Assembly: GCA_937920495.1 (NCBI GenBank)
Contig: CALEUQ010000039.1
Coordinates: forward strand, 8,802-72,801
Source: an uncultured bacterium
Lineage (GTDB): Bacteria > Spirochaetota > UBA4802 > UB4802
Length of the DNA stretch: 64,000 nucleotides
Direction: 5' to 3'
In this document: piece by piece, positions 1-64,000 of the stretch
How positions within the stretch are numbered: position 1 is the stretch's first letter
Layout of the letters: each line of letters opens with the position of its first letter
Translations under genes and position numbers: made by a program
The notes under the pieces: generated by a model
What the model saw: only the letters and a program-made list of their open reading frames with translations
Databases searched by the model: none
What the model was told of the DNA's origin: nothing

Positions 1-2536
1 AAAATAGCGATTTGGTTAAAAGCTTTTTTACAAATTTTTGATATAGGCCCAGCGTGTTATCTTTTTCAATAATAGGAATAATACCATCGCGCATTTCTTC
101 TAACCTGTATACAAGAGAATTGGAAAGCCGTTCTTTTATGCTTTTATCTTTAAATAATGAGAAGATATTGTTAAAGTTATCCCATACGGGATCATCCCAG
201 CGGGCCGCAAAATATCGCGAACCGCCCGAGCGCTTTTTCAATTCAATGGCACAGGCATTTCTGTTACAACTTGCCTTTGCCTCATTATCCAGAAGACCGT
301 GCGCTCGTGCAATCATTTCGGATAAGCTTTCCTTATGATGGCAAATGAGAATAGCAGCCGATATTGAAATCTTTTCACCCTTCCCCAGCTGAATTGCCAT
401 TTTCCCCACCTGAGGCGTAAACTTTTCTGATAAAGGAAAAACTTTTCCTTTATCATCCACAAATACAAACGGCTGGCAATAGACGTTCTGTATTTCTCTT
501 GCGGAATTCAATGCATTAAACGCTGGAAGTATTGCACAGATATCATCGCCACCAGCATATATGAGCCTTCCACGATACCGCTCAATAATTTCTTTTACAC
601 TGAAAAGTGAAAAATCACCCAGCGCCTCAGAAATTGCAGCATGAACTGCAGGAGAAAGCATCCTCTTTTTCAAAGATTGGCTTTTAAAAATATCTTCCCA
701 CTCTTTTGTATACACATCTGCAAGGGTTTTATTTTTTAGCTTATCTACAATTTCCGGATGTATCACAGTTTCCCACGTTGATGCCACGCTCTCACCATTG
801 ATGAGCGATCCCATATTGTCGCCATCCATTAAAAGTATGGCATAATACTTATCCTCTTCATACATCTTTATTTTTGTATGCACAACTTTCGCAATCTGCT
901 TTTCAAACTCATCATTTTCATGTAAATTCTGCGCTATTTCCCATTTATCATTTTTATTTTCAATATTGTATCTTTTAAAAAAATTATCAAGAGCTATTTC
1001 TGTTGTGGAGGGAAATGCGTCGGCATTGGCAAAGATATGTGATAATATATGTGAGTTTCCTTTTAGAACGATTGCAGCAAGCCTTTTCACCACACATACC
1101 GCACAAAGTTTTTCTCCCTCAGTAAAATCAAATTTCCCATACCCCTGTTTCACCTTTTCCCAGAATGCCTGTATATGCTTTGTGTATGTTGAAGCTTTCA
1201 CATCTTCAGGATATTCAACAGTATGAAGGACTTCAAACTCGCCGCATAAGTGGCACTTTTCACCATTTTCAGGAAGTCTATGAATGGTTCGCCTGCTCTT
1301 AGCAGATGCAAGCGCACTCTGCACAAGCCGATGCGTTACATTATAAAAACACCCCTGAAATGAACTGGAGGACAATTTTGCAAACTTTTGCGCCAGTTCC
1401 CAGGAAGCTTTATATACTTCTTCTTCAAAATAGTTTTTTAGGGAGTCAATATCCCTTTCCCCGATCATACCCGCACAGGCATAATTAATATCCCAGAAAA
1501 AACCTGTTTGACGTTTAAACATTTTTTCAATTGCATTTTTTTCTTTATCATTAATTGAACATTTTTTAACTATTGAAGAACATATCTGCAAAGAAAGCTC
1601 ATTCCATTTTGAAAGTATTGTTTCTTTTATTTTTTCACAAAAATCCTTAGCTTCAGAATAGGGAAGTAAAAACAAAAATTTATTTGGAAACGTGGCTATT
1701 TCGGATGGCTTTGGCAAACACGATTCCTGAATGAGCGCATCAAAGCCCGCAATACGTTTGAGATACATTTCAACCAGTGGCTGGTCAAGCAATGAAGGGT
1801 ACAATACATGATCAGGGCCAAGGTTCTCTGTCACATACCTGATGCCTTCAAATGCCAGCCATGACAGCAAAATCGATGAGGTCCAGTAATCCCGCAATTT
1901 GCGCGCTTTTGCAATAAAACCCTGCACAGGAGTTATGCTAAATACCGCAAGCGCTACTCCTTCCTGGGCTTTTGCAAGCTCCATGGAGCTATACAGCGCA
2001 GAAACAAGTGCATTGTGATGCCATATCGAGTGATCAGGCATGCGAGTATCAGCGGGTAATCTATGCCACAGCCCACCAAGTCCTGAGATATTTTTTGATG
2101 CAAGCCTGTACCGCAGCAAAAAATATAAGTAATAGAATCGATTGCGCACCCGTTCTATTTCATTGCCGCCATCAATTATTGTTATATCGTTTTCAATTAG
2201 TCCTTTAATTTCTTCGTAATTAATATCTTTAACATCTACATCTATTCCTATTCTGCTATTTGACGATACCGGATGGGTTGTTACTGGATTTTGTAAAAAA
2301 TTAACTGCGCCGCTTGTCTTTTCATCAGCTTGATACCCGGGCAACACCGCGCGTTCAAAACCAGCGGCCAACACATCTGCCGTTTTCCAGAATTTTTCCT
2401 GGCAGCTTTCCACTCCCAGCGCTTTGAGGTATTCAACTGCCCGCCCTTCATGTCCTGGTATTTTAAGCGCTTTATCAAAAGGATCGTGCAAAAAAGCTGC
2501 AATTTTATTATTCCAGTATGAAGTGTCTAAATTCAC
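1..2536 (-). CDS. cas10: Type III CRISPR-Cas Cas10/Cmr2 large subunit. It is 3'-partial because its C-terminus runs off the window start.
   Basis: The minus-strand reading frame is continuous from a GTG at 2536 (GGAGGA SD at 2542-2547) to position 1, about 845 codons. It is absent from the ORF track because it has no in-window stop. The translation shows an N-terminal HD motif (AAFLHDPFDK), a treble-clef zinc finger (CHLCGEF...CAVCVV) and a palm GGDD motif (LIYAGGDDICAI), in the canonical Cas10 domain order. Confidence 0.8.
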   Translation of the reverse strand, partial: MNLDTSYWNNKIAAFLHDPFDKALKIPGHEGRAVEYLKALGVESCQEKFWKTADVLAAGFERAVLPGYQADEKTSGAVNFLQNPVTTHPVSSNSRIGIDVDVKDINYEEIKGLIENDITIIDGGNEIERVRNRFYYLYFLLRYRLASKNISGLGGLWHRLPADTRMPDHSIWHHNALVSALYSSMELAKAQEGVALAVFSITPVQGFIAKARKLRDYWTSSILLSWLAFEGIRYVTENLGPDHVLYPSLLDQPLVEMYLKRIAGFDALIQESCLPKPSEIATFPNKFLFLLPYSEAKDFCEKIKETILSKWNELSLQICSSIVKKCSINDKEKNAIEKMFKRQTGFFWDINYACAGMIGERDIDSLKNYFEEEVYKASWELAQKFAKLSSSSFQGCFYNVTHRLVQSALASAKSRRTIHRLPENGEKCHLCGEFEVLHTVEYPEDVKASTYTKHIQAFWEKVKQGYGKFDFTEGEKLCAVCVVKRLAAIVLKGNSHILSHIFANADAFPSTTEIALDNFFKRYNIENKNDKWEIAQNLHENDEFEKQIAKVVHTKIKMYEEDKYYAILLMDGDNMGSLINGESVASTWETVIHPEIVDKLKNKTLADVYTKEWEDIFKSQSLKKRMLSPAVHAAISEALGDFSLFSVKEIIERYRGRLIYAGGDDICAILPAFNALNSAREIQNVYCQPFVFVDDKGKVFPLSEKFTPQVGKMAIQLGKGEKISISAAILICHHKESLSEMIARAHGLLDNEAKASCNRNACAIELKKRSGGSRYFAARWDDPVWDNFNNIFSLFKDKSIKERLSNSLVYRLEEMRDGIIPIIEKDNTLGLYQKFVKKLLTKSLF

Positions 2537-2574
2537 GTATTCCTCCTTTCCTTCTATGGATACGTTGAATCAAG

Positions 2575-3573
2575 TTAATAAATTGTTTTTATATCTTGAC
2601 CGGAGTGAATCTTTTTTAGAACGCCGGACATTTTTTGAGTAACGTTTGCATACTCGCCATTATCAGCAAGGGGCCCCTGATATTTATATGGCAGTACTAA
2701 AATCTTTCCCTGATATTTTCCCTCTTCTGTCTTGTTTACATGCAAAAAGCATGTTTTGGCGTGCCTCCCGTCTTTTACTTCCTCTTCTTTTGCCTGGACA
2801 ATTGGTAGGGCAATATATTTTCTATTGCCGTAATCATGTTTATTAATTGCTATCTCCTGTGATAATCGCATGGTGCGGTATGCTATGCCAATCTCAGAAA
2901 GCGCATCTTCCCATTTTTCATGCACCTTGAAAGCAAATAACTGCGATTTCTTAGAAAACGAGGTATATTTTGCTTCATCGGTTGCTATTTTTTTATGAAA
3001 TTCAATTATCGGAACATCTTTTGAATATACAGATCCAAAGCCATTTCGGCTCTTTGCTCCCATTCCACCATAATGGATGAGTGCGCTCAAGGCTTTTTCC
3101 ACTTCATCTTTTACAGCTTCTGACGTGTACATACAGTGTAGTATAAACGTGCTGCCGGGTGCGATATGCTTTCTGGACCAATTATGATTAGATGGGTCGT
3201 AGATTCCCAATCCTAAATAGGTAAAAATATCTATGTTGAAATTCTTGTTTTGCCTGACTACCTCAACCTTTTTCCCCTCTGCAATTTTATCCTTAATTTC
3301 TATTTTCTTTGTTTCTATGAACATTGAGAAAGGTGACTTTGATAGTGAATCATTCATGGCAGAGCCAAATACTGCCGATTCCTGTTTTTTTAGTTCATCC
3401 AGATTATGTATTGGATGTATTGCTCGCCACCAGAAACGAAGCAATCCTTTTATTGAGGCAGCTCTAAGTTCAGGCCTGGATATATCCGCACCCGACATGA
3501 ACAACGGAGTGACAACCTCGATTTCATAACTTTTTTTTATCCTGTAATTATATTTACCAATGTAGAACGCCAT
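2575..3573 (-). CDS. cmr1: Type III-B RAMP protein, Cmr1-like (Cas7 superfamily). It is the first gene of the cmr operon.
   Basis: This 332-aa protein starts MAFYIGKYNYRIK...VVTPLFMSGAD...ELRAASIKGLLRFWWRA, the typical RAMP N-terminal signature. It lies immediately upstream of cas10 on the same strand and is preceded by a 970-bp gene-free region. Confidence 0.6.
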   Translation of the reverse strand: MAFYIGKYNYRIKKSYEIEVVTPLFMSGADISRPELRAASIKGLLRFWWRAIHPIHNLDELKKQESAVFGSAMNDSLSKSPFSMFIETKKIEIKDKIAEGKKVEVVRQNKNFNIDIFTYLGLGIYDPSNHNWSRKHIAPGSTFILHCMYTSEAVKDEVEKALSALIHYGGMGAKSRNGFGSVYSKDVPIIEFHKKIATDEAKYTSFSKKSQLFAFKVHEKWEDALSEIGIAYRTMRLSQEIAINKHDYGNRKYIALPIVQAKEEEVKDGRHAKTCFLHVNKTEEGKYQGKILVLPYKYQGPLADNGEYANVTQKMSGVLKKIHSGQDIKTIY

Positions 3574-4542
3574 TGTTCCCCCTAAATATTAATAAAAGTT
3601 TATTAATATCTAAAATAAACTGACATCCATTACATGAAGTACGATCTTTTTCAAGGCAGGTTTGCAACTTTAGCGTCCAGCCAAATACACCACGCAAGGC
3701 TATATCTGGAAAGTTGAAAAACCGTATAGGCTTGGTTGCGTGTAAAAGTATTTTAAATTTATATAATAGTAAGGTAGCTTTTTGTGATAATATCATTCAA
3801 ACTCCTTGTCTATTACAAAAACTAACAAATGATGTCATACATAAAAACAAAAGTCAAACACTTTTCATTTTTACAAATTCTATCAACTATACTTTTCATA
3901 TCAATAACAGTACAAATTAACCTAATTATATTCACTATTTAATTTAATTTTAATTGTTATATGATAATCGTCCCTATTCCATTTCAGGCAATGACTGCAT
4001 GCAGGGCAGCCTGAACAATCATAAAAAATGGGACTCTTCTGATCTAACAACCCACCTACTTTTACTATATGAGACCCTGTTCATACACATATACACTTTG
4101 TATAATGCAACCTCTGTTTTTACATTTTGTTTTGTTCGATAGTTACAGGCTATAAAACATCATTTTCTTAGCTATCCATATATATTAATGACAGTGATAA
4201 CCACAGTTTTATAGGAGTACTTTGCTTTTTATTTTTACCCGATTATACATACAATAGATAGAAAATCACTTAAATAGACGGTGAATGCAGGTGTTATGGA
4301 TTCATAAAATTATACCAGGTATGGTATAAAGAATTGTACTTCCAATCTACCACCGATTACGGTGTAAACCTTTCACATTGTGATTCACCTGTCATACACC
4401 TGAATCGTCACGCAAAGCGATTATTATTGTACAGCATGGCTTTTAGGTTACAGCAGGATACACACCTTTTACATAAACACAATTTTAATCATCATTAATA
4501 TTTCTACTTGACACCACCCATAACCTACTTTTTCCATAAACT

Positions 4543-6126
4543 ATGGAGCAACTTCATCATCTTATTACTCAATTAAATTCAAAACCTAAAGAAGAGCGTA
4601 ATAACTTTTACCGTGACGCTATATTACCAATTATAAGTGATTTGCTGCATCAGCAATATCAACAATATCTACAATCAAACAATTACAATTCATATTTAAC
4701 TCTCATCACAACGCTTTCACATGATATCAATATCTTACTGCTTTTACTGTACAGCATTAAGCCCAAATACCTTGTGGTATTTTATACCAGCGATAAAAAC
4801 AAGTTGATTGAAAAACTATACCCCCTAACTCAATCACTACAACTCAACATAGAAACAATACAGCTTGATAGTACCAATCACAACAATAACAATAGTAAAA
4901 TAAAGGATACAATCAAACGTTACAAAAAAAACTATCATCCTGTGCTATGCGACATCACAGGTGGCAAAAAGATTTTTTCAACACAAATTGGTATACTGGC
5001 GCATTCATTAAAAACCGACATTGCATACATTGATTCATCAAAAGGTTTTTTACAGTGGGGCATACCTCTGCCCGGCACTGAAATATTATACATTCAAAAA
5101 CCTGATAACATCTTCAATTTGCTTGAAATATATCATGCCAATAAATTGCGAATACGCTTTAACAGCATCTCTTCAAATATAGAGTATGAAGCCGATGTTA
5201 ATGGAAGGTTGTACAGGTTAGGCCAGAAAAAACTAAAACCAGAGGAAATCGATAAACTGGTAGATTATGTAAACCGCTTTTACATGGATATCAATGCTTC
5301 TATCATCAATAATTCATATTCCACAATTAACATGGGGAAATATGCTCTGTCATTTAAAACCCTTCTTTTTACAAAAGAGCTCAATCATTTCGTTTCAATA
5401 CACAACAATTTAACTCATTTAGTCATAGATAATGAATTGAGTGCGTTTCCGTGGGAATTTATCTTTGCTCACTGCAACGTAAGTTTACCACTGTTTCGTA
5501 TTCCCAATCGTGATAGTAATTTCATTGAAAATAATAAATGTAATAATCAAAAAAGCATTGCATTCATCACAGGTTATGGTGAAAATCTCCCGGATTTTGC
5601 AACCACAGTACATAATATTAAATTGCTGTTATCAAAAGAAAAACAATTTTCACTGGCTACTATCACCGCAAAAAACTCATTTGAATTAAAAAAATTTTTT
5701 GCCGAATATAGTTCCAATCCCTTTACAGTGGTTATATTTTTTGGCCATGCAGCATTTGGTAACTGCAGTGAAAACACAGGCTTGATATGCCAGGATGGAA
5801 GTATTTTTTCTATTGAAGATTGTGATGTGCTAAGCGGCTCCCCACCTGAATGCATACTCATTAATTCCTGTCAATCAGCTCGCTGCAGTTTGTTTACACC
5901 CAATTCTTTTGCTCATGCTGTTATAAATTCGGGAGTTGAAACCTATATTGGGACCCATTTTTTTTTAGAATATAAACGAAGTATTTGTTTTTTACAATCA
6001 TTTCTTAAAGCTATTGCATGCAACCACACTTATGCAGATGCGTATAAATATAGCATCGATAGCATTACTCAACAATTTGGCAAAAATGATATAAGTACAT
6101 ATAATTATGTATACTACGGATATTAA
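4543..6126 (+). CDS. Fusion of a CARF-domain sensor to a caspase/CHAT-like cysteine peptidase. It is a candidate cyclic-oligoadenylate-activated protease.
   Basis: This 527-aa protein has, at residues about 75-260, a beta1 strand ending in polar residues (LVVFYTSD) and the strand-4 [DN]x[ST]xxx[RK] CARF signature (DITGGKK). Its C-terminal 190 aa has a caspase-fold pattern: KSIAFITGYG, then a His in VVIFFGHAAFG, then a Cys in ECILINSCQSA, followed by a CHAT-like tail (NSGVETYIGTHFFLEYK). There is no SD before the only possible ATG, so the mRNA may be leaderless. The gene is adjacent to cmr1. Confidence 0.6.
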   Translation: MEQLHHLITQLNSKPKEERNNFYRDAILPIISDLLHQQYQQYLQSNNYNSYLTLITTLSHDINILLLLLYSIKPKYLVVFYTSDKNKLIEKLYPLTQSLQLNIETIQLDSTNHNNNNSKIKDTIKRYKKNYHPVLCDITGGKKIFSTQIGILAHSLKTDIAYIDSSKGFLQWGIPLPGTEILYIQKPDNIFNLLEIYHANKLRIRFNSISSNIEYEADVNGRLYRLGQKKLKPEEIDKLVDYVNRFYMDINASIINNSYSTINMGKYALSFKTLLFTKELNHFVSIHNNLTHLVIDNELSAFPWEFIFAHCNVSLPLFRIPNRDSNFIENNKCNNQKSIAFITGYGENLPDFATTVHNIKLLLSKEKQFSLATITAKNSFELKKFFAEYSSNPFTVVIFFGHAAFGNCSENTGLICQDGSIFSIEDCDVLSGSPPECILINSCQSARCSLFTPNSFAHAVINSGVETYIGTHFFLEYKRSICFLQSFLKAIACNHTYADAYKYSIDSITQQFGKNDISTYNYVYYGY

Positions 6127-6139
6127 TTGATTGCTAACA

Positions 6140-8182
6140 TTAAAATGGAAACAAATACCATAAAGTATTCCATTTGATAACAGGTGTATCTTTATACTTT
6201 TCTTGCACCTTTACTAAATAGTCATACAATGTTGTACCTAAACTTTGTTGTAACACTTTGTGCCATATTTTTTTTATTTCTTCCTGCAAGCTTTTTAATG
6301 AAGCACTATCTTTAAGCGATAAAAGCCAGATATAGTCAGCTCTTATTGATAATTCTTTTGTCAGGATTGTAACATTTTCATTTTTCATGCATAACTCACG
6401 TGCATGATTATAGAAGTCATTTGCTTGCTTTATGGATGAGTTTGAACCATATAGACCATACAAAACCATTACATAATGATATATAGAATGAACAGGATAG
6501 GTTGACACTTTTACCATTGATTCAACATTTGCTTTATACTTATTAAAACACGTAGTTACTATCTCATAATACTTTTTAACATTTTTTGAATAATCGTTCA
6601 TTAGCTCTACGTAGTATATACGCAAAAAATGCAATAATGGAAATAATAATGATCTTTTTAAGATATCTTCCAGCAATTGCATATCATTGTGATATTCAAC
6701 ACCACACCCTTTTGCTAGATTTCGTCTTGCTTCTTCAAAGTTTTTTGTATACGTTTCAATTTGTGCACAGTACTGATACTGACGCATGATGTCTTCAGAT
6801 TGAACAAAGCTTTGTAGTGCTTTTTTAGAAATGTCCCTCACTTCTTCCCAGCTGCCCCCGTGTATTAAAGTGTGATACATCTTTGCTTGCAATTTTGTTC
6901 CAATAATTTCACCAAGTATGCGTGGTTGCACAACTATATTCTCATCGCTTTCACTTAGAAAACTAAATGCCTCGCTTACTTTTTTTTCAAGATTGTGCAT
7001 TTCATTGAAAGACCATTCAAATGCATACATATTGGTAAGATGCACACCATAGAGTACCTTGATACGTAACCGCGCACTTAAATAATCTAAATCAAATGGA
7101 ATTGATTTGATAAATGAGTATGCCTGTCTGTATACATCTTCAAATGTATGTACATCACCTTTATGGTTATATAAAGTAAGCAGGATCATATAACAGTAGG
7201 TATATATCCAGTGAATGTCTTCTTTACGTTTACCATAATCAGGAAGTTTTTCTTCTAAACGTGGCAAAATGTTTTCTATTATAAATAATATATCACTGTC
7301 CAAATCTTTTAAAATTCTATCTTCATTTATTGCATTATAATAAAGAGCAAGCAAAGATGAAAATATACTGTTAATATAAAAGATATTTAGTTTACATAAC
7401 TGCTCTAAAACATCAGGTAGGATTTTTTTTACCGCATTATCCTTTAAAGCGTTGTCGATTAAATTCTTTAACGCATACTCATACAGATTATCATTCATCA
7501 AATTATTAATCTTTTCAGTAATGGTTGGTGAAGCATGAATATATATTTTATGTTGTTCTATCCATATATTGAATTTTTCTACTACTTTTTGATCATACCT
7601 ATCATTACCATTTATATGCGTATCTAATCTATAAAACGTATGAACAATTGCATCAGCTAATTGTAAAAAATAATTTTTTTTACTTTCCACCTCTACCTTG
7701 GTTTTTATGTTTCTATTAGGTAATGGTGATAATACTATGGCCTTTGTAACTAATTCGTTTATTCTTTCTTTATATTCTTCTTCTTTTATTCCTACTCTAT
7801 GTTCGATAGTAACCGTTAATTCACTAATATCCTGGAATAATTTTGATTTTTTTTTAATAAATGCAAAAATTCCCTCAGCCAGCACATGCAGGTAAGTTTT
7901 AGTATCATTTATAACATAAAAACCACGCTGAGGGATAAAGATTATCGGAATAATATCATTTTGTTTACAAAAATCTATCAAATTATCTATTACAGCCAAT
8001 AAAGTTGAATTTGATAATTCGTTACCATGAAAAATTTCAGATTCTAAATTAAATTGTCTAAAAAAATTTGCTACATCGTTACTTGTTAAAATTTTGTCTT
8101 TAATAAAAAAACCACCAACAATACTACGTTTTTGTTTATAACCCTGAAATTTTCCACTTTCATCAAGGTACAAATAAGCCAT
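6140..8182 (-). CDS. DUF3800-domain protein with a large C-terminal alpha-helical (TPR-like) domain. It is the last gene of the sigma/anti-sigma operon.
   Basis: This 680-aa protein has an N-terminus MAYLYLDESGKF... and a later QLADAIVHTFYR, matching the DUF3800 (yiDESG...QlAD) signature. About 480 helical residues follow. It begins 15 nt after the anti-sigma stop, with GATGGA upstream. Confidence 0.5.
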   Translation of the reverse strand: MAYLYLDESGKFQGYKQKRSIVGGFFIKDKILTSNDVANFFRQFNLESEIFHGNELSNSTLLAVIDNLIDFCKQNDIIPIIFIPQRGFYVINDTKTYLHVLAEGIFAFIKKKSKLFQDISELTVTIEHRVGIKEEEYKERINELVTKAIVLSPLPNRNIKTKVEVESKKNYFLQLADAIVHTFYRLDTHINGNDRYDQKVVEKFNIWIEQHKIYIHASPTITEKINNLMNDNLYEYALKNLIDNALKDNAVKKILPDVLEQLCKLNIFYINSIFSSLLALYYNAINEDRILKDLDSDILFIIENILPRLEEKLPDYGKRKEDIHWIYTYCYMILLTLYNHKGDVHTFEDVYRQAYSFIKSIPFDLDYLSARLRIKVLYGVHLTNMYAFEWSFNEMHNLEKKVSEAFSFLSESDENIVVQPRILGEIIGTKLQAKMYHTLIHGGSWEEVRDISKKALQSFVQSEDIMRQYQYCAQIETYTKNFEEARRNLAKGCGVEYHNDMQLLEDILKRSLLFPLLHFLRIYYVELMNDYSKNVKKYYEIVTTCFNKYKANVESMVKVSTYPVHSIYHYVMVLYGLYGSNSSIKQANDFYNHARELCMKNENVTILTKELSIRADYIWLLSLKDSASLKSLQEEIKKIWHKVLQQSLGTTLYDYLVKVQEKYKDTPVIKWNTLWYLFPF

Positions 8183-8197
8183 AACGCAGTGTCCATC

Positions 8198-8749
8198 TTA
8201 TTTTGTTATATTAATTTTAATAATCTTTTTAAAATCAAATAGCAGCACTATATTACCTGGCTCAACTGACGAAAATTGCGCTGTATTGTTAGTAATAGTT
8301 GCTATATCAAATCTACTTCCAGTAAGCAGATGTATTTTTATACCATTTACGGGACTGTATATCACCACATCAATTGCTTTGTTATTATATATAATTTTAA
8401 CTTTAATTATTTTGTCATTATAAGGATACTCTATTTCTACTACCGGAAGTTTTTCATTTTCTAACACATATACTTGAGATTGCACTACATATTTTGAACA
8501 TACCTGAGGAATGAAAATATTATCTTGATATTTAATATCCAATATGAATGTGTCATCATCAATATTAAATTCATCTTCCATTGTTAAGAAATAATCTTCA
8601 TAAAGCTGTCTACATTGTGTGCATTCATTTAAATGATGAAACACTTTATCAATTGTTTTTTCATCAGTAATTGTACCATCAGCAACGCCCAATACCATAT
8701 CCTGCAAATCATCATTGCAATTAGATGAGTATATATGTAACTGCGTCAT
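8198..8749 (-). CDS. Zinc-binding anti-sigma factor (ZAS family, HxxxCxxC).
   Basis: This 183-aa protein has an N-terminal HHLNECTQCRQLYEDY, which is the H-x3-C-x2-C ZAS motif. Its start ATG overlaps the sigma-factor TGA stop (ATGA), indicating translational coupling. The C-terminal ~120 aa is beta-rich. Confidence 0.6.
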   Translation of the reverse strand: MTQLHIYSSNCNDDLQDMVLGVADGTITDEKTIDKVFHHLNECTQCRQLYEDYFLTMEDEFNIDDDTFILDIKYQDNIFIPQVCSKYVVQSQVYVLENEKLPVVEIEYPYNDKIIKVKIIYNNKAIDVVIYSPVNGIKIHLLTGSRFDIATITNNTAQFSSVEPGNIVLLFDFKKIIKINITK

Positions 8750-9378
8750 GACAGTATCTCCTCTTCAACTTCAGGATATTTCTTCTTAACTGCAGATAAA
8801 ATACGTTTTTTGATTTTTTCTATGCGTTCATATACGGAGGGTTGGGAAAGTTTTATCATTTGGGCAACTTCTGCTTGCGTTTTTTTATACAAAAAATACC
8901 ATGTGTAAATTAATTTATCTTTTTCATCAAACGTATCCAGTGTATTTTTAATAATATTTAAAATATCATTTTTCACAATTTCATCTGTAAAATCTATTGA
9001 TACCGGATGGAACAAATCAAAGATGCTAATATTGTCATCATCCTGCTCTTCTGATTGATTGCTGTCAATATCAACTTGTCTAATAAATTTGTTTTTTTTA
9101 TTAACATAACTAATTACACTATTACGTATTATCTTGAACAGGTAAGTTTTAAATTTACTTTTTCCCTTGTAATTGGCAATACCATTCAGAAAAAGTTTAA
9201 AACATACATTCTGGAAAATGTCTTCAATATCATCTTCATTAAGATTGTAATTTTTTACATAATTAATTTTTTTTATAGTACGTTTTATAAAGTCTAAATG
9301 TTCAATGAGCAATTGTTGTGGCGTTTTATCATCCATTATTATAAATACCATCTCAATTGGTAATATTTCATTACTCAT
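8746..9378 (-). CDS. ECF-type RNA polymerase sigma factor (sigma-70 family, regions 2 and 4).
   Basis: Region 2 is DDIEDIFQNVCFKLFLNGIANYKGKSKFKTYLFKIIRNSVISYV. Region 4 HTH is KLIYTWYFLYKKTQAEVAQMIKLSQPSVYERIEKIKKRI. The start is ambiguous: the ORF track starts at 9438, M21 is at 9378 and M35 is at 9336. Confidence 0.75.
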   Translation of the reverse strand: MSNEILPIEMVFIIMDDKTPQQLLIEHLDFIKRTIKKINYVKNYNLNEDDIEDIFQNVCFKLFLNGIANYKGKSKFKTYLFKIIRNSVISYVNKKNKFIRQVDIDSNQSEEQDDDNISIFDLFHPVSIDFTDEIVKNDILNIIKNTLDTFDEKDKLIYTWYFLYKKTQAEVAQMIKLSQPSVYERIEKIKKRILSAVKKKYPEVEEEILS

Positions 9379-9603
9379 TCTTTTATATTTACTGATGTTG
9401 TCAATAATAAAATATTTCAATATATATTTTAAATACATATACTGTACGTGACATTACCATATTACGCTAAACCTTACACGCTTTGTATTAATTAGACTGG
9501 ATTACATTGATAATTATTGTAAAATTTTGTGGATTGGTTTTTTTATTTTTTTGAATACATATACCAGGCAAGTGAAATGTCATAGTAAATTTGAATGATC
9601 TAA

Positions 9604-11664
9604 TTAATGCACCGTATTCTTCATTCTGTACGCATCACGGTCAAACTTCTCATAAATTTTTTTCTTTATAAAAAGCTCTACAATATCCTTATCCAGTTTA
9701 TTCTTATCTGCCTCTTCTTTTATTATACTCAGTGCTTGCTCTAATGTAATGGGCGGTTTATAGGGCCTGTCGGTAGCAATTAAGGCATCAAATATATCAG
9801 CAAGCGCCATGATACGTGCCTGCAGTGGTATCTGCTCACCTTTTAGTCCGTAGGGATAACCGGTGCCATCAAGCTTTTCGTGATGCTTTGCGGCAATCTC
9901 AGGAATGCGTGCAAACTCTGGCGGCCATGGGATCTTGCTTACAAAGTTATACGTATGCACCACATGGCTTTCTATTTCACGACGTTCATCATCGTTCAAG
10001 CTTCCGCGCTTTATGCTTAAATTTTTGATATAGTAATCATTGAATATTTCCAATGCATTATTTTCCACATCACAGCATTCAAGCGACTGCAACAAGGCTT
10101 GCAAATTTTTTACCTCTTTTTCAACATCCATTTCTCTTACCATTGGGTTGTTGAGCTCTATGACTTTCTGGCGCGCCTGAAGTATTGTATGCAACACATT
10201 ATCGCGTTCAGATTCAATAGCGGTAACGTGTTCAAGGCGTGCATCAAATTCAGCTTCTTTTTTGATTTCATTATATACTGCCATAGCATACTTCAACTGC
10301 TGATACCGGTACAGATATTCAAGCTTAAGCAAAATATTTTCAAGATCCTTTGGATACAATTTATGTGATTTTAAAAAGATTGCAGTGTCAATATACACCT
10401 TACCAAAGTCATGCAAAAGTGCCGCATATTCAAGCTCTTTTAATTCGGTTTCAGAAAACGTTGTTGTAGCAAATGGTCCTGATGTGTCCTCACCAATTGC
10501 CTGCGCAATCTTTAAGCACATATCAGCAACCCTGAATGAGTGGCCCGACGTGGCAACATCACGTGATTCAATGGCAGTTACCGATGCCCTGACAAATTCT
10601 TCAAACTGTTTTTGAATCTGACGTATCATGCGGTTATTTTCTATGGCGATAGCCGCCTGCGAGGCCACCGCTTCCATCAAACTTTCGTATCGTTTCTGAA
10701 ATGGCACTACTTTTGTATTAAAATCTTCTTCACACGTTAATTTAATTGAATACGCTTCATTGCCATCATACGCATTTTCAATATCTTCCTTGCTGTTAAT
10801 AAGCTGTATGACACCAATCGTTTTATTTACATGATTAATCATGGGTACTACAAGCATTGATTTTGAGCGATAGTTATGCGCCTTATCAAATGACGAATTA
10901 AATGCCACCGGATCATCAGGACCTAATTTATATACATCGGGTATATTGAGCACCTGCTGGGTTACTGCAACATACCCTGCTATTGAATTTTTATCCATTG
11001 GTATGGTGAACTCTTCATACGGCAGATCCTTTGAAAAGGTGTGCGAGTGCTTAAACCGTAAGAATTTATTCCCGTTTTTTTCTTCAACCAGATATATACT
11101 ACCTGCATCAGCACCGGTAATGGTCTTGCTTAAATGCAAAATTAATTTCAATAACCGGTCGGGATTTTTTTCAATTGATAGCGCTTTGCCTATATTAATT
11201 AACGCATCAAAATCTCTCTGAGTATCTGCAAGCTGATGTATATGCTGACGGCTTAACTTTTTAAACTCGCCATGCGAGTGGGCAATAAATTTTGCTTTGG
11301 ATATTATAAATTTAAACTCTACTTCACTGATTCCATTTCTATACAAAGCAATGACATCCTGCATCATGGTTGTAGTATATTTAGAGCCAACACATACAAA
11401 GCCCACATAAAGATTATTATTGTGTGCTTCAATATTGCGCACTATTGATTTTACTTCATCATAGTGATGCGATGGTATAATATATACCACAGCAGTACAA
11501 CTTCCAGGATCAGCATTAATTGCATGCAGTATTGCGGGCAGTTCATTATATGGAGTGTAAACGTAGTGAATATCTGCGCCACTTTCTTTAGGCAGGGCAA
11601 CAGCATCTTTCAACATACTATCTATAATAATACAGCACTGTAGTTTTAATGAGTCCACCAACAC
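9604..11664 (-). CDS. GAF-domain / HD-GYP-domain cyclic-di-GMP phosphodiesterase.
   Basis: This 686-aa protein has a GAF-like central region and a C-terminal HD-GYP signature (ALLHDFGK ... [14 protein letters not shown]). Confidence 0.8.
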
Positions 11665-11735
11665 ACTCTTAACATATATACTAATCTTAACTCACAATCC
11701 ATAAAATAAATAAAAAGTCAATGTAAAAAAAATAT

Positions 11736-13154
11736 TCATATTTCTATTTCCTGAGAAATAGTATGCAATTCTTCCTGATCGGGAGCTTGGGCAGGTTTGT
11801 GTACTTTGTCATCAAATTTCAAGAATGCTTCTGCCTCATCTGCTGTTACGGTTTGGGTTATAATCTCTTCTTCAGCAATTTCTTTTTTTGTTTCTGCCAT
11901 TTCCTCTTTAACAACCGTTGTTTCTTTTTGTGATGTTTCTTTCTTCTCTTCTTTTTCTTCTTCACCTTCAATGATAGCCATGTGGTCGCGGGATTTAAAA
12001 TATTTGGCTTTGGCAGTAAGCTGGCTGGGTTTTTCAATTATTGTTTCGCCAACGTTAAACTGCAAATTTGAATCCGACAAAAGCAGATTTGTTGTTTTTT
12101 CCATTCTGGACGCAACATATCCCAGCATCCTGAAAAGCTCATCAATACCAAAGTTAAGCGTAACCGGGTCATTGCTCTTTAATGAAACACCTTTCTCAAC
12201 AAGTTTATTTTCAAGCAGGGCATAAATCCGTGTAATTGGCTTGTCGTATAGCTGTGACTCAAGTTGTATATAGGTAAACCAAATGCGGTGCGATAGTTCC
12301 TTGAAAATAAGCTGCGTTATGGCAGGCATCTGTTCCATAACTGCAGTAAGCGATTCTTTCTTTATAGGAAGTAGTACAGTTTTGCCCCAGCTTATTGCAG
12401 CAGCATTACGCGGCTTTTCCGATATTAACGCCATCTCCCCAAACACATCGCCATCTTTTAATACAGAAAGTATTATCTCGCTTTCGCTGGATAATTTAAC
12501 AATTTTTACCCTGCCCTCTTTGATAATGTACATCTCATTTCCGGGCTCATCCTCGCAGAAGATCATCTGCTGGTCTGCATACACTTTATACGGTGCCTGG
12601 ATTACCGGAGCTATCGCCCCCTTTACCTTATCTTTAATGCTTTCCAACATTGTGGTAACTACACTGGCAAAAAGCCCCTGTGGGTACAGCTCCAGATAGC
12701 GCTTGCAGCAGTAATACGCATGGTTGTTGCTTCCATTATTATAAAAGTACCTGATGTGATTATACAGTGCTTCTTCAGGTGTTTCAAGCTCCACGCCTTT
12801 ATCCTTCAAGGCTATCATCATCTCATTATATGCTCTAAGCTCATTAGAAAAATAGTTTAACACCTTAATAGCTATCTGAGGCTTTTTTGATAAAAGATTC
12901 ATAAACTCCTGTTTGGTAAGTGATGTTATGACAGTATCCACACGTGCTATGGCAGATTCCATGCGTGGCTTATTGCATAGTGCCGCAATCACGCCAAAGA
13001 ATTCACCATCTTTCAGTATATTTTTATATATGGGAGCGTTCTTATTATAGCGATCTAACTGCACAACACCTTTATCAACGATGTACACAGTGTCCGCGTC
13101 TTCATCACCTTCTATATATATGTATGCTCCCTTTTTAAAAAGGCTCTTTTTCAT
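11736..13154 (-). CDS. Protein with tandem cyclic-nucleotide-binding (cNMP/CAP-effector) domains and an acidic/lysine-rich C-terminal tail.
   Basis: Two cNMP-binding signatures are present: YIYIEGDEDADTVYIVDKGVV...GEFFGVIAAL, and MYIIKEGRVKIVKL...GDVFGEMALISEKPRNAAAISW. The C-terminus is EEKEEKKE-rich. Confidence 0.75.
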   Translation of the reverse strand: MKKSLFKKGAYIYIEGDEDADTVYIVDKGVVQLDRYNKNAPIYKNILKDGEFFGVIAALCNKPRMESAIARVDTVITSLTKQEFMNLLSKKPQIAIKVLNYFSNELRAYNEMMIALKDKGVELETPEEALYNHIRYFYNNGSNNHAYYCCKRYLELYPQGLFASVVTTMLESIKDKVKGAIAPVIQAPYKVYADQQMIFCEDEPGNEMYIIKEGRVKIVKLSSESEIILSVLKDGDVFGEMALISEKPRNAAAISWGKTVLLPIKKESLTAVMEQMPAITQLIFKELSHRIWFTYIQLESQLYDKPITRIYALLENKLVEKGVSLKSNDPVTLNFGIDELFRMLGYVASRMEKTTNLLLSDSNLQFNVGETIIEKPSQLTAKAKYFKSRDHMAIIEGEEEKEEKKETSQKETTVVKEEMAETKKEIAEEEIITQTVTADEAEAFLKFDDKVHKPAQAPDQEELHTISQEIEI

Positions 13155-13160
13155 ACAATC

Positions 13161-13709
13161 CTACATCCAGTACACCTGCATGGTATTTTTTAATGTAGTC
13201 TGAATTTCTTTGCCGGCAAAAAGCCCCACCAGAGTCAGCGCAAATGGTAGTGCACATCCCGGGCCCTTTGCAGTGACAATTGTGCCATCAACCACAACAG
13301 GTTCATTCACAATAGTTGCACCGGTAAGTTCATGCTCAAAGCCAGGAAAACATGTTGCTTTTTTGCCATACAAAATTTCAGCAGCACCCAGCACAATAGG
13401 TGCAGCACATATAGCAGCAACATACCCACCTTTTGAAAAAATATGTTTAATGAATTTGTGCACATCATCATTGTTTTTTAAATTTTCACTACCAGGCATT
13501 CCACCCGGTAATACTATACAATTATAATCGACAGGATTGCATTTATGCAATAGTGTATCCGCCTTAATTGCAATTCCATGCGAGCCGGTTACAAGAGTGT
13601 CAGAAAGCGCCGCAGATTGTACATCCAGATTTGCTCTTCGCAGAACATCAATTATTGTTATAGCTTCTATCTCCTCAAATCCCGGAGCAAGCGGTACAAT
13701 TATTTTCAT
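13161..13709 (-). CDS. DJ-1/PfpI (ThiJ) family protein.
   Basis: This 182-aa protein shows MKIIVPLAPGFEEIEA...DYNCIVLPGG...AAICAAP, with the nucleophile-elbow Cys of the family. Confidence 0.8.
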   Translation of the reverse strand: MKIIVPLAPGFEEIEAITIIDVLRRANLDVQSAALSDTLVTGSHGIAIKADTLLHKCNPVDYNCIVLPGGMPGSENLKNNDDVHKFIKHIFSKGGYVAAICAAPIVLGAAEILYGKKATCFPGFEHELTGATIVNEPVVVDGTIVTAKGPGCALPFALTLVGLFAGKEIQTTLKNTMQVYWM

Positions 13710-13965
13710 CCTGTTCCTCCTTTTAAATAAAATTTAATCCCTTAACCTGACCCCAACCCATCTCCTTAAACAAGGAGAGGGGTTCTGAATTTCCCTCGCC
13801 TTTTCTAAGGAGAGTGTTTAAAGGTGAGGTTCCAATATAATTAAACTACATTGGATGAATCTTCTATAATTAAAGGCTATACTACTGGCCTCACAGTGCC
13901 ATTCCACCAACTTAATATAATGTACTATATGCTCGCAATAAGTCAATACAACAAGCTATCGTCCA

Positions 13966-14496
13966 TTACGTGCTTTTAAGCCATTCAATAAGGATGGTCT
14001 GTACCTTATGTGTGATTTGATGTAAATTATTTTTTTCTTCTGTGGTAAAATCTGACAACACATAATCTGCAACCGGAGTACCATCTATGGGTCTGCCAAC
14101 GCCTATCTGTATACGGTAAAAGTCAGGGGTACCAATATGTTGCTGTATAGAGCGGATGCCGTTATGCCCTTTGTGACCTCCGCCAAACTTAAGCTTTACA
14201 TGCCCAAACTGTAGTTCTATCTCATCATGCAACACAATAAGATTTTGAGGATTTTCTTTGTAATACGATAGCACCTTTTGTACGGCAATACCGCTGTTAT
14301 TCATATAGGTTTGTGGCATTACAAACAGGCACTCGTACCCATCAATAGTACCGATTCCCATAATAGCATCATGTTCTTTTTTGTGTATCGTGATTGTATA
14401 TCTGCGAGCAATTTCCGCGCCAATAATCATGCCTGCGTTGTGGCGGTTGCCCGCGTATTTTTTTCCGGGATTTCCTAAACAGGCTATTATTTTCAT
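13966..14496 (-). CDS. pth: Peptidyl-tRNA hydrolase.
   Basis: The sequence MKIIACLGNPGKKYAGNRHNAGM...FVMPQTYMNNSG...HDEIELQFG is a canonical Pth. The start is chosen at M8 of the track ORF. Its ATG overlaps the stop of the upstream STAS gene (ATGA). Confidence 0.85.
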   Translation of the reverse strand: MKIIACLGNPGKKYAGNRHNAGMIIGAEIARRYTITIHKKEHDAIMGIGTIDGYECLFVMPQTYMNNSGIAVQKVLSYYKENPQNLIVLHDEIELQFGHVKLKFGGGHKGHNGIRSIQQHIGTPDFYRIQIGVGRPIDGTPVADYVLSDFTTEEKNNLHQITHKVQTILIEWLKST

Positions 14497-14840
14497 TGTG
14501 CGGATATGTATAAGCAAGCTTCTTCGATAGTATTTTTAATTATCAGATGTTTATCAAGCTCAGTTAATTTAAATAATTTTATTATGTCCTCACTGCATCC
14601 GGTTATGACCACTTTTAATTTCTTTGCTTCAGCCTTTTTATGTGATGCAATAAGCAGACTCAAACCTGCACTGCATATAAAAGATAATTCATTGAAATCG
14701 ATAATGATGTTGTTCATTTTTTCAAGTGCAGTATATATCTCTTTTTCTAACTGTTTAATATGTTCAGTTACAAGCGACCCTTCAATCTTTATTATAACAA
14801 TACCATCTATACTTTTTCTGGTAATTTTCATTGCACCCAC
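14493..14840 (-). CDS. STAS-domain protein (anti-sigma-factor antagonist, SpoIIAA-like).
   Basis: This 115-aa protein shows ITRKSIDGIVIIKIEGSLV...IIDFNELSFICSAGLSLL, which is the STAS fold signature. Confidence 0.7.
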   Translation of the reverse strand: MGAMKITRKSIDGIVIIKIEGSLVTEHIKQLEKEIYTALEKMNNIIIDFNELSFICSAGLSLLIASHKKAEAKKLKVVITGCSEDIIKLFKLTELDKHLIIKNTIEEACLYISAQ

Positions 14841-15740
14841 AACCCCTTGAATTGTCTACATTCAATTAACACTTAACTATAGGCATTTATCCTAATTTTC
14901 AATATATAAATGTCAAGCAAAAGATATATGATCCTGCGTATTCAAAATAAAAATTTTACATTTTTTCCACATATCATTATAAACCTTTTAAAAATAATAT
15001 CAAACTTTATTTTACGCTACTTCTTTTCAAACACTGCCAGGCTTTCATCCGTATTTAATATTTTTTTACCCATAGATTTTATGCAGGCTCCACTTCAATG
15101 GAGAAGTACAATTTTTTAACTGAAAGATAGTTTTAAATTAAGGAACGTCCTCATGAAGTTGATTAGCCACAAACTAACTCAAAGGATAAGCCCTTATATA
15201 AATAGATACAAATGCTGTTAAAAATGTCTACTTACAAATTATGTTTGAGGAGCGCAAGAAAATTGCTTGCATGCACAGGAAGGTATTAAAACAAATTATG
15301 AATCTATTTATCTGTATATTTACCATGAAGCAACTGAATTGGTTGAATATACTGTCAGAGGTAGACGAAGGCAGCAAAAACGTTTAATTAAACCGGGTAA
15401 CAAGGATAGTGAAAATACACAATTGTGTGATTATCAGAAAGAGGCATGATGTAATTAACAACAAAACCAAGTATGGCCACCGGGAAGCTAATATGGTAGT
15501 CTCACGTCAAAGCAAAGCAGCTCTGGTTGTATTACGATAAAGAAAACTGCACATCGTTATCATCTGTAAAATACAACAAAGGACGGTACGACTGATGTAA
15601 AGGACTGTAGTAGAGATGTTGAAAAAATATCCTCTACATATATCATCTTTGATAACAGTCTAGAAAAATTGCGCTTGGTCATTGAATCCGTGACAAAATA
15701 AAAATTGACAGATGTAATTATTTTTTTATATTATTTCAAG

Positions 15741-16061
15741 TTATAGAGATATTACGGAATAAAACTTCTGGAGGAAATTATGGATTTTGAGACCACTACC
15801 TGTATTTCTCACACACATCTTGGTATAATTAGTACCAGTATCAATAAACCGTGCAATATCGCTGTCATAGATTACCGTAATTTCATTAGTCACTATCATC
15901 GGATCGTTTGTTTTTTCTGACTCATCTATAGCCAGACCCAGACGTGGTCCACCACATCCTATACCAGAAAAAACTAAACGCAGTGCAGATTTCTTGAAAT
16001 CTACTTCCTTTGTAGCTTCTAAAATTTTTTGCTTTGCAGCTTCGGTAATAGTAATATTCAT
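15741..16061 (-). CDS. HesB/IscA-like Fe-S cluster assembly-related small protein, lacking the C-terminal Cys pair.
   Basis: This 106-aa protein shows MNITITEAAKQKI...ALRLVFSGIGCGGPRLGLAID, which resembles the IscA/HesB N-terminal pattern. Confidence 0.4.
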   Translation of the reverse strand: MNITITEAAKQKILEATKEVDFKKSALRLVFSGIGCGGPRLGLAIDESEKTNDPMIVTNEITVIYDSDIARFIDTGTNYTKMCVRNTGSGLKIHNFLQKFYSVISL

Positions 16062-16201
16062 AAATATTTACCTTTAAATTAAATAATATAATATTAAATT
16101 ACTAAATATCCTGGAAAGTTCCAATAATTTTTTTAAGCTCATTTTAAGAATTTTGGGAAAATTATACATATCTTGTGATACTATAATGAAAGCAACTCTG
16201 C

Positions 16202-16365
16202 GGGTTTTTTATTGAAACAGTCTTTTTATGCAATACTATTATTCTTAAGTAGCGTTTTTTATGCATAAGAAATTAACGCAAAGATGAAATAACTTTTTGA
16301 TGGATAATCTTGTTTCAAAAATACGGAAACAAGAAAAAAATAATTATCCCATCTCAACATACAAC
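16202..16365 (+). repeat. Intergenic element copy A. It is about 160 bp and contains the palindrome TTATGCATAA. Its paralog lies at 26094-26250.
   Basis: About 80-85% identity to 26094-26250 was found by reading and aligning. The shared core is GGGTTTTT..ATT.AAACA...TTTTATGCAA...GTTTTTTATGCATAAG.AAT.AACGCAAAGATGAAAT..ACTTTTGAT.G...CATCTCAAC. Confidence 0.7.
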
Positions 16366-16512
16366 ACATTGTCAAGAAATATTACTCTTAACTTTGTATA
16401 TGCATAATAAAATGTCAAATAAATAAGTTGACAATAACCCCGCTGTATAACACTGTGTAGTTCATAGTGATTTGTATATATTAATTTACTCTATTTACAG
16501 GAAATTTTTACC

Positions 16513-17466
16513 ATGCGCGCTGCACGAATAGTTGCTCCACGGAAGTTTTCAGTTGACGATGAGCCAATCCCTGATTGCCCTGATGGTCATGTCAGGGTTA
16601 AGCTTTTAAAAGCTGCTATCTGCGGCTCCGATTTTCCTTATTTTGCAAATGACTATCCAAAAGAATCATATCCCCTGCCCCCCGGATACCCCGGGCATGA
16701 ATGTTTGGGTGTTGTTGAAGCTTCAAGGGTTACGCATATTAAAGAAGGCACTCTGGTAATGTATTATCCCCCCTTTCTGGATGCATATAAAGAATACCAT
16801 GTTACCCTGCCTTCACGGGTACAGGAAATACCCAATACATTACCTCTCAATGAGCTTCTAATGACACAGCTTCTGGGTGCAGTTTCGCACTGCGCATTCA
16901 GAATCGACAAGCCATACAATAAACATGTGGTGGTAATGGGACAGGGCCCTGTTGGCTTATTCTTTACCGCCCTTATGAAAAACTTTGGCGCGCGCAGTGT
17001 CATAGCTGTTGATATTCTGGATTATCGTTTGAACGCTTCAAAACGCATGGGTGCAACTCATACTATTAATCCCGAAAAGGAAGATTTAACTAAAACCATA
17101 CAATCAATTACCGGCGGTTCATTAGCTGATATTGTTATTGACGCATACGGCCAGAATGTGGCAGTTATTAATAAATGTTTTGAGATAGCAAAACATAATG
17201 GTCAGGTTGCTTTTTTTGGTATTTGCCTTGAAGAATCGCCACGGCTTAACTTTAATACATTTTTTAGAAAAGAATTGCGCATGATAGCCTCAGTTGGGCC
17301 TGATCTTACCATGGATTATCCATACGCACTGGACATGATTGTAAAAGGAGCTATCGACGTAACTCCGCTTTTGACTCATGACCTGCCTTTTGAGCATATT
17401 CAAAAGGGTTTTGAAATGGCAATACACAGAGCCGACAATGCAATAAAGATTGTATTAAGCTTTTAA
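16513..17466 (+). CDS. Zinc-binding alcohol dehydrogenase / medium-chain dehydrogenase family protein.
   Basis: The protein shows CGSDFPY, GHECLGVV and a VMGQGPVGLFF Rossmann motif. Confidence 0.8.
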   Translation: MRAARIVAPRKFSVDDEPIPDCPDGHVRVKLLKAAICGSDFPYFANDYPKESYPLPPGYPGHECLGVVEASRVTHIKEGTLVMYYPPFLDAYKEYHVTLPSRVQEIPNTLPLNELLMTQLLGAVSHCAFRIDKPYNKHVVVMGQGPVGLFFTALMKNFGARSVIAVDILDYRLNASKRMGATHTINPEKEDLTKTIQSITGGSLADIVIDAYGQNVAVINKCFEIAKHNGQVAFFGICLEESPRLNFNTFFRKELRMIASVGPDLTMDYPYALDMIVKGAIDVTPLLTHDLPFEHIQKGFEMAIHRADNAIKIVLSF

Positions 17467-17497
17467 ACGTTATACTGTTTACAAAGAGGTTTGTACT

Positions 17498-17959
17498 ATG
17501 CCACGAGCAAAAATATATGGGTTTTTGGCTGTTATTATTTCAGCACTCCTTGGAATTGCGTTTGTATATTATGCATTTATACGTTTTGACATGTATTCAT
17601 CGTTACATTTTTCTTCTATTGATACCGGTGCATACTGGGCAGTGACAACTCCCATTGCTATCGTTACCCTTTTTATTTTAGCAACCGGTTTTTGGGTTGG
17701 ATATACAATTTTAACGATAAAGGTGGCTCCTCCTATGCCAGAAATAGTTGAAAAGAAGGATAATTCAAAATTCAAAGCGTTTTTGCTTTGCCTGGTTACC
17801 GCTGCACTGGCAGCGTGGTTTGTATATGGATTATTGAATCATTACTATTTAGCTATTGCTATTCCTGCTGCATGCATAACACTGGTTATACTGGGCATGG
17901 TCTTCTGGGTTGGCATTGCAATCATCACAACACGTTCAACTCTGAAGAAAGATAAATAG
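17498..17959 (+). CDS. Small polytopic membrane protein (hypothetical).
   Basis: This 153-aa protein has four predicted hydrophobic helices. It sits between the dehydrogenase and the glycosyltransferases. Confidence 0.4.
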   Translation: MPRAKIYGFLAVIISALLGIAFVYYAFIRFDMYSSLHFSSIDTGAYWAVTTPIAIVTLFILATGFWVGYTILTIKVAPPMPEIVEKKDNSKFKAFLLCLVTAALAAWFVYGLLNHYYLAIAIPAACITLVILGMVFWVGIAIITTRSTLKKDK

Positions 17960-17965
17960 CCTTCT

Positions 17966-19204
17966 ATGCGTGCACTATTTTTGTGTTATCGTGGGAACCC
18001 GTTCTGCGGTGGACAGGGTATCTATTTATACAACCTAACCAAAGAGCTGGCACAATTAGGCGTTGAGATTGATGTCATTGTTGGTCCACCATATCCTGAC
18101 CCCATGGATGAATGGGCCACAGTGTATAAGCTTGAAAATCTTAATATGTGGGCAATAAAAACAAAACATTTCCCATATGAAAAGCTTATCAAACTTTATA
18201 AGCCATGGCATTTTACGGATTATGTGTTAACCCGCTTCCATATTTTTCCTGAAATGGAAACATTCAGCATGAAGGCTTTTTTTCTGCTACGAAAACTCCT
18301 CAAAGAAAGGCATTATGACATCATTCATGATGTGCAGTGTTTAGGCTGGGGACTTTTGCCAATGAAAGGCTATGGCATACCTATTGTTACCACCGTACAT
18401 CATCCACTAACCAAAGACCGTGAAGCAGATTTTCTTGTTGATAACACCATGTGGGAAATGGTGTGTACTATATTGTTTTATCCTTTGACCATGCAGAGAA
18501 TTGTAATTAACAGGCTTGACAGGGTTATCACCTCTTCACAGGAAGGGGTAAAAGCGCTCTATGAAGCATTCAATCTTTCACCAAAGAAGGTTTCAGTAGT
18601 GTATAACGGTATGGATGTGGAAGTATTCCGCAATACCGGCCAACCACGCAAAGAAAACACCATCCTCTTTGTAGGCAATACCGAAGACCACAAAAAGGGC
18701 CTGCGTTACCTTTTTGACGCTATGACCATGCTGCCCGAAAATATCAAGCTCATTATTGTTGATGATGGGCCTCCTAAACGGCTCACCGCATGGGGATGGA
18801 TACAGGAACGCGGCCTTGAAAAAAGAGTGACATTTACCGGCAAGGTTGACTTGGGTACACTGGTACATCTTTACAGTACCAGCACCATATTAGTAATGGC
18901 ATCACTCTATGAAGGTTTTGGACTGCCTGCAGCTGAAGCTATGGCCTGCAATACGCCTGTGGTGGTAACCAGTGCCGGTTCACTACCCGAGGTGGTTGGC
19001 GACTGTGGTATTATAGTTCCACCAAAAGACCCTGTGGCATTAAAAGAAGGCATACTGAAACTTTTGCATAACAAAGCACTGCGTGAAGAATTAGGCAAAA
19101 AGGGAAGGAAACGAGTGGAAGAAAATTTTGCATGGCCGGTAGCAGCAAAGAATACACTTGCAGTGTACCATGATGTCATTGAGCAGTACAGGAGCAGTTT
19201 ATGA
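17966..19204 (+). CDS. GT4-family glycosyltransferase, paralog 1.
   Basis: The N-terminal CYRGNPFCGGQGIYLYNLTKELAQLGVEIDVIVGPPYP pattern resembles BshA/MshA GT4 enzymes. A C-terminal Glycos_transf_1 pattern EGFGLPAAEAMACNTPVV is present. Confidence 0.8.
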   Translation: MRALFLCYRGNPFCGGQGIYLYNLTKELAQLGVEIDVIVGPPYPDPMDEWATVYKLENLNMWAIKTKHFPYEKLIKLYKPWHFTDYVLTRFHIFPEMETFSMKAFFLLRKLLKERHYDIIHDVQCLGWGLLPMKGYGIPIVTTVHHPLTKDREADFLVDNTMWEMVCTILFYPLTMQRIVINRLDRVITSSQEGVKALYEAFNLSPKKVSVVYNGMDVEVFRNTGQPRKENTILFVGNTEDHKKGLRYLFDAMTMLPENIKLIIVDDGPPKRLTAWGWIQERGLEKRVTFTGKVDLGTLVHLYSTSTILVMASLYEGFGLPAAEAMACNTPVVVTSAGSLPEVVGDCGIIVPPKDPVALKEGILKLLHNKALREELGKKGRKRVEENFAWPVAAKNTLAVYHDVIEQYRSSL

Positions 19205-20439
19205 AAATATGTCTGTTAAGTTATAGAGGAAATCCATACTGTGGTGGTCAGGGAATTTACTTAATGTATGTGGCCAGGGAGCTTGCAAAACTTGGGCACG
19301 AAGTGCATGCTATTGTGGGCCCACCATACCCATTTCCTATAGAAGGCGTTACCTACCACTATATCGACAACCATAATTACTTCAACATAAAGGATTTTGT
19401 AAAACCTCACAAGCCTTTTGCCACATTGGAGCCTTTAAATTTTTACGAATTTACGGCATCAAAGTTTGGTATATTTCCTGAAATTGAATCATTCTCAATC
19501 AGAGCATACTGTAAATTAAAAGAGCTTTTGAAAACACATTCTTTTGATATCATACATGACAATCAATGCTTAGGATACGGATTTTTATTAATAAAACAAT
19601 TTGGTATCCCTTTTGTGTCAACAATCCATCATCCCTTAACCATTGACCGCTCAACATGGTTTGAATACCCATCAAGCTTTTTCCTTAAAACCAAACGCAT
19701 CCTGTATTATCCGCTGGTGATGCAGAAATATGTAGCAAACAAGATGGACCTTATTATCACAGTATCACATGATTCAGCCAGAGAGATATATAAAGCATTT
19801 GGGGTACCACTTGAAAAACAGCGTGTAGTATACAATGGGATGGATAGTTCTATCTTCTATCCTATAAAAACAAAAAAAAGGCCCAATAGTCTGATATTTG
19901 TAGGTAATGTGGAAGACCGCAAAAAAGGCGTTATCTATATGCTTAAGGCCTTAACCCTTACAAAGCATAAAGTCCATCTGACCATAGTTGATGGAGGAGC
20001 ACCAAACCGCAACTATGTGCCAAAATGGATTGATAAATTTCAACTCAATGATCGCATCACATTTACGGGCAAGATACCACTGGATAAGCTGGTGAAGTTA
20101 TACGCCGAAACTCAGATAGCACTTTGCCCATCACTGTACGAAGGATTTGGATTCCCCGCAGCCGAAGCCATGGCATGCGAGCTTCCTGTTATTGCTGCAA
20201 CTGGTGGCGCCTTGCCTGAGGTTGTTGGCCAGCATAATAAAACCGGTATACTGGTACCACCCCGTGACCCATACGCACTGGCACAGGCCATAGACTACCT
20301 TATTGAAAATCCTGGTGTGCGGGAGCGCATAGGTAAAGCTGCCCGAACGCGTGTGCTTGAAACATTCACATGGGAAAATGCAGCAAAACAGATGGTGAAA
20401 GTTTACCAGGAGGCAATTGATGCTTACCGTGGACTTTGA
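19201..20439 (+). CDS. GT4-family glycosyltransferase, paralog 2 (a tandem duplicate of the preceding gene).
   Basis: The N-terminal YRGNPYCGGQGIYLMYVARELAKLGHEVHAIVGPPYP and C-terminal EGFGFPAAEAMACELPVI match its neighbour. It overlaps the neighbour by 4 bp. Confidence 0.8.
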   Translation: MKICLLSYRGNPYCGGQGIYLMYVARELAKLGHEVHAIVGPPYPFPIEGVTYHYIDNHNYFNIKDFVKPHKPFATLEPLNFYEFTASKFGIFPEIESFSIRAYCKLKELLKTHSFDIIHDNQCLGYGFLLIKQFGIPFVSTIHHPLTIDRSTWFEYPSSFFLKTKRILYYPLVMQKYVANKMDLIITVSHDSAREIYKAFGVPLEKQRVVYNGMDSSIFYPIKTKKRPNSLIFVGNVEDRKKGVIYMLKALTLTKHKVHLTIVDGGAPNRNYVPKWIDKFQLNDRITFTGKIPLDKLVKLYAETQIALCPSLYEGFGFPAAEAMACELPVIAATGGALPEVVGQHNKTGILVPPRDPYALAQAIDYLIENPGVRERIGKAARTRVLETFTWENAAKQMVKVYQEAIDAYRGL

Positions 20440-21130
20440 TCTTCTGGCCGTACAGGACGGTAATATTACACTGGATGCAGGCTGTGGTTTGGGACGACAT
20501 TCTTTTGAATTTGCTGCCCGTGGCGCAAAGGTTTTTTCCATGGATATGGATATGGACTGTGTTCGTCGCACTCGCTTCACGCTTGTTCATATGCGCGATA
20601 GTGGCCAGTCAAAACCCACTGCCCGCTTTCAGGTTCTGGTTGGCGATGCCTTAAACCTTCCCTTCAGGGACAACACCTTTGACCGCATCATCTGTTCGGA
20701 GGTTATGGAACATGTATGTGATGACAACCAGGCATGCAAAGAGCTTGCGCGCGTACTTAAACCAGGAGGGTTGATTGCCATAACAGTCCCCACATACATA
20801 TCCGAGCTTTTGTATGACACCCTCACGTATGAATATTTCACCTCGCCTGGAGGACACATACGCAAATATGTCCCCCGCGTGCTTGCACATATCATGGAGC
20901 AAAACGGCCTGAAGATTTATGCCATTGACTTTCGTCATTCATTTCATACTATCTACTGGCTTATACGTTGTGTGGTGGGCCTTCATCTTGAAAACCAGTT
21001 TTTTACAAAGCACTATCGCAACTTCCTGACGCGCACTCTGTTCTCACCGTTTATGCAGAAGGTTGAACGCTTCTTTGACAACTTTTTCCCAAAAAGCATT
21101 ATATTGTACGCACAAAAACCATTACAATAA
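20417..21130 (+). CDS. Class I SAM-dependent methyltransferase.
   Basis: The protein shows LDAGCGLGRHSFEFAARGAKVFSMD (motif I) and LKPGGLIAITVP. It overlaps the upstream GT4 gene. Confidence 0.75.
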   Translation: MMLTVDFDLLAVQDGNITLDAGCGLGRHSFEFAARGAKVFSMDMDMDCVRRTRFTLVHMRDSGQSKPTARFQVLVGDALNLPFRDNTFDRIICSEVMEHVCDDNQACKELARVLKPGGLIAITVPTYISELLYDTLTYEYFTSPGGHIRKYVPRVLAHIMEQNGLKIYAIDFRHSFHTIYWLIRCVVGLHLENQFFTKHYRNFLTRTLFSPFMQKVERFFDNFFPKSIILYAQKPLQ

Positions 21131-21184
21131 TTTTGGCGATAGTTAATAGTTAAAACATTCATACCTTAAAAAAGAGGAATATAT

Positions 21185-22144
21185 ATGGCTCTGACCCCAA
21201 CACCCGTACGAACATTACAACATTACCTGGAAGAAGCCATCTTTGTGGGACAGGCCCACCGGCTTGGCGTGTTTAAAGAACTTTATACAAAGCCAGATAC
21301 ATCAGATGGCCTTGCAAAAAGAATGCAATTTGACACACGCGCAACATGGATACTTTTAGAAGCGCTTGTTGAATTGGGATACCTTGAAAAAAATAATGAA
21401 ATCTATAGTCCCACAGAATATTGCACACATCATTTAATTGACGAAAAAAACGATGAATACGAGGGTAACTTTTTACAGTTCTTACTGTATCTCATCAACC
21501 CGTGGCGCACATTGCCTCATGTACTAAGTACCGGAAGTCCTGATGAATCCAGCTTTAAGGAATTATCCATGCATGATTTTATCAAAGGTATGGATTCCCC
21601 CTGGAAAAAGAAATTAGCGCCTGAAATAGTTGACCTGTGTATTGCACATTGCTCTGACCCCACAACCTGCATTGACATAGGTGGTGCCCCCGGAACAATT
21701 GCCAGAGAATTTGTGCGCAGGGGAATTAAAACAATAGTATTTGATCTGCCTCAATCACTAGCAATAACTCAAGATGAGTTGACAACCATCCCCAATATAG
21801 AAGTAATAGCAGGCGATGCAACAGTTGCATTACCGGATCGCAAGGTTGATATAGCATTTTTAGGAAATCTGTGCCATGGGCAAGGGCCTGAAGATAATCA
21901 GAAAATAATAACCATGTGCTATGATAGCCTTAATAAGAATGGTATCATAGCTATATTTGATAACTTACGAAACGAAAGTTATTTAGGTGCAACGCTTGCT
22001 CTTCACATGTTAACCCAAAGCAAAAAGGGCAATATCTATTCACGCCAGGAATATTTTGGATGGCTGGGCAATGCCGGCTTTAAAACACCTAAAGTATACC
22101 AGCTATCCGATAGGGCATGGCAGCTTATTATTGCAAAAAAATAA
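21185..22144 (+). CDS. SAM-dependent O-methyltransferase (Methyltransf_2-like, with an N-terminal dimerisation/wHTH domain).
   Basis: The protein shows CIDIGGAPGTIAREF...IKTIVFDLPQ, with an N-terminal wHTH-like region. Confidence 0.7.
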   Translation: MALTPTPVRTLQHYLEEAIFVGQAHRLGVFKELYTKPDTSDGLAKRMQFDTRATWILLEALVELGYLEKNNEIYSPTEYCTHHLIDEKNDEYEGNFLQFLLYLINPWRTLPHVLSTGSPDESSFKELSMHDFIKGMDSPWKKKLAPEIVDLCIAHCSDPTTCIDIGGAPGTIAREFVRRGIKTIVFDLPQSLAITQDELTTIPNIEVIAGDATVALPDRKVDIAFLGNLCHGQGPEDNQKIITMCYDSLNKNGIIAIFDNLRNESYLGATLALHMLTQSKKGNIYSRQEYFGWLGNAGFKTPKVYQLSDRAWQLIIAKK

Positions 22145-22510
22145 AGAGGGGTACATAAGCCGGATTCTGTTTTGACAGCCATCAATCTTGCATGCATGTT
22201 GCCATGCATGTCTATGCGGCCTACCCGCAACCTTGAGCGGGCAACTCTGATAACGGTTGCCTATTTGGCCTTGCACCGGATGGGGTTTGCACTGCCACCT
22301 GCATTACTGCAGATGCGGTGAGCTCTTACCTCGCCTTTTCACCCTTACCCCACTATGGGGCGGTATATTTTCTGCTGCACTTTCCGTCGCCTTACAGCGC
22401 CCGGGCGTTACCCGGCATCCTGCCCTGTGGTGTCCGGACTTTCCTCACAACAATGCACACACCACACTGTGTATGTACATTGTGCGCATGCCGTCTGTAC
22501 CCCTCTTACT
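22142..22510 (-). ncRNA. rnpB: RNase P RNA (bacterial type A), M1 RNA.
   Basis: The minus-strand read gives AAGAGGGGTACAGACGG...GTGAGGAAAGTCCGGACACCACAGGGCAGGATGCCGGGTAACGCCCGGGCGCTG...GGTAAGGGTGAAAAGGCGAGGTAAGAGCTCACCGC...GTGCAAGGCCAAATAGG...GCGGGTAGGCCGC...ACAGAATCCGGCTTATGTACCCCTCTT. This matches the E. coli P4, P10-12, P15 and P18 consensus blocks. The P1 5' and 3' ends are complementary and followed by a U-tract. The track ORFs 22257-22603 on + lie inside it and are spurious. Confidence 0.85.
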
Positions 22511-23099
22511 ATACTACCACCGTATAAATACTTAACGAATTGGTGCCATATTTTCGCGTTTCTTTTTTTATTAACCTACCTGCACTTTCAGGCATTATAT
22601 TAGTATGGTAATGCTGCACACAAATAACCGAATCCTGATGTATAATGCTACTTTTAGAAATTATGTCCAACATAGAACTGTACACAACGGGTACATCCGC
22701 TATCTTTTCAAACGGCGGATCACAGAAGATGACATCAAACACCATCCCGCGTTCACTGCATAGCTTTACGCATCGTTCTGCAACTATGTTGTAGTGCAGT
22801 GTTCTATCAGACAATTCCCATGCATGAACGATATCTTTTGCAAACTGATAGCGGTTCCTATCGCTATCATTAAACACAACAAGTTTAGCACCTCTACTCA
22901 ATGCTTCCAGCCCAATCTGGCCTGTGCCAGAATACAAATCCAAAAAATTTTTTCCCGTTAAATCCTCACCTAAAATTGAAAATAACGCCTTTTTTAAACG
23001 CTGGCTTGTGGCTTCGGCACCTTTTAGCTTTTTTTCAAACGGTATTATCCGCCCTTTAAAGCTTCCGCCAATCACGCGCATGGTGTGCTGTGAAGCCAT
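22509..23099 (-). CDS. rsmD: 16S rRNA (guanine966-N2)-methyltransferase RsmD.
   Basis: The protein shows MRVIGGSFKGR...RLKKALFSILGEDLTGKNFLDLYSGTGQIGLEALSRGAKLVVFND...FCDPPF. Its 3' end abuts the rnpB 5' end. Confidence 0.8.
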   Translation of the reverse strand: MASQHTMRVIGGSFKGRIIPFEKKLKGAEATSQRLKKALFSILGEDLTGKNFLDLYSGTGQIGLEALSRGAKLVVFNDSDRNRYQFAKDIVHAWELSDRTLHYNIVAERCVKLCSERGMVFDVIFCDPPFEKIADVPVVYSSMLDIISKSSIIHQDSVICVQHYHTNIMPESAGRLIKKETRKYGTNSLSIYTVVV

Positions 23100-23102
23100 A
23101 GA

Positions 23103-23309
23103 TTAATTCTTAGCCTCTTTGATGGCATCATTAAGCTCTTTAATAAACTGATGCACGTCAAGCCCGTTATTAACTGCTACCATACGAATAGTATCCTCAT
23201 CAGCACCCTTACAGCCAATACAATCAAGATTATATTTTTTAAAAACCTTTGCCACTTGAATATTGTGCGTTATAACGTCTTTCAATTTCATATCTTCAGT
23301 GATTTTCAT
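23103..23309 (-). CDS. DUF1858 (hybrid-cluster-protein-associated redox disulfide) domain protein.
   Basis: The sequence MKITEDMKLKDVI...VFKKYNLDCIGCKGADEDTIRMVAVNNGLDVHQFIKELN matches the DUF1858 pattern with its CxGC pair. Confidence 0.6.
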   Translation of the reverse strand: MKITEDMKLKDVITHNIQVAKVFKKYNLDCIGCKGADEDTIRMVAVNNGLDVHQFIKELNDAIKEAKN

Positions 23310-23490
23310 ACTACATTCTCCCACTACAATAGCATTAATTCACTATAAAAGTAAATTCTATGTAAAGCTATCTCCCCTATAACATCATCACATACTATAT
23401 GTAACCTAATGTATAAATATACATACGTAACAACAAAGCTACAATATTAAATTTTGTAAATTTCTACGTCAAGTATACTTTATTTTATTA

Positions 23491-23605
23491 AGTTCCCCGA
23501 AAGCGCGATTGGCCAATCGCGTTTTCGGGGAACTATCGCGCTTTCGGGGAACTATCGCGCTTTCGGGGAACTATCGCGCTTTCGGGGAACTATCGCGCTT
23601 TCAGG
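23491..23605. repeat. A 44-bp near-perfect palindrome followed by about 4.7 tandem copies of a 19-bp unit (ATCGCGCTTTCGGGGAACT).
   Basis: Read directly from the sequence: AGTTCCCCGAAAGCGCGATTGG|CCAATCGCGTTTTCGGGGAACT, then three full copies of ATCGCGCTTTCGGGGAACT and a partial copy. There are no spacers, so it is not a CRISPR array. Confidence 0.9.
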
Positions 23606-23880
23606 TGGCACCCTCATGAGGATATACCATCATGCCTTGGTTAGGATGGAACTGCTACGCACCTTGCAATAACGGCAGGATGGCAAAAGCACTTACATTT
23701 TTTGTATTTTTTATAATTTCCCTAAAATTTTGAATCAGCTTAAAAATTTAAAATAAAATTGTTGCAATTTTTACAGGTCATAAAAATTATTGTCTATCAT
23801 TTTTCCAGATGATTCTACACCATAATTAACTGAATATATTGATGTGTCTTTGAGCAATACAGCGGTGTGTGAATAAAAAA

Positions 23881-23908
23881 TTGACAAATTAGCATCTTTA
23901 GCTAATAT
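23881..23908 (+). promoter_or_regulatory. Putative sigma-70 promoter for rpmB (TTGACA-16-TAATAT).
   Basis: TTGACA lies at 23881-23886 and TAATAT at 23903-23908. A small TTAGC/GCTAA inverted repeat lies in the spacer. Confidence 0.4.
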
Positions 23909-23996
23909 ATTTAGTAACTATCGCGTAAGCAACACATGCTGTGCAGTTTGTTGAATACTATCAAATAATGAATAATACCTTACACAGGAGATAACA

Positions 23997-24185
23997 ATGG
24001 CTAAATGTGAAGTGTGTGGAAAGGCTGTATTATTTGGGCACAATGTAAGCCATTCCAATAAAAAGACCAGCAAAATATGGCATCCTAACGTTCAGAAGAT
24101 TCGCGTGGTTGAAGGCAACAAAGTTGTACGCAAGAATGTATGCACCCGTTGCATCCGTTCAGGTGCTGTACGTAAAGCAATATAA
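23997..24185 (+). CDS. rpmB: 50S ribosomal protein L28.
   Basis: The sequence MAKCEVCGKAVLFGHNVSHSNKKTSKIWHPNVQKIRVVEGNKVVRKNVCTRCIRSG matches L28. Confidence 0.9.
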   Translation: MAKCEVCGKAVLFGHNVSHSNKKTSKIWHPNVQKIRVVEGNKVVRKNVCTRCIRSGAVRKAI

Positions 24186-24773
24186 CTACGATAAAAGCCC
24201 GATTACTACCATTACACCAGCAATAAATATCAAAAAGCCCATAATCCCTGTAACGATAACGGGCAGAACCAGATATCCTATTGCTTTTATAGCATCAAGT
24301 GAATAGCGTTGTGAAACACATCGCATAGCGATGATGATTGACCACAGCATAAGTGCAAGCCACCCAAGACTATAAAAAAATACCGGTGCAAAATATAAAG
24401 AATGAAAGATAAGAACAACCGGCACAATGAAAATACGTGGTATCTGTGCAAGTGCTATTGTATTAATAATAAATCCACCGGATGCCTGATAGCCTGCAAT
24501 CTGTAAGGTAATGGTAAGCAAACCTGCATAGATCACAATACACACACTGTGTATCAGAAACAGCGCCACAAAGCCGTAGGTCACCTTATAGTAAAAAAAG
24601 CCCGACTGTACCGATAAAAGCGACTGTGCAACAATATCCATAAAGACAACAAGCGCCACAACCACTGCGCTTATTACAAAATGCTTCTTTTCTTCAACAG
24701 CAATAATCTGCGAAAGCTTTTCAGGATCAACTATAGCATTGTAGAAATAATCAATAAACTGTACTATATTCAT
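24186..24773 (-). CDS. Polytopic membrane protein, possibly Yip1-family.
   Basis: This 195-aa protein has five predicted TM helices after a hydrophilic N-terminus. Confidence 0.4.
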   Translation of the reverse strand: MNIVQFIDYFYNAIVDPEKLSQIIAVEEKKHFVISAVVVALVVFMDIVAQSLLSVQSGFFYYKVTYGFVALFLIHSVCIVIYAGLLTITLQIAGYQASGGFIINTIALAQIPRIFIVPVVLIFHSLYFAPVFFYSLGWLALMLWSIIIAMRCVSQRYSLDAIKAIGYLVLPVIVTGIMGFLIFIAGVMVVIGLLS

Positions 24774-25699
24774 GGCATGTAACTGTATTCTACTAAAGAG
24801 TAATCTGTTTGTATATAGTGCTCAAGCTTTGGCTTTACAAATGAAGACATGGTAGCAAGTATCCTTTCAATTGGGCTTGCAGTATCTTCATACACCGCAC
24901 TATCTTCAGGCAATTTTGCTAGCTGCCGTGCTTTATTGACTGCATCGTCAAAGGTACCCAATTCATCCACAAGTTTGTATTCAACAGCCTGGCTTCCAGT
25001 AAACACCCTTCCATCAGCATACGGCATGATATCGCTTACTGCCATGTTTCTGCCAACGGCAACATCGTACACAAACTTCTGATAGCTTGTATCTATAATC
25101 TGCTGGATGAGCTGTAACTCTTCTGGGGAAAGTTCCCTGTAGCTTGCAAGTATATCTTTATACTTACCGCTTTTGATGACATTCATACGTATCCCCAATT
25201 TTTCAAACAGCCCGCGCAAATTAGGAGCTATGGCTATTACACCAATTGAACCGGTAATAGTGCCATAGTTTGCAATAATAGTATTACATGCTGATGCTAT
25301 ATAGTAACCACCAGATGCGGCTAAATCGCCCATTGAAGCAACAATAGGTATATTTTGTTTCTTAAGCGATAGTATCTTGTTATATATCTCCTGTGTTGCA
25401 GCAACAGTACCGCCGGGAGAGTTTATGCGTACAACTATTGCCTTAATGCGACTATCCTGCGCCAATTCATCTAAGCGCTTAACAACATAATCAGCATTTG
25501 CCTGCGAGAGCATGTCGCCAGTGGATTCAATACGACCATATATACGCACCACACCAACACCGGGCCCTTCAGTAAGCGTTATGCGCGTCCCTAACGTAGC
25601 CTGTCGTTGCATGGTAATGCTGATCTGAATAATAGCAAGCACAACCGCAAAAACCAGTATAACAAGTATTGCAATGAGTATTCGTCTGTTTTTATCCAT
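24770..25699 (-). CDS. sppA: Signal peptide peptidase SppA (S49 family, 36K type).
   Basis: The protein has an N-terminal TM segment, then ...VVRINSPGGTVAATQEIY...ASMGDLAASGGYYIA. Confidence 0.85.
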   Translation of the reverse strand: MDKNRRILIAILVILVFAVVLAIIQISITMQRQATLGTRITLTEGPGVGVVRIYGRIESTGDMLSQANADYVVKRLDELAQDSRIKAIVVRINSPGGTVAATQEIYNKILSLKKQNIPIVASMGDLAASGGYYIASACNTIIANYGTITGSIGVIAIAPNLRGLFEKLGIRMNVIKSGKYKDILASYRELSPEELQLIQQIIDTSYQKFVYDVAVGRNMAVSDIMPYADGRVFTGSQAVEYKLVDELGTFDDAVNKARQLAKLPEDSAVYEDTASPIERILATMSSFVKPKLEHYIQTDYSLVEYSYMP

Positions 25700-26093
25700 A
25701 GTACCTTCCTGTATATGTGCGTTATGATATTATACAGTACCTATTTTATGCAACATTTTTTCTTTAGTTTTTTATAACCTTGCCCCTTTTATTAGAAAAA
25801 TAGTAGTAAAAATCGCATTAAATTGAAAATAAGTTTTTATAAAAGATGATAATTACAATGCAAATATTTACAGTTAAAAAGGCTTCTATAAAGAAAGACA
25901 TGCCGTACAGGGATGCACGGCGCCTATGTTGCGGATGTTACGATAATAGGCAGGATGCCGTCGGAACGCCGGCCGTGGAATGAATGAATTTTTAAATATC
26001 AGCTTGTGTTGAATTTTTTAGTAACAATGCCACCCTCTGGAGGTCATTTTTAAGAATAAATATACTGTGCTATAAAACTGTAATCCGCGCTGT

Positions 26094-26250
26094 GGGTTTT
26101 TGATTAAAACAATCATTTTATGCAACAATATTATTGCCAGTAAAGTTTTTTATGCATAAGGAATCAACGCAAAGATGAAATTTACTTTTGATAGGTCTTA
26201 TTTCTTAATAATACTAAAAGAAGGAAATAAAAAAACATCTCAACGTAAAA
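26094..26250 (+). repeat. Intergenic element copy B. It is the paralog of 16202-16365 and lies about 70 bp upstream of the tetR gene.
   Basis: The alignment is the same as for copy A. The palindrome TTATGCATAA lies at 26150-26159. Confidence 0.7.
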
Positions 26251-26318
26251 ATTAATTTGACGTTTTTATGCGCTATCAGTATATTGTTAACTAAATAGTT
26301 AGTTAATATTTAACGAAT

Positions 26319-26927
26319 ATGAAAACAACCAAAGACAAAATACTGAATGCTGCTATTGATGAGTTTGCACACTATGGGTTTGATGGCGCACGTATTGATC
26401 GCATTGCACATAAGTCAAAAGTAAATAAGGCTATGATATACTATCATTTTCCAGGAAAGGAAGCATTGTATGCATCAATTTTGCGAGAACTGGCACAAAC
26501 CATTGCAGATACTATCACTAACAATATAGCAAAAGTGTATGAAACAGGTAACCCGCTTATTATCATTGAAGCATACGCCTATCACATAAGCAACTTAGAC
26601 AGGCGATATTTTATGATTGTTATGCGTGAACTAGCAAGCGGTGGCAAATTCATAAAGAAGATTATAGTACCAACAATCATTGAACCCATGACTCAAATTA
26701 TTGGCAACCTGTTTGAGGCAAACAAAGGCACACACATCAATCCTGCCCTACACCCGCATTATACAATGATATCGGTAGCCGGAGCTGTTATCTTCTATAA
26801 TCTTATGCGCCAGATATTACACGGCACATCACTTCACCAAAAGCTTTTCAGTGATGATCATGTATATGAGTATATTGCCAATCTTCTCACATTAATGTCG
26901 CACGGTATTATCAAGGAGGATGTATGA
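26319..26927 (+). CDS. TetR/AcrR family transcriptional regulator.
   Basis: An N-terminal HTH is present: KILNAAIDEFAHYGFDGARIDRIAHKSKVNKAMIYYHFPGKEALY. Confidence 0.85.
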   Translation: MKTTKDKILNAAIDEFAHYGFDGARIDRIAHKSKVNKAMIYYHFPGKEALYASILRELAQTIADTITNNIAKVYETGNPLIIIEAYAYHISNLDRRYFMIVMRELASGGKFIKKIIVPTIIEPMTQIIGNLFEANKGTHINPALHPHYTMISVAGAVIFYNLMRQILHGTSLHQKLFSDDHVYEYIANLLTLMSHGIIKEDV

Positions 26928-28321
26928 AGGCAAAATCTATATTTATACAGTTACTATCGCCCATACTTTTTTTGCTTTTTGTTACCCACACATATGCACA
27001 GCAGGCACTTTCACTGGATGATGCAATAGCACTAGCGCTAAAAAATAGCCCTGAATACATCATTGCACAGCACAAACTGAAGCAGGCAGATGAAAAGATA
27101 GCTCAAGCCTGGGGAATGCTATATCCAGCATTAGAGTCTGAAGCAAGTGCACTGCGTCAGTATGCTGAAAACGGATTTATGAGCCTGTCAGATGGTCAGT
27201 ATGATCTTAAATTTGTTCAGCTTAAGTTTGGCATAAATCCGGGCAATTTTTACAACTCACTGTCACAAAGCTACAACAATTATAAACTGGCAAAAGAAGA
27301 ACTAAAGAAGATAAAAGCCTCCATTGAATACAATGTCATTAAAAGCTATTTTGATGTAATTACCGCGCATGAAATAATTAAACTCAGAGAAAATTCAATT
27401 GTAGTATTGCAGACTAATTTAGCTGATGTCAATCGACAGTTTAACACCGGCAGCATCCCAAAATTTGAACTACTTCAAGCGCAGGTGCAGTTACAAAGCC
27501 AGGAACCTTTGCTCATAGAAGCGCGCAATAACTACGCAACTGCACTTGACCTTTTTAACTATAACCTTGGCGCTAAAAGCGGCACATACAGTGTTACCTT
27601 TCACGGATATGACAGCGATCTAAAAAAGCCGCACTCTTCTGAAATTGTTGACTTGCTGGTTGAAAAGGCTCTTGTGCACAGGCCAGAAGTATTACAACTG
27701 TCGCTGAGCAAAGATATCGCTGGCGATAGCATTGATGCTACGCAATCGGTGTACCTGTGGCCAACATTTACTGTAGCCGGATATTATGGCAAAAGCTATC
27801 TTATGCCGAATGCACCACAGATAGAGCTTCCTTTCCCGGGACAATCAATAGATTTGTCAGCAATTACTGGTACAAGGGAATGGCAGACAACCTGGCAGGT
27901 ACGCGTTGCAGCAACTTATCGCTGGGGTGCACTGGCACCTGTTGACAGTGTACAGGCTGCTGAACGTGAGCAAAAAGAAAAACTGAAAGAAATAGAACAG
28001 CAACTCCAGCAGATTAAACAAGCAATTGCAATTGCTGTACGTGCTGATTATGGTAAGCTTGTAACCGCATACCAGACAATGATTGCACAGCGCAAAAACA
28101 TTGAAACTGCAACCGAAGGACTTCGCGTTGCAAGGGAAAGTTACAGGGCTGGTGTTATAAAAAATGCCGACTTGCTTAACGCTGAGTTGCAGCTTACATC
28201 GGCACGCATGGGTTACATTAAGGCTATAAATGATTTCTGGTGTGCTGTAGCACAGCTTAAAAAGGACACAGGTTTTGACTGCACATATATTATTTTTGCG
28301 GAGGAATACAATGAAAAATAA
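26924..28321 (+). CDS. TolC-like outer membrane efflux protein.
   Basis: This 465-aa protein has a signal peptide and an LSLDDAIALALKNSPEY start typical of OEP-family proteins. Confidence 0.8.
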   Translation: MKAKSIFIQLLSPILFLLFVTHTYAQQALSLDDAIALALKNSPEYIIAQHKLKQADEKIAQAWGMLYPALESEASALRQYAENGFMSLSDGQYDLKFVQLKFGINPGNFYNSLSQSYNNYKLAKEELKKIKASIEYNVIKSYFDVITAHEIIKLRENSIVVLQTNLADVNRQFNTGSIPKFELLQAQVQLQSQEPLLIEARNNYATALDLFNYNLGAKSGTYSVTFHGYDSDLKKPHSSEIVDLLVEKALVHRPEVLQLSLSKDIAGDSIDATQSVYLWPTFTVAGYYGKSYLMPNAPQIELPFPGQSIDLSAITGTREWQTTWQVRVAATYRWGALAPVDSVQAAEREQKEKLKEIEQQLQQIKQAIAIAVRADYGKLVTAYQTMIAQRKNIETATEGLRVARESYRAGVIKNADLLNAELQLTSARMGYIKAINDFWCAVAQLKKDTGFDCTYIIFAEEYNEK

Positions 28322-29111
28322 ACGCATTATCCCTGTTATTATTGTTCTTGTAGTGGTGATTGGTGTCACGCTGTATTTTGAGCTTGTGCGTTTTATGGGC
28401 TCAGAGAGCACGCACATTGAAGGCTCAGGTGTTATTGAGGTTACCGAGATTGAAGTTGCATCTAAAATTGCAGGCAGGATTGTTTCCCTGCCCTTTGACG
28501 AAGGTGAGGAAGTAACACAGGGCGACCTTATTGCAAAGCTTGCCTATGATGAGCTATCGGCACAAAAACTTGCTGCACTGGCAAACCTTACCAATGCTCA
28601 AAAAAATTTGAATCGTGCACGCGAGCTTTTTACCACTGGTTCCATATCCCAGCGCGAGTTTGACAACGCAGTTGCAGCATACAACGTTGCAAAAGGCAAT
28701 TACGATTATGTAAGTGCAACAATAAGCCAGGCAGTACTGTATGCGCCAATTTCCGGTGTGGTGCTATCGCGCAATTTAGAAGTTGGTGAGCTGGCCTTTC
28801 CCGGTACTTCTATTTTGACATTGGCCGATCTTTCCAGAGCATGGATTAAGATATACGTCAACGAAACGCATATCGGGCGCGTAAAGCACGGGCAAAAGGT
28901 TTTAGTGTTTGTCGATAGTTACCCGGATAAATCCTTCACCGGCAAGGTGGTGGCAATTGCAAGCAAGCCTGAATTTACCCCCAAGACAATACAAACCAAA
29001 GAGGAACGTGTAAAATTGGTCTTTGCAGTAAAAGTTGCCATTGACAATACCGGCAAAGAACTTAAACCCGGAATGCCCGCAGATGCAAGAATCTTAACAG
29101 GTGAACAATGA
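28311..29111 (+). CDS. HlyD-family periplasmic adaptor (membrane fusion protein).
   Basis: The start is at M13 of the track ORF, with a GGAGGA SD. It has an N-terminal TM segment followed by coiled-coil and barrel-sandwich patterns. ATGA-type overlaps link it to both neighbours. Confidence 0.8.
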   Translation: MKNKRIIPVIIVLVVVIGVTLYFELVRFMGSESTHIEGSGVIEVTEIEVASKIAGRIVSLPFDEGEEVTQGDLIAKLAYDELSAQKLAALANLTNAQKNLNRARELFTTGSISQREFDNAVAAYNVAKGNYDYVSATISQAVLYAPISGVVLSRNLEVGELAFPGTSILTLADLSRAWIKIYVNETHIGRVKHGQKVLVFVDSYPDKSFTGKVVAIASKPEFTPKTIQTKEERVKLVFAVKVAIDNTGKELKPGMPADARILTGEQ

Positions 29112-30022
29112 TACAAGCAACTCATCTCACAAAATCATTTGGCAGCGTTACTGCGGTTAACAATGTGAGCATCGCACTGCACAAAGGCGAGATTATTGGC
29201 ATTGTTGGCCCTGATGGTGCAGGCAAAAGCACGTTACTGAGAATGGCAGCAGGGATATTGCAGCCAGATAGAGGAACACTGTTTTTTGACGGCAGGCAGT
29301 ATGATGATGATATATACTTTGTGAAAGAGCATATTGGCTACATGCCACAGCGTTTTGGCCTGTATGAAGATTTAACGGTACTTGAAAACATCATGTTTTT
29401 TGGCAAAATCTATGGCATGCGTGAAAAGGAAATAAAAAATATTTTGCCCCTACTGTGGCGTTTTAGTAACCTGAAGCCTTTCCAGGACAGGCTTGCCGGA
29501 AAGCTTTCCGGCGGTATGAAACAGAAGTTAGGCCTTGCCTGTTGCCTGGTACACAGGCCATCAGTGCTTTTACTTGATGAACCCACCAATGGCGTTGACC
29601 CTGTTTCACGCCGTGAATTCTGGCGCATCCTGTATGACCTGTGTGTGGAAGGCGTCACCATAATGGTAAGCACCGCATATCTGGATGAAGCTGAACGCTG
29701 TAACCGCGTTGCACTGATGTATAACGGGTCTTTTTTTGCTGTGGACACACCGGTAAAGGTTAAAGCAATAATTGGCAAACCACTGATAGAAATTCAAAGC
29801 AAAAAGCCAGTTGAAATTGAAAAGATATTAAAAGAGCATGGTGATTACTCACATGCAGTGCAAAGCGGCAATGCAGTGCGTGTATTTGTAAGTAATGTTC
29901 ACAAAGCAAAAAAAGAAATCAGTACGATATGCAGCACACACCGCATTGCAGTTATTTCTATTCGTGAAGTTGTTCCAACACTTGAGGATACATTTGTGGA
30001 AGCAATAACAAAGGTACAATAA
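29108..30022 (+). CDS. ABC transporter ATP-binding protein.
   Basis: Walker A is GPDGAGKST. The signature is LSGGMKQKL. Walker B is LLLDEPTNGVD. Confidence 0.85.
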   Translation: MIQATHLTKSFGSVTAVNNVSIALHKGEIIGIVGPDGAGKSTLLRMAAGILQPDRGTLFFDGRQYDDDIYFVKEHIGYMPQRFGLYEDLTVLENIMFFGKIYGMREKEIKNILPLLWRFSNLKPFQDRLAGKLSGGMKQKLGLACCLVHRPSVLLLDEPTNGVDPVSRREFWRILYDLCVEGVTIMVSTAYLDEAERCNRVALMYNGSFFAVDTPVKVKAIIGKPLIEIQSKKPVEIEKILKEHGDYSHAVQSGNAVRVFVSNVHKAKKEISTICSTHRIAVISIREVVPTLEDTFVEAITKVQ

Positions 30023-30023
30023 C

Positions 30024-31163
30024 ATGAAAACGATGATACGCATAGTGGCCATAGCTCAAAAGGAATGGATTCATATCTACAGGGATACCCGAAGCCTTAT
30101 CCTTGCGCTAATTACTCCTGCGGTTTTAGTGCTCATATTTGGCTATGCCCTCAATATGGATGTGAAAAATCTTGCATTTGTCATCTATGATCAGGATAAG
30201 ACGCCTTCCTCACGGCAATTTGCTGAGATGTTTATGCACAGCGAATATCTTACATATAAAGGGCATGTTGCCAGATACAATGATATTGATACAGCAATCA
30301 ATAAAGGTAACGCTGTTGCAGCACTGATTATCCCATACAATTTTACGGAACACATAAAAGGTGGACGATCATCACAATTACAGTTAATACTTGATGCATC
30401 AGATTCTATGTCGGCTACTATCGCCTCAGCATATTTTAATGCAATTATCTCACAGTATAACTTTGCCTGGATCCAAAAACACCTAAACCGGTCCGGATTT
30501 GGTACAATCCAAATACCTGTACATATTGAAAGCCGGGTATGGTATAATGAAGAATTGCAAAGCAAAAACTTTGTGGTGCCGGGCATCATAGTCATAGTGC
30601 TTGCTATCATAGGTGCACTCATCACATCCCTTGCCATAAGCCGCGAATGGGAACGTGGTACCATGGAAAGCCTCATAACCACACCTGTACGTTCGTGGGA
30701 AGTTATCACTGGCAAACTTATTCCCTATATCTTCATTGGCATGTTTGATGTTGTTATTACCTATCTGGTGGGATACTTTGTATTTGATATCCCCATCAGA
30801 GGAAGTTTTACTGAACTTTTGCTTGTTTCAGTATTGTTTTTAATTGGCACCTGTACCTTTGGGCTGGTTATCTCATCAGCAACACGTGTACAGGTGCTTT
30901 CAATTCAGGTGGCCATGGTTGCAACATACATGCCCACTATTATATTATCAGGTTTTATCTTCCCTATCAAAAATATGCCGGTTATATTGCAGGCTATCAC
31001 CTATATCATTCCGGCACGCTACATGATAGCACTTATCAAAGGCATTGCGCTTAAAGGGCTGGCAGCATCACTGCTTTCCACTCAGATTGTTTTTATGGCA
31101 GTATTTGCAAGCATCATGATATTTGTAGGCATAAAAAAAATAAATTTACGCTATACAGGATAA
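30024..31163 (+). CDS. ABC-2 family transporter permease.
   Basis: This 379-aa protein has an N-terminal TM segment, a large periplasmic loop and five C-terminal TM segments. Confidence 0.8.
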   Translation: MKTMIRIVAIAQKEWIHIYRDTRSLILALITPAVLVLIFGYALNMDVKNLAFVIYDQDKTPSSRQFAEMFMHSEYLTYKGHVARYNDIDTAINKGNAVAALIIPYNFTEHIKGGRSSQLQLILDASDSMSATIASAYFNAIISQYNFAWIQKHLNRSGFGTIQIPVHIESRVWYNEELQSKNFVVPGIIVIVLAIIGALITSLAISREWERGTMESLITTPVRSWEVITGKLIPYIFIGMFDVVITYLVGYFVFDIPIRGSFTELLLVSVLFLIGTCTFGLVISSATRVQVLSIQVAMVATYMPTIILSGFIFPIKNMPVILQAITYIIPARYMIALIKGIALKGLAASLLSTQIVFMAVFASIMIFVGIKKINLRYTG

Positions 31164-31168
31164 TTACC

Positions 31169-32320
31169 ATGAAACTATCGCTACACAATATCAGGATTAT
31201 GATAAAAAAAGAGTTTGCCCTTGTCATGCGCGATCCAAAAATGCGTGCAATCATGATTGTGCCACCTATACTCATGTCACTTGTATTTGGGTATGCTGTA
31301 AATACTGACGTCACCAATGTATCATTTGCAGTGTTTGACAGGGACCGTACATCCACAAGCAGAGAATTTGTGCAGCAGTTTGTTGCCTCGCCGTATTTTG
31401 ACATGTACGCATACATCGATTCGCCAGTTGAGGCACTGCGTTTAATAGAAAAAGGCAATATTGATTTTTATCTAGAGATACCCAACAATTTTGGCAAAAA
31501 TTTAAAGATTGGCAGGGCTATTGCTTTACAGGTTATCCTTGATGGCACTGATTCAAGCAGGGCTTCCGTTATTCAGTCATATATCAACGCATTAACGCTT
31601 TCGTATGTACAGGAACGCTTTACCAACGTCATCAAAATAAAAATAATGCAGCGGTCACAATTCGGCAATCAGGTGGGTTCCATTGAACTTATTCCACGCT
31701 ACTGGTTTAATCAGGATTTAAAAAGCATTAATTTTTATCTGCCGGGTGTGATTGCGATGCTTATCTCACTTATTACCATTATGCTGACGGCAATGTCTAT
31801 TGTGAAAGAACGTGAAGCGGGAACCATGGAACAAATACGCGTATCACCTCTTACGCCAAATGAATACATTATCGGCAAATTAGTGCCTTTTGCTATTATT
31901 GCATTTATTGATATCATTATCATAACTGCTATTGCCATTTTCTGGTTTGGCATTCCTTTTAGAGGCAGTTTTATCTTTCTGCTTGCATGTGGTTTGATCT
32001 ACATCATATCAGCATTAGCCATCGGGCTTTTTATATCAACAGTGTCTTCAACACAGCAACAGGCCATGCTTTCATCATTTATGTTTTTTGTGCCTGCGAT
32101 TTTGTTTTCGGGAGTCATATTCCCCATATACTCTATGCCTGTAGTCTTCCAGCTCATAACCTACCTTAATCCTATGCGTTATTTTGTTGAGATTGTACGT
32201 AGTGTATTTTTAAAAGGCACCGGGTTTTCATACCTGTGGCATAACATAGTAATACTTATCATTATGGGTATAGTAATACTAAGGCTAAGCGTATGGCAAT
32301 TTGGCAAAAGGACATCATAA
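31169..32320 (+). CDS. ABC-2 family transporter permease (second copy).
   Basis: It is a paralog of the preceding permease. Confidence 0.8.
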   Translation: MKLSLHNIRIMIKKEFALVMRDPKMRAIMIVPPILMSLVFGYAVNTDVTNVSFAVFDRDRTSTSREFVQQFVASPYFDMYAYIDSPVEALRLIEKGNIDFYLEIPNNFGKNLKIGRAIALQVILDGTDSSRASVIQSYINALTLSYVQERFTNVIKIKIMQRSQFGNQVGSIELIPRYWFNQDLKSINFYLPGVIAMLISLITIMLTAMSIVKEREAGTMEQIRVSPLTPNEYIIGKLVPFAIIAFIDIIIITAIAIFWFGIPFRGSFIFLLACGLIYIISALAIGLFISTVSSTQQQAMLSSFMFFVPAILFSGVIFPIYSMPVVFQLITYLNPMRYFVEIVRSVFLKGTGFSYLWHNIVILIIMGIVILRLSVWQFGKRTS

Positions 32321-32321
32321 C

Positions 32322-33233
32322 ATGGAAACAGTAAAAGTTCTAAACCTCACAAAGCGTTTTGGCCATTTTAGGGCTGTTGATTCAGTCAGCTTTTCGGTGG
32401 CAAAGGGTGAAATATTTGGGCTGCTTGGGCCCAATGGTGCTGGTAAAAGCACTACTATTAAAATGCTATGTGGATTATTGCAGCCTGATGAAGGCCAGGG
32501 GACAGTAGGAGGTTTTGATATTACACACAACCAGTGGGAAATCAAACGTATTATTGGCTATATGTCGCAGAAATTTTCTCTTTATGAGGACCTTACCGTT
32601 GAAGAAAACTTAGAATTTTATGGCACAATATATGGGCTTTCAAAAATCCGTTTAATGCAACGCATGAACTTTATCTTTCAACTGGTAAACATCAAAGACT
32701 ATAAAGATAGTCTGGTAAAACATCTGCCACTTGGCATCAAGCAGCGTCTTGCATTGGGGCAGGCTTTGATTCATGACCCACACATACTTTTTTTAGATGA
32801 ACCAACCTCTGGCGTGGACCCCCTCATGCGAAGAATTTTCTGGGATGAGATTTATGCGTTAGCAAAGGAAGGGAAAACTGTATTTGTTACCACTCACTAC
32901 ATGGATGAAGCTGAACATTGCAACCGGATTGCACTGATCATTGCAGGCAAAATCATTGCCCTTGATACACCTCAGGGCTTAAAAGAAAAACTGCCCTACA
33001 CCATTGTAAAAATTGTAACCGATAGTTACCTTACAGCATACAACATATTGAACAATGCACACTTTGTAATTGAGGCAGCCCTCTTTGGAACCGACCTGCA
33101 CGTTGTGCTTGAAAAACAATTTAAAAATTTCTCACTCATAAAGAAATTACTGCAATCCCACAACATTCATGATGCTACTATTGAAACCATACTTCCCACA
33201 CTTGAAGATGTGTTTGTGATGAGTGCACGGTGA
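32322..33233 (+). CDS. ABC transporter ATP-binding protein (second copy).
   Basis: The start is at the ATG at 32322; the track ORF begins at a TTG at 32301. Walker A is GPNGAGKST. The signature is LPLGIKQRL. Walker B is LFLDEPTSGVD. Confidence 0.85.
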   Translation: METVKVLNLTKRFGHFRAVDSVSFSVAKGEIFGLLGPNGAGKSTTIKMLCGLLQPDEGQGTVGGFDITHNQWEIKRIIGYMSQKFSLYEDLTVEENLEFYGTIYGLSKIRLMQRMNFIFQLVNIKDYKDSLVKHLPLGIKQRLALGQALIHDPHILFLDEPTSGVDPLMRRIFWDEIYALAKEGKTVFVTTHYMDEAEHCNRIALIIAGKIIALDTPQGLKEKLPYTIVKIVTDSYLTAYNILNNAHFVIEAALFGTDLHVVLEKQFKNFSLIKKLLQSHNIHDATIETILPTLEDVFVMSAR

Positions 33234-33244
33234 TGCTTTTTTTA

Positions 33245-33276
33245 TTGACAATGTGTGAGTTTTGTAATACATTGTT
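33245..33276 (+). promoter_or_regulatory. Putative promoter/operator for the toxin-antitoxin pair. It reads TTGACA-17-TACATT with an ACAATGT...ACATTGT inverted repeat.
   Basis: TTGACA lies at 33245-33250 and TACATT at 33268-33273. The inverted repeat arms lie at 33248-33254 and 33269-33275. The ATG at 33280 follows with no SD. Confidence 0.35.
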
Positions 33277-33279
33277 TAC

Positions 33280-33549
33280 ATGATATTGTATGAGAAATCA
33301 GTGCAGAAAGCCATTCAAAAAGGCGAAATACCTTTAAAAACAATGAAGCTATTTCATAACGCATTCAAAGCACTTGATGTAACACAAGACTTTAATTTAT
33401 TTGATATTAAAAAATTAAAAGGCAATTATAAACGAGATTATTATAGATTACGAAAAGGTAAATATAGAGCAATCTTTTATATTGAAGATAACAATTTTTA
33501 TGTAATTTACATTGGAAAACGCGAGGAGGTATACGATATATGGCAGTAA
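33280..33549 (+). CDS. RelE/ParE-family type II toxin.
   Basis: This 89-aa protein has a C-terminus YRLRKGKYRAIFYIEDNNFYVIYIGKREEVYD, which is the typical RelE/ParE signature. Confidence 0.6.
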   Translation: MILYEKSVQKAIQKGEIPLKTMKLFHNAFKALDVTQDFNLFDIKKLKGNYKRDYYRLRKGKYRAIFYIEDNNFYVIYIGKREEVYDIWQ

Positions 33550-33752
33550 CATCTGTGAGATTTAATGCAAAAGAAGAAAAAATACTTAAACTATTACAAA
33601 AGCACTATAATTGTGATACTTCATCGCTTATTAAAAAATCACTATGGGAGCTTTACGAAGATATCAAAGATAAAGAAATCATAGAAGATTTTGAAAAGAA
33701 AGAAAAAAATAAAAAGGTTAAATTTGTGAACATAGACGAAATTATAAAATAA
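33540..33752 (+). CDS. Putative ribbon-helix-helix antitoxin.
   Basis: This 70-aa protein has an N-terminus MAVTSVRFNAKEEKILKLLQKH, with the beta-strand plus helix pattern of RHH/CopG proteins. It overlaps the toxin stop. Confidence 0.45.
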   Translation: MAVTSVRFNAKEEKILKLLQKHYNCDTSSLIKKSLWELYEDIKDKEIIEDFEKKEKNKKVKFVNIDEIIK

Positions 33753-33798
33753 GCAGAAGCCACCTCTCACTGCCTATCTTGCGCAAATGATACATCCA

Positions 33799-35364
33799 TC
33801 AAGAGTTGAGAGCTTTCCTTAGGTATCGTATGATATCTCCTGCCTGCATAACACAGCTTTCTGTATGAGCGCAGTAGATATCCGCAGCTTTACCGTGAAT
33901 ATATACACCAAGCGATGCCGCAACTAAAGGATCATACCCTTTTGAAAGGAAAGAACCAATAGCACCGGCAAGCACATCACCTGAACCACCGGTTGCAAGT
34001 GCAGGATTTCCCGTGGTATTAATACAGGTAGAGGTGCCATCGGTTACTATGGATGCCGGGCCTTTGAGTACGGTAACACAGTGCAGCGTTTGTGCTATGC
34101 GTTCTGCTGAATGCACACGGTTTTTCTTTATATCATCAACACTTACAGCAGCAATACGCGCTGCTTCCTTAAAATGTGGCGTAATAACACATAAAGGAAT
34201 TTGTACCTCAGGTAACTGCGCTAAAAAATACAACCCATCACCATCAATCAGTACAGGCAACTGCATCTTTGCTGCAATCTGACATACGGCTTCATATGTT
34301 GCAGCCGCACCTACGCTTCTACCCAACCCCGGACCAATGATGCATGCCGTGGGACGCGATTGCTGCACTATGCGTTCTAACTGAGATACAATCTCTTTGT
34401 ATATACCAGTAAACTCATCTGTGCCATACATGTCTTTTGAAAACGGTTCATGACTTGTTGTGTTAATAGCGTTGGTGATAGCTTCAGGAATTTTCCCCGC
34501 AATGATTGAACGCGCCTGCGATGTGGTTACTATTGTGACAAGCCCTATACCTGCAGCAAACGCTGCACTGGCGCACAAAAGGATTGCCCCTTCCATCCCA
34601 TCAAATCCACCAATACACAAAAGGTGGCCGTTTGCATTTTTATATGCATCATATTCTTTATTTGGGCGATAGTTGCCGGTAAAAAATCCATCATCTATCA
34701 GCTGACGCTGCAAACTATCTGAATTGCAAAGCACACCCGGAAACCCTATGTTGGCAACAATAACATTGCCTGCGTAATATTTTCCCGGATAGGCAACAAG
34801 ATTGATCTTGGGCAGCCCCATAGTGATGGTGGTGTGCGCTTTTATGATACAATCGGATTCAATAGCGCCATCTGCAGGAAGTCCGCTTGGCATATCTATG
34901 GCAATAACCTGAGTACCACTTCCATTGATGAGAGTAATCACCTGCTGCAACAACCCTTTTGGCTGTCCCGTAAACCCTGTTCCGGTGAGTGCATCAATGA
35001 TACAATCATATTTTTTTAAATCGATAGTTACCAGGGATTCATTTGATAGTGTATAACACCGCACACCAGCGCGCTGGCACACATCATAGTATATCCTTGA
35101 TGATGGAGTAAGCTTATCGGTATTGCCTAAAAGGAATATATCTACCTGTAGGTGCTGTGAAAGCAGATAGGCAGCAACAAAACCATCACCACCATTATTG
35201 CCTGTGCCGCAGAAAACTGCAACACAGTGAGCGTGTGTGTGATGCACTACATAATCAGCAACTGATTTGCCAGCCAGTGCCATGAGCACCTGGCCAGGGA
35301 TCCCGTACTGCTGTATGGTAACCCTGTCAATCTCTTGCATCTGTTGTGCTGTTACCACTTTCAT
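33799..35364 (-). CDS. nnr: Bifunctional NAD(P)H-hydrate repair enzyme Nnr (epimerase/dehydratase, YjeF N- and C-terminal domains).
   Basis: The protein shows an N-terminal VFCGTGNNGGDGF and a C-terminal IIGPGLGR...GDVLAG. Confidence 0.85.
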   Translation of the reverse strand: MKVVTAQQMQEIDRVTIQQYGIPGQVLMALAGKSVADYVVHHTHAHCVAVFCGTGNNGGDGFVAAYLLSQHLQVDIFLLGNTDKLTPSSRIYYDVCQRAGVRCYTLSNESLVTIDLKKYDCIIDALTGTGFTGQPKGLLQQVITLINGSGTQVIAIDMPSGLPADGAIESDCIIKAHTTITMGLPKINLVAYPGKYYAGNVIVANIGFPGVLCNSDSLQRQLIDDGFFTGNYRPNKEYDAYKNANGHLLCIGGFDGMEGAILLCASAAFAAGIGLVTIVTTSQARSIIAGKIPEAITNAINTTSHEPFSKDMYGTDEFTGIYKEIVSQLERIVQQSRPTACIIGPGLGRSVGAAATYEAVCQIAAKMQLPVLIDGDGLYFLAQLPEVQIPLCVITPHFKEAARIAAVSVDDIKKNRVHSAERIAQTLHCVTVLKGPASIVTDGTSTCINTTGNPALATGGSGDVLAGAIGSFLSKGYDPLVAASLGVYIHGKAADIYCAHTESCVMQAGDIIRYLRKALNS

Positions 35365-35367
35365 GCA

Positions 35368-36438
35368 CTACTTCCATTCATACACTTCTAATCCCGTAGA
35401 ATAGGCATGATATGAATATAACTTGCCGTCACTGGTAATATCAATATCCGAAAATAATGCCTGTTGAGGAAATGTGCATCGCACATTTCCTATAATGGTG
35501 CCGTCAAAACTATACAGCATAAACTTTACATCATTAGTATCTTCAACGTTCCACACATAGATATATTTATTCTGTATTACTGTAAAAAGTTCATTCTTTG
35601 GCTCGGATATCTTTAACAATTCTACAGGCTTTGAATCTTTAATATCAAACTGGAACAATTTTCTGTATTTAAATCGTGTATTATTATAATAGGCAACAGA
35701 AAGAATAAACCCATCCCCGCTGTGCAGTATCCGTATATTTTCTATCTTGCCGGTATACGATGTGGCGGAATCAACAGTATCTACAAAATAACTTCTGGTA
35801 AACGTCATGTAATAATCTCGCTGGCGCTTATCAAACCTGTACACGCTCCATATATCATACGTACGTGCTATAACAAAAAGTCTGTTTTTTTTATCTATCT
35901 CCAGATGCTCAATGTAGTAAAAAGGTACTGTTGGCATACCAGTCTGGCCTATTGTGTACTGCAGTTTTCCTTCAGGATCAAACACAAGTATAAACGAAGG
36001 TGACATGTCAATCTGCGTTCCAGCGGCATCTATTCGCTGCACCGAAGCCAACCTGTTTTGCACATACAGGTTGTCATCTGAATCAACAACCATGGTCCCT
36101 ATTATATCAAATTTGACCTGCGTTTTTATTATATCCTTAACTTCAGCTGTTGCAGTGATGTTGCCAATAGCAATCAAACATTTTCCATCTCTGTCAAAAA
36201 CAAGCACCTTCTTCTGAATATTATCCTTCACATACACTTTATGATCTGCAAGCAACACGCCAAAACTCATATCAAGCAGGCCTGACTCATTGTAGTTAAT
36301 ACTCACCGCACCCAATGCTGCTCCTGAGGGAATTGCACACACCTTGCTTGCAGAAAGATCGGTCACCCTGAAATAACCGCATGAAATAAGCATGCTACAT
36401 GCCACTGCCATCAATAGTTTTTGTATCATACTGTTCAT
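35368..36438 (-). CDS. Putative lipoprotein, beta-propeller-like.
   Basis: A signal peptide with an LISCG lipobox is followed by a beta-rich sequence. Confidence 0.45.
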   Translation of the reverse strand: MNSMIQKLLMAVACSMLISCGYFRVTDLSASKVCAIPSGAALGAVSINYNESGLLDMSFGVLLADHKVYVKDNIQKKVLVFDRDGKCLIAIGNITATAEVKDIIKTQVKFDIIGTMVVDSDDNLYVQNRLASVQRIDAAGTQIDMSPSFILVFDPEGKLQYTIGQTGMPTVPFYYIEHLEIDKKNRLFVIARTYDIWSVYRFDKRQRDYYMTFTRSYFVDTVDSATSYTGKIENIRILHSGDGFILSVAYYNNTRFKYRKLFQFDIKDSKPVELLKISEPKNELFTVIQNKYIYVWNVEDTNDVKFMLYSFDGTIIGNVRCTFPQQALFSDIDITSDGKLYSYHAYSTGLEVYEWK

Positions 36439-36616
36439 CCTTTATCAGTTACTATCGCCACACACAATAACCATTGGTAGTATGTGGCAGCCATTTTTTC
36501 AACATAAAAAAGTTACTGTTTTTAATTGTCAATTGTTATTGCCTTGACAAAATAAATCTGTATATGAAACGATAGTACACAGCAAATATTTATAGATTGT
36601 ATAAGGAGATCGGCGT

Positions 36617-37774
36617 ATGGATTTTAATTTATCAGAAGAGCAGCAGATGGTCAAAGATATGTGCAGGAAGTTTGCTGAAAACGAACTTGCACCAAAAGCT
36701 GAACATTACGACCGCACACATGAATTTCCCTGGGAACATGTAAAAAAATTAGGTGAAATGGGAATGATGGGTGTTGTGTACCCCGAAGAATACGGTGGCT
36801 CAGGCATGGATTATCTTACCTATGCCATTGCTGTTGAAGAGATTTCGCGGGGATGTGCATCAACGGGTGTTATTGTATCTGCACATAACTCATTGTGTCT
36901 ATCCCCTATCTATTACTTTGGCACCGAAGAGCAGAAAAAGAAATACCTGCCAAAATTGTGCTCAGGTGAATGGATAGGCTGTTTTGGCATCACCGAACCC
37001 AATGCAGGTTCTGATGCAGCAGGCACAAAAACAGTAGCCGAATTTAAAAATGGAAAGTGGGTGCTCAATGGTACAAAAAATTTCATCACCAATGGTGGTG
37101 TTGCAAATGTGGCTGTTGTTCTGGCAGTGACTGAAAAAGGGATTGGTCATAAAGGCTTGAGTATGTTTATTGTGGAAAAAGGAACACCGGGATTTTCGGT
37201 TGGCAAGACCGAAGATAAATTGGGTATATGTGCATCATCAACAACAGAGTTGGTTTTTGAAAACTGCGAAATACCTGAAGAAAACATCCTTGGTAAAAAA
37301 GGCGATGGTTTTAAAATTGCCATGCATACGCTTGATGGCGGGCGTGTTGGCATTGCTGCACAGGCACTGGGCATTGCACAGGCAGCTATGGATGCCGCGG
37401 TAAAATACTCACTGGAAAGGGTGCAGTTCAACCAGCCTATAGCACGCCAGCAAGCCATTCAGTGGATGATTGCTGACATGGCCACCGAGATTCAGGCAGC
37501 GCGGCTTCTGACATATCAGGCTGCAATGCTCATCGGCAGCGGGCCTGACCGCAGACGATACTCAAAAAATGCCGCCATGGCAAAACTCTTTGCTTCAGAA
37601 ACCTCACACAGGGCAACACACAAAGCGTTACAGATTTTTGGAGGATATGGGTACATTAAAGATTATCCAGCAGAAAGATTTTACCGTGATTCGCGGATTA
37701 CCGAAATATACGAAGGGACATCCGAAATACAGCGGCTTGTAATTGCATCAAACGTGTTAAGCGAATATCAATAA
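36617..37774 (+). CDS. Acyl-CoA dehydrogenase (short-chain/butyryl-CoA dehydrogenase-like).
   Basis: This 385-aa protein has canonical ACAD motifs: GCFGITEPNAGSD, and YEGTSEIQ near the C-terminus. Confidence 0.9.
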   Translation: MDFNLSEEQQMVKDMCRKFAENELAPKAEHYDRTHEFPWEHVKKLGEMGMMGVVYPEEYGGSGMDYLTYAIAVEEISRGCASTGVIVSAHNSLCLSPIYYFGTEEQKKKYLPKLCSGEWIGCFGITEPNAGSDAAGTKTVAEFKNGKWVLNGTKNFITNGGVANVAVVLAVTEKGIGHKGLSMFIVEKGTPGFSVGKTEDKLGICASSTTELVFENCEIPEENILGKKGDGFKIAMHTLDGGRVGIAAQALGIAQAAMDAAVKYSLERVQFNQPIARQQAIQWMIADMATEIQAARLLTYQAAMLIGSGPDRRRYSKNAAMAKLFASETSHRATHKALQIFGGYGYIKDYPAERFYRDSRITEIYEGTSEIQRLVIASNVLSEYQ

Positions 37775-37780
37775 TAAAAC

Positions 37781-37806
37781 ATGGCCGGGGCACATCCCGG
37801 CCATTA
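37781..37806 (+). terminator. Hairpin downstream of the acyl-CoA dehydrogenase gene (ATGGCCGGG-gcacat-CCCGGCCAT).
   Basis: A perfect 9-bp GC-rich stem is present. The downstream tract is A/T-rich but not a clean T-run. The next gene starts at 37816. Confidence 0.4.
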
Positions 37807-37815
37807 AAAGTTATT

Positions 37816-38715
37816 ATGAAAAATGATGTAACAGCCATTTTGAAAGATATACAGCACACTATTGCTTCATTTTCGGAAGGGCAGATATCATTTGATGAAG
37901 CATTGCGGAAATATACTCTATATAAAGAAAGAGCAGATGAAATAAAATCACAACCACAATATGAAAATTATCTTCTCAATTTTATAGCTACACACAATGC
38001 TGAAAATTTTGCACTATTTTCAGCAATTGTTGCATATCATGCAAAGGATAATCAAATCACCATTGCACTCTACCATGGTCCTGACGGGTTTGTGCAGCCG
38101 CTTTATTCAATATGTAAAAATACTTTTTTTTCTTCTCCGCCGCGCTTTGCACTTGACTATGTTGTACACCATAATGTTATTCAGAATTTTTCACTCCACA
38201 GCTCATTGGTATTTCATTCGGAAGATTTATCCATTGCATTTGTAGCCATCACTTCATCATCATTCTTTTCTAAAGAGACATTTCTAAACTATGCTGCGCA
38301 TCTAAAAGTTTTTACCAGCCCATTTGACATTGCCAGTATAATTTCTCTGGATGTCCCAAATAACACATTAAAATATATTCATCAGGTGTGTTCAAAAATA
38401 CTGGCCAAAGGACCATGTTCTTTATATGGTATATATATTACATCGCCTTTTGGTACATTAAACCACCTGGGTCTTCACGCACTCAATGAAGTTTCTGCAC
38501 TCATAAAAAATACTTTAATAGAAAATTTTGGGCAATACAGCTTTGCACTATCAATGAATAAGTATCTGTGCGTTAAAACAAAGACTCACGCTGACATTAA
38601 ATCATTGACTTTTAACTACCGGGATATTTCAATACCGTCAAAAATTTACCATAAAATAATTGAGCAGGAATCCGAAATTATACCAACAATTACAGAAATA
38701 TTACATTTCCATTAA
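37816..38715 (+). CDS. Hypothetical protein.
   Basis: This is a 299-aa ORF. I recognise no motifs in it. Confidence 0.4.
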   Translation: MKNDVTAILKDIQHTIASFSEGQISFDEALRKYTLYKERADEIKSQPQYENYLLNFIATHNAENFALFSAIVAYHAKDNQITIALYHGPDGFVQPLYSICKNTFFSSPPRFALDYVVHHNVIQNFSLHSSLVFHSEDLSIAFVAITSSSFFSKETFLNYAAHLKVFTSPFDIASIISLDVPNNTLKYIHQVCSKILAKGPCSLYGIYITSPFGTLNHLGLHALNEVSALIKNTLIENFGQYSFALSMNKYLCVKTKTHADIKSLTFNYRDISIPSKIYHKIIEQESEIIPTITEILHFH

Positions 38716-38731
38716 GTAAGCGATAGTAACC

Positions 38732-39238
38732 ATGAAAAAAACTCAGATTGTAGTTATTGGCTCAGCTGATGATACACAGCATTATTCAGTTGCGTATCAA
38801 ATAGGCTCATTTATAGCAAAAAATGGATGGGTGCTCATCACCGGGGGAAGGACCGGCGTTATGGAAGCAGCTTCAAAGGGCGCACATGAACATGGTGGTA
38901 TTGTGGTAGGTATATTGCCATTTGATAGTTTCAATGGTGCCAATGAGTATTGCCACATCATTATTCCCACCGGCATAGGATTTGCCCGCAACAGTATGAA
39001 TGTGCTTTCAGCAGATGTTGTCATTTCCATTGGAGGAAAAGCTGGAACCTTAACCGAACTGGCATATGCCTGGCATTATGGCAAACCAATAATTAGCTGT
39101 GTGTTTACCGGAGGCTGGAGCACACGGATTGTTGACCAGCCAATAGATGACAGGGACAATGGCGGCAGAATCTACCCTGCTCATTCAGTTGAGGAAGTGT
39201 TCTGTATTCTACTCAAACTACTTCACAAATCTGCATAA
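38732..39238 (+). CDS. LOG-family / TIGR00725-type Rossmann-fold protein.
   Basis: The protein shows GGRTGVMEAASKGA...GGIVVGILP...SIGGKAGTLTELAYAW, which is the PGGxGTxxE LOG signature. Confidence 0.7.
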   Translation: MKKTQIVVIGSADDTQHYSVAYQIGSFIAKNGWVLITGGRTGVMEAASKGAHEHGGIVVGILPFDSFNGANEYCHIIIPTGIGFARNSMNVLSADVVISIGGKAGTLTELAYAWHYGKPIISCVFTGGWSTRIVDQPIDDRDNGGRIYPAHSVEEVFCILLKLLHKSA

Positions 39239-39325
39239 TAACACTAAGATCATTCTGTCCCTATTGTCATCGTTACAGGATCTGAGATTCCTAATCAAGT
39301 TCACAATAACCTTATGAGTAGATTA

Positions 39326-39360
39326 CAAAAAAAAGCAGGCTCAATTCAGGATCGCTGCTT
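39326..39360 (-). terminator. Rho-independent terminator for the gpsA-fusion gene.
   Basis: The minus strand reads AAGCAG-16 nt loop-CTGCTTTTTTTTG. It lies about 40 nt after the stop at 39401. Confidence 0.55.
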
Positions 39361-39400
39361 AAAGAAGGTGCTTCAGAAAAACATGACAGCGCCGTGTTGC

Positions 39401-41731
39401 TCACACGATATACGCTGCAAAGTACTTAATGGCTTCTTTCTTATCTTCGTTTGCCAGCACTGTGTCACCACTCTGTGTAACACAATTATTTGAAATAAGA
39501 AAATTCACTCCTTCCCGTATTATATCTTCTATAGAATACCGGTGTTTTAAATTACGCAGTTTCAGTATACTATCAATCTCACTTTTAATGGTATCAATAC
39601 GTGCATTTCCCCCAGCGGCATGTAACACACAGGCTACAAAATAATGCGGATAAATGGGTATATCATGCCGATGCTTTAGCGCCAACATCATCTTAGTATC
39701 ATCGCTTAACGTTGGGCTGGCAGAAAAATGCGACAGCGTCATTGGCCTTGAAATGTGGACTTTTGTTACATTTCTGAAAATTTTCAGGAATGAAACCGGA
39801 TACGTTACAGGGTTATAATATTTATGAGCAACCCGGGCAGGGATAATTGCTATCTCTTCAGTTGTTTTATGCAGCAAATCGCACAACCCATCAATGAACA
39901 TTTCCTTAATAGACATCGTGTGCCTGTCTTCATCTTTCAAAATATCAGAATACAACACCGGAATTCCATGCTCAATACACACCAACATATACTGCAACAG
40001 TGTTTCTTTGTATATGACTGAAGCGCATCGCATAGTATGCACCACATAACCACCACAAAGCCTGAAAAGAAAACGCAGTAAGGTATTTTCTAAAAGCTGG
40101 CTATCAACATAAAACCGCGGCAGGGGTATAGAAATAAATTTAATAAGTGCTAGAACCACAAACAATGAATCTGCCTGATCATGTGCATTGCAAAAATATA
40201 CAGGGTTTGCTGTCATCACTATCTTTTTTAAATATCTAATATCACCGGTAAGCGAAATTCTTTCCTCAAAAAATTCCGTGAGCCTTCGACGGTATAATAA
40301 TCCATACAAATAAAAGAACAATCGTGCCAACTTCAATACCAGCACTGAGAATGTATACACATATCTATCGCTTATACTATCATAATAATACTCAATGAGA
40401 AGTTTAAGTTGCTTTTCATAATTTTCTTCATTAAGAGTTTTATAAAGCGATAGTTCATGTGAATACTCTTTATGCCGGGGAAGTTGCTGCTGTAAAAAGT
40501 CCCGGTATTCTTGCCGGTTACGTAACACCTCATTTTTTTTATTTTCACTGCATAACTGCTGCATAATCCTCTCAACCACAAGATTTTTAAATATTAAACC
40601 GCTCATGCGTTCTATGCCTTTTTTGCGCTCCTTTGCCTTTATCCGTGCACGCCGTGTGAGTATTTCATATTTTGCCGGATTTTTAATTGTTTCAATGAGC
40701 AGCCATGGATCGCGCTTATTGAGAAGCACATCGTACAGCGAGCGGTATACTGGCAAAGTGAGATTATATTTATCGGCAAGCTCTATAATGGGCTCTATGG
40801 CATACGCCCCTTCAACCAGATAATGCATGCGTTTACTCATTCTTTCCAGTACATTTTCAGGTTTTACGCGTAATAATAACTTGTCAAAAAAACCTAACGT
40901 TGTTCCTTTCTGGGTTATTTGTTCAGCTATCTCCCTGCCAAAGCGCCTGTTACGGCTATGCTGGCTTAACGCTGTTGCAACTAAGTCACCTAAACCGGCA
41001 ATGCCCATAATAGTCTGTTCCTTTGCACCCAGGCAGCGTCCCAGTTGAATCATCTCAAGGTGTGCCTGTGCAATCAACGCTCCTGAAAGGTTATCTCCGC
41101 ACGCAGGCAGGTTGCCAATAATTCCGGCAGCAATTGCTGCGGGATTTTTCAAGGTGCTTCCACAGTCAACACCAATAATGTCATCTGCCGGTATGCATTC
41201 CAGATATTCATTTTGAAGTAGATTCACAAAAAAATTAATTGAAGCTTTTGATTTGCTGGCAACATGCAATGCCGTATGGTATTCCCGGCACACCTCCTCA
41301 GCATGGCTTGGTCCATATATAGCACACACCCTGTCTATTAAAAAAGGCATTGCTAACTCTATAGTCTGTGACATGGTATAAATACCCGAACCAACCTTGC
41401 AAAAGCCTTTAGACAAATATCCACAATATACCTTTGCATCAACATAGCGTCTGATTCGTGTGCAGGTATCATATACAACTTTGGAAGGAGTGGCAATAAT
41501 TACTGCATCCGTGCCTTTGACCGATTCTTTAATATCAGTATATGCAACAATATTAAGAGCAAGTTCCACATCAGGAAGGTACATTATATTGACATGCTGA
41601 GTATTTATAGTACGTACCACATCCTTCTCGTAAGCCCACATCCGCACAACAATTTCAGGATGATTACGGGCAACTACATTAGCAACAGCAGTGCCCCATG
41701 CACCTGCACCTATCACAGTTATGGATTTCAT
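39401..41731 (-). CDS. gpsA: NAD(P)H-dependent glycerol-3-phosphate dehydrogenase domain fused to a ~440-aa uncharacterized C-terminal domain (possibly acyltransferase-like).
   Basis: The N-terminus MKSITVIGAGAWGTAVA... through residue ~330 matches GpsA. It is followed by a long hydrophobic/helical extension in the same ORF. Confidence 0.65.
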   Translation of the reverse strand: MKSITVIGAGAWGTAVANVVARNHPEIVVRMWAYEKDVVRTINTQHVNIMYLPDVELALNIVAYTDIKESVKGTDAVIIATPSKVVYDTCTRIRRYVDAKVYCGYLSKGFCKVGSGIYTMSQTIELAMPFLIDRVCAIYGPSHAEEVCREYHTALHVASKSKASINFFVNLLQNEYLECIPADDIIGVDCGSTLKNPAAIAAGIIGNLPACGDNLSGALIAQAHLEMIQLGRCLGAKEQTIMGIAGLGDLVATALSQHSRNRRFGREIAEQITQKGTTLGFFDKLLLRVKPENVLERMSKRMHYLVEGAYAIEPIIELADKYNLTLPVYRSLYDVLLNKRDPWLLIETIKNPAKYEILTRRARIKAKERKKGIERMSGLIFKNLVVERIMQQLCSENKKNEVLRNRQEYRDFLQQQLPRHKEYSHELSLYKTLNEENYEKQLKLLIEYYYDSISDRYVYTFSVLVLKLARLFFYLYGLLYRRRLTEFFEERISLTGDIRYLKKIVMTANPVYFCNAHDQADSLFVVLALIKFISIPLPRFYVDSQLLENTLLRFLFRLCGGYVVHTMRCASVIYKETLLQYMLVCIEHGIPVLYSDILKDEDRHTMSIKEMFIDGLCDLLHKTTEEIAIIPARVAHKYYNPVTYPVSFLKIFRNVTKVHISRPMTLSHFSASPTLSDDTKMMLALKHRHDIPIYPHYFVACVLHAAGGNARIDTIKSEIDSILKLRNLKHRYSIEDIIREGVNFLISNNCVTQSGDTVLANEDKKEAIKYFAAYIV

Positions 41732-41794
41732 TATGTCCTCACCTGATTTTATTAAAATAAAATCAGTAAATTACAGATAGTTGTTTACTTAAAA

Positions 41795-41832
41795 AATAAA
41801 AAAATGGGAGATACAATCTCCCATTTTTATTG
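41795..41832 (-). terminator. Bidirectional Rho-independent terminator after rpoD.
   Basis: The stem TGGGAGAT-aca-ATCTCCCA is flanked by an A-run and a T-run. Confidence 0.6.
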
Positions 41833-41849
41833 CTATTGTACAGTGACTG

Positions 41850-43613
41850 CTACATGTAGTCAAGATAATCTTTTAATTTTCGTGCACGGGTGGGGTGCCG
41901 CAAACGTCGTAGTGCCTTTGCTTCAATCTGTCTGATGCGTTCACGGGTTACCTTAAACACATACCCAACTTCTTCAAGTGTATGGGAATACCCGTCATCA
42001 AGTCCAAATCGCATACGGATAACCTTCTGTTCTCGCGCCGGCAATGTGCTCAATACTGCATTAATCTGTTCGGAAAGCAGCCTGTATGCAGCCGTATTCA
42101 CCGGTGAATCTACCTCTTTATCCTCAATGAAATCACCAAGTAATGAATCTTCTTCCTCGCCAATGGGCGTTTCAAGCGATATTGGCTCGCGGGCAACATT
42201 CTTTACACCTTTTACTTTACTTACCGGCCAGCCCAGCCTGTCGGCCAATTCTTCAGGGCTTGGCTCCCGGCCAAATTCCTGCTGAAACAACCTTGTTTCG
42301 CGCATTACTTTGTTTATTTGCTCAATCATATGCACAGGGATACGTATGGTACGCGCCTGATCAGATATTGCCCTTGTTATTGCCTGGCGTATCCACCATG
42401 TGGCATAGGTGGAAAATTTATACCCCTTGCGATACTCAAACTTATCAACAGCTTTTATTAAGCCAATATTGCCTTCCTGAATCAGATCAAAGAAATGCAT
42501 GCCCCTGTTGGCATATTTTTTTGCAATTGAGACAACAAGGCGCAGGTTTGCATTGATAAGCTCCTTTTTGGCCAGTGAAATTTTACGGTGGCCTATCTCA
42601 ATCTGTGTACCCCACTCCATGATTTCATCACAGGTGGCACCTGCTTCCTGCTCTATACGGCGAATCTTGCGCTCATTATTTCTTATGTCTTTAACTATCT
42701 CTAAAATTTCATCTTTACTTTTCGCTTTAAGTTCTTTTAATATCTTTTTAACATCTTCATTCTTTTCCAATTTACGGCCATATTGCTTTAACTCTTTTAC
42801 CGATTTGTTAAATTGATTTTCAAGGCCTTTAAAAAAATGACGTGTTTCTTTTATTCGGGTAACCATTGATAAAATGCGCTGCGCTGTTTTATTGATTTCG
42901 TTTTCATGCACCTGCAGATTTACCAGCGCTTCCTTAATAATTTTGCGTGATTCTGCAATTTTTTCTTTTAATTCCAGCGCTTTTTTTGAATCTTCAGCCA
43001 TTTTCCTTAGCTTGTTCTGGTACTGTAATACTTTTTTGTCTTCAGCTATGATAATACTCATATTGTTTTCATAGCGCTTTTCCAGATCATGCATATCAAA
43101 AGAAGAAAAATAGTAGAGTTTATTTATCCGCAATACATCAGTTAGTTTAATCTTGCCGCTTTTAACTTTTGGATGGTTTTTTATGAGCTCATTAAGAAGC
43201 ACGGTTGAGTCCAGTACAGCATTCTCAATTAAAATTTCACCTTCTTCTATACGTTTTGCCAGCTTTACTTCCTCATCACCCGAAAGCAGCGATACCTTCC
43301 CTATTTCCTTCAAATACAGGCGGATTGGGTCATCAGAAATGGCTGTTTCAGTACCTGTCGCTGCGGCCTTTTTTGAATGGGATTTTTCTTTTTTTGTTGA
43401 TACTGCTTCAGCACGGCGTGTGGGCTCTTCAACAACATCAATGCCTAACTGATTGAGAAGAATAAAAATATCATCAATTTTATCAGAATTTAATATCTTA
43501 TCGGGCAAAATATCATTAAGCTCATCGTAGGTAATCTCACCATTGGTTTTACCAAGATCCACAAGTTTTTTAACTTCTGGAATGCTTTCTAAAAGAACAT
43601 CACCTTTTGCCAT
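41850..43613 (-). CDS. rpoD: RNA polymerase sigma-70 factor RpoD.
   Basis: The protein shows ...[40 protein letters not shown]... and a region 4 HTH. Confidence 0.95.
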
Positions 43614-43653
43614 AATAAACTCTACCCTTTATATTAAAAAATTTATTGTGAAC

Positions 43654-45429
43654 TTAAATTTTTACACTGCCTTTGTTATAAATATATGAAGCCAATTTTT
43701 CTCTTTCGCGGCGCAACACTTCTAATTCGGTCATATAATATTGTATATTATCCTGCTGATTCTTCTTAATTTTTTCTGCAAATTCGTTAATTTTTTTGTC
43801 GATAGTATACAGCCGCATATTTAATATTATTTCTGAATATGCAATTTTGGGATCTTCAAATGTAAATTGTTTTGAAAAACCCTGTGTAAGCAATTTGTAC
43901 TCTTCCCCTTCGGGGAAAAAATCAAACATTTTGTCCAGTGAAATTGGTTCATTTTTTTCATACAGGTCTATGATTGCCTGGTAGATATTCTTTGCCACTG
44001 TATCGGTAAACTGTGAAAGTGAACAATCCACAACCGAATGTTCAATTAATTCAGGGTAATTGCACAGCAAAAGTACCAGTTCACGCTGACTTTTTGAATA
44101 AAAATCAAGAGACTCTTTAACAGTTACTATCGCCGCCCCATTTGTTTTTTGCCCTTTTGTAAAACGCTCATAATCCGTACGGATAGCCTGCTCGCTAACC
44201 TGAAACATTGTGGCCAGTTTTTTAAAGTATTGCTGCCGCTGTACCTCAGATGAAACTTCTTTTAACACCACAAAAATTTGTTTTATTACGTCAATAGTGC
44301 GTTTGCCCTTATTTTCAGCTATTATTCGCCCAATTCGGAAATCAACGGGTTGTAATGCGCTGTCAACAATTGCCATGAATTCACGTGCACCAAACTTTGT
44401 AACAAAATCAAACGGATCAAGCTGTGGCAACTGCGCAATACGTATATCAATATTCAAGTTTTGCGCAACATCAAGGGACCTGAGTGATGCATTCACTCCT
44501 GCTGAGTCTGCGTCAAATACAATGATGACTTCATGGCATAATCGTGACAGAAGTTGCAATTGTTCCAGCGTTAACGCAGTACCCAGCGGCGCTACCACAT
44601 TCTGAATACCTGCCTGATACACGCCAATTACATCCAGGTAGCCTTCAACAACTATTGCCCGTCCCAGCTCAACTATGTGTTGACGTGATTTATTCAATCC
44701 GTAAAGAATATTCCGCTTTTGAAAAATTAGCGATTCAGGAGAATTGAGGTATTTGGGTTCACCCTGTGCAATTATTCTACCACCAAAGCCAATAATTTCA
44801 TTTTTTTGGTCAAAAATAGGAAATATGACCCTGTTTCGGAACCTGTCATAGTAATGGGTGATATCGTTTTTTATTACTTTGTTAATATTTCCTGTCTTAA
44901 CTGCCATATCAAGCGGGATATTCATATTTTTTAATATATCCGTAGCATACCGCCACTCGTCAGGAGCATATCCCAGCTCAAATTCGTCAATGCTCTGCTG
45001 GCTAACCCCACGCTGTAAAAGATACTCCAATGCGTGCCTGTGTGCAGGCATACGCAATGCGTTGCGATAGCTGTCAGCAATTAGCCCATTTATTTTTAAG
45101 AGCCTGCTGTATTCATCATCCCTGTATTTTCCATCATCACGGACAGGTATGCCTATTATCTCACCTACTATCTTTACGCTTTCTGCAAAGTCAACATGTT
45201 CCACCTTTGATATGAATGTGAAGACATTTCCACCTTCATGGCAGCCAAAACAGTAAAACATCTGTTTATCAGGCGATACAGTAAACGAAGGGGTCTTCTC
45301 TTTATGAAATGGGCATAAACCAACGTAATTCTTACCCTTTTTGGTAAGGGTAGGAACATAACGTTTTATAATATCTTCTATAGCAGCTTTTTGCCGTATA
45401 TGTTCAATCGTATCTCGGGGGATAGCCAT
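43654..45429 (-). CDS. dnaG: DNA primase.
   Basis: A zinc ribbon is present: CPFHKEKTPSF...FYCFGCHEGGN. TOPRIM motifs are EGYLDV and DADSAG. Confidence 0.9.
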   Translation of the reverse strand: MAIPRDTIEHIRQKAAIEDIIKRYVPTLTKKGKNYVGLCPFHKEKTPSFTVSPDKQMFYCFGCHEGGNVFTFISKVEHVDFAESVKIVGEIIGIPVRDDGKYRDDEYSRLLKINGLIADSYRNALRMPAHRHALEYLLQRGVSQQSIDEFELGYAPDEWRYATDILKNMNIPLDMAVKTGNINKVIKNDITHYYDRFRNRVIFPIFDQKNEIIGFGGRIIAQGEPKYLNSPESLIFQKRNILYGLNKSRQHIVELGRAIVVEGYLDVIGVYQAGIQNVVAPLGTALTLEQLQLLSRLCHEVIIVFDADSAGVNASLRSLDVAQNLNIDIRIAQLPQLDPFDFVTKFGAREFMAIVDSALQPVDFRIGRIIAENKGKRTIDVIKQIFVVLKEVSSEVQRQQYFKKLATMFQVSEQAIRTDYERFTKGQKTNGAAIVTVKESLDFYSKSQRELVLLLCNYPELIEHSVVDCSLSQFTDTVAKNIYQAIIDLYEKNEPISLDKMFDFFPEGEEYKLLTQGFSKQFTFEDPKIAYSEIILNMRLYTIDKKINEFAEKIKKNQQDNIQYYMTELEVLRREREKLASYIYNKGSVKI

Positions 45430-45452
45430 TTGATAGTAATATATATATAAAT

Positions 45453-45902
45453 TTACAGATTTTCAAGTTTATTCTGAACAATCTGCTTTACAACCTGCCC
45501 ATCGGCCTTACCTTTAAGATCTTTCATAACCTGCCCCATGACTTTGCCCATATCTTTTTTGGTAACAGTTCCCATGGAAGCAATTACCTGGTCAATATGG
45601 GCAGCAATCTGTTCCTGGCTCATCTGCTGCGGCAGGTATTTCATGATGATTTCAAGCTCCTGTTTTTCCTTTGATGCTAAATCGTTCCTGCCTGCTTTTT
45701 CATATTCGGTTATGGCTTCTTTGCGCTTTTTTGCACTGCGAGTTAAGACCTCAATTATTTTTTCATCGGTTAATTCTTCGGTGCCCTTAGTCTTTTCATA
45801 CATTATGTCTGATTTGAGCATACGCAACGTACTGCTTAAAAGCTCATTTTTGTTTTTAATTGCTTCTTTTAGGTCGGATTCGATAGTGGTAAGAATGGTC
45901 AT
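45453..45902 (-). CDS. yqeY: GatB/YqeY domain protein.
   Basis: The sequence MTILTTIESDLKEAIKNKNELLSSTLRMLKSDI... matches YqeY. The start is at M34 of the track ORF. Confidence 0.75.
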   Translation of the reverse strand: MTILTTIESDLKEAIKNKNELLSSTLRMLKSDIMYEKTKGTEELTDEKIIEVLTRSAKKRKEAITEYEKAGRNDLASKEKQELEIIMKYLPQQMSQEQIAAHIDQVIASMGTVTKKDMGKVMGQVMKDLKGKADGQVVKQIVQNKLENL

Positions 45903-46040
45903 ACACATACCCCATAATAAATAGGAATTTTTGACGCGAAGTAATAAAGTTAAAATGGAGAGTGTACCACATATAAATTTATTCCATTTGTATGTCAACA
46001 AAAGTTTTATGTTTCAAACGTAAAATTGCATTTCAATAAT

Positions 46041-46146
46041 AAAATTTGTGAACATAATAAACATATTGTACACCCCCGCCGGCTTCGGCGGCGGGGATGT
46101 GCACTTTTTTATTAACAAAATATTTGTAAGGAATTATTAGTGAAAG
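46041..46146 (+). repeat. Hairpin-containing intergenic element copy A. It has a conserved 5' box, a GC-rich extended hairpin with a UUCG loop, a T-run and a conserved 3' box. Its paralog lies at 49881-49982.
   Basis: It aligns with 49881-49982 at about 88% identity. The hairpin at 46067-46103 is TGTACAC-CCCCGCCG-G-C-ttcg-G-CGGCGGGG-A-TGTGCA. It is followed by CTTTTTTATT. Confidence 0.7.
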
Positions 46147-46260
46147 TAATTGACATTTCCTTTTTAACCAATTAGAATTACACAATTAAAAAAATCAATT
46201 TACACAACATAAGCTGAAAAATGTGTTGTAATACCATGTATACAGATGGTGGAGAAATAT

Positions 46261-47271
46261 ATGAAAAATATACGAACACATCATTATGTATATTGTATTA
46301 TTTTTATGATTTTAATTGTATTGTTTGCCACCTATCCCATTTACGGATATGACGAATCTGATGATGATAAGATCTGGGTTGGTATAAATCTCCAACCATG
46401 GATATGGTGGAATGTTTCTTATTTTTTTAGCAAAGACTATGATGAAAAAGAATATTTACATTATAAGTTTGAACGCTCTTCACTGACTGCTTATGAGTCA
46501 AACATACGCCTCTCTGATTATGGAATTACGTTGGGAGTACAAATAGATGCGGGTGATAGAATGATTGGAAAAATTGAGGAAATACTTGGGTACTTTGGAT
46601 ATAAGGGCTTTATACTAAAAATAACCTATGGGAACCTGGAAGGAGCAGCCAGGTGGGATGGCACACTTCAACCTGGTATGTCATCACGCTTTGATTACAA
46701 ATTTAAATTTAAACATTATGATTTGCTCTATTACCCCGAAGATTTTGGATACTATGGTTTTGGACACACGGCATTCACTATTCCGGTACGCGTTAAATTT
46801 TTAGATAACGCTAGTATGTCTTATGGGACACCGATATATGACAAAAACTATCAAGTATCACTCTATTCAATAATTGTGGCATTGGACTCGTTATCTTCGG
46901 CAGTCCGTGGGGTAGAGAATCAATTAACCCAACCATCTATGGGATTAACTTTGTGGCTTTTGTACAATGTTAGATTTGGTGCCGGGAAGGGAACACTGAG
47001 CAACGAAGCATTGCAATGGGCGTTGTCAGCTAATCCAGGGAAAAAAATCGTAGGTCAGAAATCAACCGTGACGTATCTTGGTGCAGAAGCTGCAATTGGG
47101 CTTGCTTATTTCTTTACCGAAAATTCTGCATTAGGTGTTGGTTACAGTGGCAGTACTGCAATGATACAAAAGTGGGGAGGAGGAGCTTCTGATTATACTG
47201 AACTTGGGTATGATACGTCTTTTCAGTTATCCAACCATGGGCCCGTATTTAGATTTTATCTACTCTTTTAA
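46261..47271 (+). CDS. Putative outer-membrane beta-barrel protein.
   Basis: A GGTGGAGA SD precedes the ATG at 46261. A signal peptide is present. The sequence is beta-rich and Gly/Tyr-rich. The C-terminus is ...FRFYLLF, ending in an aromatic residue as in OM barrels. Confidence 0.5.
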   Translation: MKNIRTHHYVYCIIFMILIVLFATYPIYGYDESDDDKIWVGINLQPWIWWNVSYFFSKDYDEKEYLHYKFERSSLTAYESNIRLSDYGITLGVQIDAGDRMIGKIEEILGYFGYKGFILKITYGNLEGAARWDGTLQPGMSSRFDYKFKFKHYDLLYYPEDFGYYGFGHTAFTIPVRVKFLDNASMSYGTPIYDKNYQVSLYSIIVALDSLSSAVRGVENQLTQPSMGLTLWLLYNVRFGAGKGTLSNEALQWALSANPGKKIVGQKSTVTYLGAEAAIGLAYFFTENSALGVGYSGSTAMIQKWGGGASDYTELGYDTSFQLSNHGPVFRFYLLF

Positions 47272-47279
47272 ACTGTTCG

Positions 47280-48542
47280 TTACTTAGCGTATTGAGTTAC
47301 CAGTATTTTTTTTAACTTATGTAAACGTGCATAGAACACGAGGGCAACAATAGTACAACCGGCTCCGCTCAAAAACAGCGTAAGGGATACGCCAATACGC
47401 TGGGCGATAGCTCCGGCAAATAAATTCCCGATGGTAGCCATCCCCATGAACGACATTGTATACAGGCTCATAACCCTGCCACGCATTCCATCTTCCACCA
47501 TTGACTGAATAAATGTGTTGGAAGACGCCATCTGCACAATAAGGCTTATGCCTATAATAAACATAAGTATTAAAGAAACATACAAATTTCGTGAAAATGA
47601 AAAAAGTACCAGCCCACAACCAAGCAAAAGCGAACCGGCTGCAATATTATTTTCAAACCGTGTGGTATGGCTGCGTGATGCTATAAAGAGCGCCCCCACA
47701 AGCGCACCTAAACCGGCAGTTCCTAAAAGAAAGCCCAACGTGTGCGAATCACCATGCAAAATTTCCACTGCAACAACAGGCATAAGTACCATGTACGGCA
47801 TCCCCAGTAAACTTATCAATGCCAGCAACAACAGCACTGTGCGGATAGGATAATGATTTGTAACGTAACGTAAGCCTTCGCGAATATTTTCCATGATATT
47901 CCCTGAACGCGACAGAGCAGTATACGTAACATTTTTCATAAAAGCCAGTGCAACGATAATTCCGGAAAACGTTGTGGTATTTATTAAAAAGCATATACCT
48001 TCACCAAACTGCGCCACAAGCATTCCTGCTAGCGGTGGCCCAATAAGTCGGGTGCTGTTAAATACAACGGAATTCAAGGCAATGGCATTGCTCAAAAGCT
48101 CCTTTTCGGCAACCATATCAAATACAAATGACTGTCGCACAGGCATATCAAAGGCATTGAAACACCCCTGCAGGATATTAAGCACCAAAAGCCATATAGG
48201 CGTGATATATCCGTAAATAACGAGCAACCCCAATATAAGCGATTGTATACATAAAAGAATCTGGGTAATCACCAGTATATGATGCCGGTTATAGCGGTCA
48301 GCCACTACGCCGGTAATGGGTGTTAATATAAATATTGGAAGCTGTGCAGCAAATGCAAGTAACCCCAGCCACATGGATGAAGCAGTCAAACGATACATAA
48401 GCCAGCTTGAAGCCAGTTGCTGAATCCAGGTCCCAATGAGGGAAATAAACTGGCCCATAAAAAAAAGCCTGAAATTATATACCTTGAGTGCCCTAAAAGG
48501 GTTATTGGATATAATTCTTGACTTTATTGTTTGTTCTTTCAT
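47280..48542 (-). CDS. MFS transporter.
   Basis: This 420-aa protein has 12 predicted TM segments and a GVVADRYNRH motif between TM2 and TM3. Confidence 0.8.
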   Translation of the reverse strand: MKEQTIKSRIISNNPFRALKVYNFRLFFMGQFISLIGTWIQQLASSWLMYRLTASSMWLGLLAFAAQLPIFILTPITGVVADRYNRHHILVITQILLCIQSLILGLLVIYGYITPIWLLVLNILQGCFNAFDMPVRQSFVFDMVAEKELLSNAIALNSVVFNSTRLIGPPLAGMLVAQFGEGICFLINTTTFSGIIVALAFMKNVTYTALSRSGNIMENIREGLRYVTNHYPIRTVLLLLALISLLGMPYMVLMPVVAVEILHGDSHTLGFLLGTAGLGALVGALFIASRSHTTRFENNIAAGSLLLGCGLVLFSFSRNLYVSLILMFIIGISLIVQMASSNTFIQSMVEDGMRGRVMSLYTMSFMGMATIGNLFAGAIAQRIGVSLTLFLSGAGCTIVALVFYARLHKLKKILVTQYAK

Positions 48543-48842
48543 GGCTTACACGTCACCTTTACTACAAAAAAATTATCAGCATGTATCTCTAAACGATAGT
48601 CAATGAATAACATAAGGAATTGCGTCCATGCCATCATGCATACAATAATTCTAAGAAATTGTTTGTGAAAAACCGCCATAGAGCACACATAAACGTCTTA
48701 TTACATAATAGCGATAATAAGTAAATAAAAATTTTAGCAGTGTTTTTTTGGTATAACGGATATATATTTTAGTCGACAAATAACACCAGTGTATCACTAT
48801 ATACTACACACATATAATCATAACTTATAGAAAGGAAACAAT

Positions 48843-49841
48843 ATGAAAAAGATTGCCGTCTTACTTATCTGCTGTGTAACTATTATAGGTATTCTTATTG
48901 GCTTTGAGATGTTTGGTAAAAGCGATACACAGGTAACAGTTGATGAAATAAAACCCATGCCTGCACCCGAATTTTATAAAGGCATTTACCTTAACTCGCA
49001 ATCAGGACGCGACATTAACCTTCTTAAAAATTTCATCACAAAAGCAAAAGATGCAGGGTTCAATGCAGTTGTTATTGATGTGCATAATGAATCCAATAAT
49101 AAATTTTTAATCCCCGGGGAAAACATTGATTATGTTGTTTCACAAGGGTTATACCCAATTGCCCGTGTGGTTATGTTCCCTGATGGATTAAAGGTATATC
49201 CTGTCCCTGAAGAACTCATCAAAGGCAGGCTGGAATTGGCAAAAAAAGCCTGCGAAATAGGTTTCAGGGAAATTCAGTTTGATTATATACGGTTTAATGA
49301 CCATGGGATATTAAAACATGTTCCTTTAGAACAGCGGTATAAAACTGTTGAAGGATTTTTAGCACGAGCTAAGACAGAATTACAGCCATATAACGTAAAA
49401 ATTGCATGTGATGTGTTTGGCAGAATTCCGCTCAACACCAACGATACTATCGGGCAGCGCATGGAAGGGCTGGATCAGGTTGTTGATGTTATCTGTCCCA
49501 TGGCATATCCTTCCCACTATACATGGAGCAAAAAATTGATGGCTGATCCCTATTACACGGTATTTATAACTGGAAAAAGAGCAAAGGAACGCACAAAGAA
49601 TGCACAGATCGTGATGTACATACAGGCATTCAAGATACGGGTAGCAATGTCGGGATTGTCATTCCAGGAATATATGGCCAAACAGATTCAGGCAGTACAT
49701 GATGCCGGCGTAAAAGGTTTTATATGGTGGAATGCTTCACAACAGTATGATGAGCCATTTGCGGTTACCAGACAATTCTACTCAAACTTCAAAGAGCAGA
49801 GTATATCAAAAGCAGATATCAATGATAAAGGAAACTTATAA
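48843..49841 (+). CDS. Putative TIM-barrel glycoside-hydrolase-like protein (DUF4015-like), N-terminally membrane-anchored or secreted.
   Basis: An N-terminal hydrophobic segment is followed by ...GFNAVVIDVHNE...IQFDYIRF..., reminiscent of the DUF4015 putative glycosyl hydrolase family. Confidence 0.45.
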   Translation: MKKIAVLLICCVTIIGILIGFEMFGKSDTQVTVDEIKPMPAPEFYKGIYLNSQSGRDINLLKNFITKAKDAGFNAVVIDVHNESNNKFLIPGENIDYVVSQGLYPIARVVMFPDGLKVYPVPEELIKGRLELAKKACEIGFREIQFDYIRFNDHGILKHVPLEQRYKTVEGFLARAKTELQPYNVKIACDVFGRIPLNTNDTIGQRMEGLDQVVDVICPMAYPSHYTWSKKLMADPYYTVFITGKRAKERTKNAQIVMYIQAFKIRVAMSGLSFQEYMAKQIQAVHDAGVKGFIWWNASQQYDEPFAVTRQFYSNFKEQSISKADINDKGNL

Positions 49842-49880
49842 AAACTTCTTTAAGCATTCCCTTGCAAGTACTTTAAAATA

Positions 49881-49982
49881 AAATTTTTGAACATAATAAA
49901 CATATTGTACAGCCCTCCGCCGAAGGCGGCGGGGGTGTACACCGTTTTATTAACAAAATATTTTTTAAGGAATTATTAGTGA
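49881..49982 (+). repeat. Hairpin-containing intergenic element copy B, the paralog of 46041-46146.
   Basis: The hairpin at 49905-49940 is TGTACA-G-CCCTCCGCC-gaa-GGCGGCGGGG-G-TGTACA. It is followed by CCGTTTTATT. It lies 64 nt after the stop of the 48843-49841 gene. Confidence 0.7.
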
Positions 49983-50130
49983 ACGACAACCATACTATCG
50001 ATGAAGGAAATGCATAGTAATGTAAAAATATTCTTGACTTATAGAAAATAAAAATTTTTGCTTTTCACAATTAATGTCGTGGTAGTTAAAAATTTTATGT
50101 TTTTAAAAATATTCAGGAGGATCGGATTAT

Positions 50131-51378
50131 ATGACACATCACAACAAACTTTTTGGCCTATCACCGGAAGCAGGGCGATGGGTGTACGTTGTTACAAGCT
50201 TAATTATGTATTTATGTCTTGGAAGCGTGTATGCATACAGCATTTTCTTACCAGTAATTAAAGAAAGTTTTGGCGTTACAGCTTCCCAGGGAAACCTTCC
50301 ATTCATGATCTTTTTAGCTTTCTTTTCAATTCTAATGTTCTTCTCAGGAAGAATTATGGAAAAATATGGGCCAAAGAAAATTGCTATCTTTGGCGGTCTT
50401 ATTGTTGGACTTGGATGGGCATTGTCATATTTTGCCGGTGAGTCAAAAAATATTTATATTCTTATTTTGACGTATGGCATTATTGCCGGTAGCGGTGTAG
50501 GTGTTGTGTATGGTTGTCCCATCAATATTGCCGGGAAATGGTTTCCAGATAAAAAAGGTTTAGCAACAGGATTAATGCTGGCAGGATTTGGTGGTTCAGC
50601 TCTCATTACTGGAAAGCTTGCAGGAGTGCTGATCCCATCAATTGGACTTTCAATGACATTCCTTTATTTTGGGTTTGGTTTTGCAATTCTTTTAGTGCTA
50701 CTGGCATTGCCATTCAAATCTCCGGAAGCAGGGTGGAAGCCCGCAGGCTGGACACCTTCCGCTGCTGCAGCAAGCGCAGTTGATTTTGATTCAGCTGAAA
50801 TGATAAAAACTTCTACATTTTGGGGTTTATTCCTGGCATACATCATTGGTTGTCTGGCTGGCCTTATGGCAATAGGAATTTCTAAACCCGTTGGCAGTGA
50901 AGTTATTAAAATTGATGGGGAAACAGCAACAACCCTTGTTGGAATTTTTGCAATTTTCAACGCATTAGGTCGTCCACTCTTTGGCTGGCTCACCGACAAG
51001 ATAACACCAAAAGGTGCAGCCATTCTCAACCTTTTGATTATCATCGCTGTCTCTGCAATGATGCTTATGGCAAAAGAAGGCGATGTGGTTATGTACACGG
51101 TTGCGTTCTGTGGTTTCTGGCTAATATTAGGTGGCTGGCTTGCAATTGCTCCAACAACTACTGCTACATTTTACGGATTGAAGAATTATGCACGTAATTA
51201 CGGTATCGTATTTTTTGCCTACGGTTTGGGTGCTATCATTGGTGGTATTATCTCAGGTCAGGCAAAGGATGTATTTGGCTCATATCAGGTTGCTTTCTGG
51301 CCAACACTTGTTCTTGGTGTAGTTGGACTTATGATAGTAATGGCATTGCTCAAACCTCCAGTTAAAAAAGCTGCATAA
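50131..51378 (+). CDS. MFS transporter, oxalate/formate antiporter (OFA) family.
   Basis: The protein shows YVVTSLIMYLCLGSVYAYSIF and has 12 TM segments. Confidence 0.8.
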   Translation: MTHHNKLFGLSPEAGRWVYVVTSLIMYLCLGSVYAYSIFLPVIKESFGVTASQGNLPFMIFLAFFSILMFFSGRIMEKYGPKKIAIFGGLIVGLGWALSYFAGESKNIYILILTYGIIAGSGVGVVYGCPINIAGKWFPDKKGLATGLMLAGFGGSALITGKLAGVLIPSIGLSMTFLYFGFGFAILLVLLALPFKSPEAGWKPAGWTPSAAAASAVDFDSAEMIKTSTFWGLFLAYIIGCLAGLMAIGISKPVGSEVIKIDGETATTLVGIFAIFNALGRPLFGWLTDKITPKGAAILNLLIIIAVSAMMLMAKEGDVVMYTVAFCGFWLILGGWLAIAPTTTATFYGLKNYARNYGIVFFAYGLGAIIGGIISGQAKDVFGSYQVAFWPTLVLGVVGLMIVMALLKPPVKKAA

Positions 51379-51400
51379 ACAATATATACAGCTACCATAC

Positions 51401-51430
51401 AAGGGCACATATTTATGTGCCCTTTTTTAT
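51401..51430. terminator. Bidirectional Rho-independent terminator between convergent genes.
   Basis: The stem AAGGGCACAT-attt-ATGTGCCCTT is followed by TTTTTATAT. Confidence 0.7.
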
Positions 51431-52296
51431 ATTTCTCGTATTATGAAAGCATTATCTCCCGGATATTTATGTATGTATTCTGCAACCGGCAAGCATTTTA
51501 CTTTAAATATAAAAAACAATTTTACCTTATTTTTCACCAATCCTTCCAATGGAGCGTCTATCATTGTTTCAAAATTTCCCTGCCCCTTAAGGATAATCAT
51601 ATCTGCCTGCGATAGTTCATTTAAAAACTCATCGCTGCATCGATGCACATTAATCCCTGGAGTAGGGTCACCGGTGGTTATTACTCTAACTTTTCTATCT
51701 AACCCAATATGCCGTACGTCTTCCATGGTTGCATCGTTGATGACTGGGCCACCACGCACAACACACACGATCTTACCAATAGGAAGCTGCTCCATAAGCA
51801 GCATATCGGCAACTATCTCTCCCGCATTATCAGCGATATACAGTATCCTTTGTGAATCTGAAATGGTTTTGGTAAATTGGTTGTAGAATTTATTAGGCAC
51901 CGTGATATTATTCACCAGCGTTTTGAATGTTGCCAGATAATCTGTCTCAGGTTCCATATCGCCAATGCCGTAATCAATTATATTGGCAGCCAGCGCTATG
52001 CGCAATGCCTGTTGTAAGGTATCACCCTGCAGTAGAGTTTGTAACTGTGGTAGCAATGACATCATCAATGCATTGCTTTCTTTTTTGATATCTGCAAAAG
52101 GATCATGACCAATCCATTTACGGATAGCCTTATACATTTCATATGCACAATCAGGTGGGGTGGAAAAATTCCCTGCTATTATACGGGTTAACTGCTGCAT
52201 TACACATAATTTGGTATTTTCATCAAGAGTAAGTTTTGACACCACTCGATATATATGGTTGATATGGCAGGGGATACAATGGAAGGTGGGCTTCAT
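51427..52296 (-). CDS. DUF89 / ARMT1-like (damage-control phosphatase family) protein.
   Basis: This 289-aa protein shows ...ILKGQGNFETM..., resembling the DUF89 KGDANYR-region pattern. It is a family guess. Confidence 0.5.
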   Translation of the reverse strand: MKPTFHCIPCHINHIYRVVSKLTLDENTKLCVMQQLTRIIAGNFSTPPDCAYEMYKAIRKWIGHDPFADIKKESNALMMSLLPQLQTLLQGDTLQQALRIALAANIIDYGIGDMEPETDYLATFKTLVNNITVPNKFYNQFTKTISDSQRILYIADNAGEIVADMLLMEQLPIGKIVCVVRGGPVINDATMEDVRHIGLDRKVRVITTGDPTPGINVHRCSDEFLNELSQADMIILKGQGNFETMIDAPLEGLVKNKVKLFFIFKVKCLPVAEYIHKYPGDNAFIIREI

Positions 52297-52308
52297 ACTG
52301 TTATAATA

Positions 52309-52848
52309 TTATACTGAGCAATACAAGACAGTATCTTCTTGATTATCTATTTCTTTAAGGCGTACTTTAACCTTATCACCAACCTTTGTGTGCAGTGTTA
52401 TCCCGCAATAATCCGGTTGAATTGGCAATTCACGGTTGCCACGGTCAACCAGTATTGCAAGTCGTATTATCTGAGGCCTGCCAAATGACATTAAGGTCTC
52501 CAGTGCAGCTTTTATTGTCCTTCCTGTAAAAAGAACATCATCAACCAGGATGATAATCTTTTTGGTAATATTAAATGTGATTGTTGTTTCTTTAATTGCC
52601 GGAAGTACTCCCCTGGTTGCTAAATCATCACGGTAAAACGTAATGTCAAGTGTGCCCATCTTGATTTCTTTCCCGCTGCGTGTCTCAAGATTTCTTTTTA
52701 TACGCTTAGCTATCTCCACGCCACGGGTTTGTATGCCAACAATTGCCACATTTGATACATCGCCAAATTCTTTCATAATATCACTGCTGATATTGTTAAT
52801 TGCTTCCTCAATTTGATTGGCATTCATTATAACCTTGTCTTCACACAC
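52309..52848 (-). CDS. pyrR: Bifunctional pyrimidine operon regulator / uracil phosphoribosyltransferase PyrR.
   Basis: The protein shows ...[17 protein letters not shown]... and a PRPP-binding [17 protein letters not shown]. Confidence 0.85.
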
Positions 52849-55800
52849 TCCTGCACCTCCCTATGGTACTCCTGTAATGGCTTTACCGTAAATTGTCCAG
52901 CTTTTTTCATGGTGATAATACCCTGTACCGCAGCTCTTGCAGCCGCCAGTGTAGTGATAATAGGCACACGGTATCTTACCGCTGCCTGACGTATGGTGTA
53001 AGCATCCTCTTTTGGCCGCTTTCCAGTAGGAGTATTAATGATAAGGTCAACTTGCTTATTCTTTATGATATCAACTACGTTGGGGCGGCCTTCACTTACC
53101 TTATATACGCGCTGGCATGGAATTCCATTATCATTGAGAAATGCTGCAGTACCTTCTGTGGCAATAAGCGTAAAACCTTCTTTATGCAGTAGACGCATAT
53201 CCTCAAGTAGTTCCTCTTTTGAGCGCTGGTTAATACTTAAAAAGATGGTACCTGATAGCGGCAATCTGTCGCCTGCTCCCAATTGGGCTTTATAAAATGC
53301 TTCACCAAAATGTGAAGCTATTCCCATCACCTCACCGGTTGATCTCATTTCAGGGGATAACAAGGTATCAACACCGGGAAATTTGCTAAAAGGCAATACT
53401 GCTTCTTTTACGTTAATGTACGGAATTTTTTTCATACGTGTTAATCCAAAATCTTTAAGCTTTTTCCCAAGCATAATCCACACCGCTATCTTTGCAAGTG
53501 GAACACCGGTTGCTTTAGATACAAACGGTACTGTCCGTGAAGCACGAGGATTAACTTCCAGAACATATAGTACACTATTTTTTATAGCAAACTGAATATT
53601 AATAAGCCCAATAACATTGAGCTCTTTTGCAAGTGCAACGGTTGTTTCAATAATGGTGTTCATCATTGCTGGCTTCAGGCTTACAGCAGGCAAACTGCAC
53701 GCAGAATCGCCCGAATGAATTCCCGCCAGTTCAATATGCTCCATGATACCACCTATATATACATCGTTACCATCACATAGCGCGTCAACATCTATCTCAA
53801 GTGCATCTTCCAGAAATTTATCAATAAGTATGGGATGTTCGGGCGATAGTTCAACAGCACTAACTATATATTCTAAAAGGCTTTTTTCATCATAAATGAT
53901 GGACATTGCCCTTCCACCCAGCACATATGAAGGACGCACCAACACAGGATATCCAATACGATTGGCCTGCAGTATTGCTTCTTCACGTGTGAACGCAATA
54001 CCATTTTCAGGCTGATTGAGTTTGAGTTTGTTCACAACCTCAGCAAAACGCTGCCTGTCCTCGGCCCTGTCTATTGAATCAGGTGATGTACCTAAAATTT
54101 TTACGCCATTTGCTTCTAACCGCCGTGCAAGCCGTAACGGCGTCTGGCCACCAAACTGCACTATAACGCCATCAGGTTTTTCATTGTTGTAAATATGCAG
54201 GATATCTTCCAGTGTTAGTGGTTCAAAGTATAACCTGTCGGAAGTATCATAATCGGTTGAGACAGTCTCGGGATTTGAATTAACCATTATTGACTCTATA
54301 CCAGCTTCACGTAACGCAAAAGAGGCGTGGCAGCAGCAATAGTCAAATTCTATGCCCTGCCCTATACGGTTTGGGCCACCACCCAGTATCATCACTTTGC
54401 GTTGTGTTGTATGCTTTGCTTCATCTTCGTCATCGTACGAAGAATAGTAATAAGGGGTATATGCTTCAAATTCGCCGCCGCAGGTGTCAACCAGTCTATA
54501 CCCGGGAACTATCGCCTGCTCAAACCTGAACTTCCTGATAGAATCTTCCAGCTGTGTTAAACGCTTTGAGTAATCTTTCTGTGCATCAAGCCCTTTTGCA
54601 TATATTGCCTTCAATTCATCTTTATAGAGCAAAAATGCCAGCTGCCTATCGGAATAACCCAGTTTTTTCATGCTCAGAATGCTTTCTTTCTGTAACCCCT
54701 GTTTACTACGTGCCACAAACTCACGCTCTGCATCTACCAATTCTTTTAATTGGTGTAAAAACCATGGATCAATAGATGTTAATTCATGAATTTTCTCAAC
54801 AGTCCAGTCAAGCTCCAGGGCTTTTCTGATATAGAATACCCTGTGTTCTCTTGGAATACGCAGATTCTGTTCAATAATGTCATTTTGCTGTCGCTGTGGT
54901 ATTGCATCAACTACTGCATCAATCTTTAAATTACCATCAGAGCCAAACCCATAACGGTCAATCTCAAGGGATCGTAACGCTTTCTGAAATGACTCTTTAA
55001 ATGTGCGCCCAATTGCCATTGCCTCGCCAACCGATTTCATCTGTGTGCCAAGCGTTGTATCAGCACCTTCAAATTTTTCAAATGCCCAACGCGGTATCTT
55101 GGTAACAACATAATCAATGGTTGGCTCAAAGCAAGCTGGCGTTTCACGTGTAATATCGTTTGCAATTTCATCAAGGGTAAGCCCCACTGCAAGCTTGGCA
55201 GCAATTTTTGCAATAGGGAAACCCGTAGCTTTTGATGCCAGTGCAGAACTTCGGCTGACACGTGGATTCATCTCAATTACCATTACCCTGCCATCCTTTG
55301 GATTAACCGCAAACTGAATATTAGAACCACCGGTTTCTACACCAATCTTACGAATTATCTTGATTGCCATATCCCTGAGAGCCTGATACTCTTTATCGGT
55401 CAGGGTTTGCTGGGGGGCAATGGTTATGGAATCGCCGGTGTGTATACCCATTGGATCAAAATTTTCTATGGAACATATAATGACCACATTGTCTTTAAGA
55501 TCACGCATTACCTCAAGTTCAAATTCTTTCCACCCTATAACTGATTCCTCCAGTAGAACCTGGCTTATTGGAGATTCATCCAATCCTTTGCGTACCAGTT
55601 CAACAAAATCTTCCTGATTATACACAATATTGCCGCCTGTACCACCTAATGTAAATGCAGGGCGAATAATGATGGGAAGTGGAATGGTTTCCAATACTTT
55701 TAACGCTTCATCTATGGTGGATGCTAATGATGAACGTGGTACCTGCAAACCAATTTCAATCATTGCTTTTTTAAACAGGTCCCTATCTTCAGCTTTTTTT

Positions 55801-56168
55801 ATGGCATCAATCTTTGCCCCAATCAACTCAACGCCAAATTTTTGCAACACACCGCTCTCATAAAGTTCTACCGCAATATTTAAAGCAGTTTGTCCGCCAA
55901 CGGTTGGCAATAATGCATCCGGTCGTTCTTTTTCAATTATGCAAGCAACAATATCGTGTGTTATTGGTTCAATATAGGTTTTATCAGCCATATCAGGATC
56001 GGTCATTATAGTTGCAGGGTTTGAATTAACCAGAACTATCTCATAACCTTCTTCTCGTAGTGCCTTACATGCCTGTGAACCTGAATAATCAAACTCACAT
56101 GCCTGCCCTATCACTATAGGTCCTGATCCAACAATCAGTATTTTTTTAATATCTGTACGCTTTGGCAT
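52827..56168 (-). CDS. carB: Carbamoyl-phosphate synthase large subunit.
   Basis: The start is at M17 of the track ORF, as [30 protein letters not shown]. Duplicated ATP-grasp halves and a C-terminal MGS-like domain are present. Confidence 0.95.
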
Positions 56169-56405
56169 GCAAATATTCCTTTCTGTGATGTATTTTACCA
56201 ACAATGAATTGTACACATCCTAAGACTTAGTACGCAGTTATGTACTCTATTCCGTATTTTGATCATAAGTATTCGTTTAGATATATTTTACTTAAAAATA
56301 TATCAAAATTACTACCAAAACGTTTAACTAATATGTGTGGCGCAAGTAAAATTCCAATAATTTTTTATTGTAGTGAAAAATTTAACGTGATTGTAACACG
56401 TAGTG

Positions 56406-57059
56406 CTAAAAAGCTGTTAATGCAGCTCTAAGGAAGCTAGTAATTGGTGCCTGCTCACGCGTATCTTCAATAGTATCCTGCAATTGCTTTATTAAATCTG
56501 TTGCCTGGCCATGTACAGTATCTTCATTGATTATCTTGCCTAAAGTACCTTTGCCAGAATTAATCTTATCAGTGATATCACGCAAATTCTTAACAGTAGC
56601 ATTTACATTGCCCCTGTTATCAGCTATAAGGCGCGAAAGCATGGTAAAAGGATCAGGTACTGAAGTTCCCACCAGGTTTTCACGCGTAGTTATAACCGCA
56701 TACTGTTTGCCATGTTCATCCATCGGTGTTCCAGGATTAATACTCACATATTTACCCGCCAGAGCAGTTTCATTTCGTACCATGATCTCATAGTTTTCAT
56801 AAAGTGTAAAATGATTAAATAACCGTAATTTTACTACAACATTATTGTCAATCAAATCTACTGAATTCACATATCCCGATAACACCCCATTTATACGCAC
56901 TTTATCATCCTTTGATAAACCCTCAACATCCTTAAACACAACTGTCATTGGATAGTAGGTATGTGTTTCAAATATCTCATCACTCATTATTATAGTAAAA
57001 TAACCTAATACCGTAAGCGCTATAATAACTATTATCCCTACGGCTATCTCCTGTTTCAT
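56406..57059 (-). CDS. mlaD: MlaD/MCE-family protein.
   Basis: An N-terminal TM segment is followed by an MCE domain. Confidence 0.7.
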   Translation of the reverse strand: MKQEIAVGIIVIIALTVLGYFTIIMSDEIFETHTYYPMTVVFKDVEGLSKDDKVRINGVLSGYVNSVDLIDNNVVVKLRLFNHFTLYENYEIMVRNETALAGKYVSINPGTPMDEHGKQYAVITTRENLVGTSVPDPFTMLSRLIADNRGNVNATVKNLRDITDKINSGKGTLGKIINEDTVHGQATDLIKQLQDTIEDTREQAPITSFLRAALTAF

Positions 57060-57179
57060 GGCACCCTCCTTCACACATAAAATATAACTAATGACATTTA
57101 TAATTCCTTTTATTTACACTGTCAATTTGTACCATCAAAGGAATTTATACCTTCTAATATTTTCACAAGTATAACACCA

Positions 57180-57926
57180 TTATAATATATCAATGGGCCC
57201 TTCAAGAGAGCCTGTAATGAACTGACGTACAATGGGATTGGTAGTATTCCTGATCCCGTCAGGCTCATCACATTGTATAATTGTACCATCATACAGCATA
57301 GCAATTCTGTCACCAATTGCATAGGCGCTATCCATATCATGAGTAACAACAACCTGTGTTATTGAGTGATCTTCTTTAATCTTGTTGATGATAGTATTTA
57401 TCAAACTTGACATCACAGGATCAAGGCCTGATGTTGGCTCATCATACAATATAATTTCCGGGTTTCGAACCAGTACACGGGCTAAACTTGCACGTTTTTT
57501 CATACCGCCACTTATTTCAGCAGGCATCTTATTACGGGCTGCCGTGAGTTGCAATAATTCCATCTTCTCTTCAACTATCCTTTTAATTTCATCTGGTGGA
57601 TATAATTTATGCTCAACAAGAGGAAGCGCTATGTTTTCCTCAACAGTCATCCAGTTAATTAACGCACCTGACTGAAATACAAAGCCTATTTTTTCCCGCA
57701 ATCTATCTTTTTGACTTTTGCCAGTCCCATTTATCTGCTGACCATCAACCAGAATTTGCCCGCTATCCGGTTCAAGCAATCCTGCAATATGCTTCAATGT
57801 AACCGTTTTACCTGTGCCCGAACGCCCAATGATAACGAATGTTTCGCCTTTTTCTATTTTTAAACTTAGATTATTCAGAACCTTTGTTCCACTCAATATT
57901 TTGGTGACATTCCTGAACTCAATCAT
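57180..57926 (-). CDS. mlaF: Mla-type ABC transporter ATP-binding protein.
   Basis: Walker A is GRSGTGKT. The signature is ISGGMKKR. Walker B is ILYDEPTSGLD. Confidence 0.8.
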   Translation of the reverse strand: MIEFRNVTKILSGTKVLNNLSLKIEKGETFVIIGRSGTGKTVTLKHIAGLLEPDSGQILVDGQQINGTGKSQKDRLREKIGFVFQSGALINWMTVEENIALPLVEHKLYPPDEIKRIVEEKMELLQLTAARNKMPAEISGGMKKRASLARVLVRNPEIILYDEPTSGLDPVMSSLINTIINKIKEDHSITQVVVTHDMDSAYAIGDRIAMLYDGTIIQCDEPDGIRNTTNPIVRQFITGSLEGPIDIL

Positions 57927-57956
57927 TGTGTATAACAGTAACCTTAAAATTTTGCG

Positions 57957-58757
57957 TTATTTGCCATAAAAAAGTGCTGTGATATAGTACCCCGTAATGA
58001 GCACCATTACGAAAGATGATACAACCGAATTTCGTGTTGCCTTCCCAACACCTAATGCTCCATTAGTTGCTCTAAGTCCATTGGCACAACTTATAGTAGA
58101 AACCATCATACCAAATACCAGCGCTTTTAAAAGACCCACGTATGTAGCTTTAAAATGTAATGAATCAAGTACATGTGTATAATATACATCAAAACTCACA
58201 TCAAGCTGGAAATATGCAACAATTCCACCACCAATGCTGCCCAGCAGGTTGGTATAAATGGTTGCAACAGGTAACATAATGGCAAGAGCAATGACCCGTG
58301 GCATTACTAAAAATTTTACAGGGCTTATTGCCATCATCTCCAATGCATCAATCTCTTCTGATACCGTCATTGTACCAATTTCAGCAGCCATCGTGGAACC
58401 AACTGCTGCAATTAAAATTATAGCAGTCACAAATGGTGCCATCTCACGTGTGAGCGTAGCAATTATAATATTACCCACCAGAGCCTGCTGTTGATAGGGC
58501 TTTAATTCAAGGCCGGTCTGAAGAGCAAGAATCATCCCCGTAAAAAGCCCCACGATTGACACTACTATAAATGTTTTCACTCCTGCATAGTACATCTGTT
58601 TTACTATTTCACTACGCTTTTGAAATGCTGCTTTGGAATGATATAGCACTTCTAAAAATAGCAGCATACTATACCCCATCATTTCAATGATGTTTAAGGT
58701 ATTGGCTCCTATATCATAAACAAAGTTATAAATAATTTTTCTTACTTTACTTCCCAT
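57957..58757 (-). CDS. mlaE: Mla-type ABC transporter permease.
   Basis: This 266-aa polytopic protein shows the MlaE pattern ...MAAEIGTMTVSEEIDALEMMAISP.... Confidence 0.8.
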   Translation of the reverse strand: MGSKVRKIIYNFVYDIGANTLNIIEMMGYSMLLFLEVLYHSKAAFQKRSEIVKQMYYAGVKTFIVVSIVGLFTGMILALQTGLELKPYQQQALVGNIIIATLTREMAPFVTAIILIAAVGSTMAAEIGTMTVSEEIDALEMMAISPVKFLVMPRVIALAIMLPVATIYTNLLGSIGGGIVAYFQLDVSFDVYYTHVLDSLHFKATYVGLLKALVFGMMVSTISCANGLRATNGALGVGKATRNSVVSSFVMVLITGYYITALFYGK

Positions 58758-58835
58758 ATACAGTTCCTTGCAATCATACCATTGCTGTATTTTATTTATA
58801 TTCTATACTTTTTTTTACACAGCATCTTAAAGATT

Positions 58836-60455
58836 TTAAAACATCACCGAACATATAGTTACTCCCTGCACAATATTTTCCTCATATAAAAAACTGGAAC
58901 TCAGGTGTGTTGCGCCACCACCTGCATTTTGAAGCAATACCGCTTTTTTTTGTTTTACAGTATATGCTTCGTTATCTTTAATATCTCTATACACCGGAAT
59001 CCATCCAATTCGCAATTCTTTAATCACATCATCGTTAGTATAGCTGAAAAAAGACAAAAGCAAAGATATATGTTGTAATGAGTTATCTTTCTGTGAATAT
59101 GAAATAATAAATGGGATCTTCATTGCAAAGTAAGTATCGTTCCAGCTTTGAAAATACGTTCGCAATAGCAACCCAAAACGCTTGTCCCCATTAGATTGGC
59201 TGGAATACTCAACAATGCTAAAAAAGGGCTGATACAGGCGCTCATAGCCTTCTTCATCCCTGAAAGGCAATAGTGAAAGTAATGCAAAGGAACTATCGCC
59301 CCTATTATTATACTCATAATGAAACAATGGCCATAATTTATAAAAGCGCCAGTGCGTACCATACCGCTGGTGCTCTCTCTTGTAATCCCTTGCAAAATAC
59401 CAGAAAAGAATACCATATATGGAATACCTGGATTCATACCATTCTGATTGTTTTTCAAGCACAAAGTAAAGGGGTGTAATAAAAAAAGTAGTACTATTTC
59501 TTTCAATATATTTGCCATAAAACGGGAAAAATATGCGCTTATAAATATATGGATCATCACAATCTCGTATCTGAACAAAAGGCCAGGGGAAATTTATTTC
59601 CTGATTGCCATGTTTATCATTATATCCCCAGGAAAAGAAAGGCCACAGTAAAGATGAGCTTTCTGCTTTGCCGGATTCAAGCCATCTGCGCGCATAAAAC
59701 GGCACAAAGAAAATTGTATGTAAGGTGTCATTACCAATATATTCCCTTCTTACATTATACAAAAGCCCATACGAGTAGGTATCATAAAAATCTTTCTTTT
59801 TGCTATGGGCATAGAAAGGCATAACGCGCACATCATCTCGCACCGTGCTTTTACCCCACTGAATTAAAGGCCATAAAATCCCATGTGCATCATAATCCTT
59901 GCTTGTATAATGCACATACACGGGTACAAGCGATGCAACAAGATACATTGCAAGTACATAATATGATGATACTGGATATAAAAAGAAAAGAGCTATTCCC
60001 GGGAATACATACGTGGTAATTGAATCAGTTGCAAGCTTCCCCTTAATAGTTCCCCCAAATGGCCACACGTGAAGATATCTGTCTTTTTCATCTGTTGACA
60101 CACCATATAACACAAATGGGAATATGCCAGTATCATTTTCAAAATGCTGCGCCCCCCAGTAATCCACACTTTCATAAAAACCCAACACACCTTTTGCCGT
60201 ATGTTGCCGGGGTGTGGTATATTTCCAGTAAAGTAGCGGCATCAGTGAAGCCGTAAACGAAGCATCAGCATAGGTATTTTTAAGGTATAGTGGCCGGTAC
60301 ACAGTATACGTGCTGGTATAAAAATTTCCCTTTTCATACACAAACCAGAACCAGTCAAAATCATTCCCGGCTACAGCATGGGTACACATAACAAAAATAA
60401 TACATATACTCAACACTACCGTATGTAGTATGTTACGTAATCCGCTATATTTCAT
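58836..60455 (-). CDS. Hypothetical secreted protein rich in aromatic residues, with repeated WP[FL] motifs.
   Basis: A signal peptide is present; the start is chosen at M11. Motifs LWPFFSW, FPWPFVQI, LWPLFHYEY and HVWPFGG recur. It lies upstream of the mla operon. Confidence 0.4.
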   Translation of the reverse strand: MKYSGLRNILHTVVLSICIIFVMCTHAVAGNDFDWFWFVYEKGNFYTSTYTVYRPLYLKNTYADASFTASLMPLLYWKYTTPRQHTAKGVLGFYESVDYWGAQHFENDTGIFPFVLYGVSTDEKDRYLHVWPFGGTIKGKLATDSITTYVFPGIALFFLYPVSSYYVLAMYLVASLVPVYVHYTSKDYDAHGILWPLIQWGKSTVRDDVRVMPFYAHSKKKDFYDTYSYGLLYNVRREYIGNDTLHTIFFVPFYARRWLESGKAESSSLLWPFFSWGYNDKHGNQEINFPWPFVQIRDCDDPYIYKRIFFPFYGKYIERNSTTFFITPLYFVLEKQSEWYESRYSIYGILFWYFARDYKREHQRYGTHWRFYKLWPLFHYEYNNRGDSSFALLSLLPFRDEEGYERLYQPFFSIVEYSSQSNGDKRFGLLLRTYFQSWNDTYFAMKIPFIISYSQKDNSLQHISLLLSFFSYTNDDVIKELRIGWIPVYRDIKDNEAYTVKQKKAVLLQNAGGGATHLSSSFLYEENIVQGVTICSVMF

Positions 60456-61058
60456 GTATAATCCATGTAGTGCTAAACAATTCATTGTACAAAAGTTTTA
60501 ATGCCACAACCCTTTCTTTACATTTTTTATCCACAATGCACTTTTGAGAACATGTATGGTATGTACACGTACTCACCACATTAGTCAACTTAAATTAGTG
60601 TATCTACTTACACTATCGCTTTTTGAAATACAATCTATAATTTTGTTACAGCATTTTCATTTTTGGCGATAGTTACCGGACACATTACCACTGACAAAAA
60701 TAGTATTGACATTTATATACTACACATCTCTTAATATTGCCCATGACGCTATTACACTTTTGTAACAATAATATTTACAATGATGTATACCAATAATTCC
60801 GTGCGATTATTGATGAATAATAAAGCGATCGCAATTAACCTTTGTATGGCAGGTGTGAAATTTTTACTTTTTTACACACAGTTTTTGTGTAAGACTTCAA
60901 AGTAAATTTTTTTTGTAAAATGTATATACACAATATATGAATTATTTTCAACGCCACAAAGCAGAACTTTACTAAAAGAATCAACGAAAAAAATACAGCT
61001 ATTCTGATGAAGAATACAGAGAAGCTTTGAAAAGCTTGAAGAAGACAACAGGTGGCGT

Positions 61059-61481
61059 ATGGATGAAGCCAGACTCTTAGCAGAATATTGCAAGGCGATA
61101 GTTCCTGAAAACGTACCTTTGATTGTGATGGGTGATTTCAATGCTACTCCCGATTCACCCGAAATGCAGTATTTTTTACATCAGGAGTATTACGATACAT
61201 TTATAATTTACAAAAAGCATGAACCCTACACATGGAATCCATTAAAAAACACCAACATACAAAAGTATTATACAATTGACACAAATAAAAAATTTGATTC
61301 ACTCTATTCACATCTAAATAAAATACATGAGCTTGAACCAAAGCGAATAGATTACATTATTGTGAATAAATCGATTGCACCTGATAATATAATTGATTCA
61401 CGGGTGTGCTGCGATACTCTTTATGATGGCATACATCTATCGGATCATTTTGGAGTTTACGCTGAAATAAGGATAGAGTAA
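61059..61481 (+). pseudogene. Endonuclease/exonuclease/phosphatase (EEP) family gene fragment, C-terminal half only.
   Basis: EEP C-terminal motifs are present: VMGDFNATPDS and LSDHFGVYAEI. There is no in-frame N-terminal half. An in-frame stop lies at 61008, and the upstream 570 bp is non-coding. Confidence 0.5.
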
Positions 61482-61579
61482 CATAATAATTGCTGCCATA
61501 CACAGCAAGCGCATACACAATATGTCATATTGCATGTTTGAATTTGCCAATAAATCGTGAAACAGTAAAATAATTTCTG

Positions 61580-61608
61580 TTGACATTACAGTAATACATC
61601 TATATAAT
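61580..61608 (+). promoter_or_regulatory. Near-consensus sigma-70 promoter (TTGACA-17-TATAAT).
   Basis: TTGACA lies at 61580-61585 and TATAAT at 61603-61608. An AAGGAGGT SD lies 8 nt before the ATG at 61652. Confidence 0.6.
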
Positions 61609-61651
61609 GAAAGTAAAATAAGAAAAAATCATCAAGGAGGTCATTTGTAGT

Positions 61652-62326
61652 ATGAAGAAGATTATATATGGATGTATAACAGTGCTATTATGCTGTTCAA
61701 TTGGCATTATTTACGCACAGGATGAAAAGTCAAAAGAAGCACAGAAGGTGTTAGAACAGGAAAAACAGCTTAGCGATCAGGTTTATAAAGAAGTTACTCT
61801 GGAAGACTTTGAAACAACAGAATATACTGATAAAAATATAAGTTTACGCGTGGTTAAGGATGAAAAAGCTGCAGTTGCAATGCGTACAGACTATCCTGCT
61901 CCAATACAAAATTCAAAACGATATTTAGGTGTAAAGGTTTTTGCTAAAAGTGGTTCAGTCCTGACAATCATACCAGCAAAACCTCTGATTATTGATAAAT
62001 ATTGCAAATACATAAACATGTGGGTGTATGGAAAGAATTTTTCTGGCGAACTCTCAATTTTAGTGAAAGATGCAAATGACAATATAAAACGACTGGTTAT
62101 GGGAAAATTAAACTTCTTAGGCTGGCGTAAATTGTCAGTACCAATTACCGATGAGATAGCCCAGGAAGACAAATACCTGGCACAGAAAAGAAACATAGAA
62201 ATTGTAAAGATACTCTACAATCCAAGCACCTTAGAACGCCTTCCTGCGTGGAATTACTTCTATATTGACGACATTACCGCCATTGTACGTGAAAAATACA
62301 TAGACAAGCAAAGCGACGAGTGGTAA
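61652..62326 (+). CDS. Hypothetical secreted protein.
   Basis: This is a 224-aa ORF with a signal peptide (MKKIIYGCITVLLCCSIGIIYAQ). It has a strong promoter and RBS. Confidence 0.45.
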   Translation: MKKIIYGCITVLLCCSIGIIYAQDEKSKEAQKVLEQEKQLSDQVYKEVTLEDFETTEYTDKNISLRVVKDEKAAVAMRTDYPAPIQNSKRYLGVKVFAKSGSVLTIIPAKPLIIDKYCKYINMWVYGKNFSGELSILVKDANDNIKRLVMGKLNFLGWRKLSVPITDEIAQEDKYLAQKRNIEIVKILYNPSTLERLPAWNYFYIDDITAIVREKYIDKQSDEW

Positions 62327-62395
62327 AACATAACACTACAGGGATGCAGACAAACCGCATCCCTGTTCATACATCTTTTTTCTTGGAATGATACA

Positions 62396-62905
62396 ATGGA
62401 AGTAGCTCTGTTAATAGCAGCGATACTATGTGCCATCGGTGGCATTCTGGGGTCAATTTTCCCAATACTTCCCGGTCCACCGTTAAGCTTCTTTGCACTT
62501 ATCCTCATGAATTTTAGCGGTTTTGCTTCTTTTAGCTTCACTGTGTTGCTTATATCAGGAACTATCGCCGCACTATTAACGGTGCTTGATTATATACTGC
62601 CATCATGGATTATTAACCGCTTTGGTGGTTCAAAGAAAGGTGCAATTGGATCCATGATTGGATTGATAGTGGGAAGTATTGTATTGCCGTTTATTGGCAT
62701 AATCATAGGCCCTTTTATTGGTGCGTTGATAGGTGAACTTTTGGCAGGAAATAATACAAGGTCGGCATTGAAAGCGGCATTGCTCACCTTTATGGGATTT
62801 TTAATAAGTACCGGGTTAAAGTTGGGGTATACAATAACCATAGCATATTATATTGCAAAAGCATTAATGGGGCAACCTGAAGCTTTTGATTACCCCATTA
62901 TCTAA
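62396..62905 (+). CDS. DUF456-family small membrane protein.
   Basis: The sequence LLIAAILCAIGGILGSIFPILPGPPLSF... matches the DUF456 N-terminal pattern. Four TM segments are predicted. Confidence 0.55.
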   Translation: MEVALLIAAILCAIGGILGSIFPILPGPPLSFFALILMNFSGFASFSFTVLLISGTIAALLTVLDYILPSWIINRFGGSKKGAIGSMIGLIVGSIVLPFIGIIIGPFIGALIGELLAGNNTRSALKAALLTFMGFLISTGLKLGYTITIAYYIAKALMGQPEAFDYPII

Positions 62906-62916
62906 TTACCCACACA

Positions 62917-63702
62917 TTACCTACCTTTAAAATTTGCTTCGCGGCGCTCAATAAAGGCTCTGACCCCTTCCTGTGCATCTTCACTTCTCATAATGGGCAA
63001 AAGGTCGGGAAGTAACCGCGCCAGTGCAGCTTTTGCTCCTTCAACACGTGAAAGGCGGGCTGAACGCAGTATGGCTTTTACCCCCAGTGGTGCCTGCTTT
63101 GCAATAACTTCTGCAATTTCTATTGCGCGTGCAAGCTCTTTTCCCGGCTCAACCAGCTCCTGCACCAGCCCAAGACGGTAGGCTTCCTGTGCATTCATCT
63201 CATCACCCGTGAGTAAATACCGCATGGCATTGCCCCAGCCTATCTCCTCAAAAAGCCGTACTGTGGCGCCACCCACCGGATAAATACCACGCTTTACCTC
63301 AATTTGAGCCAGTCGCAGGTTAGTAGCCGCAACACGAACATCGGTAGCAAGCATAAGCTCCCAGCCAACAGTAAAGCAAATACCCTGCAGGGCAGCCACA
63401 ACTGGCTTACCCACCCGGTTATCCTCATCAATACCAAAGGGATCCTTGCTGCCTTCAGGAAGTTTTGGATACTCACCTTTTGAAAACGGCTCCACCCATT
63501 GAACCAGATCAAGCCCACCGGTGAAATGCTCACCATGCGCAAAGAGTACACCACAACGCACATCATCATCAGCATCAAGCGTGCCATAGGCCTTTGCAAG
63601 GTCCCAGTACATTTCAACATCAAATGCATTGCGCTTTTCAGGACGGTTTAGCCCAATCAGTAAAATATGCCCCTTCTTTTCTACAGTTATTTTTTGTGTC
63701 AT
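62917..63702 (-). CDS. Enoyl-CoA hydratase/isomerase (crotonase) family protein.
   Basis: The protein shows ...GLNRPEKRNAFD... and ...FTGGLDL.... The start is at M7. The gene is visibly more GC-rich than its surroundings. Confidence 0.85.
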   Translation of the reverse strand: MTQKITVEKKGHILLIGLNRPEKRNAFDVEMYWDLAKAYGTLDADDDVRCGVLFAHGEHFTGGLDLVQWVEPFSKGEYPKLPEGSKDPFGIDEDNRVGKPVVAALQGICFTVGWELMLATDVRVAATNLRLAQIEVKRGIYPVGGATVRLFEEIGWGNAMRYLLTGDEMNAQEAYRLGLVQELVEPGKELARAIEIAEVIAKQAPLGVKAILRSARLSRVEGAKAALARLLPDLLPIMRSEDAQEGVRAFIERREANFKGR

Positions 63703-64000
63703 ACAAACCTCAATATACAATATTCATATTTTGTATTAATACACATTATTACCATTTCATGTCAATTCATAATAATTTTTATATGTGGCGATAGTTACTG
63801 TTATAGAGCCTTATTCTTAGTTATGTGACCAGCCGCTCCTGCGATCAATTGCTATCAGTACAAGACAAATTAAAAACACCACCAGGACATGGGGCACATC
63901 ATCACGAATAGTACATTGCATTTTACGAGAAAATAATCCAGCCTGTGCAATACAACCAATCACTAAACTCTCTTCATAAATCAAAAACTGATTTTTTAAA

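Follow-up and report, generated by a model that had tools for sequence, protein, structure and literature searches.

Genes at the locus and their type III neighbourhood

We have analyzed a window of 64 kb (the whole stretch of DNA under study) in which an accessory module of type III CRISPR-Cas, previously undescribed, is found next to cmr genes. The module has four genes, coding for a CARF-CHAT protease, an anti-sigma factor, a sigma factor and a DUF3800-TPR protein. The features, with the functions predicted for them, are the following:

1..2536, minus strand: cas10/cmr2, an open frame cut by the 5' edge of the window, with the cyclase motif GGDD intact (YAGGDDICAILP)
2575..3573, minus strand: cmr1, type III-B RAMP protein (TIGR01894, 2.1e-19; PF03787, 4e-20)
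3554..3796, minus strand: 5' stub of cas6, only the first ~60 codons (Pfam tag AF_1859_N)
4543..6126, plus strand: CARF-CHAT protease of 527 aa, with a CARF domain at about residues 35-205, a middle domain and a C-terminal CHAT domain
6140..8182, minus strand: DUF3800 protein with a TPR-like solenoid, 680 aa (D680; PF12686), third gene of the sigma operon
8198..8749, minus strand: putative soluble zinc (CHCC/ZAS) anti-sigma factor of 183 aa, assigned by its CHCC tetrad, helices and gene order
8746..9438, minus strand: ECF-type sigma factor (TIGR02937), longest ORF 230 aa, overlapping the anti-sigma gene start as ATGA
9490..9523, minus strand: predicted autoregulatory ECF-type promoter, TTTACAATAA-N15-AGTCTAATT, upstream of the sigma gene

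The ORF-poor look of positions 1-4600 is an artefact; the Cas10 ORF continues past the start of the window, and on the source contig (L043) it belongs to an 885-aa protein with Cmr2_N and Cas10 palm2 domains, followed by Cmr3-6 and Csx1. A Cas10 with an intact GGDD motif makes cyclic oligoadenylate (cOA) upon binding of the target RNA, and we presume this Cas10/Cmr2 to be the source of the signal. The cas6 stub aligns at 66% identity with the complete Cas6 (309 aa) of a related locus (L048), over residues 5-60 of the latter, and is read here as the remnant of a cassette swap. A search of positions 1-4600 for a CRISPR array found no repeat family. Between 3500 and 9700, sigma-70 promoters were not commoner than in shuffled sequences and no intrinsic terminators were detected. 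A low-GC island (3500-9500) takes in the sigma/anti-sigma pair, and the locus is flanked by GAF-HD and cNMP genes of housekeeping-like character.

The N-terminal part of the 527-aa protein matches the PADLOC CARF1 model over residues 35-203 (1.6e-18), Csx1 models (to 8e-12) and, among PDB structures, the CARF domain of Can2 (7bdv, 4.9e-4). Together with the invariant ligand-loop motif CDITGGKK, these matches place it in the CARF superfamily as a predicted cOA sensor. The C-terminus is a predicted clan CD caspase-like CHAT peptidase (PF12770, 33.2 bits for a cutoff of 24) and its dyad, His402 and Cys443, lies in the segments GH402A and C443QSA, both invariant in a set of 14 sequences. The only Lon-related match of the protein was to the CARF part of the CARF_LON model. 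A literature search under the name "CARF-CHAT" (the 2020 CARF census, PMC7498327, being outside its scope) returned no publication, and the 2025 CRISPR classification tables do not name a CARF-caspase effector.

The 8746-9438 ORF had been called an ECF sigma factor from the sequence alone, and the profile matches agree: TIGR02937 scored 86.3 bits (cutoff 42.9), which puts it in the sigma-70/ECF family, and Sigma70_r2 gave 8e-10, with region 4 at 19.3 bits, under the Pfam cutoff of 24.1. The true start is probably Met35 (MDDKTP, at ~9336), giving a product of ~196 aa, because the gene calls of the homologues start there. Among named subfamilies the best hint was NF041236 (CASP-sigma), at 42.2 bits for a cutoff of 100, and membership of the III-E CASP-sigma family was rejected on this score. 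The sigma sequence had no match in the PDB at E<=1e-3.

The translational coupling of the pair suggested before is also borne out, both ORFs lying on the minus strand with the ATGA overlap at 8746-8749. The H-x3-C-x2-C motif (H39, C43 and C46; HLNECTQC) is indeed present in the 183-aa protein, although at residues 38-46 and not at the start of the ORF as had been thought, and is completed by Cys11. In an alignment of 47 family members Cys11, His39, Cys43 and Cys46 are invariant or nearly so, and the spacing of this tetrad is, we assume, that of the RsrA ligands. Matches to curated models were weak (TIGR03988, E=0.005, 16.8 bits for a cutoff of 62.5), Pfam zf-HC2 (PF13490) gave nothing at E<=0.1 for the window protein, and its matches on two relatives (P0048 and P0063) were weak or faint. 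Since the match to the RsrA model is weak and zf-HC2 is missing, the name anti-sigma stands on the motif, the helix pattern, the gene order and the weak family matches. In the structural model, helices 13-24, 30-42 and 44-59 form a three-helix anti-sigma domain (13-59), followed by an acidic linker (58-64), beta hairpins (67-90), a loop (92-99) and an Ig-like sandwich (103-182). The loop (QVYVLEN) is predicted to be disordered (pLDDT <50) yet is conserved in sequence, with Leu96 kept in at least 90% of the 47 sequences. The ATGA coupling of the two genes speaks for its being a putative binder and inhibitor of the sigma factor, with predicted zinc ligands. We consider the earlier observation, taken as a whole, mostly right.

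The pair had been described as convergent on CARF-CHAT, with the anti-sigma gene 14 bp away. Actually, the anti-sigma gene ends at 8198, ~2.07 kb from CARF-CHAT, and the convergence holds for a three-gene operon and not for the pair alone, D680 having been overlooked. The D680 gene follows the anti-sigma gene after 15 nt, and its stop lies 13 nt from the convergent CHAT stop (6126). The protein matches PF12686 (DUF3800; 31.7 bits for a cutoff of 21), its RNase H-like residues D7-E8-S9-G10 and D177 are invariant in 17 sequences, and the AF2 model (pLDDT 88) has an alpha/beta domain followed by a solenoid. Compared with solved structures, both the 183-aa and the 680-aa proteins matched generic folds only, generic TPR matches in the case of D680, and the candidate relationship of D680 to Csx30 was discarded as only the TPR solenoid matched. 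These features point to D680 as a putative nuclease, likely an effector under the control of the sigma factor, though it could instead be a substrate of the protease or its partner.

Distribution across genomes and a conserved promoter motif

We have compared the gene neighbourhoods of 25 CARF-CHAT lineages (defined at <90% identity, all Spirochaetota). Both the sigma and the ZAS anti-sigma genes were present in the DNA examined for 18 of them. Of the remaining seven, five lie on contigs that break off too early to show the pair. The assembly of L005 has it on a different contig, and in L006 the sigma factor goes with a membrane protein that is not of the ZAS type. The trios occur in at least five gene orders: convergent with D680 in between, convergent and directly adjacent (L057), divergent, co-directional with overlapping genes (sigma first, then anti-sigma, then CHAT; L011), and separated by 3-5 kb. 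The type III subtype that the module adjoins also changes, being Cmr here and in L034 and Csm in L048.

Within the closer CARF-CHAT clade 23 loci carry D680, whereas about half of the CARF-CHAT lineages lack it, those with divergent, co-directional or distant arrangements, where the sigma/anti-sigma genes are kept. Its remote homologues are neighbours of Csm6-like genes, in one case within a type III locus, and have no CHAT gene nearby. In L005 a DUF3800-TPR gene is located directly upstream of CARF-CHAT on a contig that lacks the pair, which hints at a direct link from the protease to the DUF3800-TPR protein.

Seen from the anti-sigma side the association is equally apparent. Among 1.84 billion representative proteins the anti-sigma family had 38 matches, ~34 of them full-length ZAS proteins. 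In six of the seven genomic contexts sampled a CHAT gene of the family studied here was found, and the assembly of the seventh has the CHAT gene on another contig. A family this small and so often beside CHAT indicates that the pair is not widespread away from a CARF-protease or type III genes. In one locus (L058) the CHAT domain is joined to a Ser/Thr-kinase-TPR sensor in place of CARF, so that what is conserved is the combination of the CHAT domain with the anti-sigma and sigma factors. All the genomic tests that were run, the one set by the sequence-only reading for its own refutation included, favour the proposal of that reading that the pair is the output arm of CARF-CHAT, and a functional link between them is supported by this comparison of genomes.

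The promoter predicted upstream of the sigma gene has the family consensus TTyCC(G/A)ATA, 16-17 nt, GTC(T/A)A. The 9490..9523 site was the only match to a strict regular expression within the 64 kb. A loose expression was replaced by a PWM with shuffle controls because many chance matches were expected (~18 in 1.4 Mb, assuming equal base frequencies). At a PWM score of at least 14 the window had three matches, of which 9490..9523 was the only intergenic one, the other two being inside D680 (7006-7038, score 19.0) and inside Cas10. The threshold lets some chance matches through, the intragenic 7006-7038 site being an example. The motif is kept upstream of sigma in 11 training lineages and was the top match, directly upstream of sigma, in three loci that were not used for training; three control loci without this sigma had no PWM match of at least 14. 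With scores of at least 18 there were 21 unique sites, versus 2 per shuffle. The AAC that is typical of ECF -35 elements is not part of the motif. We predict that this is the cognate promoter of the sigma factor, a dependence suggested by position and conservation only.

The same motif precedes other genes in the relatives. It is found before an operon of a small gene (c5) and CARF-CHAT, before cas6-csm, before a subtilase and before a peptidase-MA/DUF4230 operon, as well as ahead of groups of small ORFs, of which some code for hydrophobic products. In the present window no ECF-type motif was found upstream of CARF-CHAT; c5 and its motif are both absent.

A proposed route from cyclic oligoadenylate to transcription

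We propose, with a probability of roughly 0.62, that the module answers the cyclic oligoadenylate alarm with a transcriptional response. The Cmr complex, with its GGDD-intact Cas10, would make cOA, probably cA4, given the likeness of the CARF domain to those of Csx1 and Can2 and the presence of Csx1 as an effector at the same locus. Binding of cOA by CARF would then switch on the His402/Cys443 protease, which, judging by the co-occurrence of the genes, would cut the soluble CHCC anti-sigma factor. The most likely cut site would be the flexible loop near Val95-Leu96 or the acidic linker 58-64, and the fragment could afterwards be degraded by housekeeping proteases, as happens to CalpT, Csx30 and RseA. 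The freed ECF sigma factor would direct RNA polymerase to TTyCC(G/A)ATA-N16-17-GTC(T/A)A promoters, and the only intergenic one of the window would drive the operon of the sigma factor itself, resulting in positive feedback and induction of D680. Co-occurrence alone does not tell which protein is cleaved.

A broader version of this proposal, which we put forward tentatively, is that of a modular cassette with an exchangeable input (CARF or Ser/Thr-kinase-TPR), a core of CHAT, CHCC anti-sigma and ECF sigma, and, as its output, a dedicated defence regulon that is local and can be recognised by its promoter. With the same reserve, this regulon may comprise the DUF3800-TPR nuclease here, to which the protease operon, cas6-csm, a pro-subtilase and hydrophobic proteins of small size may be added in relatives.

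Alternatively, CARF-CHAT could have the DUF3800-TPR protein (6140-8182), and not the anti-sigma factor, as its main substrate or partner. Like Csx30 or the protease-activated pro-nucleases, D680 would be a latent nuclease or toxin freed or activated by cleavage, and the pair would do no more than adjust levels of expression; this is compatible with the main proposal. The tight linkage of D680 to both the anti-sigma and the CHAT genes and its presence in the closer clade speak for it, as do the L005 gene, a divergent DUF3800-type gene of 706 aa with an N-terminal LDESG (recognised by eye), the type III association that the remote homologues have on their own and the typical role of TPR solenoids as scaffolds for protease docking or as substrates. 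There is also precedent in the nuclease-protease pairs that are recurrent in defence systems (PMC12799240). On the other hand, the pair persists in the half of the CARF-CHAT lineages that lack D680, the remote homologues do without a CHAT gene, and D680 is modelled confidently as a compact protein in which no conserved loop is obviously exposed. We regard this reading as unlikely.

We find it quite improbable that the pair serves for input or regulation and not for output. In such an arrangement the zinc anti-sigma factor would sense redox or other stress in the manner of RsrA, or would be released otherwise, without being cut by CHAT, and the sigma factor would switch on the island, CARF-CHAT and cas genes included, as DdvS/DdvA does for an island with CBASS and type III-B. 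The tetrad, presumably spaced as in RsrA, and the weak match to the RsrA model would fit such a sensor, and the sigma-type motif before the c5-CARF-CHAT operon and cas6-csm of relatives would fit such a regulon. However, feedback on the expression of CHAT fits the main proposal too, and the proposed trigger of DdvA itself is a CHAT-mediated proteolysis of the anti-sigma. The association is specific to the CHAT domain and not to CRISPR genes in general, survives the swap of CARF for kinase-TPR and tightens to overlapping genes in L011, and a pure redox switch would have no need of an Ig-like domain and a conserved disordered loop. Finally, although ECF pairs abound in bacteria and the GAF-HD and cNMP genes on the flanks look like housekeeping, a chance neighbourhood of an ordinary pair with a defence island is effectively refuted by the tiny size of the family and by its following CHAT genes through several rearrangements and different chromosomal contexts. 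The low-GC island that contains the pair also speaks against it.

Comparison with other protease and sigma factor systems

The sequence-only reading had likened the pair to CalpT/CalpS. The resemblance holds for the logic and fails for homology, as no fold or sequence match was found between the anti-sigma factor and CalpT, Csx30 or Csx31. Like CalpL-CalpT-CalpS, the present module has a cOA sensor fused to a protease and a soluble anti-sigma factor with an extra C-terminal domain, encoded alongside an ECF-type sigma factor and beside type III genes. The cut in CalpT falls where the protein is poorly structured, and what is left of it is degraded afterwards. The parts are different: SAVED and a Lon protease (Ser/Lys) there, CARF and a caspase-like CHAT (Cys/His) here; MazF-like and DUF2080 domains in CalpT, a CHCC zinc three-helix bundle with an Ig-like sandwich in our anti-sigma factor, and besides a DUF3800-TPR gene that the Calp system lacks.

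In Craspase, as proposed here, a CHAT-family protease controls an ECF sigma factor by cutting a loop of its inhibitor, and the local targets of CASP-sigma, cas1 and a membrane protein, belong to the defence locus. Csx29 (TPR-CHAT) is activated by contact with the RNA-bound effector protein, whereas our protease would respond to cOA via CARF, and the TPR is located on the separate DUF3800 protein. The present locus has no Cas7-11, Csx30 or Csx31 homologue and its effector is the multi-subunit Cmr1-6. The SAVED-CHAT/PCaspase/PCc-sigma system of Haliangium shares with our proposal a cOA-activated CHAT, the type III-B setting and a sigma factor among the components that act downstream. Its sensor, however, is SAVED (with cA3 and filaments), its two proteases form a cascade in which the sigma factor itself is cleaved, and it has no ZAS anti-sigma. 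No second caspase is found here, although some relatives carry a subtilase.

Outside these pathways, DdvA-DdvS of Myxococcus also links a CHCC zinc three-helix anti-sigma domain to CHAT and to an ECF sigma factor controlling a defence island. DdvA fuses that domain to TPR-CHAT and regulates CBASS and type III-B. It is a single transmembrane protein that answers to an extracytoplasmic signal and whose CHAT, on the periplasmic side, is incompletely catalytic, whereas here the anti-sigma factor and CHAT are on two different proteins of the cytoplasm, with CARF as the input. The TPR-DUF3800 accessories of Cas12a2 (V-A2) and VI-F loci resemble D680 in combining a DUF3800 RNase H fold with TPR in a CRISPR-associated setting. 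Those accompany class 2 effectors, and D680 comes last in an operon with the sigma and anti-sigma genes, next to a type III system.

As far as its predicted parts allow us to judge, the module works like CalpL/T/S, Craspase and SAVED-CHAT without belonging to any of them. We know of three CRISPR protease-to-sigma pathways, and of none in which the regulon in the native host is well defined. This would be the fourth, built from other parts, with CARF in place of SAVED or TPR, a caspase-like protease instead of Lon and a classical zinc anti-sigma domain, and would mean that the protease/anti-sigma/sigma logic has been assembled repeatedly. The computed promoter motif and the candidate targets make the output of the sigma factor directly testable. 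As a molecular tool, a caspase-like protease that is gated by cOA, sequence-specific and directed at a small, defined substrate could be of use. For the DUF3800-TPR accessories of Cas12a2 and type VI-F loci, the operon described here would provide a first functional context, and the variant with kinase-TPR suggests that the cassette may be a general bacterial signalling device. If the broader version of the proposal is true, type III systems of these bacteria would trigger a second line of defence, staged through transcription and with positive feedback, that goes beyond the immediate collateral RNase activity.

The sigma operon, the CARF-CHAT gene and their surroundings

Features of the window (coordinates, strand, description)
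Overruns the window start, left of cmr1: cas10/cmr2, GGDD motif intact
2575-3573, left of the CARF-CHAT gene: cmr1
3554-3796, minus: cas6 remnant, first ~60 codons only, 66% identical to residues 5-60 of Cas6 in the related locus L048
4543-6126, plus, convergent with 6140-8182: CARF-CHAT protein, 527 aa (CHAT PF12770 and CARF profiles)
6140-8182, minus, co-directional with the sigma/anti-sigma pair: D680, 680 aa, DUF3800 followed by a TPR-like solenoid (DUF3800 31.7 bits, cutoff 21)
8198-8749, minus: ZAS anti-sigma factor, 183 aa (H39-x3-C43-x2-C46 plus Cys11)
8746-9438, minus: ECF-type sigma factor, longest ORF 230 aa (TIGR02937, Sigma70_r2)
9490-9523, minus: candidate cognate promoter (strict regular expression, sole match in 64 kb)
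22141-22506, minus: bacterial RNase P RNA class A (301 bits)

We have recovered at 8198-9438 the two minus-strand ORFs that the sequence-only reading had described as a sigma factor and an H-x3-C-x2-C anti-sigma factor, together with their ATGA overlap (8746-8749). The sigma ORF scored 86.3 bits against TIGR02937 (cutoff 42.9) and 8e-10 against Sigma70_r2; region 4 stayed slightly below the Pfam cutoff (19.3 bits). Because the homologues start at the position matching Met35 (MDDKTP), the actual start is probably near 9336, giving ~196 aa. In the anti-sigma protein, Cys11 and H39-x3-C43-x2-C46 make up the CHCC zinc tetrad that marks ZAS anti-sigma domains, spaced as in RsrA. Its sole direct match among curated families was weak (TIGR03988, E=0.005). 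The pair does not end 14 bp from CARF-CHAT, as had been thought: D680 intervenes, starting 15 nt past the anti-sigma stop and ending with a stop codon 13 nt from that of CARF-CHAT.

The 527-aa protein matches the CHAT domain with 33.2 bits (cutoff 24), and its residues 35-203 match PADLOC CARF models down to 1.6e-18; the Can2 CARF domain (PDB) matched the protein at 4.9e-4. Fourteen homologues share the CDITGGKK loop and the His402/Cys443 dyad without change. Judged by these profiles and residues, it is a genuine CARF-CHAT fusion.

Beyond the window, the source contig encodes cmr3-6, csx1 and a Cas_APE2256 gene. The cas6 remnant overlaps the cmr1 start by 20 nt; at the equivalent position L048, with an intact Cas6, has cas6-csm1-csm2. 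A Csm-type cassette was apparently exchanged for a Cmr (III-B) one beside an accessory module that stayed in place. The GC content of 3500-9500 is 26-34%, against 36-42% in the flanks. The minus-strand flank at 9604-14517, coding for GAF-HD (HD-GYP-like), tandem cNMP-binding, DJ-1/PfpI and peptidyl-tRNA hydrolase proteins, shows conserved synteny across several related genomes (L001, L044, L048, L049 and L052), so that the island sits at a fixed chromosomal site with a variable CRISPR side. The RNase P RNA is ordinary housekeeping and confirms the chromosomal context. A ~1146-aa Dna2/Cas4-like, Mokosh-like nuclease-helicase (PADLOC MkoA 4e-63) adjoins the module in L044 (2171-5611) and 11 further loci, located between cas1-cas2 and CARF-CHAT or directly after CHAT.

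Proposed signalling and the DUF3800-TPR protein

In the mechanism that we propose, binding of target RNA would lead Cas10 to make cyclic oligoadenylate (cOA), which would switch on CARF-CHAT to cut the anti-sigma factor. The freed sigma would then transcribe the operon that encodes it, and with it the putative nuclease DUF3800-TPR, as well as additional defence genes in relatives. The ligand is probably cA4, because the CARF domain is Csx1/Can2-like and Csx1 is co-resident; effectors for different cOA species are seldom found together. Domains, conserved residues, co-occurrence and conservation of the promoter motif were observed directly, and we infer from them that the CARF domain binds cOA, which protein is cut and where, and that the motif depends on this sigma.

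An AF2 model of the anti-sigma factor (pLDDT 75) places the zinc ligands on helices 13-24, 30-42 and 44-59; of the remaining residues, 58-64 form an acidic linker that is disordered, 67-90 beta hairpins, 92-99 a loop of low confidence and 103-182 an Ig/FN3-like sandwich. In a 47-member alignment Leu96, found in the context x-V/M-L-(S/A/G/D) within the flexible loop, is the most conserved position besides the zinc site and two C-terminal sandwich core residues. A loop that is conserved yet unstructured is what would be expected of a scissile site or a docking motif, and we infer such a role for it.

The real substrate or partner of CARF-CHAT might instead be D680, a reading favoured by locus L005 and by tight linkage. 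It is weakened by the absence of the DUF3800-TPR protein from about half of the lineages, and by its remote homologues (21-33% identity) in type III-type contexts, beside Csm6-like genes and with neither CHAT nor sigma nearby: L053 8001-10175 (Desulfofarcimen acetoxidans Dtox_2970), inside a Cmr (type III-B) locus, and L055 2111-4282. The DUF3800-TPR protein therefore stands by itself as a type III accessory. Its AF2 model (pLDDT 88) matched only generic TPR proteins in the PDB; Cas12a2 and type VI-F loci have accessory proteins of this architecture, described as having an RNase H fold (PMC10910872, PMC12669027).

Persistence of the CHAT, anti-sigma and sigma trio

CARF-CHAT proteins form a small family, with 14 clusters among 5.8 billion proteins. 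We scanned genome and metagenome collections and obtained 42 loci, ~33 of them encoding full-length relatives (27-52% identity), all from Spirochaetota. We searched the window proteins against all ORFs of the loci, clustered into 25 lineages (<90% identity), and found both sigma and ZAS anti-sigma homologues in the available DNA of 18. Five lineages lie on contigs ending too early for the pair (L003, L021, L023, L030 and L010). In L005 the pair is on another contig (L056) of the same single-cell assembly, and in L006 the partner of the sigma is a non-ZAS membrane protein. The trio persists across lineages despite differing gene order: convergent with the DUF3800-TPR gene between (window type), convergent and directly adjacent (L057), co-directional and overlapping as sigma>anti-sigma>CHAT (L011), divergent, or 3-5 kb apart. 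Neighbours include Cmr genes in the window and L034, Csm genes in L048 and often cas1-cas2.

We searched 1.84 billion representative proteins with an anti-sigma profile and obtained only 38 relatives, of which ~34 are full-length and carry the zinc motif. Of seven sampled contexts, six contained a CHAT gene belonging to this family; the assembly of the seventh has one on another contig. The pair is thus not spread broadly away from the protease; a broad spread is what the sequence-only reading had named as fatal to it. Alternatively, the pair could respond to stress and act as an input that turns the island on, in the manner of DdvS/DdvA; the CHAT-specific association counts against such a protease-independent switch. 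DdvA is the nearest precedent linking a zinc anti-sigma domain and CHAT, both in one transmembrane protein. Coincidental adjacency to the island is effectively excluded, since 18/25 lineages keep the pair and the rare anti-sigma family, where sampled, goes with CHAT genes.

L058 encodes a CHAT domain (profile E=2e-86) joined to a Ser/Thr kinase-TPR region in place of CARF. This 1284-aa protein (2695-6549, minus) is encoded divergently from a sigma/ZAS pair (7148-8020 and 8001-8591) bearing the same promoter motif. L058 pairs the same output cassette with a non-CRISPR sensor. What is conserved is therefore CHAT together with anti-sigma and sigma, and the sensor is exchangeable.

Candidate promoter and relation to known systems

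In 11 lineages the sigma gene is preceded by a bipartite motif, TTyCC(G/A)ATA, 16-17 nt, GTC(T/A)A. With a matrix (PWM) built from these sites we scanned 1.4 Mb and found 21 unique sites scoring >=18, against 2 per shuffle. The best hit was directly upstream of sigma in 3/3 untrained loci (L056, L058 and L060), and three control loci without this sigma gave zero hits >=14. Further intergenic copies, which mark a candidate regulon, precede the c5-CARF-CHAT operon (L019-21, L049), cas6-csm (L048), a subtilase gene (L032, L001), a peptidase-MA-like/DUF4230 operon (L034; in L013 this operon immediately precedes the sigma gene and is co-directional with it) and small-ORF clusters (L005, L056 and L060; hydrophobic in L005). 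Within the window, only the site upstream of sigma is an intergenic hit >=14; the other two hits fall inside D680 and Cas10. The predicted local output is therefore the sigma/anti-sigma/DUF3800-TPR operon itself. The hit within the D680 coding region at 7006-7038 (minus, score 19.0) is probably due to chance, but could be an internal promoter.

The gene c5 (133-141 aa, no Pfam match) is conserved directly upstream of CARF-CHAT in L044 (5755-6180) and 13 further loci, with a sigma-type motif 31 nt ahead; the window has neither c5 nor its motif, 3797-4542 being non-coding. A Peptidase_S8 subtilase with an N-terminal prodomain (~450 aa) adjoins CARF-CHAT, together with a 121-aa partner, in seven loci (L002 at 3944-5731, L001, L020, L021, L024, L025 and L032), and may be a second protease layer.

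The module resembles in its proposed logic CalpL/T/S, Craspase/Csx30/CASP-sigma and SAVED-CHAT/PCaspase/PCc-sigma, but tests of membership placed it outside each of them: the sensor is different, as is the protease or its activation mode, and the anti-sigma is unrelated. The CalpT/CalpS-like output arm proposed from the sequence is supported as a likely working logic, not as membership of CalpL/T/S. The window sigma scored 42 bits against NF041236 (cutoff 100) and was rejected as a member. CASP-sigma motifs precede cas1 and a membrane-protein gene in their own locus, local targets echoed by the predicted local output of the window sigma. None of the papers searched mentions 'CARF-CHAT', though the domain fusion may have been listed before; a 2025 classification counts caspase and Lon proteases as cOA effectors, and its table names no CARF-caspase family. 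What is new in the module are its parts, a sensor that can be exchanged, the tie to DUF3800-TPR, and a promoter motif defined together with a candidate regulon. Another protease-sigma arm would not shock specialists; the module is still worthwhile and directly testable.

Follow-up and report, generated by a model that had tools for sequence, protein, structure and literature searches.

The pneumococcal BOX and RUP, the Neisseria Correia and the enterobacterial ERIC elements are modular dispersed intergenic repeats that reach tens to hundreds of copies per genome, those of the Correia and RUP families also being characterised by terminal inverted repeats and target duplications. Paralogous small RNAs (sRNAs) of the Qrr and PrrF types also occur in multiple copies and have intrinsic terminators. 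We analysed a 64-kb stretch of DNA (hereafter the window) from an uncultured spirochaete lineage, in which two similar intergenic sequences, copies A and B, stand upstream of an alcohol dehydrogenase (ADH)/glycosyltransferase cluster and of a tetR-efflux operon, respectively. The sequence is a repeat of a familiar kind, the dispersed intergenic repeat. On balance, we favour the view that a rare, low-copy, non-coding and lineage-restricted repeat has left partial and decaying copies in variable spacers, A and B being two of them. According to the same reading, its distribution would be limited to a narrow clade within the uncultured Leptospirales-like Spirochaetota, an affinity that was taken from the names on the closest TetR and ADH homologues.

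Both copies were recovered on the + strand where the preliminary description had placed them, and their match persisted under alignment software. In particular, blastn aligned 16164-16364 (copy A) with 26056-26250 (copy B) at 72.9% identity over 203 nt (E 5e-26), MAFFT also gave the match, and an nhmmer profile widened it to 16136-16363 and 26041-26252. Identity was 77.5% in a core of 120 columns and about 90% in the best 50 nt (the alignment being judged by eye); the similarity is far above chance, at values slightly lower than the 80–85% originally proposed. The palindrome TTATGCATAA and the upstream half-site TTTTATGCAA had been located correctly (Table 1), as had the genes, with about 155 nt from copy A to the ADH ATG (16513) and about 70 nt from copy B to the tetR ATG (26319). 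Beyond A and B, no third copy was detected in the 64-kb window by blastn or nhmmer. The element measures approximately 200–350 bp, and the stretch originally flagged is AT-rich and longer than 100 nt. The last 9 nt at the right, CATCTCAAC (16350-16358 and 26236-26244), are the same in copies A and B and are missing from the two further copies described below (L041 and L044), and thus the ends of the repeat unit are incompletely defined. Downstream of copy A we found a zinc-type ADH, followed by two GT4 glycosyltransferases and two methyltransferases, while copy B is followed by a TetR regulator (26319-26927) and by outer-membrane factor, membrane-fusion protein and ABC transporter genes. Copy B was near-identical in two contigs of the same species as the window (L001 and L002).

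Table 1. Coordinates of the repeat copies, their motifs and the neighbouring features in the window.
Feature	Position	Strand	Remarks
Copy A, AT-rich repeat	16136..16358	+	blastn and nhmmer against copy B and L041; 5'-truncated, lacking the GC-rich module
Copy B, AT-rich repeat	26041..26244	+	blastn/nhmmer; right end 12 nt before the tetR -35 box
Perfect palindrome TTATGCATAA, copy A	16259..16268		Invariant in A, B and L041
Perfect palindrome TTATGCATAA, copy B	26150..26159		Invariant in A, B and L041
TTTTATGCAA, copy A	16224..16233	+	33 nt upstream of the palindrome
TTTTATGCAA, copy B	26116..26125	+	32 nt upstream of the palindrome
CTGCGGGTTTTTT, copy A	16198..16210	+	3' half of terminator-like hairpin and T-run; 5' arm missing
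CTGTGGGTTTTT, copy B	26090..26101	+	Terminator remnant, weak hairpin only
GC-rich module upstream of copy B	25898..25983	+	Homologous to L041 1393-1479 (83%); degraded in the window
Nested inverted repeat GATGGATAAT...ATTATCCCATC around CTTGTTTC/GAAACAAG	16299..16353		Stable in copy A only
ADH-proximal palindrome TGTCAAATAAATAAGTTGACA	16413..16433		Identical in L012, L013 and L021, all without the repeat
tetR promoter and candidate operator TTAACTAAATAGTTAGTTAA	26257..26306	+	TTGACG 26257-26262, TATATT 26280-26285, TTAACTAAATAGTTAGTTAA 26287-26306; outside the repeat
Lineage-specific segment of 1343 nt (1.34 kb)	15013..16355		Replaces 73 nt of the STAS-ADH spacer of relatives; copy A is its right end
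IS30-family transposase relic	15376..15660	+	Interrupted by stop codons; NCBIfam NF033563, E 2.8e-11
HesB/IscA-like Fe-S cluster gene	15741..16061	-	Relatives lack the gene at this site

A metagenome scan for the two-motif architecture recovered a further copy, L041, which is 90% identical to copy A over 133 nt (16198-16329) and 78% identical to copy B, and which is accompanied by neither ADH nor tetR. On one side of the element there is an IS1595 transposase relic (E 1.6e-12), on the other a degraded MNT-HEPN pair and, after it, a gene for a 230-aa lipoprotein-like protein. Another contig, L044, carries an intact MNT-HEPN pair with the same lipoprotein gene and starts inside a fourth, partial copy; the L041 and L044 copies represent one orthologous MNT-HEPN/lipoprotein locus, unrelated to the ADH or tetR operons. 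The species of the window probably has a third copy at this locus, as suggested by L043, which encodes an identical lipoprotein and shares its ENA sample with L002. Finally, L042, from a relative whose lipoprotein is 90% identical, had no element in its available sequence; upstream it carried a HTH gene of the IS30 type.

The known copies thus number four, at three loci (two in the window, L041 and the partial L044). An nhmmer search over 544 kb, comprising the window and the comparison loci, returned besides A and B only copy B of L001 and L002, L041 and the partial L044. Two strict patterns searched against public collections gave 0 and 1 true matches: the pattern ATGCATAA-N6-AACGCAAAGATGA, from which L041 differs by one base, had no match in collections of genome and metagenome contigs that do not include the source genome. 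No matches were obtained among plasmids, phages and viral contigs (three patterns for the viral contigs), and a match in L040 was discarded as a chance hit within coding sequence.

L041 is the fullest version of the unit and consists of a GC-rich module of about 90 nt, a terminator-like hairpin with a T-run and an AT-rich stretch of about 110–150 nt. The hairpin follows the GC module as AGAAAACAA-GCAGGCG...CGCGCTGC-GGGTTTTTT, and since L041 shows it whole, the conserved CTGyGGGTTTTT at the left of the flagged element is its descending arm and T-run. Copy B retains all three modules, with the GC module directly upstream of the AT-rich stretch as in L041, though both GC module and terminator are degraded; in copy A, all that remains is the AT-rich tail with the terminator's 3' half. 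Divergence is comparable in the GC and AT parts (83% and 78%). Pieces resembling the GC module were present at other places and in both orientations in the relatives L003, L004, L013, L021 and L033, so the GC module is in its own right a dispersed repeat.

Two other repeated sequences were noted in the window. The first is a second paralogous intergenic pair (46029-46144 and 49868-49983, 77–95% identical), each member of which has a GC hairpin (CCCGCCGGCTTCGGCGGCGGGG or CCCTCCGCCGAAGGCGGCGGGGG) with a T-run and stands upstream of a + strand ORF (46246-47271 and 50131-51378). The second, at 23491-23610, is an array of five head-to-tail copies of the 19-nt unit ATCGCGCTTTCGGGGAACT, preceded by one inverted copy with which it forms a long palindrome, and followed by a GC-rich stretch and a T-run at 23608-23700. 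The ATCGCGCTTTCGGGGAACT array was also found at the start of the same-species contig L001, while its exact 12- and 15-mers were absent from the loci of relatives.

We then compared the sites of both copies with their counterparts in related genomes, using L003, L004, L006, L009, L013, L033 and L034 for tetR (synteny kept, TetR 71–83% identical), and L012, L013, L021 (91–92% amino acid identity) and L014 (83%) for ADH. The related genomes examined kept the ADH/glycosyltransferase and tetR-efflux synteny though the element was missing at both sites: blastn with word size 7 and nhmmer detected it in none of these relatives, neither upstream of ADH in L012, L013 and L021 nor upstream of tetR in the seven loci. 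Conservation upstream of ADH was confined to the promoter-proximal part (16356-16512 in L012, 16388-16512 in L013 and L021), which includes TGTCAAATAAATAAGTTGACA, probably the ADH cluster's own regulatory site. Upstream of tetR, the conserved part was 26279-26310. All seven tetR loci have a common TTGAC -35 box and a -10 box that is directly followed by TTAACTAAAyrGTTAGTTAA; in the window the promoter reads TTGACG-17-TATATT, and the 20-bp palindrome adjoining its -10 box, TTAACTAA-N4-TTAGTTAA, is kept in 7/7 orthologous loci. This palindrome occurs once in the window, even with 3 mismatches allowed, and not upstream of ADH. Thus, TTAACTAAATAGTTAGTTAA at 26287-26306 is likely to be the TetR operator, and we propose it as a candidate.

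The sites occupied by the repeat are variable in other respects as well. The spacer between the STAS-domain gene and ADH measures about 380 nt in relatives; positions 19-153 of L012 match 14878-15012 and positions 227-382 match 16356-16512, and the lineage-specific segment of the window lies between these two matches. Besides copy A, this segment contains the IS30-family relic and the Fe-S cluster gene (Table 1). The latter had very few homologues among 5.8 billion proteins (best identity 74%), one of which, in L037, adjoins a nucleotidyltransferase gene, and it looks horizontally acquired. The repeat is not the native upstream region of the Fe-S gene, as the homologous Fe-S loci L035-L039 from other metagenomes align only up to about 16132, short of the repeat. 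A short sequence at 15764-15819, overlapping the 3' end of the Fe-S gene on the opposite strand, resembles the ribosome-binding site and first codons of a 157-aa ORF located between S49 and tetR in L006 and L021 (76% over 59 nt, E 9e-5), and may be the remnant of another cassette. The spacer between the S49 peptidase gene and tetR holds different cargo in relatives, namely a gene for an 88-aa secreted protein, a 157-aa gene or pyruvate:ferredoxin oxidoreductase (POR) genes, while in the window it holds copy B and none of those genes. The 88-aa gene (L033 3427-3693, L003 7829-8095, L013 13979-14242) encodes an apparent signal peptide and had no Pfam match.

No terminal inverted repeats were detected at the ends of the copies; a 25-nt inverted repeat flanks the L041 unit and is not present at copy B. 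No clear target duplication was found at 15012/15013, at 16355/16356 or around 25898 and 26244, where the flanks are A/T low-complexity sequence and no exact empty site is available. The repeat was also rejected as the end of an insertion sequence (IS), since the ends of the 1.34-kb segment have no matching inverted repeat and the IS families differ between loci (IS30 in the window, IS1595 at L041). We infer a spread by insertion or duplication from the presence or absence of the repeat between relatives, the terminus CATCTCAAC common to A and B, and the nearby IS relics. The suggestion of a small mobile intergenic element therefore stands in part: the additional copies at an unrelated locus, the variable presence and the location in spacers with IS relics and gene turnover agree with it, while the low number of known copies and the finding of neither terminal inverted repeats nor a convincing target duplication do not, and the element falls outside the definition of a MITE.

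According to the favoured reading of a decaying dispersed repeat, the unit would have been copied or inserted into promoter-containing spacers that act as hot spots of IS insertion and gene turnover, and would have come in upstream of pre-existing promoters and operators. The palindrome TTATGCATAA would then be a passenger, and any effect on the expression of ADH or tetR would be incidental. The homology of the copies and their modular anatomy are direct observations, as are the additional copies at a third locus, the lack of the element at orthologous sites, the IS relics and a separate conserved palindrome at tetR. Substitutions are evenly spread across the copies and this, together with the similar divergence of the GC and AT parts and the lack of a shared ORF or stable fold, fits neutral decay of recently related copies. 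No ORF was conserved between copies: a coding function was dismissed, as the small ORFs of both strands are frame-broken or change non-synonymously between copies, and an 8-codon ATG...TGA frame was set aside as it has no ribosome-binding site. The L041 sequence is also contained in a 140-kb NCBI contig, where one ORF covers the L041 copy (as seen in a look-up for spurious ORFs).

A rather unlikely alternative is that the repeat is a portable promoter/operator cassette for a regulator other than the adjacent TetR, which would put ADH, tetR and the MNT-HEPN locus on one input; jointly with this, TTGAAA-16-TACTAT would fire downstream, and a dimeric repressor would use two operators, TTTTATGCAA within the spacer and TTATGCATAA around +13 to +22. 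Promoter-like hexamers, which may form an outward-reading promoter, do surround the upstream motif in copy A (TTGAAA-16-TACTAT, 16212-16239) and, by eye, in L041 (TTGCAA-16-TACTAT), but they are weaker in copy B (also by eye), where the hexamers are poor, and the match of copy A is one of five in its region, a number not above that of shuffled sequence (5 observed vs 5.8 in shuffles). The two TTATGCA motifs lie 32–33 nt apart, which is about three helical turns, and relatives have kept TTTTATGCAAC upstream of their S49 peptidase gene too, twice in L013; yet neither TTATGCATAA nor TTTTATGCAA nor TTATGCAW was enriched in the window. All four copies are oriented toward the downstream + strand gene, and the 16-nt block that holds the palindrome (TTTTTTATGCATAAG) is invariant in three copies; uniform orientation and invariant block would also fit a function. 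The palindrome, however, is conserved no better than its surroundings: its conservation is no higher than the overall identity of the copies predicts, and the longest identical runs between copies fit randomly placed substitutions (P 0.32, 0.51 and 0.14). Perfect 10-bp palindromes number 102 in the window (one per 627 bp), so that one inside a 200-bp AT-rich element is unremarkable. The presence of the same operons without the element in relatives argues further against such a cassette.

Several side results concern these motifs. A third exact match to TTTTATGCAA was found at 25744-25753, in a conserved region upstream of the S49 peptidase gene. There, TATTTTATGCAAC (25744-25754 in the window) is conserved in all relatives, with two copies about 30 nt apart in L013 (~13663-13705); the sequence could be a binding site, or else a -35-like TTGCAT read on the minus strand. 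None of a sigma-54 promoter, a dif/Xer site, an integron attC site or DnaA and IHF boxes fitted the element when consensus sequences were compared by eye, and a literature search with TTATGCATAA matched only primers and unrelated sequences.

We give a similarly low chance to the GC module, terminator and AT-rich tail being one previously undescribed unit, either an sRNA gene cassette or a non-autonomous mobile element that travels from one promoter-proximal spacer to another with neither terminal inverted repeats nor target duplications. In that case TTTTTTATGCATAAG would be the recognition site of its mover or regulator, and the site beside the MNT-HEPN toxin-antitoxin pair of uncultured Leptospirales-like spirochaetes its home.

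Slightly less credible is a family of sRNA genes, in which the GC module with its hairpin and T-run would be a functional sRNA and A and B paralogous copies that are still active; the AT-rich stretch would either belong to the regulatory or downstream part of that gene or encode another RNA on the opposite strand. L041 speaks for such a family: its bases 1391-1535 fold at -55.9 kcal/mol, far better than shuffled sequence (z -4.9), with an A-tract ahead of a GC hairpin that ends in UUUUUU, and GC-module-like pieces recur in relatives. In the window, by contrast, the structure of the module is lost (z -0.5 in copy B vs -4.9 in L041, with a weak hairpin), copy A has no GC module, and across relatives the orientation of the module flips. 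We found no conserved promoter upstream of the GC module. The terminator-like hairpin belongs to the GC module and lies upstream of the conserved stretch, not at its 3' end as an intrinsic terminator would. The AT-rich part has no hairpin with U-run on either strand and its fold is not significant in copy B or L041 (z -2.3 in A, -0.3 in B and -1.9 in L041); consensus folding of the window copies gave weak energies only, on either strand. The hairpin at 16299-16353 reached a z of -3.45 as a DNA fold in copy A and was not significant in copy B, L041 or L044. We thus rejected a conserved hairpin with compensatory changes, since copy A alone was stable among the four copies folded; two pairs of the A/B hairpin are changed on both sides, a count that comes from a two-copy alignment of very few sequences and from a hairpin stable only in A. 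When L002, L041, the element and the window were searched against Rfam, no relevant match appeared at gathering and E-value thresholds, and none in the element with E below about 1. The sole match at gathering score in the window was RNase P, outside the element (bacterial RNase P RNA class A, 22141-22506 on the - strand, 301 bits).

Finally, binding of TTATGCATAA in the two copies by the adjacent TetR, coupling the efflux operon to the ADH/glycosyltransferase cluster, as the preliminary description had proposed in terms of a shared operator cassette and a single regulon, is highly improbable and without comparative support, since the points in its favour are the position of copy B near tetR and the presence of a palindrome, while the element is missing from all seven tetR loci and from orthologous sites of relatives that keep both operons, tetR has a different conserved palindrome of its own that is unique in the window, and more copies of the element lie at a locus with neither operon.

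For annotation, these results remove a tempting regulon link between the efflux operon and the glycosyltransferase cluster as unsupported, and identify a candidate that is likely to be the real tetR operator. They also put on record a small family of repeats specific to this lineage of uncultured spirochaetes, together with two intergenic hot spots at which IS elements and genes turn over. The known bacterial non-coding repeats would gain a modest new entry if the fuller unit turned out to be active as an sRNA cassette, or to be a mobile element that lacks terminal repeats; as things stand, we regard the element as ordinary and as a product of genome flux.

Among known systems, operators of the TetR family (of the tetO and QacR IR1 type) share with the element a perfect palindrome near a tetR gene. 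However, an inverted repeat at or abutting the promoter is provided here by 26287-26306, which abuts the -10 box, and not by TTATGCATAA, which in copy B stands about 100 nt upstream of the TTGACG -35 box; likewise, the palindrome that is conserved together with the regulator in all seven loci is TTAACTAA-N4-TTAGTTAA and not that of the element. Repeats of the REP/BIME type are GC-rich imperfect palindromes of 20–40 nt in high copy number, unlike the flagged AT-rich stretch of more than 100 nt, and REP-like hairpins were seen only in the neighbouring GC module, of which only scattered copies were seen. With the Qrr and PrrF types of sRNA, the unit shares a low-copy, intergenic location and, in L041, a strongly folding GC-rich part with a hairpin and U-run; it differs from them in that the window copies lack the fold or the whole module, the flagged stretch lies downstream of the terminator, and there is neither syntenic conservation nor an Rfam family. 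Like MITEs, the element is small, AT-rich and without coding capacity, and lies in IS-rich variable regions; unlike them, it is known from few copies, and no terminal inverted repeats, clear target-site duplication or matching autonomous IS were found. In kind, the element resembles BOX/RUP, Correia and ERIC. Those families are far more numerous than the four known copies at three loci reported here, and Correia and RUP differ further in the terminal inverted repeats and target duplication that were not found in our copies. Like all of them, the repeat is non-coding, at most a few hundred bp long and located in intergenic spacers near promoters, and it is built of modules that may be present or missing, varies between close relatives and carries promoter-like and hairpin sequences.

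What the first reader, a model, noticed from the sequence alone, without database searches (positions are those of the whole stretch)
21135..63800. Strongly over-represented 9- to 14-mer GGCGATAGT[TA]... motif scattered through coding and noncoding DNA on both strands
The + orientation was read directly at: 21135 (GGCGATAGTTAAT), 28911 (GTCGATAGTTACCCGG), 33019, 38719, 40447, 51608, 53843, 60665 (GGCGATAGTTACCGG), 61094 (GGCGATAGTTCCTG) and 63787 (GGCGATAGTTACTG). The reverse orientation was read at: 23913, 26947, 36446, 44121, 59287 and 62556. The three sites at 26947, 36446 and 44121 share the identical 14-mer CAGTTACTATCGCC. The site at 62556 is CAGGAACTATCGCC, the exact complement of 61094. 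Four further copies lie inside the tandem array at 23513-23605. A given 9-mer is expected about 0.5 times in 64 kb on both strands; the core occurs at least 17 times. Sites fall inside genes in different frames and show no obvious strand bias. That pattern is typical of DNA uptake sequences or nucleoid/protein-binding words rather than Chi or KOPS.
Basis: seen in the sequence. Interest (0 to 1): 0.6.

Follow-up and report, generated by a model that had tools for sequence, protein, structure and literature searches.

The report
Clade-specific hyperabundant GCGATAGT DNA word
An uncultured group of Leptospira-like spirochaetes carries the short DNA word GCGATAGT about once every 2-4 kb, on both strands and in and between genes; related species keep it unchanged while the surrounding DNA diverges, which is how known DNA-uptake tags behave, though what reads it is untested.

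Summary
The core 8-mer GCGATAGT occurs 28 times in 64 kb, against 0.6-3.8 expected under Markov orders 0-4. GGCGATAGT occurs 13 times against 0.2 expected. The copies split 13 on the + strand and 15 on the - strand. Thirty-four independent sites give a non-palindromic consensus of about 18 nt: gGCGATAGT-T-M-C-T-G-nnn-A.

The word acts at the DNA level. It occupies all open frames in both orientations and is about 3-fold enriched between genes. It forces rare codons: 4 of 10 Glu-Leu-Ser tripeptides are GAA-CTA-TCG, against 0.06 expected. No longer repeat surrounds it.

It is hyperabundant in every sampled lineage whose RpoD is at least 92% identical to the window's, at 0.19-0.60 copies per kb. 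It is absent at 79% or lower identity, and about 2 Mb of other DNA shows chance levels. Between species about 81% identical, 8 of 9 alignable sites are intact, against 21% of control 8-mers. Inside the word, 17 of 17 third-codon positions are identical, against 62% outside.

It shows no strand polarity, so it is not Chi or KOPS. The 19-bp array is an insertion absent from the one related species that could be compared.

My best reading is a USS/DUS-like uptake or self-recognition word (about 0.4). The main rival is a HIP1-like chromosome-structure word (about 0.3). Function is untested.

The parts
10867..10874 (+). GCGATAGT core site, inside the HD-GYP/GAF gene 9604-11664(-), antisense to the gene (peptide NYR)
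12290..12297 (+). Core site (GCGATAGTTCCTTG) in the cNMP-binding gene 11736-13154(-), antisense (peptide ELS)
20595..20602 (+). Core site in the methyltransferase gene 20417-21130(+), sense orientation
21012..21019 (-). Core site in the methyltransferase gene 20417-21130(+), antisense
21136..21143 (+). Intergenic core site (GGCGATAGTTAAT), 5 nt after a stop codon
23491..23531 (.). 21-bp inverted repeat (GTTCCCCGAAAGCGCGATTGG / CCAATCGCGTTTTCGGGGAAC) next to the array. It is built from an inverted, altered unit of the array.
   Evidence: DNA fold -32.6 kcal/mol, z = -4.5
23516..23602 (-). Tandem array of 4.6 x 19 bp (unit GCGATAGTTCCCCGAAAGC) holding 4 exact core copies at 23532, 23551, 23570 and 23589. 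It lies in a stretch of about 420 nt (23325-23745) where a related species has 68 nt. A same-strain contig (L163) breaks inside it, so the copy number is uncertain.
23917..23924 (-). Intergenic core site just downstream of the predicted rpmB promoter (TTGACA-16-TAATAT, ending at 23908). It is conserved in related species L164 although the flanks diverge.
25366..25373 (+). Core site in the S49 peptidase gene 24770-25699(-), antisense; conserved in L164
26953..26960 (-). Core site (GGCGATAGTAACTG) at the TetR/OEP gene junction
30417..30424 (-). Core site in the ABC-2 permease gene 30024-31163(+), antisense
31174..31181 (-). Core site overlapping the start of the ABC-2 permease gene 31169-32320(+)
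34666..34673 (+). Core site (GGCGATAGTTGCCGG) in the Nnr/YjeF gene 33799-35364(-); conserved in L294, L295 and L299
36451..36458 (-). Intergenic core site (GGCGATAGTAACTG), 12-21 nt upstream of the start of gene 35368-36438(-). It is conserved in L294, L295, L297 and L299 at 61-77% flank identity.
38720..38727 (+). Intergenic core site between two + strand genes; present only in the 96-100% RpoD subgroup
40447..40454 (+). Core site in the GpsA-fusion gene 39401-41731(-), antisense (peptide ELS). It is intact in four of the five clade lineages compared (L294, L297, L299, L001); L295 has a one-off variant.
44126..44133 (-). Core site (GGCGATAGTAACTG) in dnaG, sense (peptide AIV). It is conserved in L083, L294 and L295, and reads GTGATAGT in the 92% subgroup.
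51609..51616 (+). Core site in the ARMT1-like gene 51427-52296(-); conserved in L083 and L294
53843..53850 (+). Core site in carB, antisense (peptide ELS); conserved in L083
54508..54515 (-). Core site (GGCGATAGTTCCCGG) in carB, sense (peptide AIV); conserved in L083
59292..59299 (-). Core site in gene 58836-60485(-), sense; conserved in L083
60612..60619 (-). Intergenic core site, one half of a divergent pair 54 bp apart; conserved in L083
60666..60673 (+). Intergenic core site (GGCGATAGTTACCGG), the other half of the divergent pair; conserved in L083
61095..61102 (+). Core site (GGCGATAGTTCCTG) in ORF 61059-61481(+); conserved in L083
62561..62568 (-). Core site (GGCGATAGTTCCTG) in the DUF456 gene; reads GCGATAGC in L083
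63788..63795 (+). Intergenic core site (GGCGATAGTTACTG); the region cannot be aligned with L083
28912..28919 (+). One-off variant TCGATAGT with the full extension (TTACCCGG). TCGATAGT occurs 8 times, 16-fold over Markov-3. The other copies start at 4136, 7803, 14524, 35021, 43799 and 45880 (+) and 49994 (-).
33019..33026 (+). One-off variant CCGATAGT with the TTACC extension. Further one-off variants lie at 36569 and 48593 (ACGATAGT, +) and 49446 (CCGATAGT, -).

Best explanation
Shown:
- GCGATAGT, with a weaker 3' extension T-M-C-T-G-nnn-A, is a DNA-level recognition word about 18 nt long.
- It is scattered at 0.2-0.6 copies per kb, on both strands, over the chromosomes of one genus-level clade of uncultured Leptospirales-like spirochaetes.
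- Individual copies arise and are lost by point substitution.
- Once present, a copy is kept intact far more often than neighbouring DNA, even at synonymous and intergenic positions and at the cost of rare codons.

Inferred:
- A sequence-specific DNA-binding protein of this clade reads the word in either orientation.
- The most likely role is that of a DNA uptake sequence, as with Pasteurellaceae USS and Neisseriaceae DUS. A surface or periplasmic receptor of a competence machine would preferentially bind and import DNA fragments that carry the word.
- Alleles carrying the word would then be transmitted preferentially by transformation and recombination. This molecular drive would spread and maintain the word through the core genome of the species that share the receptor.
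- The 19-bp array is a local slippage expansion of one copy inside a lineage-specific insertion. It is not a separate functional element.
For: Over-representation:
- The 8-mer occurs 28 times against 0.6-3.8 expected under Markov orders 0-4.
- In a base-rate control of 82 loci of at least 15 kb, only the window and its relative L083 have a multi-frame 8-mer with at least 10 copies at more than 10-fold over Markov-3.

Architecture:
- The word is non-palindromic and unpolar, with 13 + and 15 - copies interleaved.
- It has a strong core plus a weaker flanking consensus with a conserved A/A-rich position about 1.5 helical turns from the start of the core. From my own knowledge, this resembles the H. 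influenzae USS layout of a core plus phased AT tracts.
- Density is 0.19-0.60 per kb. From my own knowledge, USS and DUS occur at about 0.8-0.9 per kb.

DNA-level evidence:
- The word occupies five (orientation, phase) classes. About 32% of sites lie in the 11% of the window that is non-coding.
- Rare codons are forced. ELS is GAA-CTA-TCG in 4 of 10 cases against 0.06 expected. LS is CTA-TCG in 11 of 109 cases against 0.86 expected.
- An internal control word, GCCWGTGC, sits mainly in a single frame (12 of 21 copies) and is almost never intergenic (1 of 21).

Clade limits:
- Every lineage sampled with RpoD at least 92% identical is rich in the word: window, L083, L294, L295/L296, L297, L299-L302 and L001.
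- The 79% outgroups have none (L002, L303, L304).
- About 2 Mb of other loci are at chance level.

Maintenance:
- Window against L083: 8 of 9 alignable sites are perfect against 21% of control 8-mers (P = 3e-5).
- Window against L294: 6 of 6 sites are perfect (P = 1e-4).
- Window against L299: 3 of 5 sites are perfect against 8.7% of controls.
- Third-codon positions are identical in 17 of 17 cases inside the word against 62% outside. Intergenic positions are identical in 16 of 16 cases against 72%.
- Core positions are identical in 64 of 64 cases against 76-82% in the flanks.

Turnover and distribution:
- Gains and losses occur by substitution.
- The low-GC type III CRISPR island at 1-9.6 kb has no exact copy, with P about 0.012.
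- ComEC-type proteins are near-universal in bacteria, including Spirochaetes (PMC6299819), so the import channel is plausibly present.
Against: - No uptake assay is possible on these uncultured organisms.
- No competence, pilin or receptor gene lies in the roughly 100 kb of clade DNA I could read.
- To my knowledge, natural transformation is not documented in any spirochaete, and the ComEC survey cited lists competent strains from only eight phyla (PMC6299819).
- Every sequence property found here would also fit a chromosomal protein-binding word under ordinary selection. The same conservation test is what Xu et al. used to argue for selection on HIP1 (PMC5861425).
- There are no inverted-pair terminator copies of the kind that, from my own knowledge, are typical of Neisseria DUS.
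- Spacing is random rather than even.
- Sequence identity around conserved sites is not raised, so there is no sign of recombination tracts centred on sites.
- The island depletion is weak. Two one-off variants with the extension lie inside the island.
Confidence: 0.4

Rival explanations
1. Chromosome-architecture word, HIP1-like. A nucleoid-associated or chromosome-organising protein of this clade binds GCGATAGT, for example in domain organisation, condensin loading or segregation. Ordinary purifying selection keeps each site. DNA uptake plays no part.
For: - Over-representation (13-47-fold by Markov orders 1-3) overlaps the low end of HIP1's range of 15-300-fold (PMC5861425).
- Conservation between species exceeds that of control octamers, in coding and non-coding DNA and at synonymous sites. 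Xu et al. used the same test to infer selection on HIP1 and proposed a nucleoid role (PMC5861425).
- Some sites are conserved across the whole clade at 61-71% flank identity.
- A tandem array of five sites would make a strong binding locus.
- The rival does not require spirochaetes to be competent.
Against: - No candidate protein has been identified.
- The array is absent from a related species, so it is not a conserved nucleation site.
- Known chromosome-structuring sites such as parS, matS, NBS and SBS are, from my own knowledge, few and mostly palindromic rather than present at about 0.5 per kb.
- Periodicity cannot be tested on 64 kb, and spacing here is Poisson-like.
- The function of HIP1 is itself unproven.
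Confidence: 0.3
2. By-product of a sequence-specific DNA modification or repair system. A clade-specific methyltransferase with a linked mismatch-correcting nuclease would act as a Vsr-like or methyl-directed ratchet. It would convert near-matches into the word and protect existing copies.
For: - A mutational ratchet of this kind has been proposed for the origin of HIP1 (Elhai, cited in PMC5861425).
- One-off variants are also enriched. TCGATAGT occurs 8 times, 16-fold over Markov-3.
- Sites appear and disappear by single substitutions.
- The sharp clade boundary would fit gain of a single enzyme.
Against: - No DNA methyltransferase or Vsr-like gene lies in the window. The three methyltransferases present are small-molecule or rRNA types.
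- The only restriction-modification system seen in relatives is of the MvaI/BcnI type (CCWGG or CCSGG, from my own knowledge of those enzymes) and occurs in one subgroup only.
- From my own knowledge, known very-short-patch repair yields about 2-fold biases, not 15-50-fold.
- An asymmetric 8-mer with an 18-nt extended consensus is not a typical modification site.
- Continual neutral replenishment predicts poor positional conservation, which is the opposite of what I observed.
Confidence: 0.1
3. Packaging or recognition signal for a host-encoded gene-transfer agent or transducing phage, with pac-like sites scattered over the chromosome so that host DNA is packaged.
For: - From my own knowledge, spirochaetes are known to exchange DNA by phage-like particles, such as Brachyspira VSH-1 and Borrelia phiBB-1.
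- A self-DNA tag that promotes horizontal transmission would be driven and conserved in the same way as an uptake sequence.
Against: - From my own knowledge, known gene-transfer agents package without sequence specificity.
- No phage or gene-transfer-agent genes lie in any clade DNA I read.
Confidence: 0.05
4. Polar chromosome motif: a Chi site for RecBCD/AddAB, or a KOPS-like guide for FtsK.
For: The word is an over-represented octamer found in genes and between them.
Against: - Orientation is 13 + to 15 - (13 to 12 without the array), and the two orientations alternate on a kilobase scale across the whole window.
- Close divergent and convergent pairs are conserved between species.
- A polar motif should be strongly co-oriented within a replichore.
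Confidence: 0.03
5. Artefact of composition, codon usage, a repeated peptide or a hidden dispersed repeat (MITE or REP) family.
For: - High-order Markov models (order 5 and above) come near the observed count.
- Other loci show 6-30-fold 'enriched' 8-mers under a zero-order model.
Against: - High-order models are trained on the motif's own sub-words.
- The enriched words in relatives vanish under Markov-3 or are dominated by one frame.
- The word is multi-frame, enriched between genes and uses rare codons.
- Flanks share no more than about 25 nt, and no inverted-repeat structure surrounds the dispersed copies.
- The word is present in independent assemblies from ENA, Logan, JGI and NCBI.
Confidence: 0.02

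Closest known systems
DNA uptake signal sequences of Pasteurellaceae (USS: AAGTGCGGT / ACAAGCGGT)
   Same: - A short non-palindromic core with a weaker flanking consensus that includes an A-rich patch.
- A density of the order of one copy every 1-4 kb.
- Both orientations, in genes (using frames that encode common tripeptides) and enriched between genes.
- Shared by related species, with gain and loss by point mutation (the USS properties come from my own knowledge and PMC1939737 / PMC2817400 abstracts).
   Different: - The sequences are unrelated.
- The host is a spirochaete with no known competence.
- Uptake bias is untested.
- Density is about 2-fold lower.
DNA uptake sequence (DUS) and its dialects in Neisseriaceae, read by the minor pilin ComP
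   Same: - A lineage-restricted word with a sharp phylogenetic boundary.
- Conservation in the core genome.
- Depletion in a probably acquired island.
- The extended consensus contains a CTG element followed by A, superficially like the conserved CTG core of DUS dialects (PMC3630211).
   Different: - There are no inverted-pair terminator copies.
- I found no dialect variation. The own top words of more distant relatives are compositional or codon effects.
- No ComP-like receptor was identified.
HIP1 (GCGATCGC) and HIP1-like octamers of cyanobacteria
   Same: - An octamer about 15-50-fold over-represented.
- Found in all frames and between genes.
- More conserved between species than control octamers and than the same codons elsewhere (PMC5861425).
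- It shares the 5' GCGAT.
   Different: - It is not a palindrome.
- It is not cyanobacterial.
- No associated methyltransferases were seen.
- Periodicity is untestable here.
Chi and KOPS polar octamers
   Same: An over-represented octamer in coding and non-coding DNA.
   Different: There is no strand polarity at all.
REP/BIME and MITE dispersed repeats
   Same: It is a repeated element, and one locus carries a hairpin plus tandem copies.
   Different: - The dispersed copies lie mostly inside genes.
- They have no palindromic structure.
- They share only about 18 nt.

Membership tests
DNA uptake sequences (USS/DUS) | Hyperabundant short non-palindromic word, of the order of one per kb, on both strands without replication polarity | tested here: met
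   28 copies in 64 kb against 0.6-3.8 expected. Density is 0.19-0.60 per kb in all clade loci. The strand split is 13 + to 15 -.
DNA uptake sequences (USS/DUS) | Shared by a group of related species and absent outside it | tested here: met
   Present in all lineages with RpoD at least 92% identical and absent at 79% or lower. About 2 Mb of other DNA is at chance level.
DNA uptake sequences (USS/DUS) | Competent cells preferentially take up DNA carrying the word | not testable with these tools
   The organisms are uncultured and no assay is possible.
DNA uptake sequences (USS/DUS) | Genome encodes a competence machine (type IV pilus or pseudopilus, ComEA, ComEC, DprA) and a sequence-specific receptor | not tested
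   None lies in the roughly 100 kb of clade DNA I could reach. ComEC-type proteins are common in Spirochaetes in general (PMC6299819).
DNA uptake sequences (USS/DUS) | Enrichment between genes, often as inverted pairs acting as terminators (DUS) | tested here: inconclusive
   Intergenic enrichment is about 3-fold. No terminator-like inverted pairs were found, only one divergent and one convergent pair about 50 bp apart.
HIP1-type highly iterated palindromes | Palindromic octamer | tested here: not met
   The reverse complement of GCGATAGT is ACTATCGC, so the word is not a palindrome.
HIP1-type highly iterated palindromes | Sites conserved between genomes more than control octamers, independent of codon choice | tested here: met
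HIP1-type highly iterated palindromes | Long-range (10-90 kb) periodic spacing | not testable with these tools
   Only 64 kb of contiguous sequence is available. Short-range spacing is Poisson-like.
Chi / KOPS | Strong co-orientation with replication within a replichore | tested here: not met
   Orientations are interleaved across the whole window.
REP / MITE dispersed repeats | Extragenic location, a conserved unit of 20-40 nt or more with a palindromic or terminal-inverted-repeat structure | tested here: not met
   17 of 25 dispersed sites lie in ORFs. Flanks are unrelated beyond about 18-25 nt.

The most novel reading that the evidence does not exclude
Sequence-specific DNA uptake evolved independently in an uncultured, genus-level clade of Leptospirales-like spirochaetes, with GCGATAGT(T-M-C-T-G) as its tag. 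To my knowledge this would be the third known lineage with such a tag, the first outside the Proteobacteria, and the first indication of natural transformation in the phylum Spirochaetota.
Probability: 0.35. Interest if true: 0.8.

Novelty: new member of a known kind. Interest (0 to 1): 0.6.

Why it matters
Genome-wide words that are hyperabundant, unpolar and conserved are rare. To my knowledge, the well-understood cases are the uptake sequences of two proteobacterial families. The best-known unexplained case is cyanobacterial HIP1.

A new, sharply clade-bounded example has practical value. Lineages with RpoD at least 92% identical have the word, and lineages at 79% do not. This gives a clean comparative design: whatever gene was gained at that node is the candidate reader of the word.

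If it proves to be a nucleoid protein, it would give a tractable parallel to HIP1.

The word is also a usable binning and taxonomic marker for this clade in metagenomes.

Tried and rejected
1. Dialects in relatives. The top 8-mers of more distant spirochaete loci looked like possible dialects sharing the TTCCnG extension (ATTCCGGT, TTCCCCTG, TTTCCCGG and others). They are almost entirely coding and several are frame-dominated. None survives a Markov-3 model at n of at least 7 and at least 6-fold. I rejected the idea.

2. Second motif in the window. GCCWGTGC, with 21 copies, is a codon-level word: 12 of 21 copies sit in one frame and 1 is intergenic. I kept it as a control only.

3. ECF-type promoter. 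The reverse complement contains GGAAC(T). There is no -10-like element at any fixed distance, and most copies lie inside genes. I rejected this.

4. ops/RfaH-like element. GGCGATAG resembles GGCGGTAG, but the density, the use of both strands and the intragenic location do not fit. I rejected this from my own knowledge of ops.

5. Recombination-site or cargo-border role. Motif copies flank a variable gene block in L297 and L299. However, one copy supplies the stop codon of the conserved upstream gene and is orthologous to a variant in genomes without the block. I judged this a coincidence of intergenic enrichment.

6. RNA element in the array region. A sensitive Rfam search gave only sub-threshold hairpin noise. 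The whole-window Rfam search found only RNase P.

7. Viral contigs. Motif density in them is at background level.

8. Literature. Full-text searches for the 8-mer returned only primers and unrelated oligonucleotides. No paper on uptake sequences or over-represented words in spirochaetes was found.

9. Even spacing. Not found.

10. Raised identity around sites as a recombination footprint. Not found.

11. Walking to other parts of the genome to look for competence genes was not possible. Look-ups are limited to window proteins and their listed homologues, and one extension gave only 4.9 kb.

Full report
**Observation**

A search of the window finds GGCGATAGT 13 times, where dinucleotide-preserving shuffles give a mean of 0.22 and a maximum of 2. 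CGATAGT occurs 40 times against 3.2 expected. A k-mer scan shows that the real core is the 8-mer GCGATAGT, with 28 copies. It is the most over-represented 8-mer of the window.

Expected counts for the 8-mer under Markov models trained on the window are 1.6 (order 0), 0.9 (order 1), 0.6 (order 2), 1.9 (order 3) and 3.8 (order 4). P is about 4e-23 at order 3. Only models of order 5 and above approach the observed count, and they do so because they are trained on the motif's own sub-words.

- Ten exact sites were missed: 10867, 12290, 20595, 21012, 25366, 30417, 31174, 34666, 54508 and 60612.
- Two listed sites, 28911 and 33019, are one-off variants.
- Four copies sit in a 19-bp tandem array of 4.6 units at 23516-23602.

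**Anatomy**

Thirty-four independent sites from the window and relatives give the consensus g-GCGATAGT-T-[A/C]-C-[T/C]-G-n-n-n-A-a.
- The core is invariant by construction of the site set.
- C at position +10 occurs in 22 of 34 sites.
- A at position +16 occurs in 27 of 34 sites.
- There is no information upstream of the core.
- The word is not a palindrome.
- The variant TCGATAGT is also enriched, with 8 copies at 16-fold over Markov-3. It carries the same extension.

A repeat search finds no longer unit around the copies. Flanks resemble each other over about 25 nt at most.

Orientation is 13 + to 15 -, and the two orientations alternate throughout the window. Spacing cannot be distinguished from random, with CV 0.95.

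**A DNA-level word, not a peptide or RNA signal**

Of 25 dispersed sites, 17 lie in ORFs and about 8 lie in the 11% of the window that is non-coding. This is about a 3-fold intergenic enrichment. The coding sites use five different orientation and phase classes, encoding the peptides xLS, NYR, AIV, TIA and xDS.

The one closed class is explained by the TAG inside the word.

The word imposes rare codons.
- CTA makes up 7% of Leu codons and TCG 11% of Ser codons.
- Even so, 4 of 10 Glu-Leu-Ser tripeptides are GAA-CTA-TCG, against 0.06 expected.
- Eleven of 109 Leu-Ser dipeptides are CTA-TCG, against 0.86 expected.

Another enriched word, GCCWGTGC, serves as an internal control. It is in one frame in 12 of 21 cases and is intergenic only once.

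**Organism and phylogenetic range**

The window is chromosomal. It carries dnaG-rpoD, carB, rpmB and RNase P RNA. It comes from an uncultured Leptospirales-like spirochaete. The best species-representative match for RpoD is 92%, to 'Spirochaetia bacterium UBA2205', and the next is 79%.

The large protein collection shows a compact clade.
- RpoD identities are 100%, 96-97%, 93-95% and 92%.
- They are followed by a gap down to 79%.

Loci fetched from the lineages sampled across these identity tiers are all rich in the word.
- L083 has 14 copies in 23.4 kb, again the top 8-mer.
- L294 has 10 copies.
- L295 and L296 have 6 each.
- L297 has 5.
- L299 to L302 have 5-6 each.
- L001 has 3 copies in 15.5 kb.
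- The window itself has 6 copies in the same rpoD region.

DNA outside the clade is at chance level.
- The 79% outgroups L002, L303 and L304 have none.
- The 78 other spirochaete loci are at chance.
- The 79 unrelated carB loci hold 29 copies in 1.1 Mb, which is chance.
- The 120 viral contigs fished with a 14-mer show background density.

Under a Markov-3 model, only the window and L083 among 82 loci of at least 15 kb have a multi-frame 8-mer with at least 10 copies at more than 10-fold enrichment.

Independent assemblies from ENA, Logan, JGI and NCBI all show the word, so it is not an assembly artefact.

**Maintenance of sites**

L083 is syntenic with window 42.0-63.7 kb at 81% nucleotide identity.
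- Of 9 alignable window sites, 8 are intact in L083 and one differs by a single base.
- Control 8-mers with the same G+C content are intact in only 21% of cases (P = 3e-5).
- Window against L294 gives 6 of 6 intact sites against 23% of controls (P = 1e-4).
- Window against L299, at about 69% identity, gives 3 of 5 intact sites against 8.7% of controls (P = 0.006).

Within the word, third-codon positions are identical in 17 of 17 cases against 62% elsewhere in the same genes. Intergenic positions are identical in 16 of 16 cases against 72% elsewhere. Across the 8 shared sites, the core is identical at 64 of 64 positions while the flanks are 76-82% identical.

Individual sites differ in how deeply they are conserved.
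- Sites 36451 and 34666 are intact in every clade lineage that could be aligned there.
- Site 40447 is intact in four of five lineages and is a one-off variant in L295.
- Site 44126 reads GTGATAGT in the 92% subgroup.
- Sites 38720 and 51609 are confined to the closest lineages.
- Relatives have sites that the window lacks.
- Differences are point substitutions wherever an alignment is possible.

Sites therefore arise and decay in place by mutation and are then kept. This is the same argument used to infer selection on HIP1 (PMC5861425).

**Tandem array**

The array and an adjoining 21-bp inverted repeat at 23491-23531 fold as a strong DNA hairpin. Both lie in a stretch of about 420 nt between a DUF1858 gene and rpmB. 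A related species (L164-L172, 77-86% identity) has only 68 nt there and no array.

That species nevertheless keeps the single site just downstream of the predicted rpmB promoter (the 23917 orthologue) and the site inside the S49 peptidase gene (25366).

A same-strain contig breaks inside the array, so its copy number is uncertain. No other array was found in any held DNA. I read the array as a local expansion of one copy, not as a separate element.

**Distribution within the window**

The first 9.6 kb is a low-GC island (30-35% G+C). It carries type III CRISPR-Cas genes and accessory genes. It has no exact copy, where 4.4 would be expected (P about 0.012). It does hold two one-off variants that carry the extension, so the depletion is only suggestive.

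**Interpretation**

The data establish four things.
- The word is read at the DNA level, in either orientation.
- It is restricted to one clade.
- It is maintained site by site.
- Chi and KOPS (no polarity), REP and MITE (no structure, intragenic), promoter or RNA roles (both strands, in genes), and codon or composition artefacts are all excluded.

Two explanations remain, and sequence alone cannot separate them.

The first is an uptake sequence of the USS/DUS kind. Abundance, asymmetry, a core plus an A-rich flank, intergenic enrichment, use of frames that encode common tripeptides, restriction to a clade, and mutation-plus-drive turnover all fit. ComEC-type channels are widespread in Spirochaetes (PMC6299819).

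The second is a chromosome-structure word, as proposed for HIP1.

Against the uptake reading, I know of no report of natural competence in spirochaetes. No competence or receptor gene was within reach. There are no terminator-like inverted pairs, no even spacing and no recombination footprint.

I give uptake sequence about 0.4 and nucleoid word about 0.3. I give a modification or repair ratchet about 0.1, a packaging signal about 0.05, and the excluded options together about 0.05.

**Novelty**

The full-text search for the sequence found only unrelated oligonucleotides. I found no description of such a word in spirochaetes. It is a new member of the known class of hyperabundant genome-wide words.

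The sharp boundary between lineages at 92% and 79% RpoD identity makes the reader protein findable by comparative genomics.

Noticed in passing
window 2-9438: Low-GC (30-35%) island. It carries type III CRISPR-Cas effector genes: Cas10/Cmr2 (cut by the window end) and a RAMP protein. It also carries a CHAT-domain protease (4543-6126), a 680-aa DUF3800 protein, and a small ORF followed by a sigma-70-like gene (8746-9438). This may be a protease and sigma-factor signalling accessory module. The island has no exact copy of the motif.
   Followed up: partly
window 39401-41731 (-): NAD-dependent glycerol-3-phosphate dehydrogenase (GpsA) fused to a C-terminal part of about 430 aa with no Pfam match. 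The same fusion (785-804 aa) occurs in all clade relatives and in the 79% outgroup.
   Followed up: no
window 46029-46144 and 49868-49983; also 16164-16364 and 26139-26242: Two small dispersed intergenic repeat families unrelated to the motif. The first is about 115 nt, 87% identical, with a GC-rich hairpin (CCCCGCCGGCTTCGGCGGCGGGG). The second is about 100-200 nt at about 70-73% identity.
   Followed up: no
window 46246-47271; L297 3737-7301; L299 3533-7097: The spot between the MFS_3 gene and yqeY is a variable cargo site in the clade. It is empty in L294 and L295. The window has a 341-aa ORF there with no family match. The 92-93% subgroup has an N6/N4 DNA methyltransferase, an MvaI/BcnI-type endonuclease, Ldh_2 and DUF493.
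   Followed up: partly
window 48543-48842; L294 5911-6345: A T4 endonuclease V-like pyrimidine-dimer glycosylase gene (Pyr_excise) lies between DUF4015 and MFS_3 in L294, L295, L297 and L299-L302 (L301 not called). It is missing from the window.
   Followed up: no
window 60486-61481: ORF 61059-61481 encodes only the C-terminal half of an endonuclease/exonuclease/phosphatase domain. It is preceded by 570 nt with no ORF, so it is probably a decayed gene. The ORF-free stretch holds a conserved divergent pair of motif copies.
   Followed up: partly
window 22141-22506 (-); 23997-24185 (+): An RNase P RNA (class A, 301 bits) and an rpmB (L28) gene of 62 codons. Their presence confirms a chromosomal context.
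   Followed up: yes
window-wide, e.g. 20275, 37358, 63020: GCCWGTGC / GCACWGGC occurs 21 times, but almost always as GCA-CWG-GCx in one frame. It is a codon or peptide effect (Ala-Leu/Gln-Ala), not a DNA-level word.
   Followed up: yes
L083 14544/14599 and L294 2658/2713 (orthologous to window ~51609-51671): Two relatives have a convergent pair of motif copies 55 bp apart inside the ARMT1-like gene. The window retains only one of the two.
   Followed up: no

What the first reader, a model, noticed from the sequence alone, without database searches (positions are those of the whole stretch)
23491..23605. A 44-bp palindrome plus a 19-bp tandem array built from the over-represented motif, upstream of rpmB
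The sequence reads AGTTCCCCGAAAGCGCGATTGG|CCAATCGCGTTTTCGGGGAACT, followed by three full copies of ATCGCGCTTTCGGGGAACT and a partial copy. Each unit contains GGAACTATCGCG, the same core as the dispersed motif. Adjacent units can form alternative CGCGCTTTCGGGG/CCCCGAAAGCGCG hairpins. It is not a CRISPR array because there are no spacers. It could be an iteron-like protein-binding array, a recombination hotspot or a structured RNA.
Basis: seen in the sequence. Interest (0 to 1): 0.5.

Follow-up and report, generated by a model that had tools for sequence, protein, structure and literature searches.

The report
Lineage-specific tandem array of genome word
The palindrome and 19-bp array are real, but they are a young expansion found only in this lineage, in a fast-changing spacer; each unit is one full copy of a very abundant ~20-bp genome word that behaves like the DNA uptake sequences of Neisseria and Haemophilus.

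Summary
Window 23491-23605 holds one inverted copy, a 6-nt centre, then 4.6 head-to-tail copies of ATCGCGCTTTCGGGGAACT. Three other assemblies of the same lineage from two to three samples also contain it.

It is not a conserved rpmB element. All five related lineages examined lack it. The DUF1858-rpmB spacer ranges from 318 to 1258 bp across the clade, and two relatives carry unrelated hairpin repeats there.

There is no CRISPR, terminator, Rfam, plasmid or phage signature. Only the palindrome folds.

Each unit is one complete copy of a ~20-bp word: a T-rich arm, then CAGG, then AACTATCGCC. The 9-mer AACTATCGC occurs 15 times outside the array, against about 0.2-0.5 expected. The 8-mer core is 71% in ORFs, on both strands, without replication skew.

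The word is created in carB by synonymous and amino-acid changes. In one lineage it has switched in concert to AGCTATCGC, a dialect like those of DUS.

Best reading: a slippage and template-switch expansion of one word copy. As a by-product it makes a cluster of four full sites for the unknown reader of the word. The amplified units carry a non-consensus base, which argues against selection for good sites. A function for the array is unproven.

The parts
23491..23509 (-). Single inverted copy of the 19-nt unit. It is 100% complementary to units 2-4 and forms the left arm of the palindrome.
23491..23534 (.). Palindrome of 44 bp (22+22 nt, 21/22 complementary, centre TTGG|CCAA). It is the strongest inverted repeat in the window.
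23516..23534 (+). Unit 1, ATCGCGTTTTCGGGGAACT. It carries T at position -10 of the word, as the dispersed consensus does, so it is the likely founder copy.
23535..23591 (+). Units 2-4, three identical copies of ATCGCGCTTTCGGGGAACT. They carry C at word position -10, which is seen in 1 of 37 dispersed copies.
23592..23605 (+). Partial unit ATCGCGCTTTCAGG. The A is G in L020.
23529..23597 (+). Four full word cores GGAACTATCGCG, spaced 19 bp apart (starts 23529, 23548, 23567, 23586).
23466..23751 (.). Variable segment V2 of the spacer, which contains the array. Its content and length differ in every lineage: about 10-20 nt in L021 and L094, about 100 nt in L095, about 210 nt in L092 and L093, and 286 nt here.
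23606..23751 (.). Lineage-specific unique sequence to the right of the array. It has no significant fold, no Rfam match and no copy elsewhere. It contains an untested 33-codon ORF at 23632-23733(+).
23396..23455 (.). Conserved spacer block to the left of V2, shared by the related lineages.
23752..23810 (-). Most conserved spacer block. It holds a minus-strand promoter-like site, TAGACA-18-AAAAAT with TG. If this site is used, the array lies in the 5' leader of the DUF1858-rsmD transcript.
23881..23925 (+). Predicted rpmB promoter (TTGACA-16-TAATAT), followed by a word copy AACTATCGCG at the predicted +1. AACTATCG is kept in five of six lineages; L094 has AATTATCGC.
23103..23309 (-). DUF1858 gene. 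Its start codon is 182 bp from the array.
23997..24185 (+). rpmB (ribosomal protein L28).

Best explanation
**What it is.** The structure is a young, lineage-specific minisatellite made from one resident copy of the clade's very abundant ~20-bp genome word (T-rich arm, CAGG, AACTATCGCC).

**How it arose (inferred).**
- A single word copy in the plastic DUF1858-rpmB spacer, represented by unit 1, acquired a T>C change.
- That variant was amplified head to tail by replication slippage or unequal exchange.
- One unit was copied in inverted orientation by an intramolecular template switch, which created the 44-bp palindrome.

**What it does.** The palindrome can form a hairpin or cruciform with any direct unit, and this should further destabilise the copy number (inferred). 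As a by-product the locus offers four full, 19-bp-spaced sites to whatever factor reads the word. The array itself is not a conserved regulatory, replication or RNA element.

**The word.** It is maintained by a sequence-specific, lineage-tuned process. The closest analogue is a DNA uptake sequence.

**Shown:** anatomy; reality in independent assemblies; absence in relatives; spacer plasticity; the unit equals the full word; the word's abundance, coding-region imprint and dialect switch.
**Inferred:** the slippage and template-switch origin; what reads the word.
For: **The array is real and its units are near-identical**
- 98% matches between units.
- The same structure is in L030, L031 and L020, with single-base differences between units.

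**It is absent in relatives**
- It is missing from L021-L029, L092, L093, L094 and L095, although the flanking genes are syntenic.
- Spacer lengths are 318, 868, 1258, 475 and 756 bp, against 687 bp here.

**The spacer collects repeats**
- In L092 and L093 the same spacer holds arrays of an unrelated hairpin repeat, GTCATTCCGAACTTGATTCGGAATC.

**No other word-based array was found**
- None in about 110 kb from relatives, nor in JGI metagenomes with this unit.
- A scan of GTDB representative genomes for the unit gave only 19 single hits, almost all in unrelated, mostly GC-rich genomes.

**The unit equals a full word**
- 37 dispersed copies give the consensus T(-11) W T(-9) nnn C A G G A ACTATCGC C, about 19-20 nt.
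- Unit 1's flank score ranks 25/62 among dispersed copies. The amplified units rank 9/62 and carry a C seen in 1 of 37 copies. This looks like mutational amplification of a variant, not selection for good sites.

**Structure**
- Only the palindrome folds (z = -8.5). The direct array (z = +1.7) and the right flank (z about 0) do not.

**The word is actively maintained**
- AACTATCGC occurs 15 times outside the array against about 0.2-0.5 expected, and 11 times in 23 kb of L034.
- It is absent in relatives at 75-78% CarB identity.
- In carB it is made by synonymous choices plus T>S and a conserved G>A change.
- In L094, 4 of 5 orthologous AACTATCGC sites read AGCTATCGC, and 2 further AGC sites were newly made.
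Against: - Copy-number variation, the hallmark of slippage, could not be measured, because every other assembly breaks in the array.
- Insertion of a pre-formed element into V2 cannot be excluded. V2 content is non-homologous between lineages.
- Four perfectly phased full sites for a sequence-specific reader could be selected, for example as a nucleation or uptake super-site. Lineage-specific does not mean functionless.
- The inverted copy matches the array register (ATCGCG...GGAACT), not the word register. A template switch explains this, but the step is not proven.
Confidence: 0.55

Rival explanations
1. The array is a selected multi-site protein-binding element. It offers four full tandem sites at 19-bp spacing for the reader of the word. 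It would act as a nucleation or titration site, as a centromere- or iteron-like element, or, if the word is an uptake signal, as a super-uptake site that promotes its own spread by transformation.
For: - Each unit contains the full word core GGAACTATCGC and the T-rich arm.
- The word behaves as the target of a sequence-specific reader that is tuned per lineage, as the dialect switch shows.
- The period equals the word length, so the sites are packed as tightly as they can be.
- An unrelated metagenome contig has a 28-copy, 19-bp array with the core CAGGAACTATCGC that ends in an inverted copy, which is the same architecture.
Against: - The array is absent from all five related lineages, including two with the same dialect.
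- No second array was found anywhere.
- The amplified units carry a non-consensus base and score lower than the founder unit.
- No rep or par gene lies nearby, and there is no plasmid or phage similarity.
- The resemblance to L044 may be chance. The 9-mer was imposed by the search, and the extra CAGG has p of about 1/256 over about 40 hits.
Confidence: 0.25
2. The array is an RNA-level element. It could be part of a long 5' leader of the DUF1858-rsmD(-rnpB) transcript, read on the minus strand. Or it could be part of a plus-strand transcript that carries the hairpin, four repeated seeds and the 33-codon ORF at 23632-23733.
For: - A conserved minus-strand promoter-like site lies in block 23752-23810, upstream of the array.
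- A plus-strand promoter-like site lies at 23418-23445.
- The palindrome would be a very stable RNA hairpin.
- The ORF has a GAGG 11 nt upstream of its ATG.
Against: - No Rfam family reaches threshold; there are only miRNA-type noise hits on the hairpin.
- The direct array and the 3' flank have no significant fold.
- No terminator-like site is present.
- There are no homologous sequences in relatives, so no covariation or ORF conservation can be tested.
- The hydrophobic tail of the ORF is encoded by a T-rich tract.
Confidence: 0.08
3. The array is a scar or end of a small mobile element, with several directly repeated transposase or recombinase sites plus one inverted site, as at Tn7 or Mu ends. 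The element would have inserted into the V2 hotspot.
For: - V2 holds different, non-homologous DNA in different lineages, and 'empty' sites exist in L021 and L094.
- AT-rich imperfect inverted repeats lie at 23444-23455 and 23743-23754, near the junctions.
- The architecture, with one inverted copy next to direct copies, resembles multi-site transposon ends.
Against: - There is no second copy of the 286-bp segment in the window or in any fetched locus.
- There is no transposase or integrase nearby.
- There are no hits in the plasmid, phage or viral collections.
- The repeated unit is the host genome's own word, which also occurs in conserved genes.
- The junction repeats are low-complexity AT sequence.
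Confidence: 0.07
4. The array is an assembly artefact, either a chimeric join or a collapsed or inflated repeat.
For: All short-read assemblies break at the array, so its length here rests on one assembly.
Against: - Three independent contigs from two to three samples reproduce both junctions, the palindrome and at least 2-3 units.
- The left and right flanks are syntenic with all relatives.
Confidence: 0.03

Closest known systems
Bacterial minisatellite / VNTR loci (for example the intergenic VNTRs used for MLVA typing)
   Same: Head-to-tail, near-identical units of 10-100 bp in an intergenic spacer. The array is lineage-specific, and unit-level polymorphism is seen between samples.
   Different: The unit is not arbitrary; it is one full copy of the genome's very abundant word. 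It is capped by an inverted copy that makes a 44-bp palindrome. Copy-number polymorphism has not yet been shown.
DNA uptake sequences: DUS of Neisseriaceae and USS of Pasteurellaceae (PMC3630211, PMC2817400)
   Same: This comparison is for the word, not the array.
- Density is 0.23-0.38 per kb.
- 71% of copies are in ORFs, against 34.5-65% in PMC2817400.
- Copies lie in both orientations.
- A core is flanked by an A/T-rich arm.
- The word imprints on the protein sequence.
- There are lineage 'dialects' that differ by one base.
   Different: - The phylum is Spirochaetota, where no uptake sequence is known.
- Uptake bias and competence genes were not tested.
- DUS typically form inverted pairs in terminators; here no terminator association was seen.
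- I found no mention of tandem arrays of uptake sequences (the term 'tandem' does not occur in PMC3630211).
Iterons of theta-replicating plasmids (17-22-bp direct repeats, plus inverted repeats at the rep promoter)
   Same: A 19-bp direct repeat array next to an inverted copy, with AT-rich DNA beside it.
   Different: - The context is chromosomal housekeeping genes, with no rep gene within 10 kb either side.
- There is no PLSDB or phage similarity.
- There is no GC-skew switch.
- The units abut with no spacing.
- The motif is dispersed through conserved genes.
REP/BIME, Correia and other intergenic palindromic repeat clusters
   Same: The spacer is a repeat-accumulating hotspot. Relatives carry clustered hairpin repeats at the same locus.
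   Different: The word is not palindromic and lies mostly inside genes. The array units are direct repeats, not alternating palindromes.
HIP1 (GCGATCGC) of cyanobacteria
   Same: A very abundant short word that occurs inside and outside genes, with no agreed function.
   Different: HIP1 is a palindromic 8-mer spread across a phylum. This word is asymmetric, about 20 nt with its flanks, and restricted to a narrow clade that has a dialect.

Membership tests
CRISPR array | Repeats of about 23-50 bp separated by unique spacers of similar length | tested here: not met
   The 19-nt units abut directly and there are no spacers.
Intrinsic (Rho-independent) terminator | A GC-rich hairpin followed at once by a U tract on the transcribed strand | tested here: not met
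   The scan finds no terminator-like site in 23000-24300. The hairpin is followed by array units on the plus strand and by the A-rich UAAUAAAAUAAAG on the minus strand.
Iteron-type replication origin | Direct repeats of 17-22 bp in tandem | tested here: met
   4.6 copies of 19 bp.
Iteron-type replication origin | An adjacent rep initiator gene, or a plasmid or phage replicon context | tested here: not met
   The neighbours are DUF1858, rsmD, rnpB, rpmB and sppA, and the window also holds rpoD and dnaG. There is no match in PLSDB or among phages. The cumulative GC skew is monotonic.
Minisatellite / VNTR | Head-to-tail, near-identical units in non-coding DNA | tested here: met
   98% matches, TRF score 167.
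Minisatellite / VNTR | Copy number varies between closely related strains | tested here: inconclusive
   All other assemblies of the lineage end inside the array. Only unit-level SNPs are seen.
Minisatellite / VNTR | Not conserved in related lineages (a derived, local expansion) | tested here: met
   Absent in L021-L029, L092, L093, L094 and L095.
DNA uptake sequence (DUS/USS) - applies to the word | Very abundant short word (tens to hundreds of times over expectation), in both orientations, inside and outside genes | tested here: met
   AACTATCGC is 31x over a zero-order expectation and AACTATCGCC is 97x over. Strand counts are 13 minus and 11 plus. 17 of 24 copies are in ORFs, in all frames.
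DNA uptake sequence (DUS/USS) - applies to the word | Clade-restricted, with lineage dialects | tested here: met
   The word is present in the window, L034, L092 and L093. L094 uses AGCTATCGC at orthologous sites. The word is absent in L087, L088, L035 and L089.
DNA uptake sequence (DUS/USS) - applies to the word | Competent cells preferentially take up DNA that carries the word, and a cognate receptor and competence machinery are present | not testable with these tools
   Only 64 kb of the genome is available.
Chi / KOPS-type oriented words - applies to the word | Strong co-orientation with the replication direction | tested here: not met
   Counts are 13 against 11 in a window whose GC skew has one sign throughout.
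REP/BIME-type extragenic palindromes | Palindromic units confined to intergenic DNA | tested here: not met
   The word is asymmetric and 71% of copies are in ORFs.
Known structured RNA (Rfam 15) | A covariance-model match at or above the gathering score | tested here: not met
   The only hit at threshold in the window is RNase P RNA at 22141-22506. The array region gives only sub-threshold miRNA-type hits on the hairpin.

The most novel reading that the evidence does not exclude
The ~20-bp word (T-rich arm, CAGG, AACTATCGCC, with an AGCTATCGC dialect in a sister lineage) is a true self-recognition signal of an uncultured Spirochaetota clade. Most plausibly it is a DNA uptake sequence, which would be the first outside Neisseriaceae and Pasteurellaceae. 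The array, with four full sites packed 19 bp apart and a hairpin cap, would then be a 'super-site' that is preferentially bound or taken up, and so spreads by drive and not by benefit to the host.
Probability: 0.2. Interest if true: 0.8.

Novelty: new member of a known kind. Interest (0 to 1): 0.42.

Why it matters
On its own the array is a strain marker. It is also a likely cause of assembly breaks; every short-read assembly of this lineage ends in it. It says little about rpmB control.

Its value is as a pointer to the word. The unit is one complete copy of a very abundant, clade-restricted word that rewrites coding sequence and has switched dialect in concert in a sister lineage. That behaviour has so far been documented mainly for the uptake sequences of two proteobacterial families.

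If a reader protein or an uptake bias exists in these Spirochaetota, the array gives a ready-made, multi-site natural substrate for binding or uptake assays. The AAC and AGC dialect pair gives a built-in specificity control.

Tried and rejected
**Searches for the unit or array elsewhere**
- GTDB representative genomes, scanned for the unit: 19 single hits, almost all in unrelated, mostly GC-rich genomes. The 'Spirochaetes' hit L018 lies in GC-rich DNA that looks coding. All were judged chance.
- IMG/VR, scanned for the rotated unit and for motif pairs at 19-nt spacing: one and four unrelated hits.
- JGI metagenomes, scanned for AACTATCGC-N10-AACTATCGC: 47 hits, none with this unit.
  - L054 looked similar, but it is an ABC-transporter coding sequence (NYRAREELSRL) in a HIP1-rich genome.
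  - L044 and L067 are a striking 28-copy, 19-bp array with the same core and a terminal inverted copy. Their other repeats (GGACCGGACTG) are absent from the window, and the match is within chance expectation.

**Searches for known kinds of element**
- Rfam at gathering and at E<10 found nothing relevant. ARAGORN found no tRNA.
- No other copy of the 430-bp region exists in the window, the fetched loci, PLSDB or phages.
- A literature search for the 9-mer found only primers.

**Readings of the word that were considered and dropped (by eye against consensus sequences recalled from memory, no tool run, unless a call is cited)**
- Sigma-54, ECF sigma, sigma-28, a -10 element, a DnaA box and IHF: the spacing or key bases do not fit.
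- Chi or KOPS: no strand skew.
- An apparent related word in L087 and L088 (ACAGGGAA): it has no extended consensus and is probably codon bias.

**Unresolved attempts**
- A pairwise alignment of V2 with L095, meant to find an ancestral single copy, was inconclusive.
- The exact insertion boundaries and any target duplication could not be defined, because the spacer is too diverged.

Full report

Yes. Window 23491-23605 reads AGTTCCCCGAAAGCGCGAT-TGGCCA-ATCGCGTTTTCGGGGAACT. Three exact copies of ATCGCGCTTTCGGGGAACT follow, and then ATCGCGCTTTCAGG.

- TRF reports a 19-nt period, 4.6 copies, 98% matches and score 167. The next best array in the 64 kb scores 44.
- The unit matches five times with up to 3 mismatches, against 0.01 expected by chance. 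One of the five copies is on the minus strand.
- The palindrome is 22+22 nt with no loop and 21/22 complementary. The single inverted copy is 100% complementary to units 2-4.
- It is the strongest inverted repeat in the window. As DNA it folds at -22.2 kcal/mol, z = -8.5.
- The direct array alone has no structure (z = +1.7).

**2. Is it an artefact?**

No. Exact-protein look-ups with the flanking genes recovered independent contigs of the same lineage.

- L030 (ENA ERZ6863929) and L031 (Logan ERR9287621) run from DUF1858 into the palindrome and two to three units, then end.
- L020 (Logan ERR9287621) starts in the last units and runs into rpmB.
- The flanks are 99.5-100% identical to the window.
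- L030 has a G>A change in unit 2, and L020 has G for A in the partial unit.
- Because all these assemblies break in the array, the copy number outside the window is unknown.

**3. Context**

- The organism is an uncultured member of Spirochaetota. The best named CarB hits are Spirochaetes/Spirochaetota MAGs at 72-76% identity, and Leptospira is at 64%.
- The array lies in a divergent spacer. To its left is a DUF1858 gene (23103-23309, minus strand), followed by rsmD and by RNase P RNA at 22141-22506. To its right is rpmB (23997-24185, plus strand).
- The best promoter-like site for rpmB is TTGACA-16-TAATAT at 23881-23908. This is 276 bp beyond the array.

**4. Comparison with relatives**

RsmD homologues define a series of lineages at 77-86% identity. 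The locus is syntenic in all of them. The spacer is not.

| Lineage | Spacer length (bp) |
|---|---|
| L021-type | 318 |
| L094 | 475 |
| window | 687 |
| L095 | 756 |
| L092 | 868 |
| L093 | 1258 |

- A multiple alignment shows three conserved blocks. In window coordinates they are 23396-23455, 23752-23810, and the rpmB promoter region at about 23870-23925. Two variable segments lie between and beside them.
- The array lies in variable segment V2 (23466-23751). V2 is about 10-20 nt in L021 and L094, about 100 nt in L095 and about 210 nt in L092 and L093. Its sequence is not homologous between these groups.
- None of the relatives has the array or the unit.
- In the other variable segment, L092 and L093 carry 2 and about 10 modules of an unrelated hairpin repeat, GTCATTCCGAACTTGATTCGGAATC. 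That repeat also forms arrays at other loci of those genomes and is absent from the window.
- The spacer is therefore a hotspot for repeat gain. The array is one lineage's contribution, not part of a conserved control region.

**5. What the unit is**

- The 9-mer AACTATCGC occurs 15 times outside the array, against 0.2 expected from shuffles and 0.48 at zero order. With ACTATCGCC it tops the 9-mer over-representation ranking of the window, and AACTATCGCC tops the 10-mer ranking.
- The 8-mer core ACTATCGC occurs 24 times.
- Aligning 37 dispersed copies from the window and L034 shows that the word is longer. T is present at -9 in 32/37 copies and at -11 in 24/37. Then come C-A-G-G-A, the core, and C, about 19-20 nt in all.
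- That is the array period. For example, unit 1 with its flanks, cgTTTTCGGGGAACTATCGCG, compares with the dispersed copy at 61095, cgTTTTCAGGAACTATCGCC.
- Scored on the flanks only, unit 1 ranks 25/62 among dispersed copies. The amplified units 2-4 rank 9/62, because of a C at -10 that is seen in 1 of 37 dispersed copies. The inverted copy carries this C too.
- So a variant that departs from the consensus was the one amplified. This argues for mutational expansion and against selection for optimal sites.

**6. What the word is like**

- **Distribution.** 17 of the 24 core copies are in ORFs, in all reading frames, 13 sense and 5 antisense. One antisense frame contains a stop codon. Strand counts are 13 minus and 11 plus in a window whose GC skew has one sign, so the word is not Chi- or KOPS-like.
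- **Range across the clade.** The word is equally abundant in L034, L092 and L093, at about 0.8-0.9 CTATCG per kb. It is absent in relatives at 75-78% CarB identity, namely L087, L088, L035 and L089.
- **Imprint on protein.** In carB the two word copies are made by synonymous choices, a T>S change, and a G>A change at a glycine that all four word-free relatives conserve.
- **Dialect.** In lineage L094 the dominant form is AGCTATCGC, 7 copies against 1 in 20 kb. At 4 of 5 orthologous sites where other lineages have AACTATCGC, L094 has AGCTATCGC. Two further AGC sites were newly completed there. Such concerted change at dispersed sites needs an active, sequence-specific process.
- **Closest described behaviour.** This is the DNA uptake sequences: their dialects (PMC3630211), and their density, ORF share and coevolution with the proteome (PMC2817400).
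- Uptake bias and competence genes could not be tested. Other readers, such as a nucleoid protein or a biased repair system, are not excluded.

**7. What the array is not**

- Not CRISPR, because there are no spacers.
- Not a terminator. None was scanned, and there is no U tract on either strand.
- Not a known RNA.
- Not a structured RNA beyond the hairpin.
- Not a replicon origin. There is no rep gene, the neighbours are housekeeping genes, the GC skew is monotonic, and there are no plasmid or phage hits.
- Not a repeated mobile element, as far as the available sequence shows.

**8. Most likely mechanism**

A resident word copy in the plastic V2 segment expanded by slippage or unequal exchange. 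It also acquired an inverted copy by a template switch. The result is a hairpin-capped minisatellite with four full word cores 19 bp apart.

This part is inferred from four observations: the units are near-identical, the amplified variant is off-consensus, the array is restricted to one lineage, and the spacer has a record of repeat gain.

Whatever reads the word would see a dense site cluster here. Whether that has been co-opted is open; I put it at about 0.25. If the conserved minus-strand promoter-like site in block 23752-23810 is used, the array also sits in a 5' leader of about 450 nt of the DUF1858-rsmD transcript.

**9. Verdict**

It is not CRISPR and it is built from the motif. It is not a conserved rpmB element or a structured RNA.
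- The array is a new member of a known kind, a bacterial minisatellite, and is of modest interest in itself.
- The more notable result is the word, with its uptake-sequence-like properties and its dialect switch in a phylum where nothing of the kind is described.

Noticed in passing
window-wide, e.g. 12290(-), 21136(-), 31174(+), 53843(-), 54508(+), 59292(+), 61095(-), 62561(+); also L034, L092, L093, L094: A very abundant ~20-bp word (T-rich arm, CAGG, AACTATCGCC). The 8-mer core occurs about once per 2.7 kb, is 71% in ORFs and lies in both orientations. It is made in carB by synonymous and amino-acid changes. It is absent in relatives at 75-78% CarB identity. In lineage L094 it has switched in concert to AGCTATCGC. 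It behaves like DUS/USS dialects.
   Followed up: yes
window 23914-23925; same position in L021, L092, L093, L094, L095: One word copy sits 7-8 nt after the -10 hexamer of the predicted rpmB promoter, at about +1. AACTATCG is kept in five of six lineages while the flanks diverge; L094 has AATTATCGC. Its role is unknown.
   Followed up: partly
L093 9204-9756 and 18022-18361; L092 18315-18414 and the spacer 8731-9790: Relatives carry arrays of a hairpin repeat, GTCATTCCGAACTTGATTCGGAATC, with 37-38-nt and 112-186-nt periods. These lie in the same DUF1858-rpmB spacer and at other intergenic loci, and look MITE- or REP-like. The repeat is absent from the window lineage.
   Followed up: partly
window 23752-23810: The most conserved block of the spacer in all six lineages. 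It contains a minus-strand promoter-like site, TAGACA-18-AAAAAT with TG. It may be the real DUF1858-rsmD promoter or an operator.
   Followed up: no
window 23632-23733 (+): A 33-codon ORF, MPWLGWNCYAPCNNGRMAKALTFFVFFIISLKF, with GAGG 11 nt upstream of the ATG. The hydrophobic tail is encoded by a T-rich tract, so it is probably a chance ORF. It has no homologous sequence in relatives.
   Followed up: no
window 60612(+) and 60666(-); L034 5326(+) and 5375(-): An inverted pair of word copies, about 50 bp apart, is conserved between two lineages. It lies just upstream of a TTGACT promoter-like site of the 549-aa gene.
   Followed up: partly
window 2575-9438: A RAMP-superfamily protein (2575-3573, minus strand), a CHAT-domain protein (4543-6126, plus strand), a DUF3800 protein and an ECF-like sigma factor. 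This may be a type III CRISPR-associated or CHAT-protease defence module. No copy of the word core lies in the first 10.8 kb of the window.
   Followed up: no
window 22141-22506 (-): RNase P RNA (class A, 301 bits) starts 3 nt after the rsmD stop codon, so it may be co-transcribed with DUF1858-rsmD.
   Followed up: no
L044 381-902 and L067 (JGI Ga0247695_1009870, Ga0247692_1011677): A 27.7-copy degenerate 19-bp array, TCAGRAACTATCRCAYRYR, ending in an inverted copy. Beside it is a cluster of GGACCGGAC(TG) inverted repeats. It looks like a plasmid or phage origin or partition site. It shares the period and the core of the window's word, but the match may be chance.
   Followed up: partly
L034 13970-14746 and 17640-18416: A segmental duplication of the ARMT1-like gene region in the sister lineage, including its pair of word copies (14502/14557 and 18172/18227). 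The window has a single copy.
   Followed up: no
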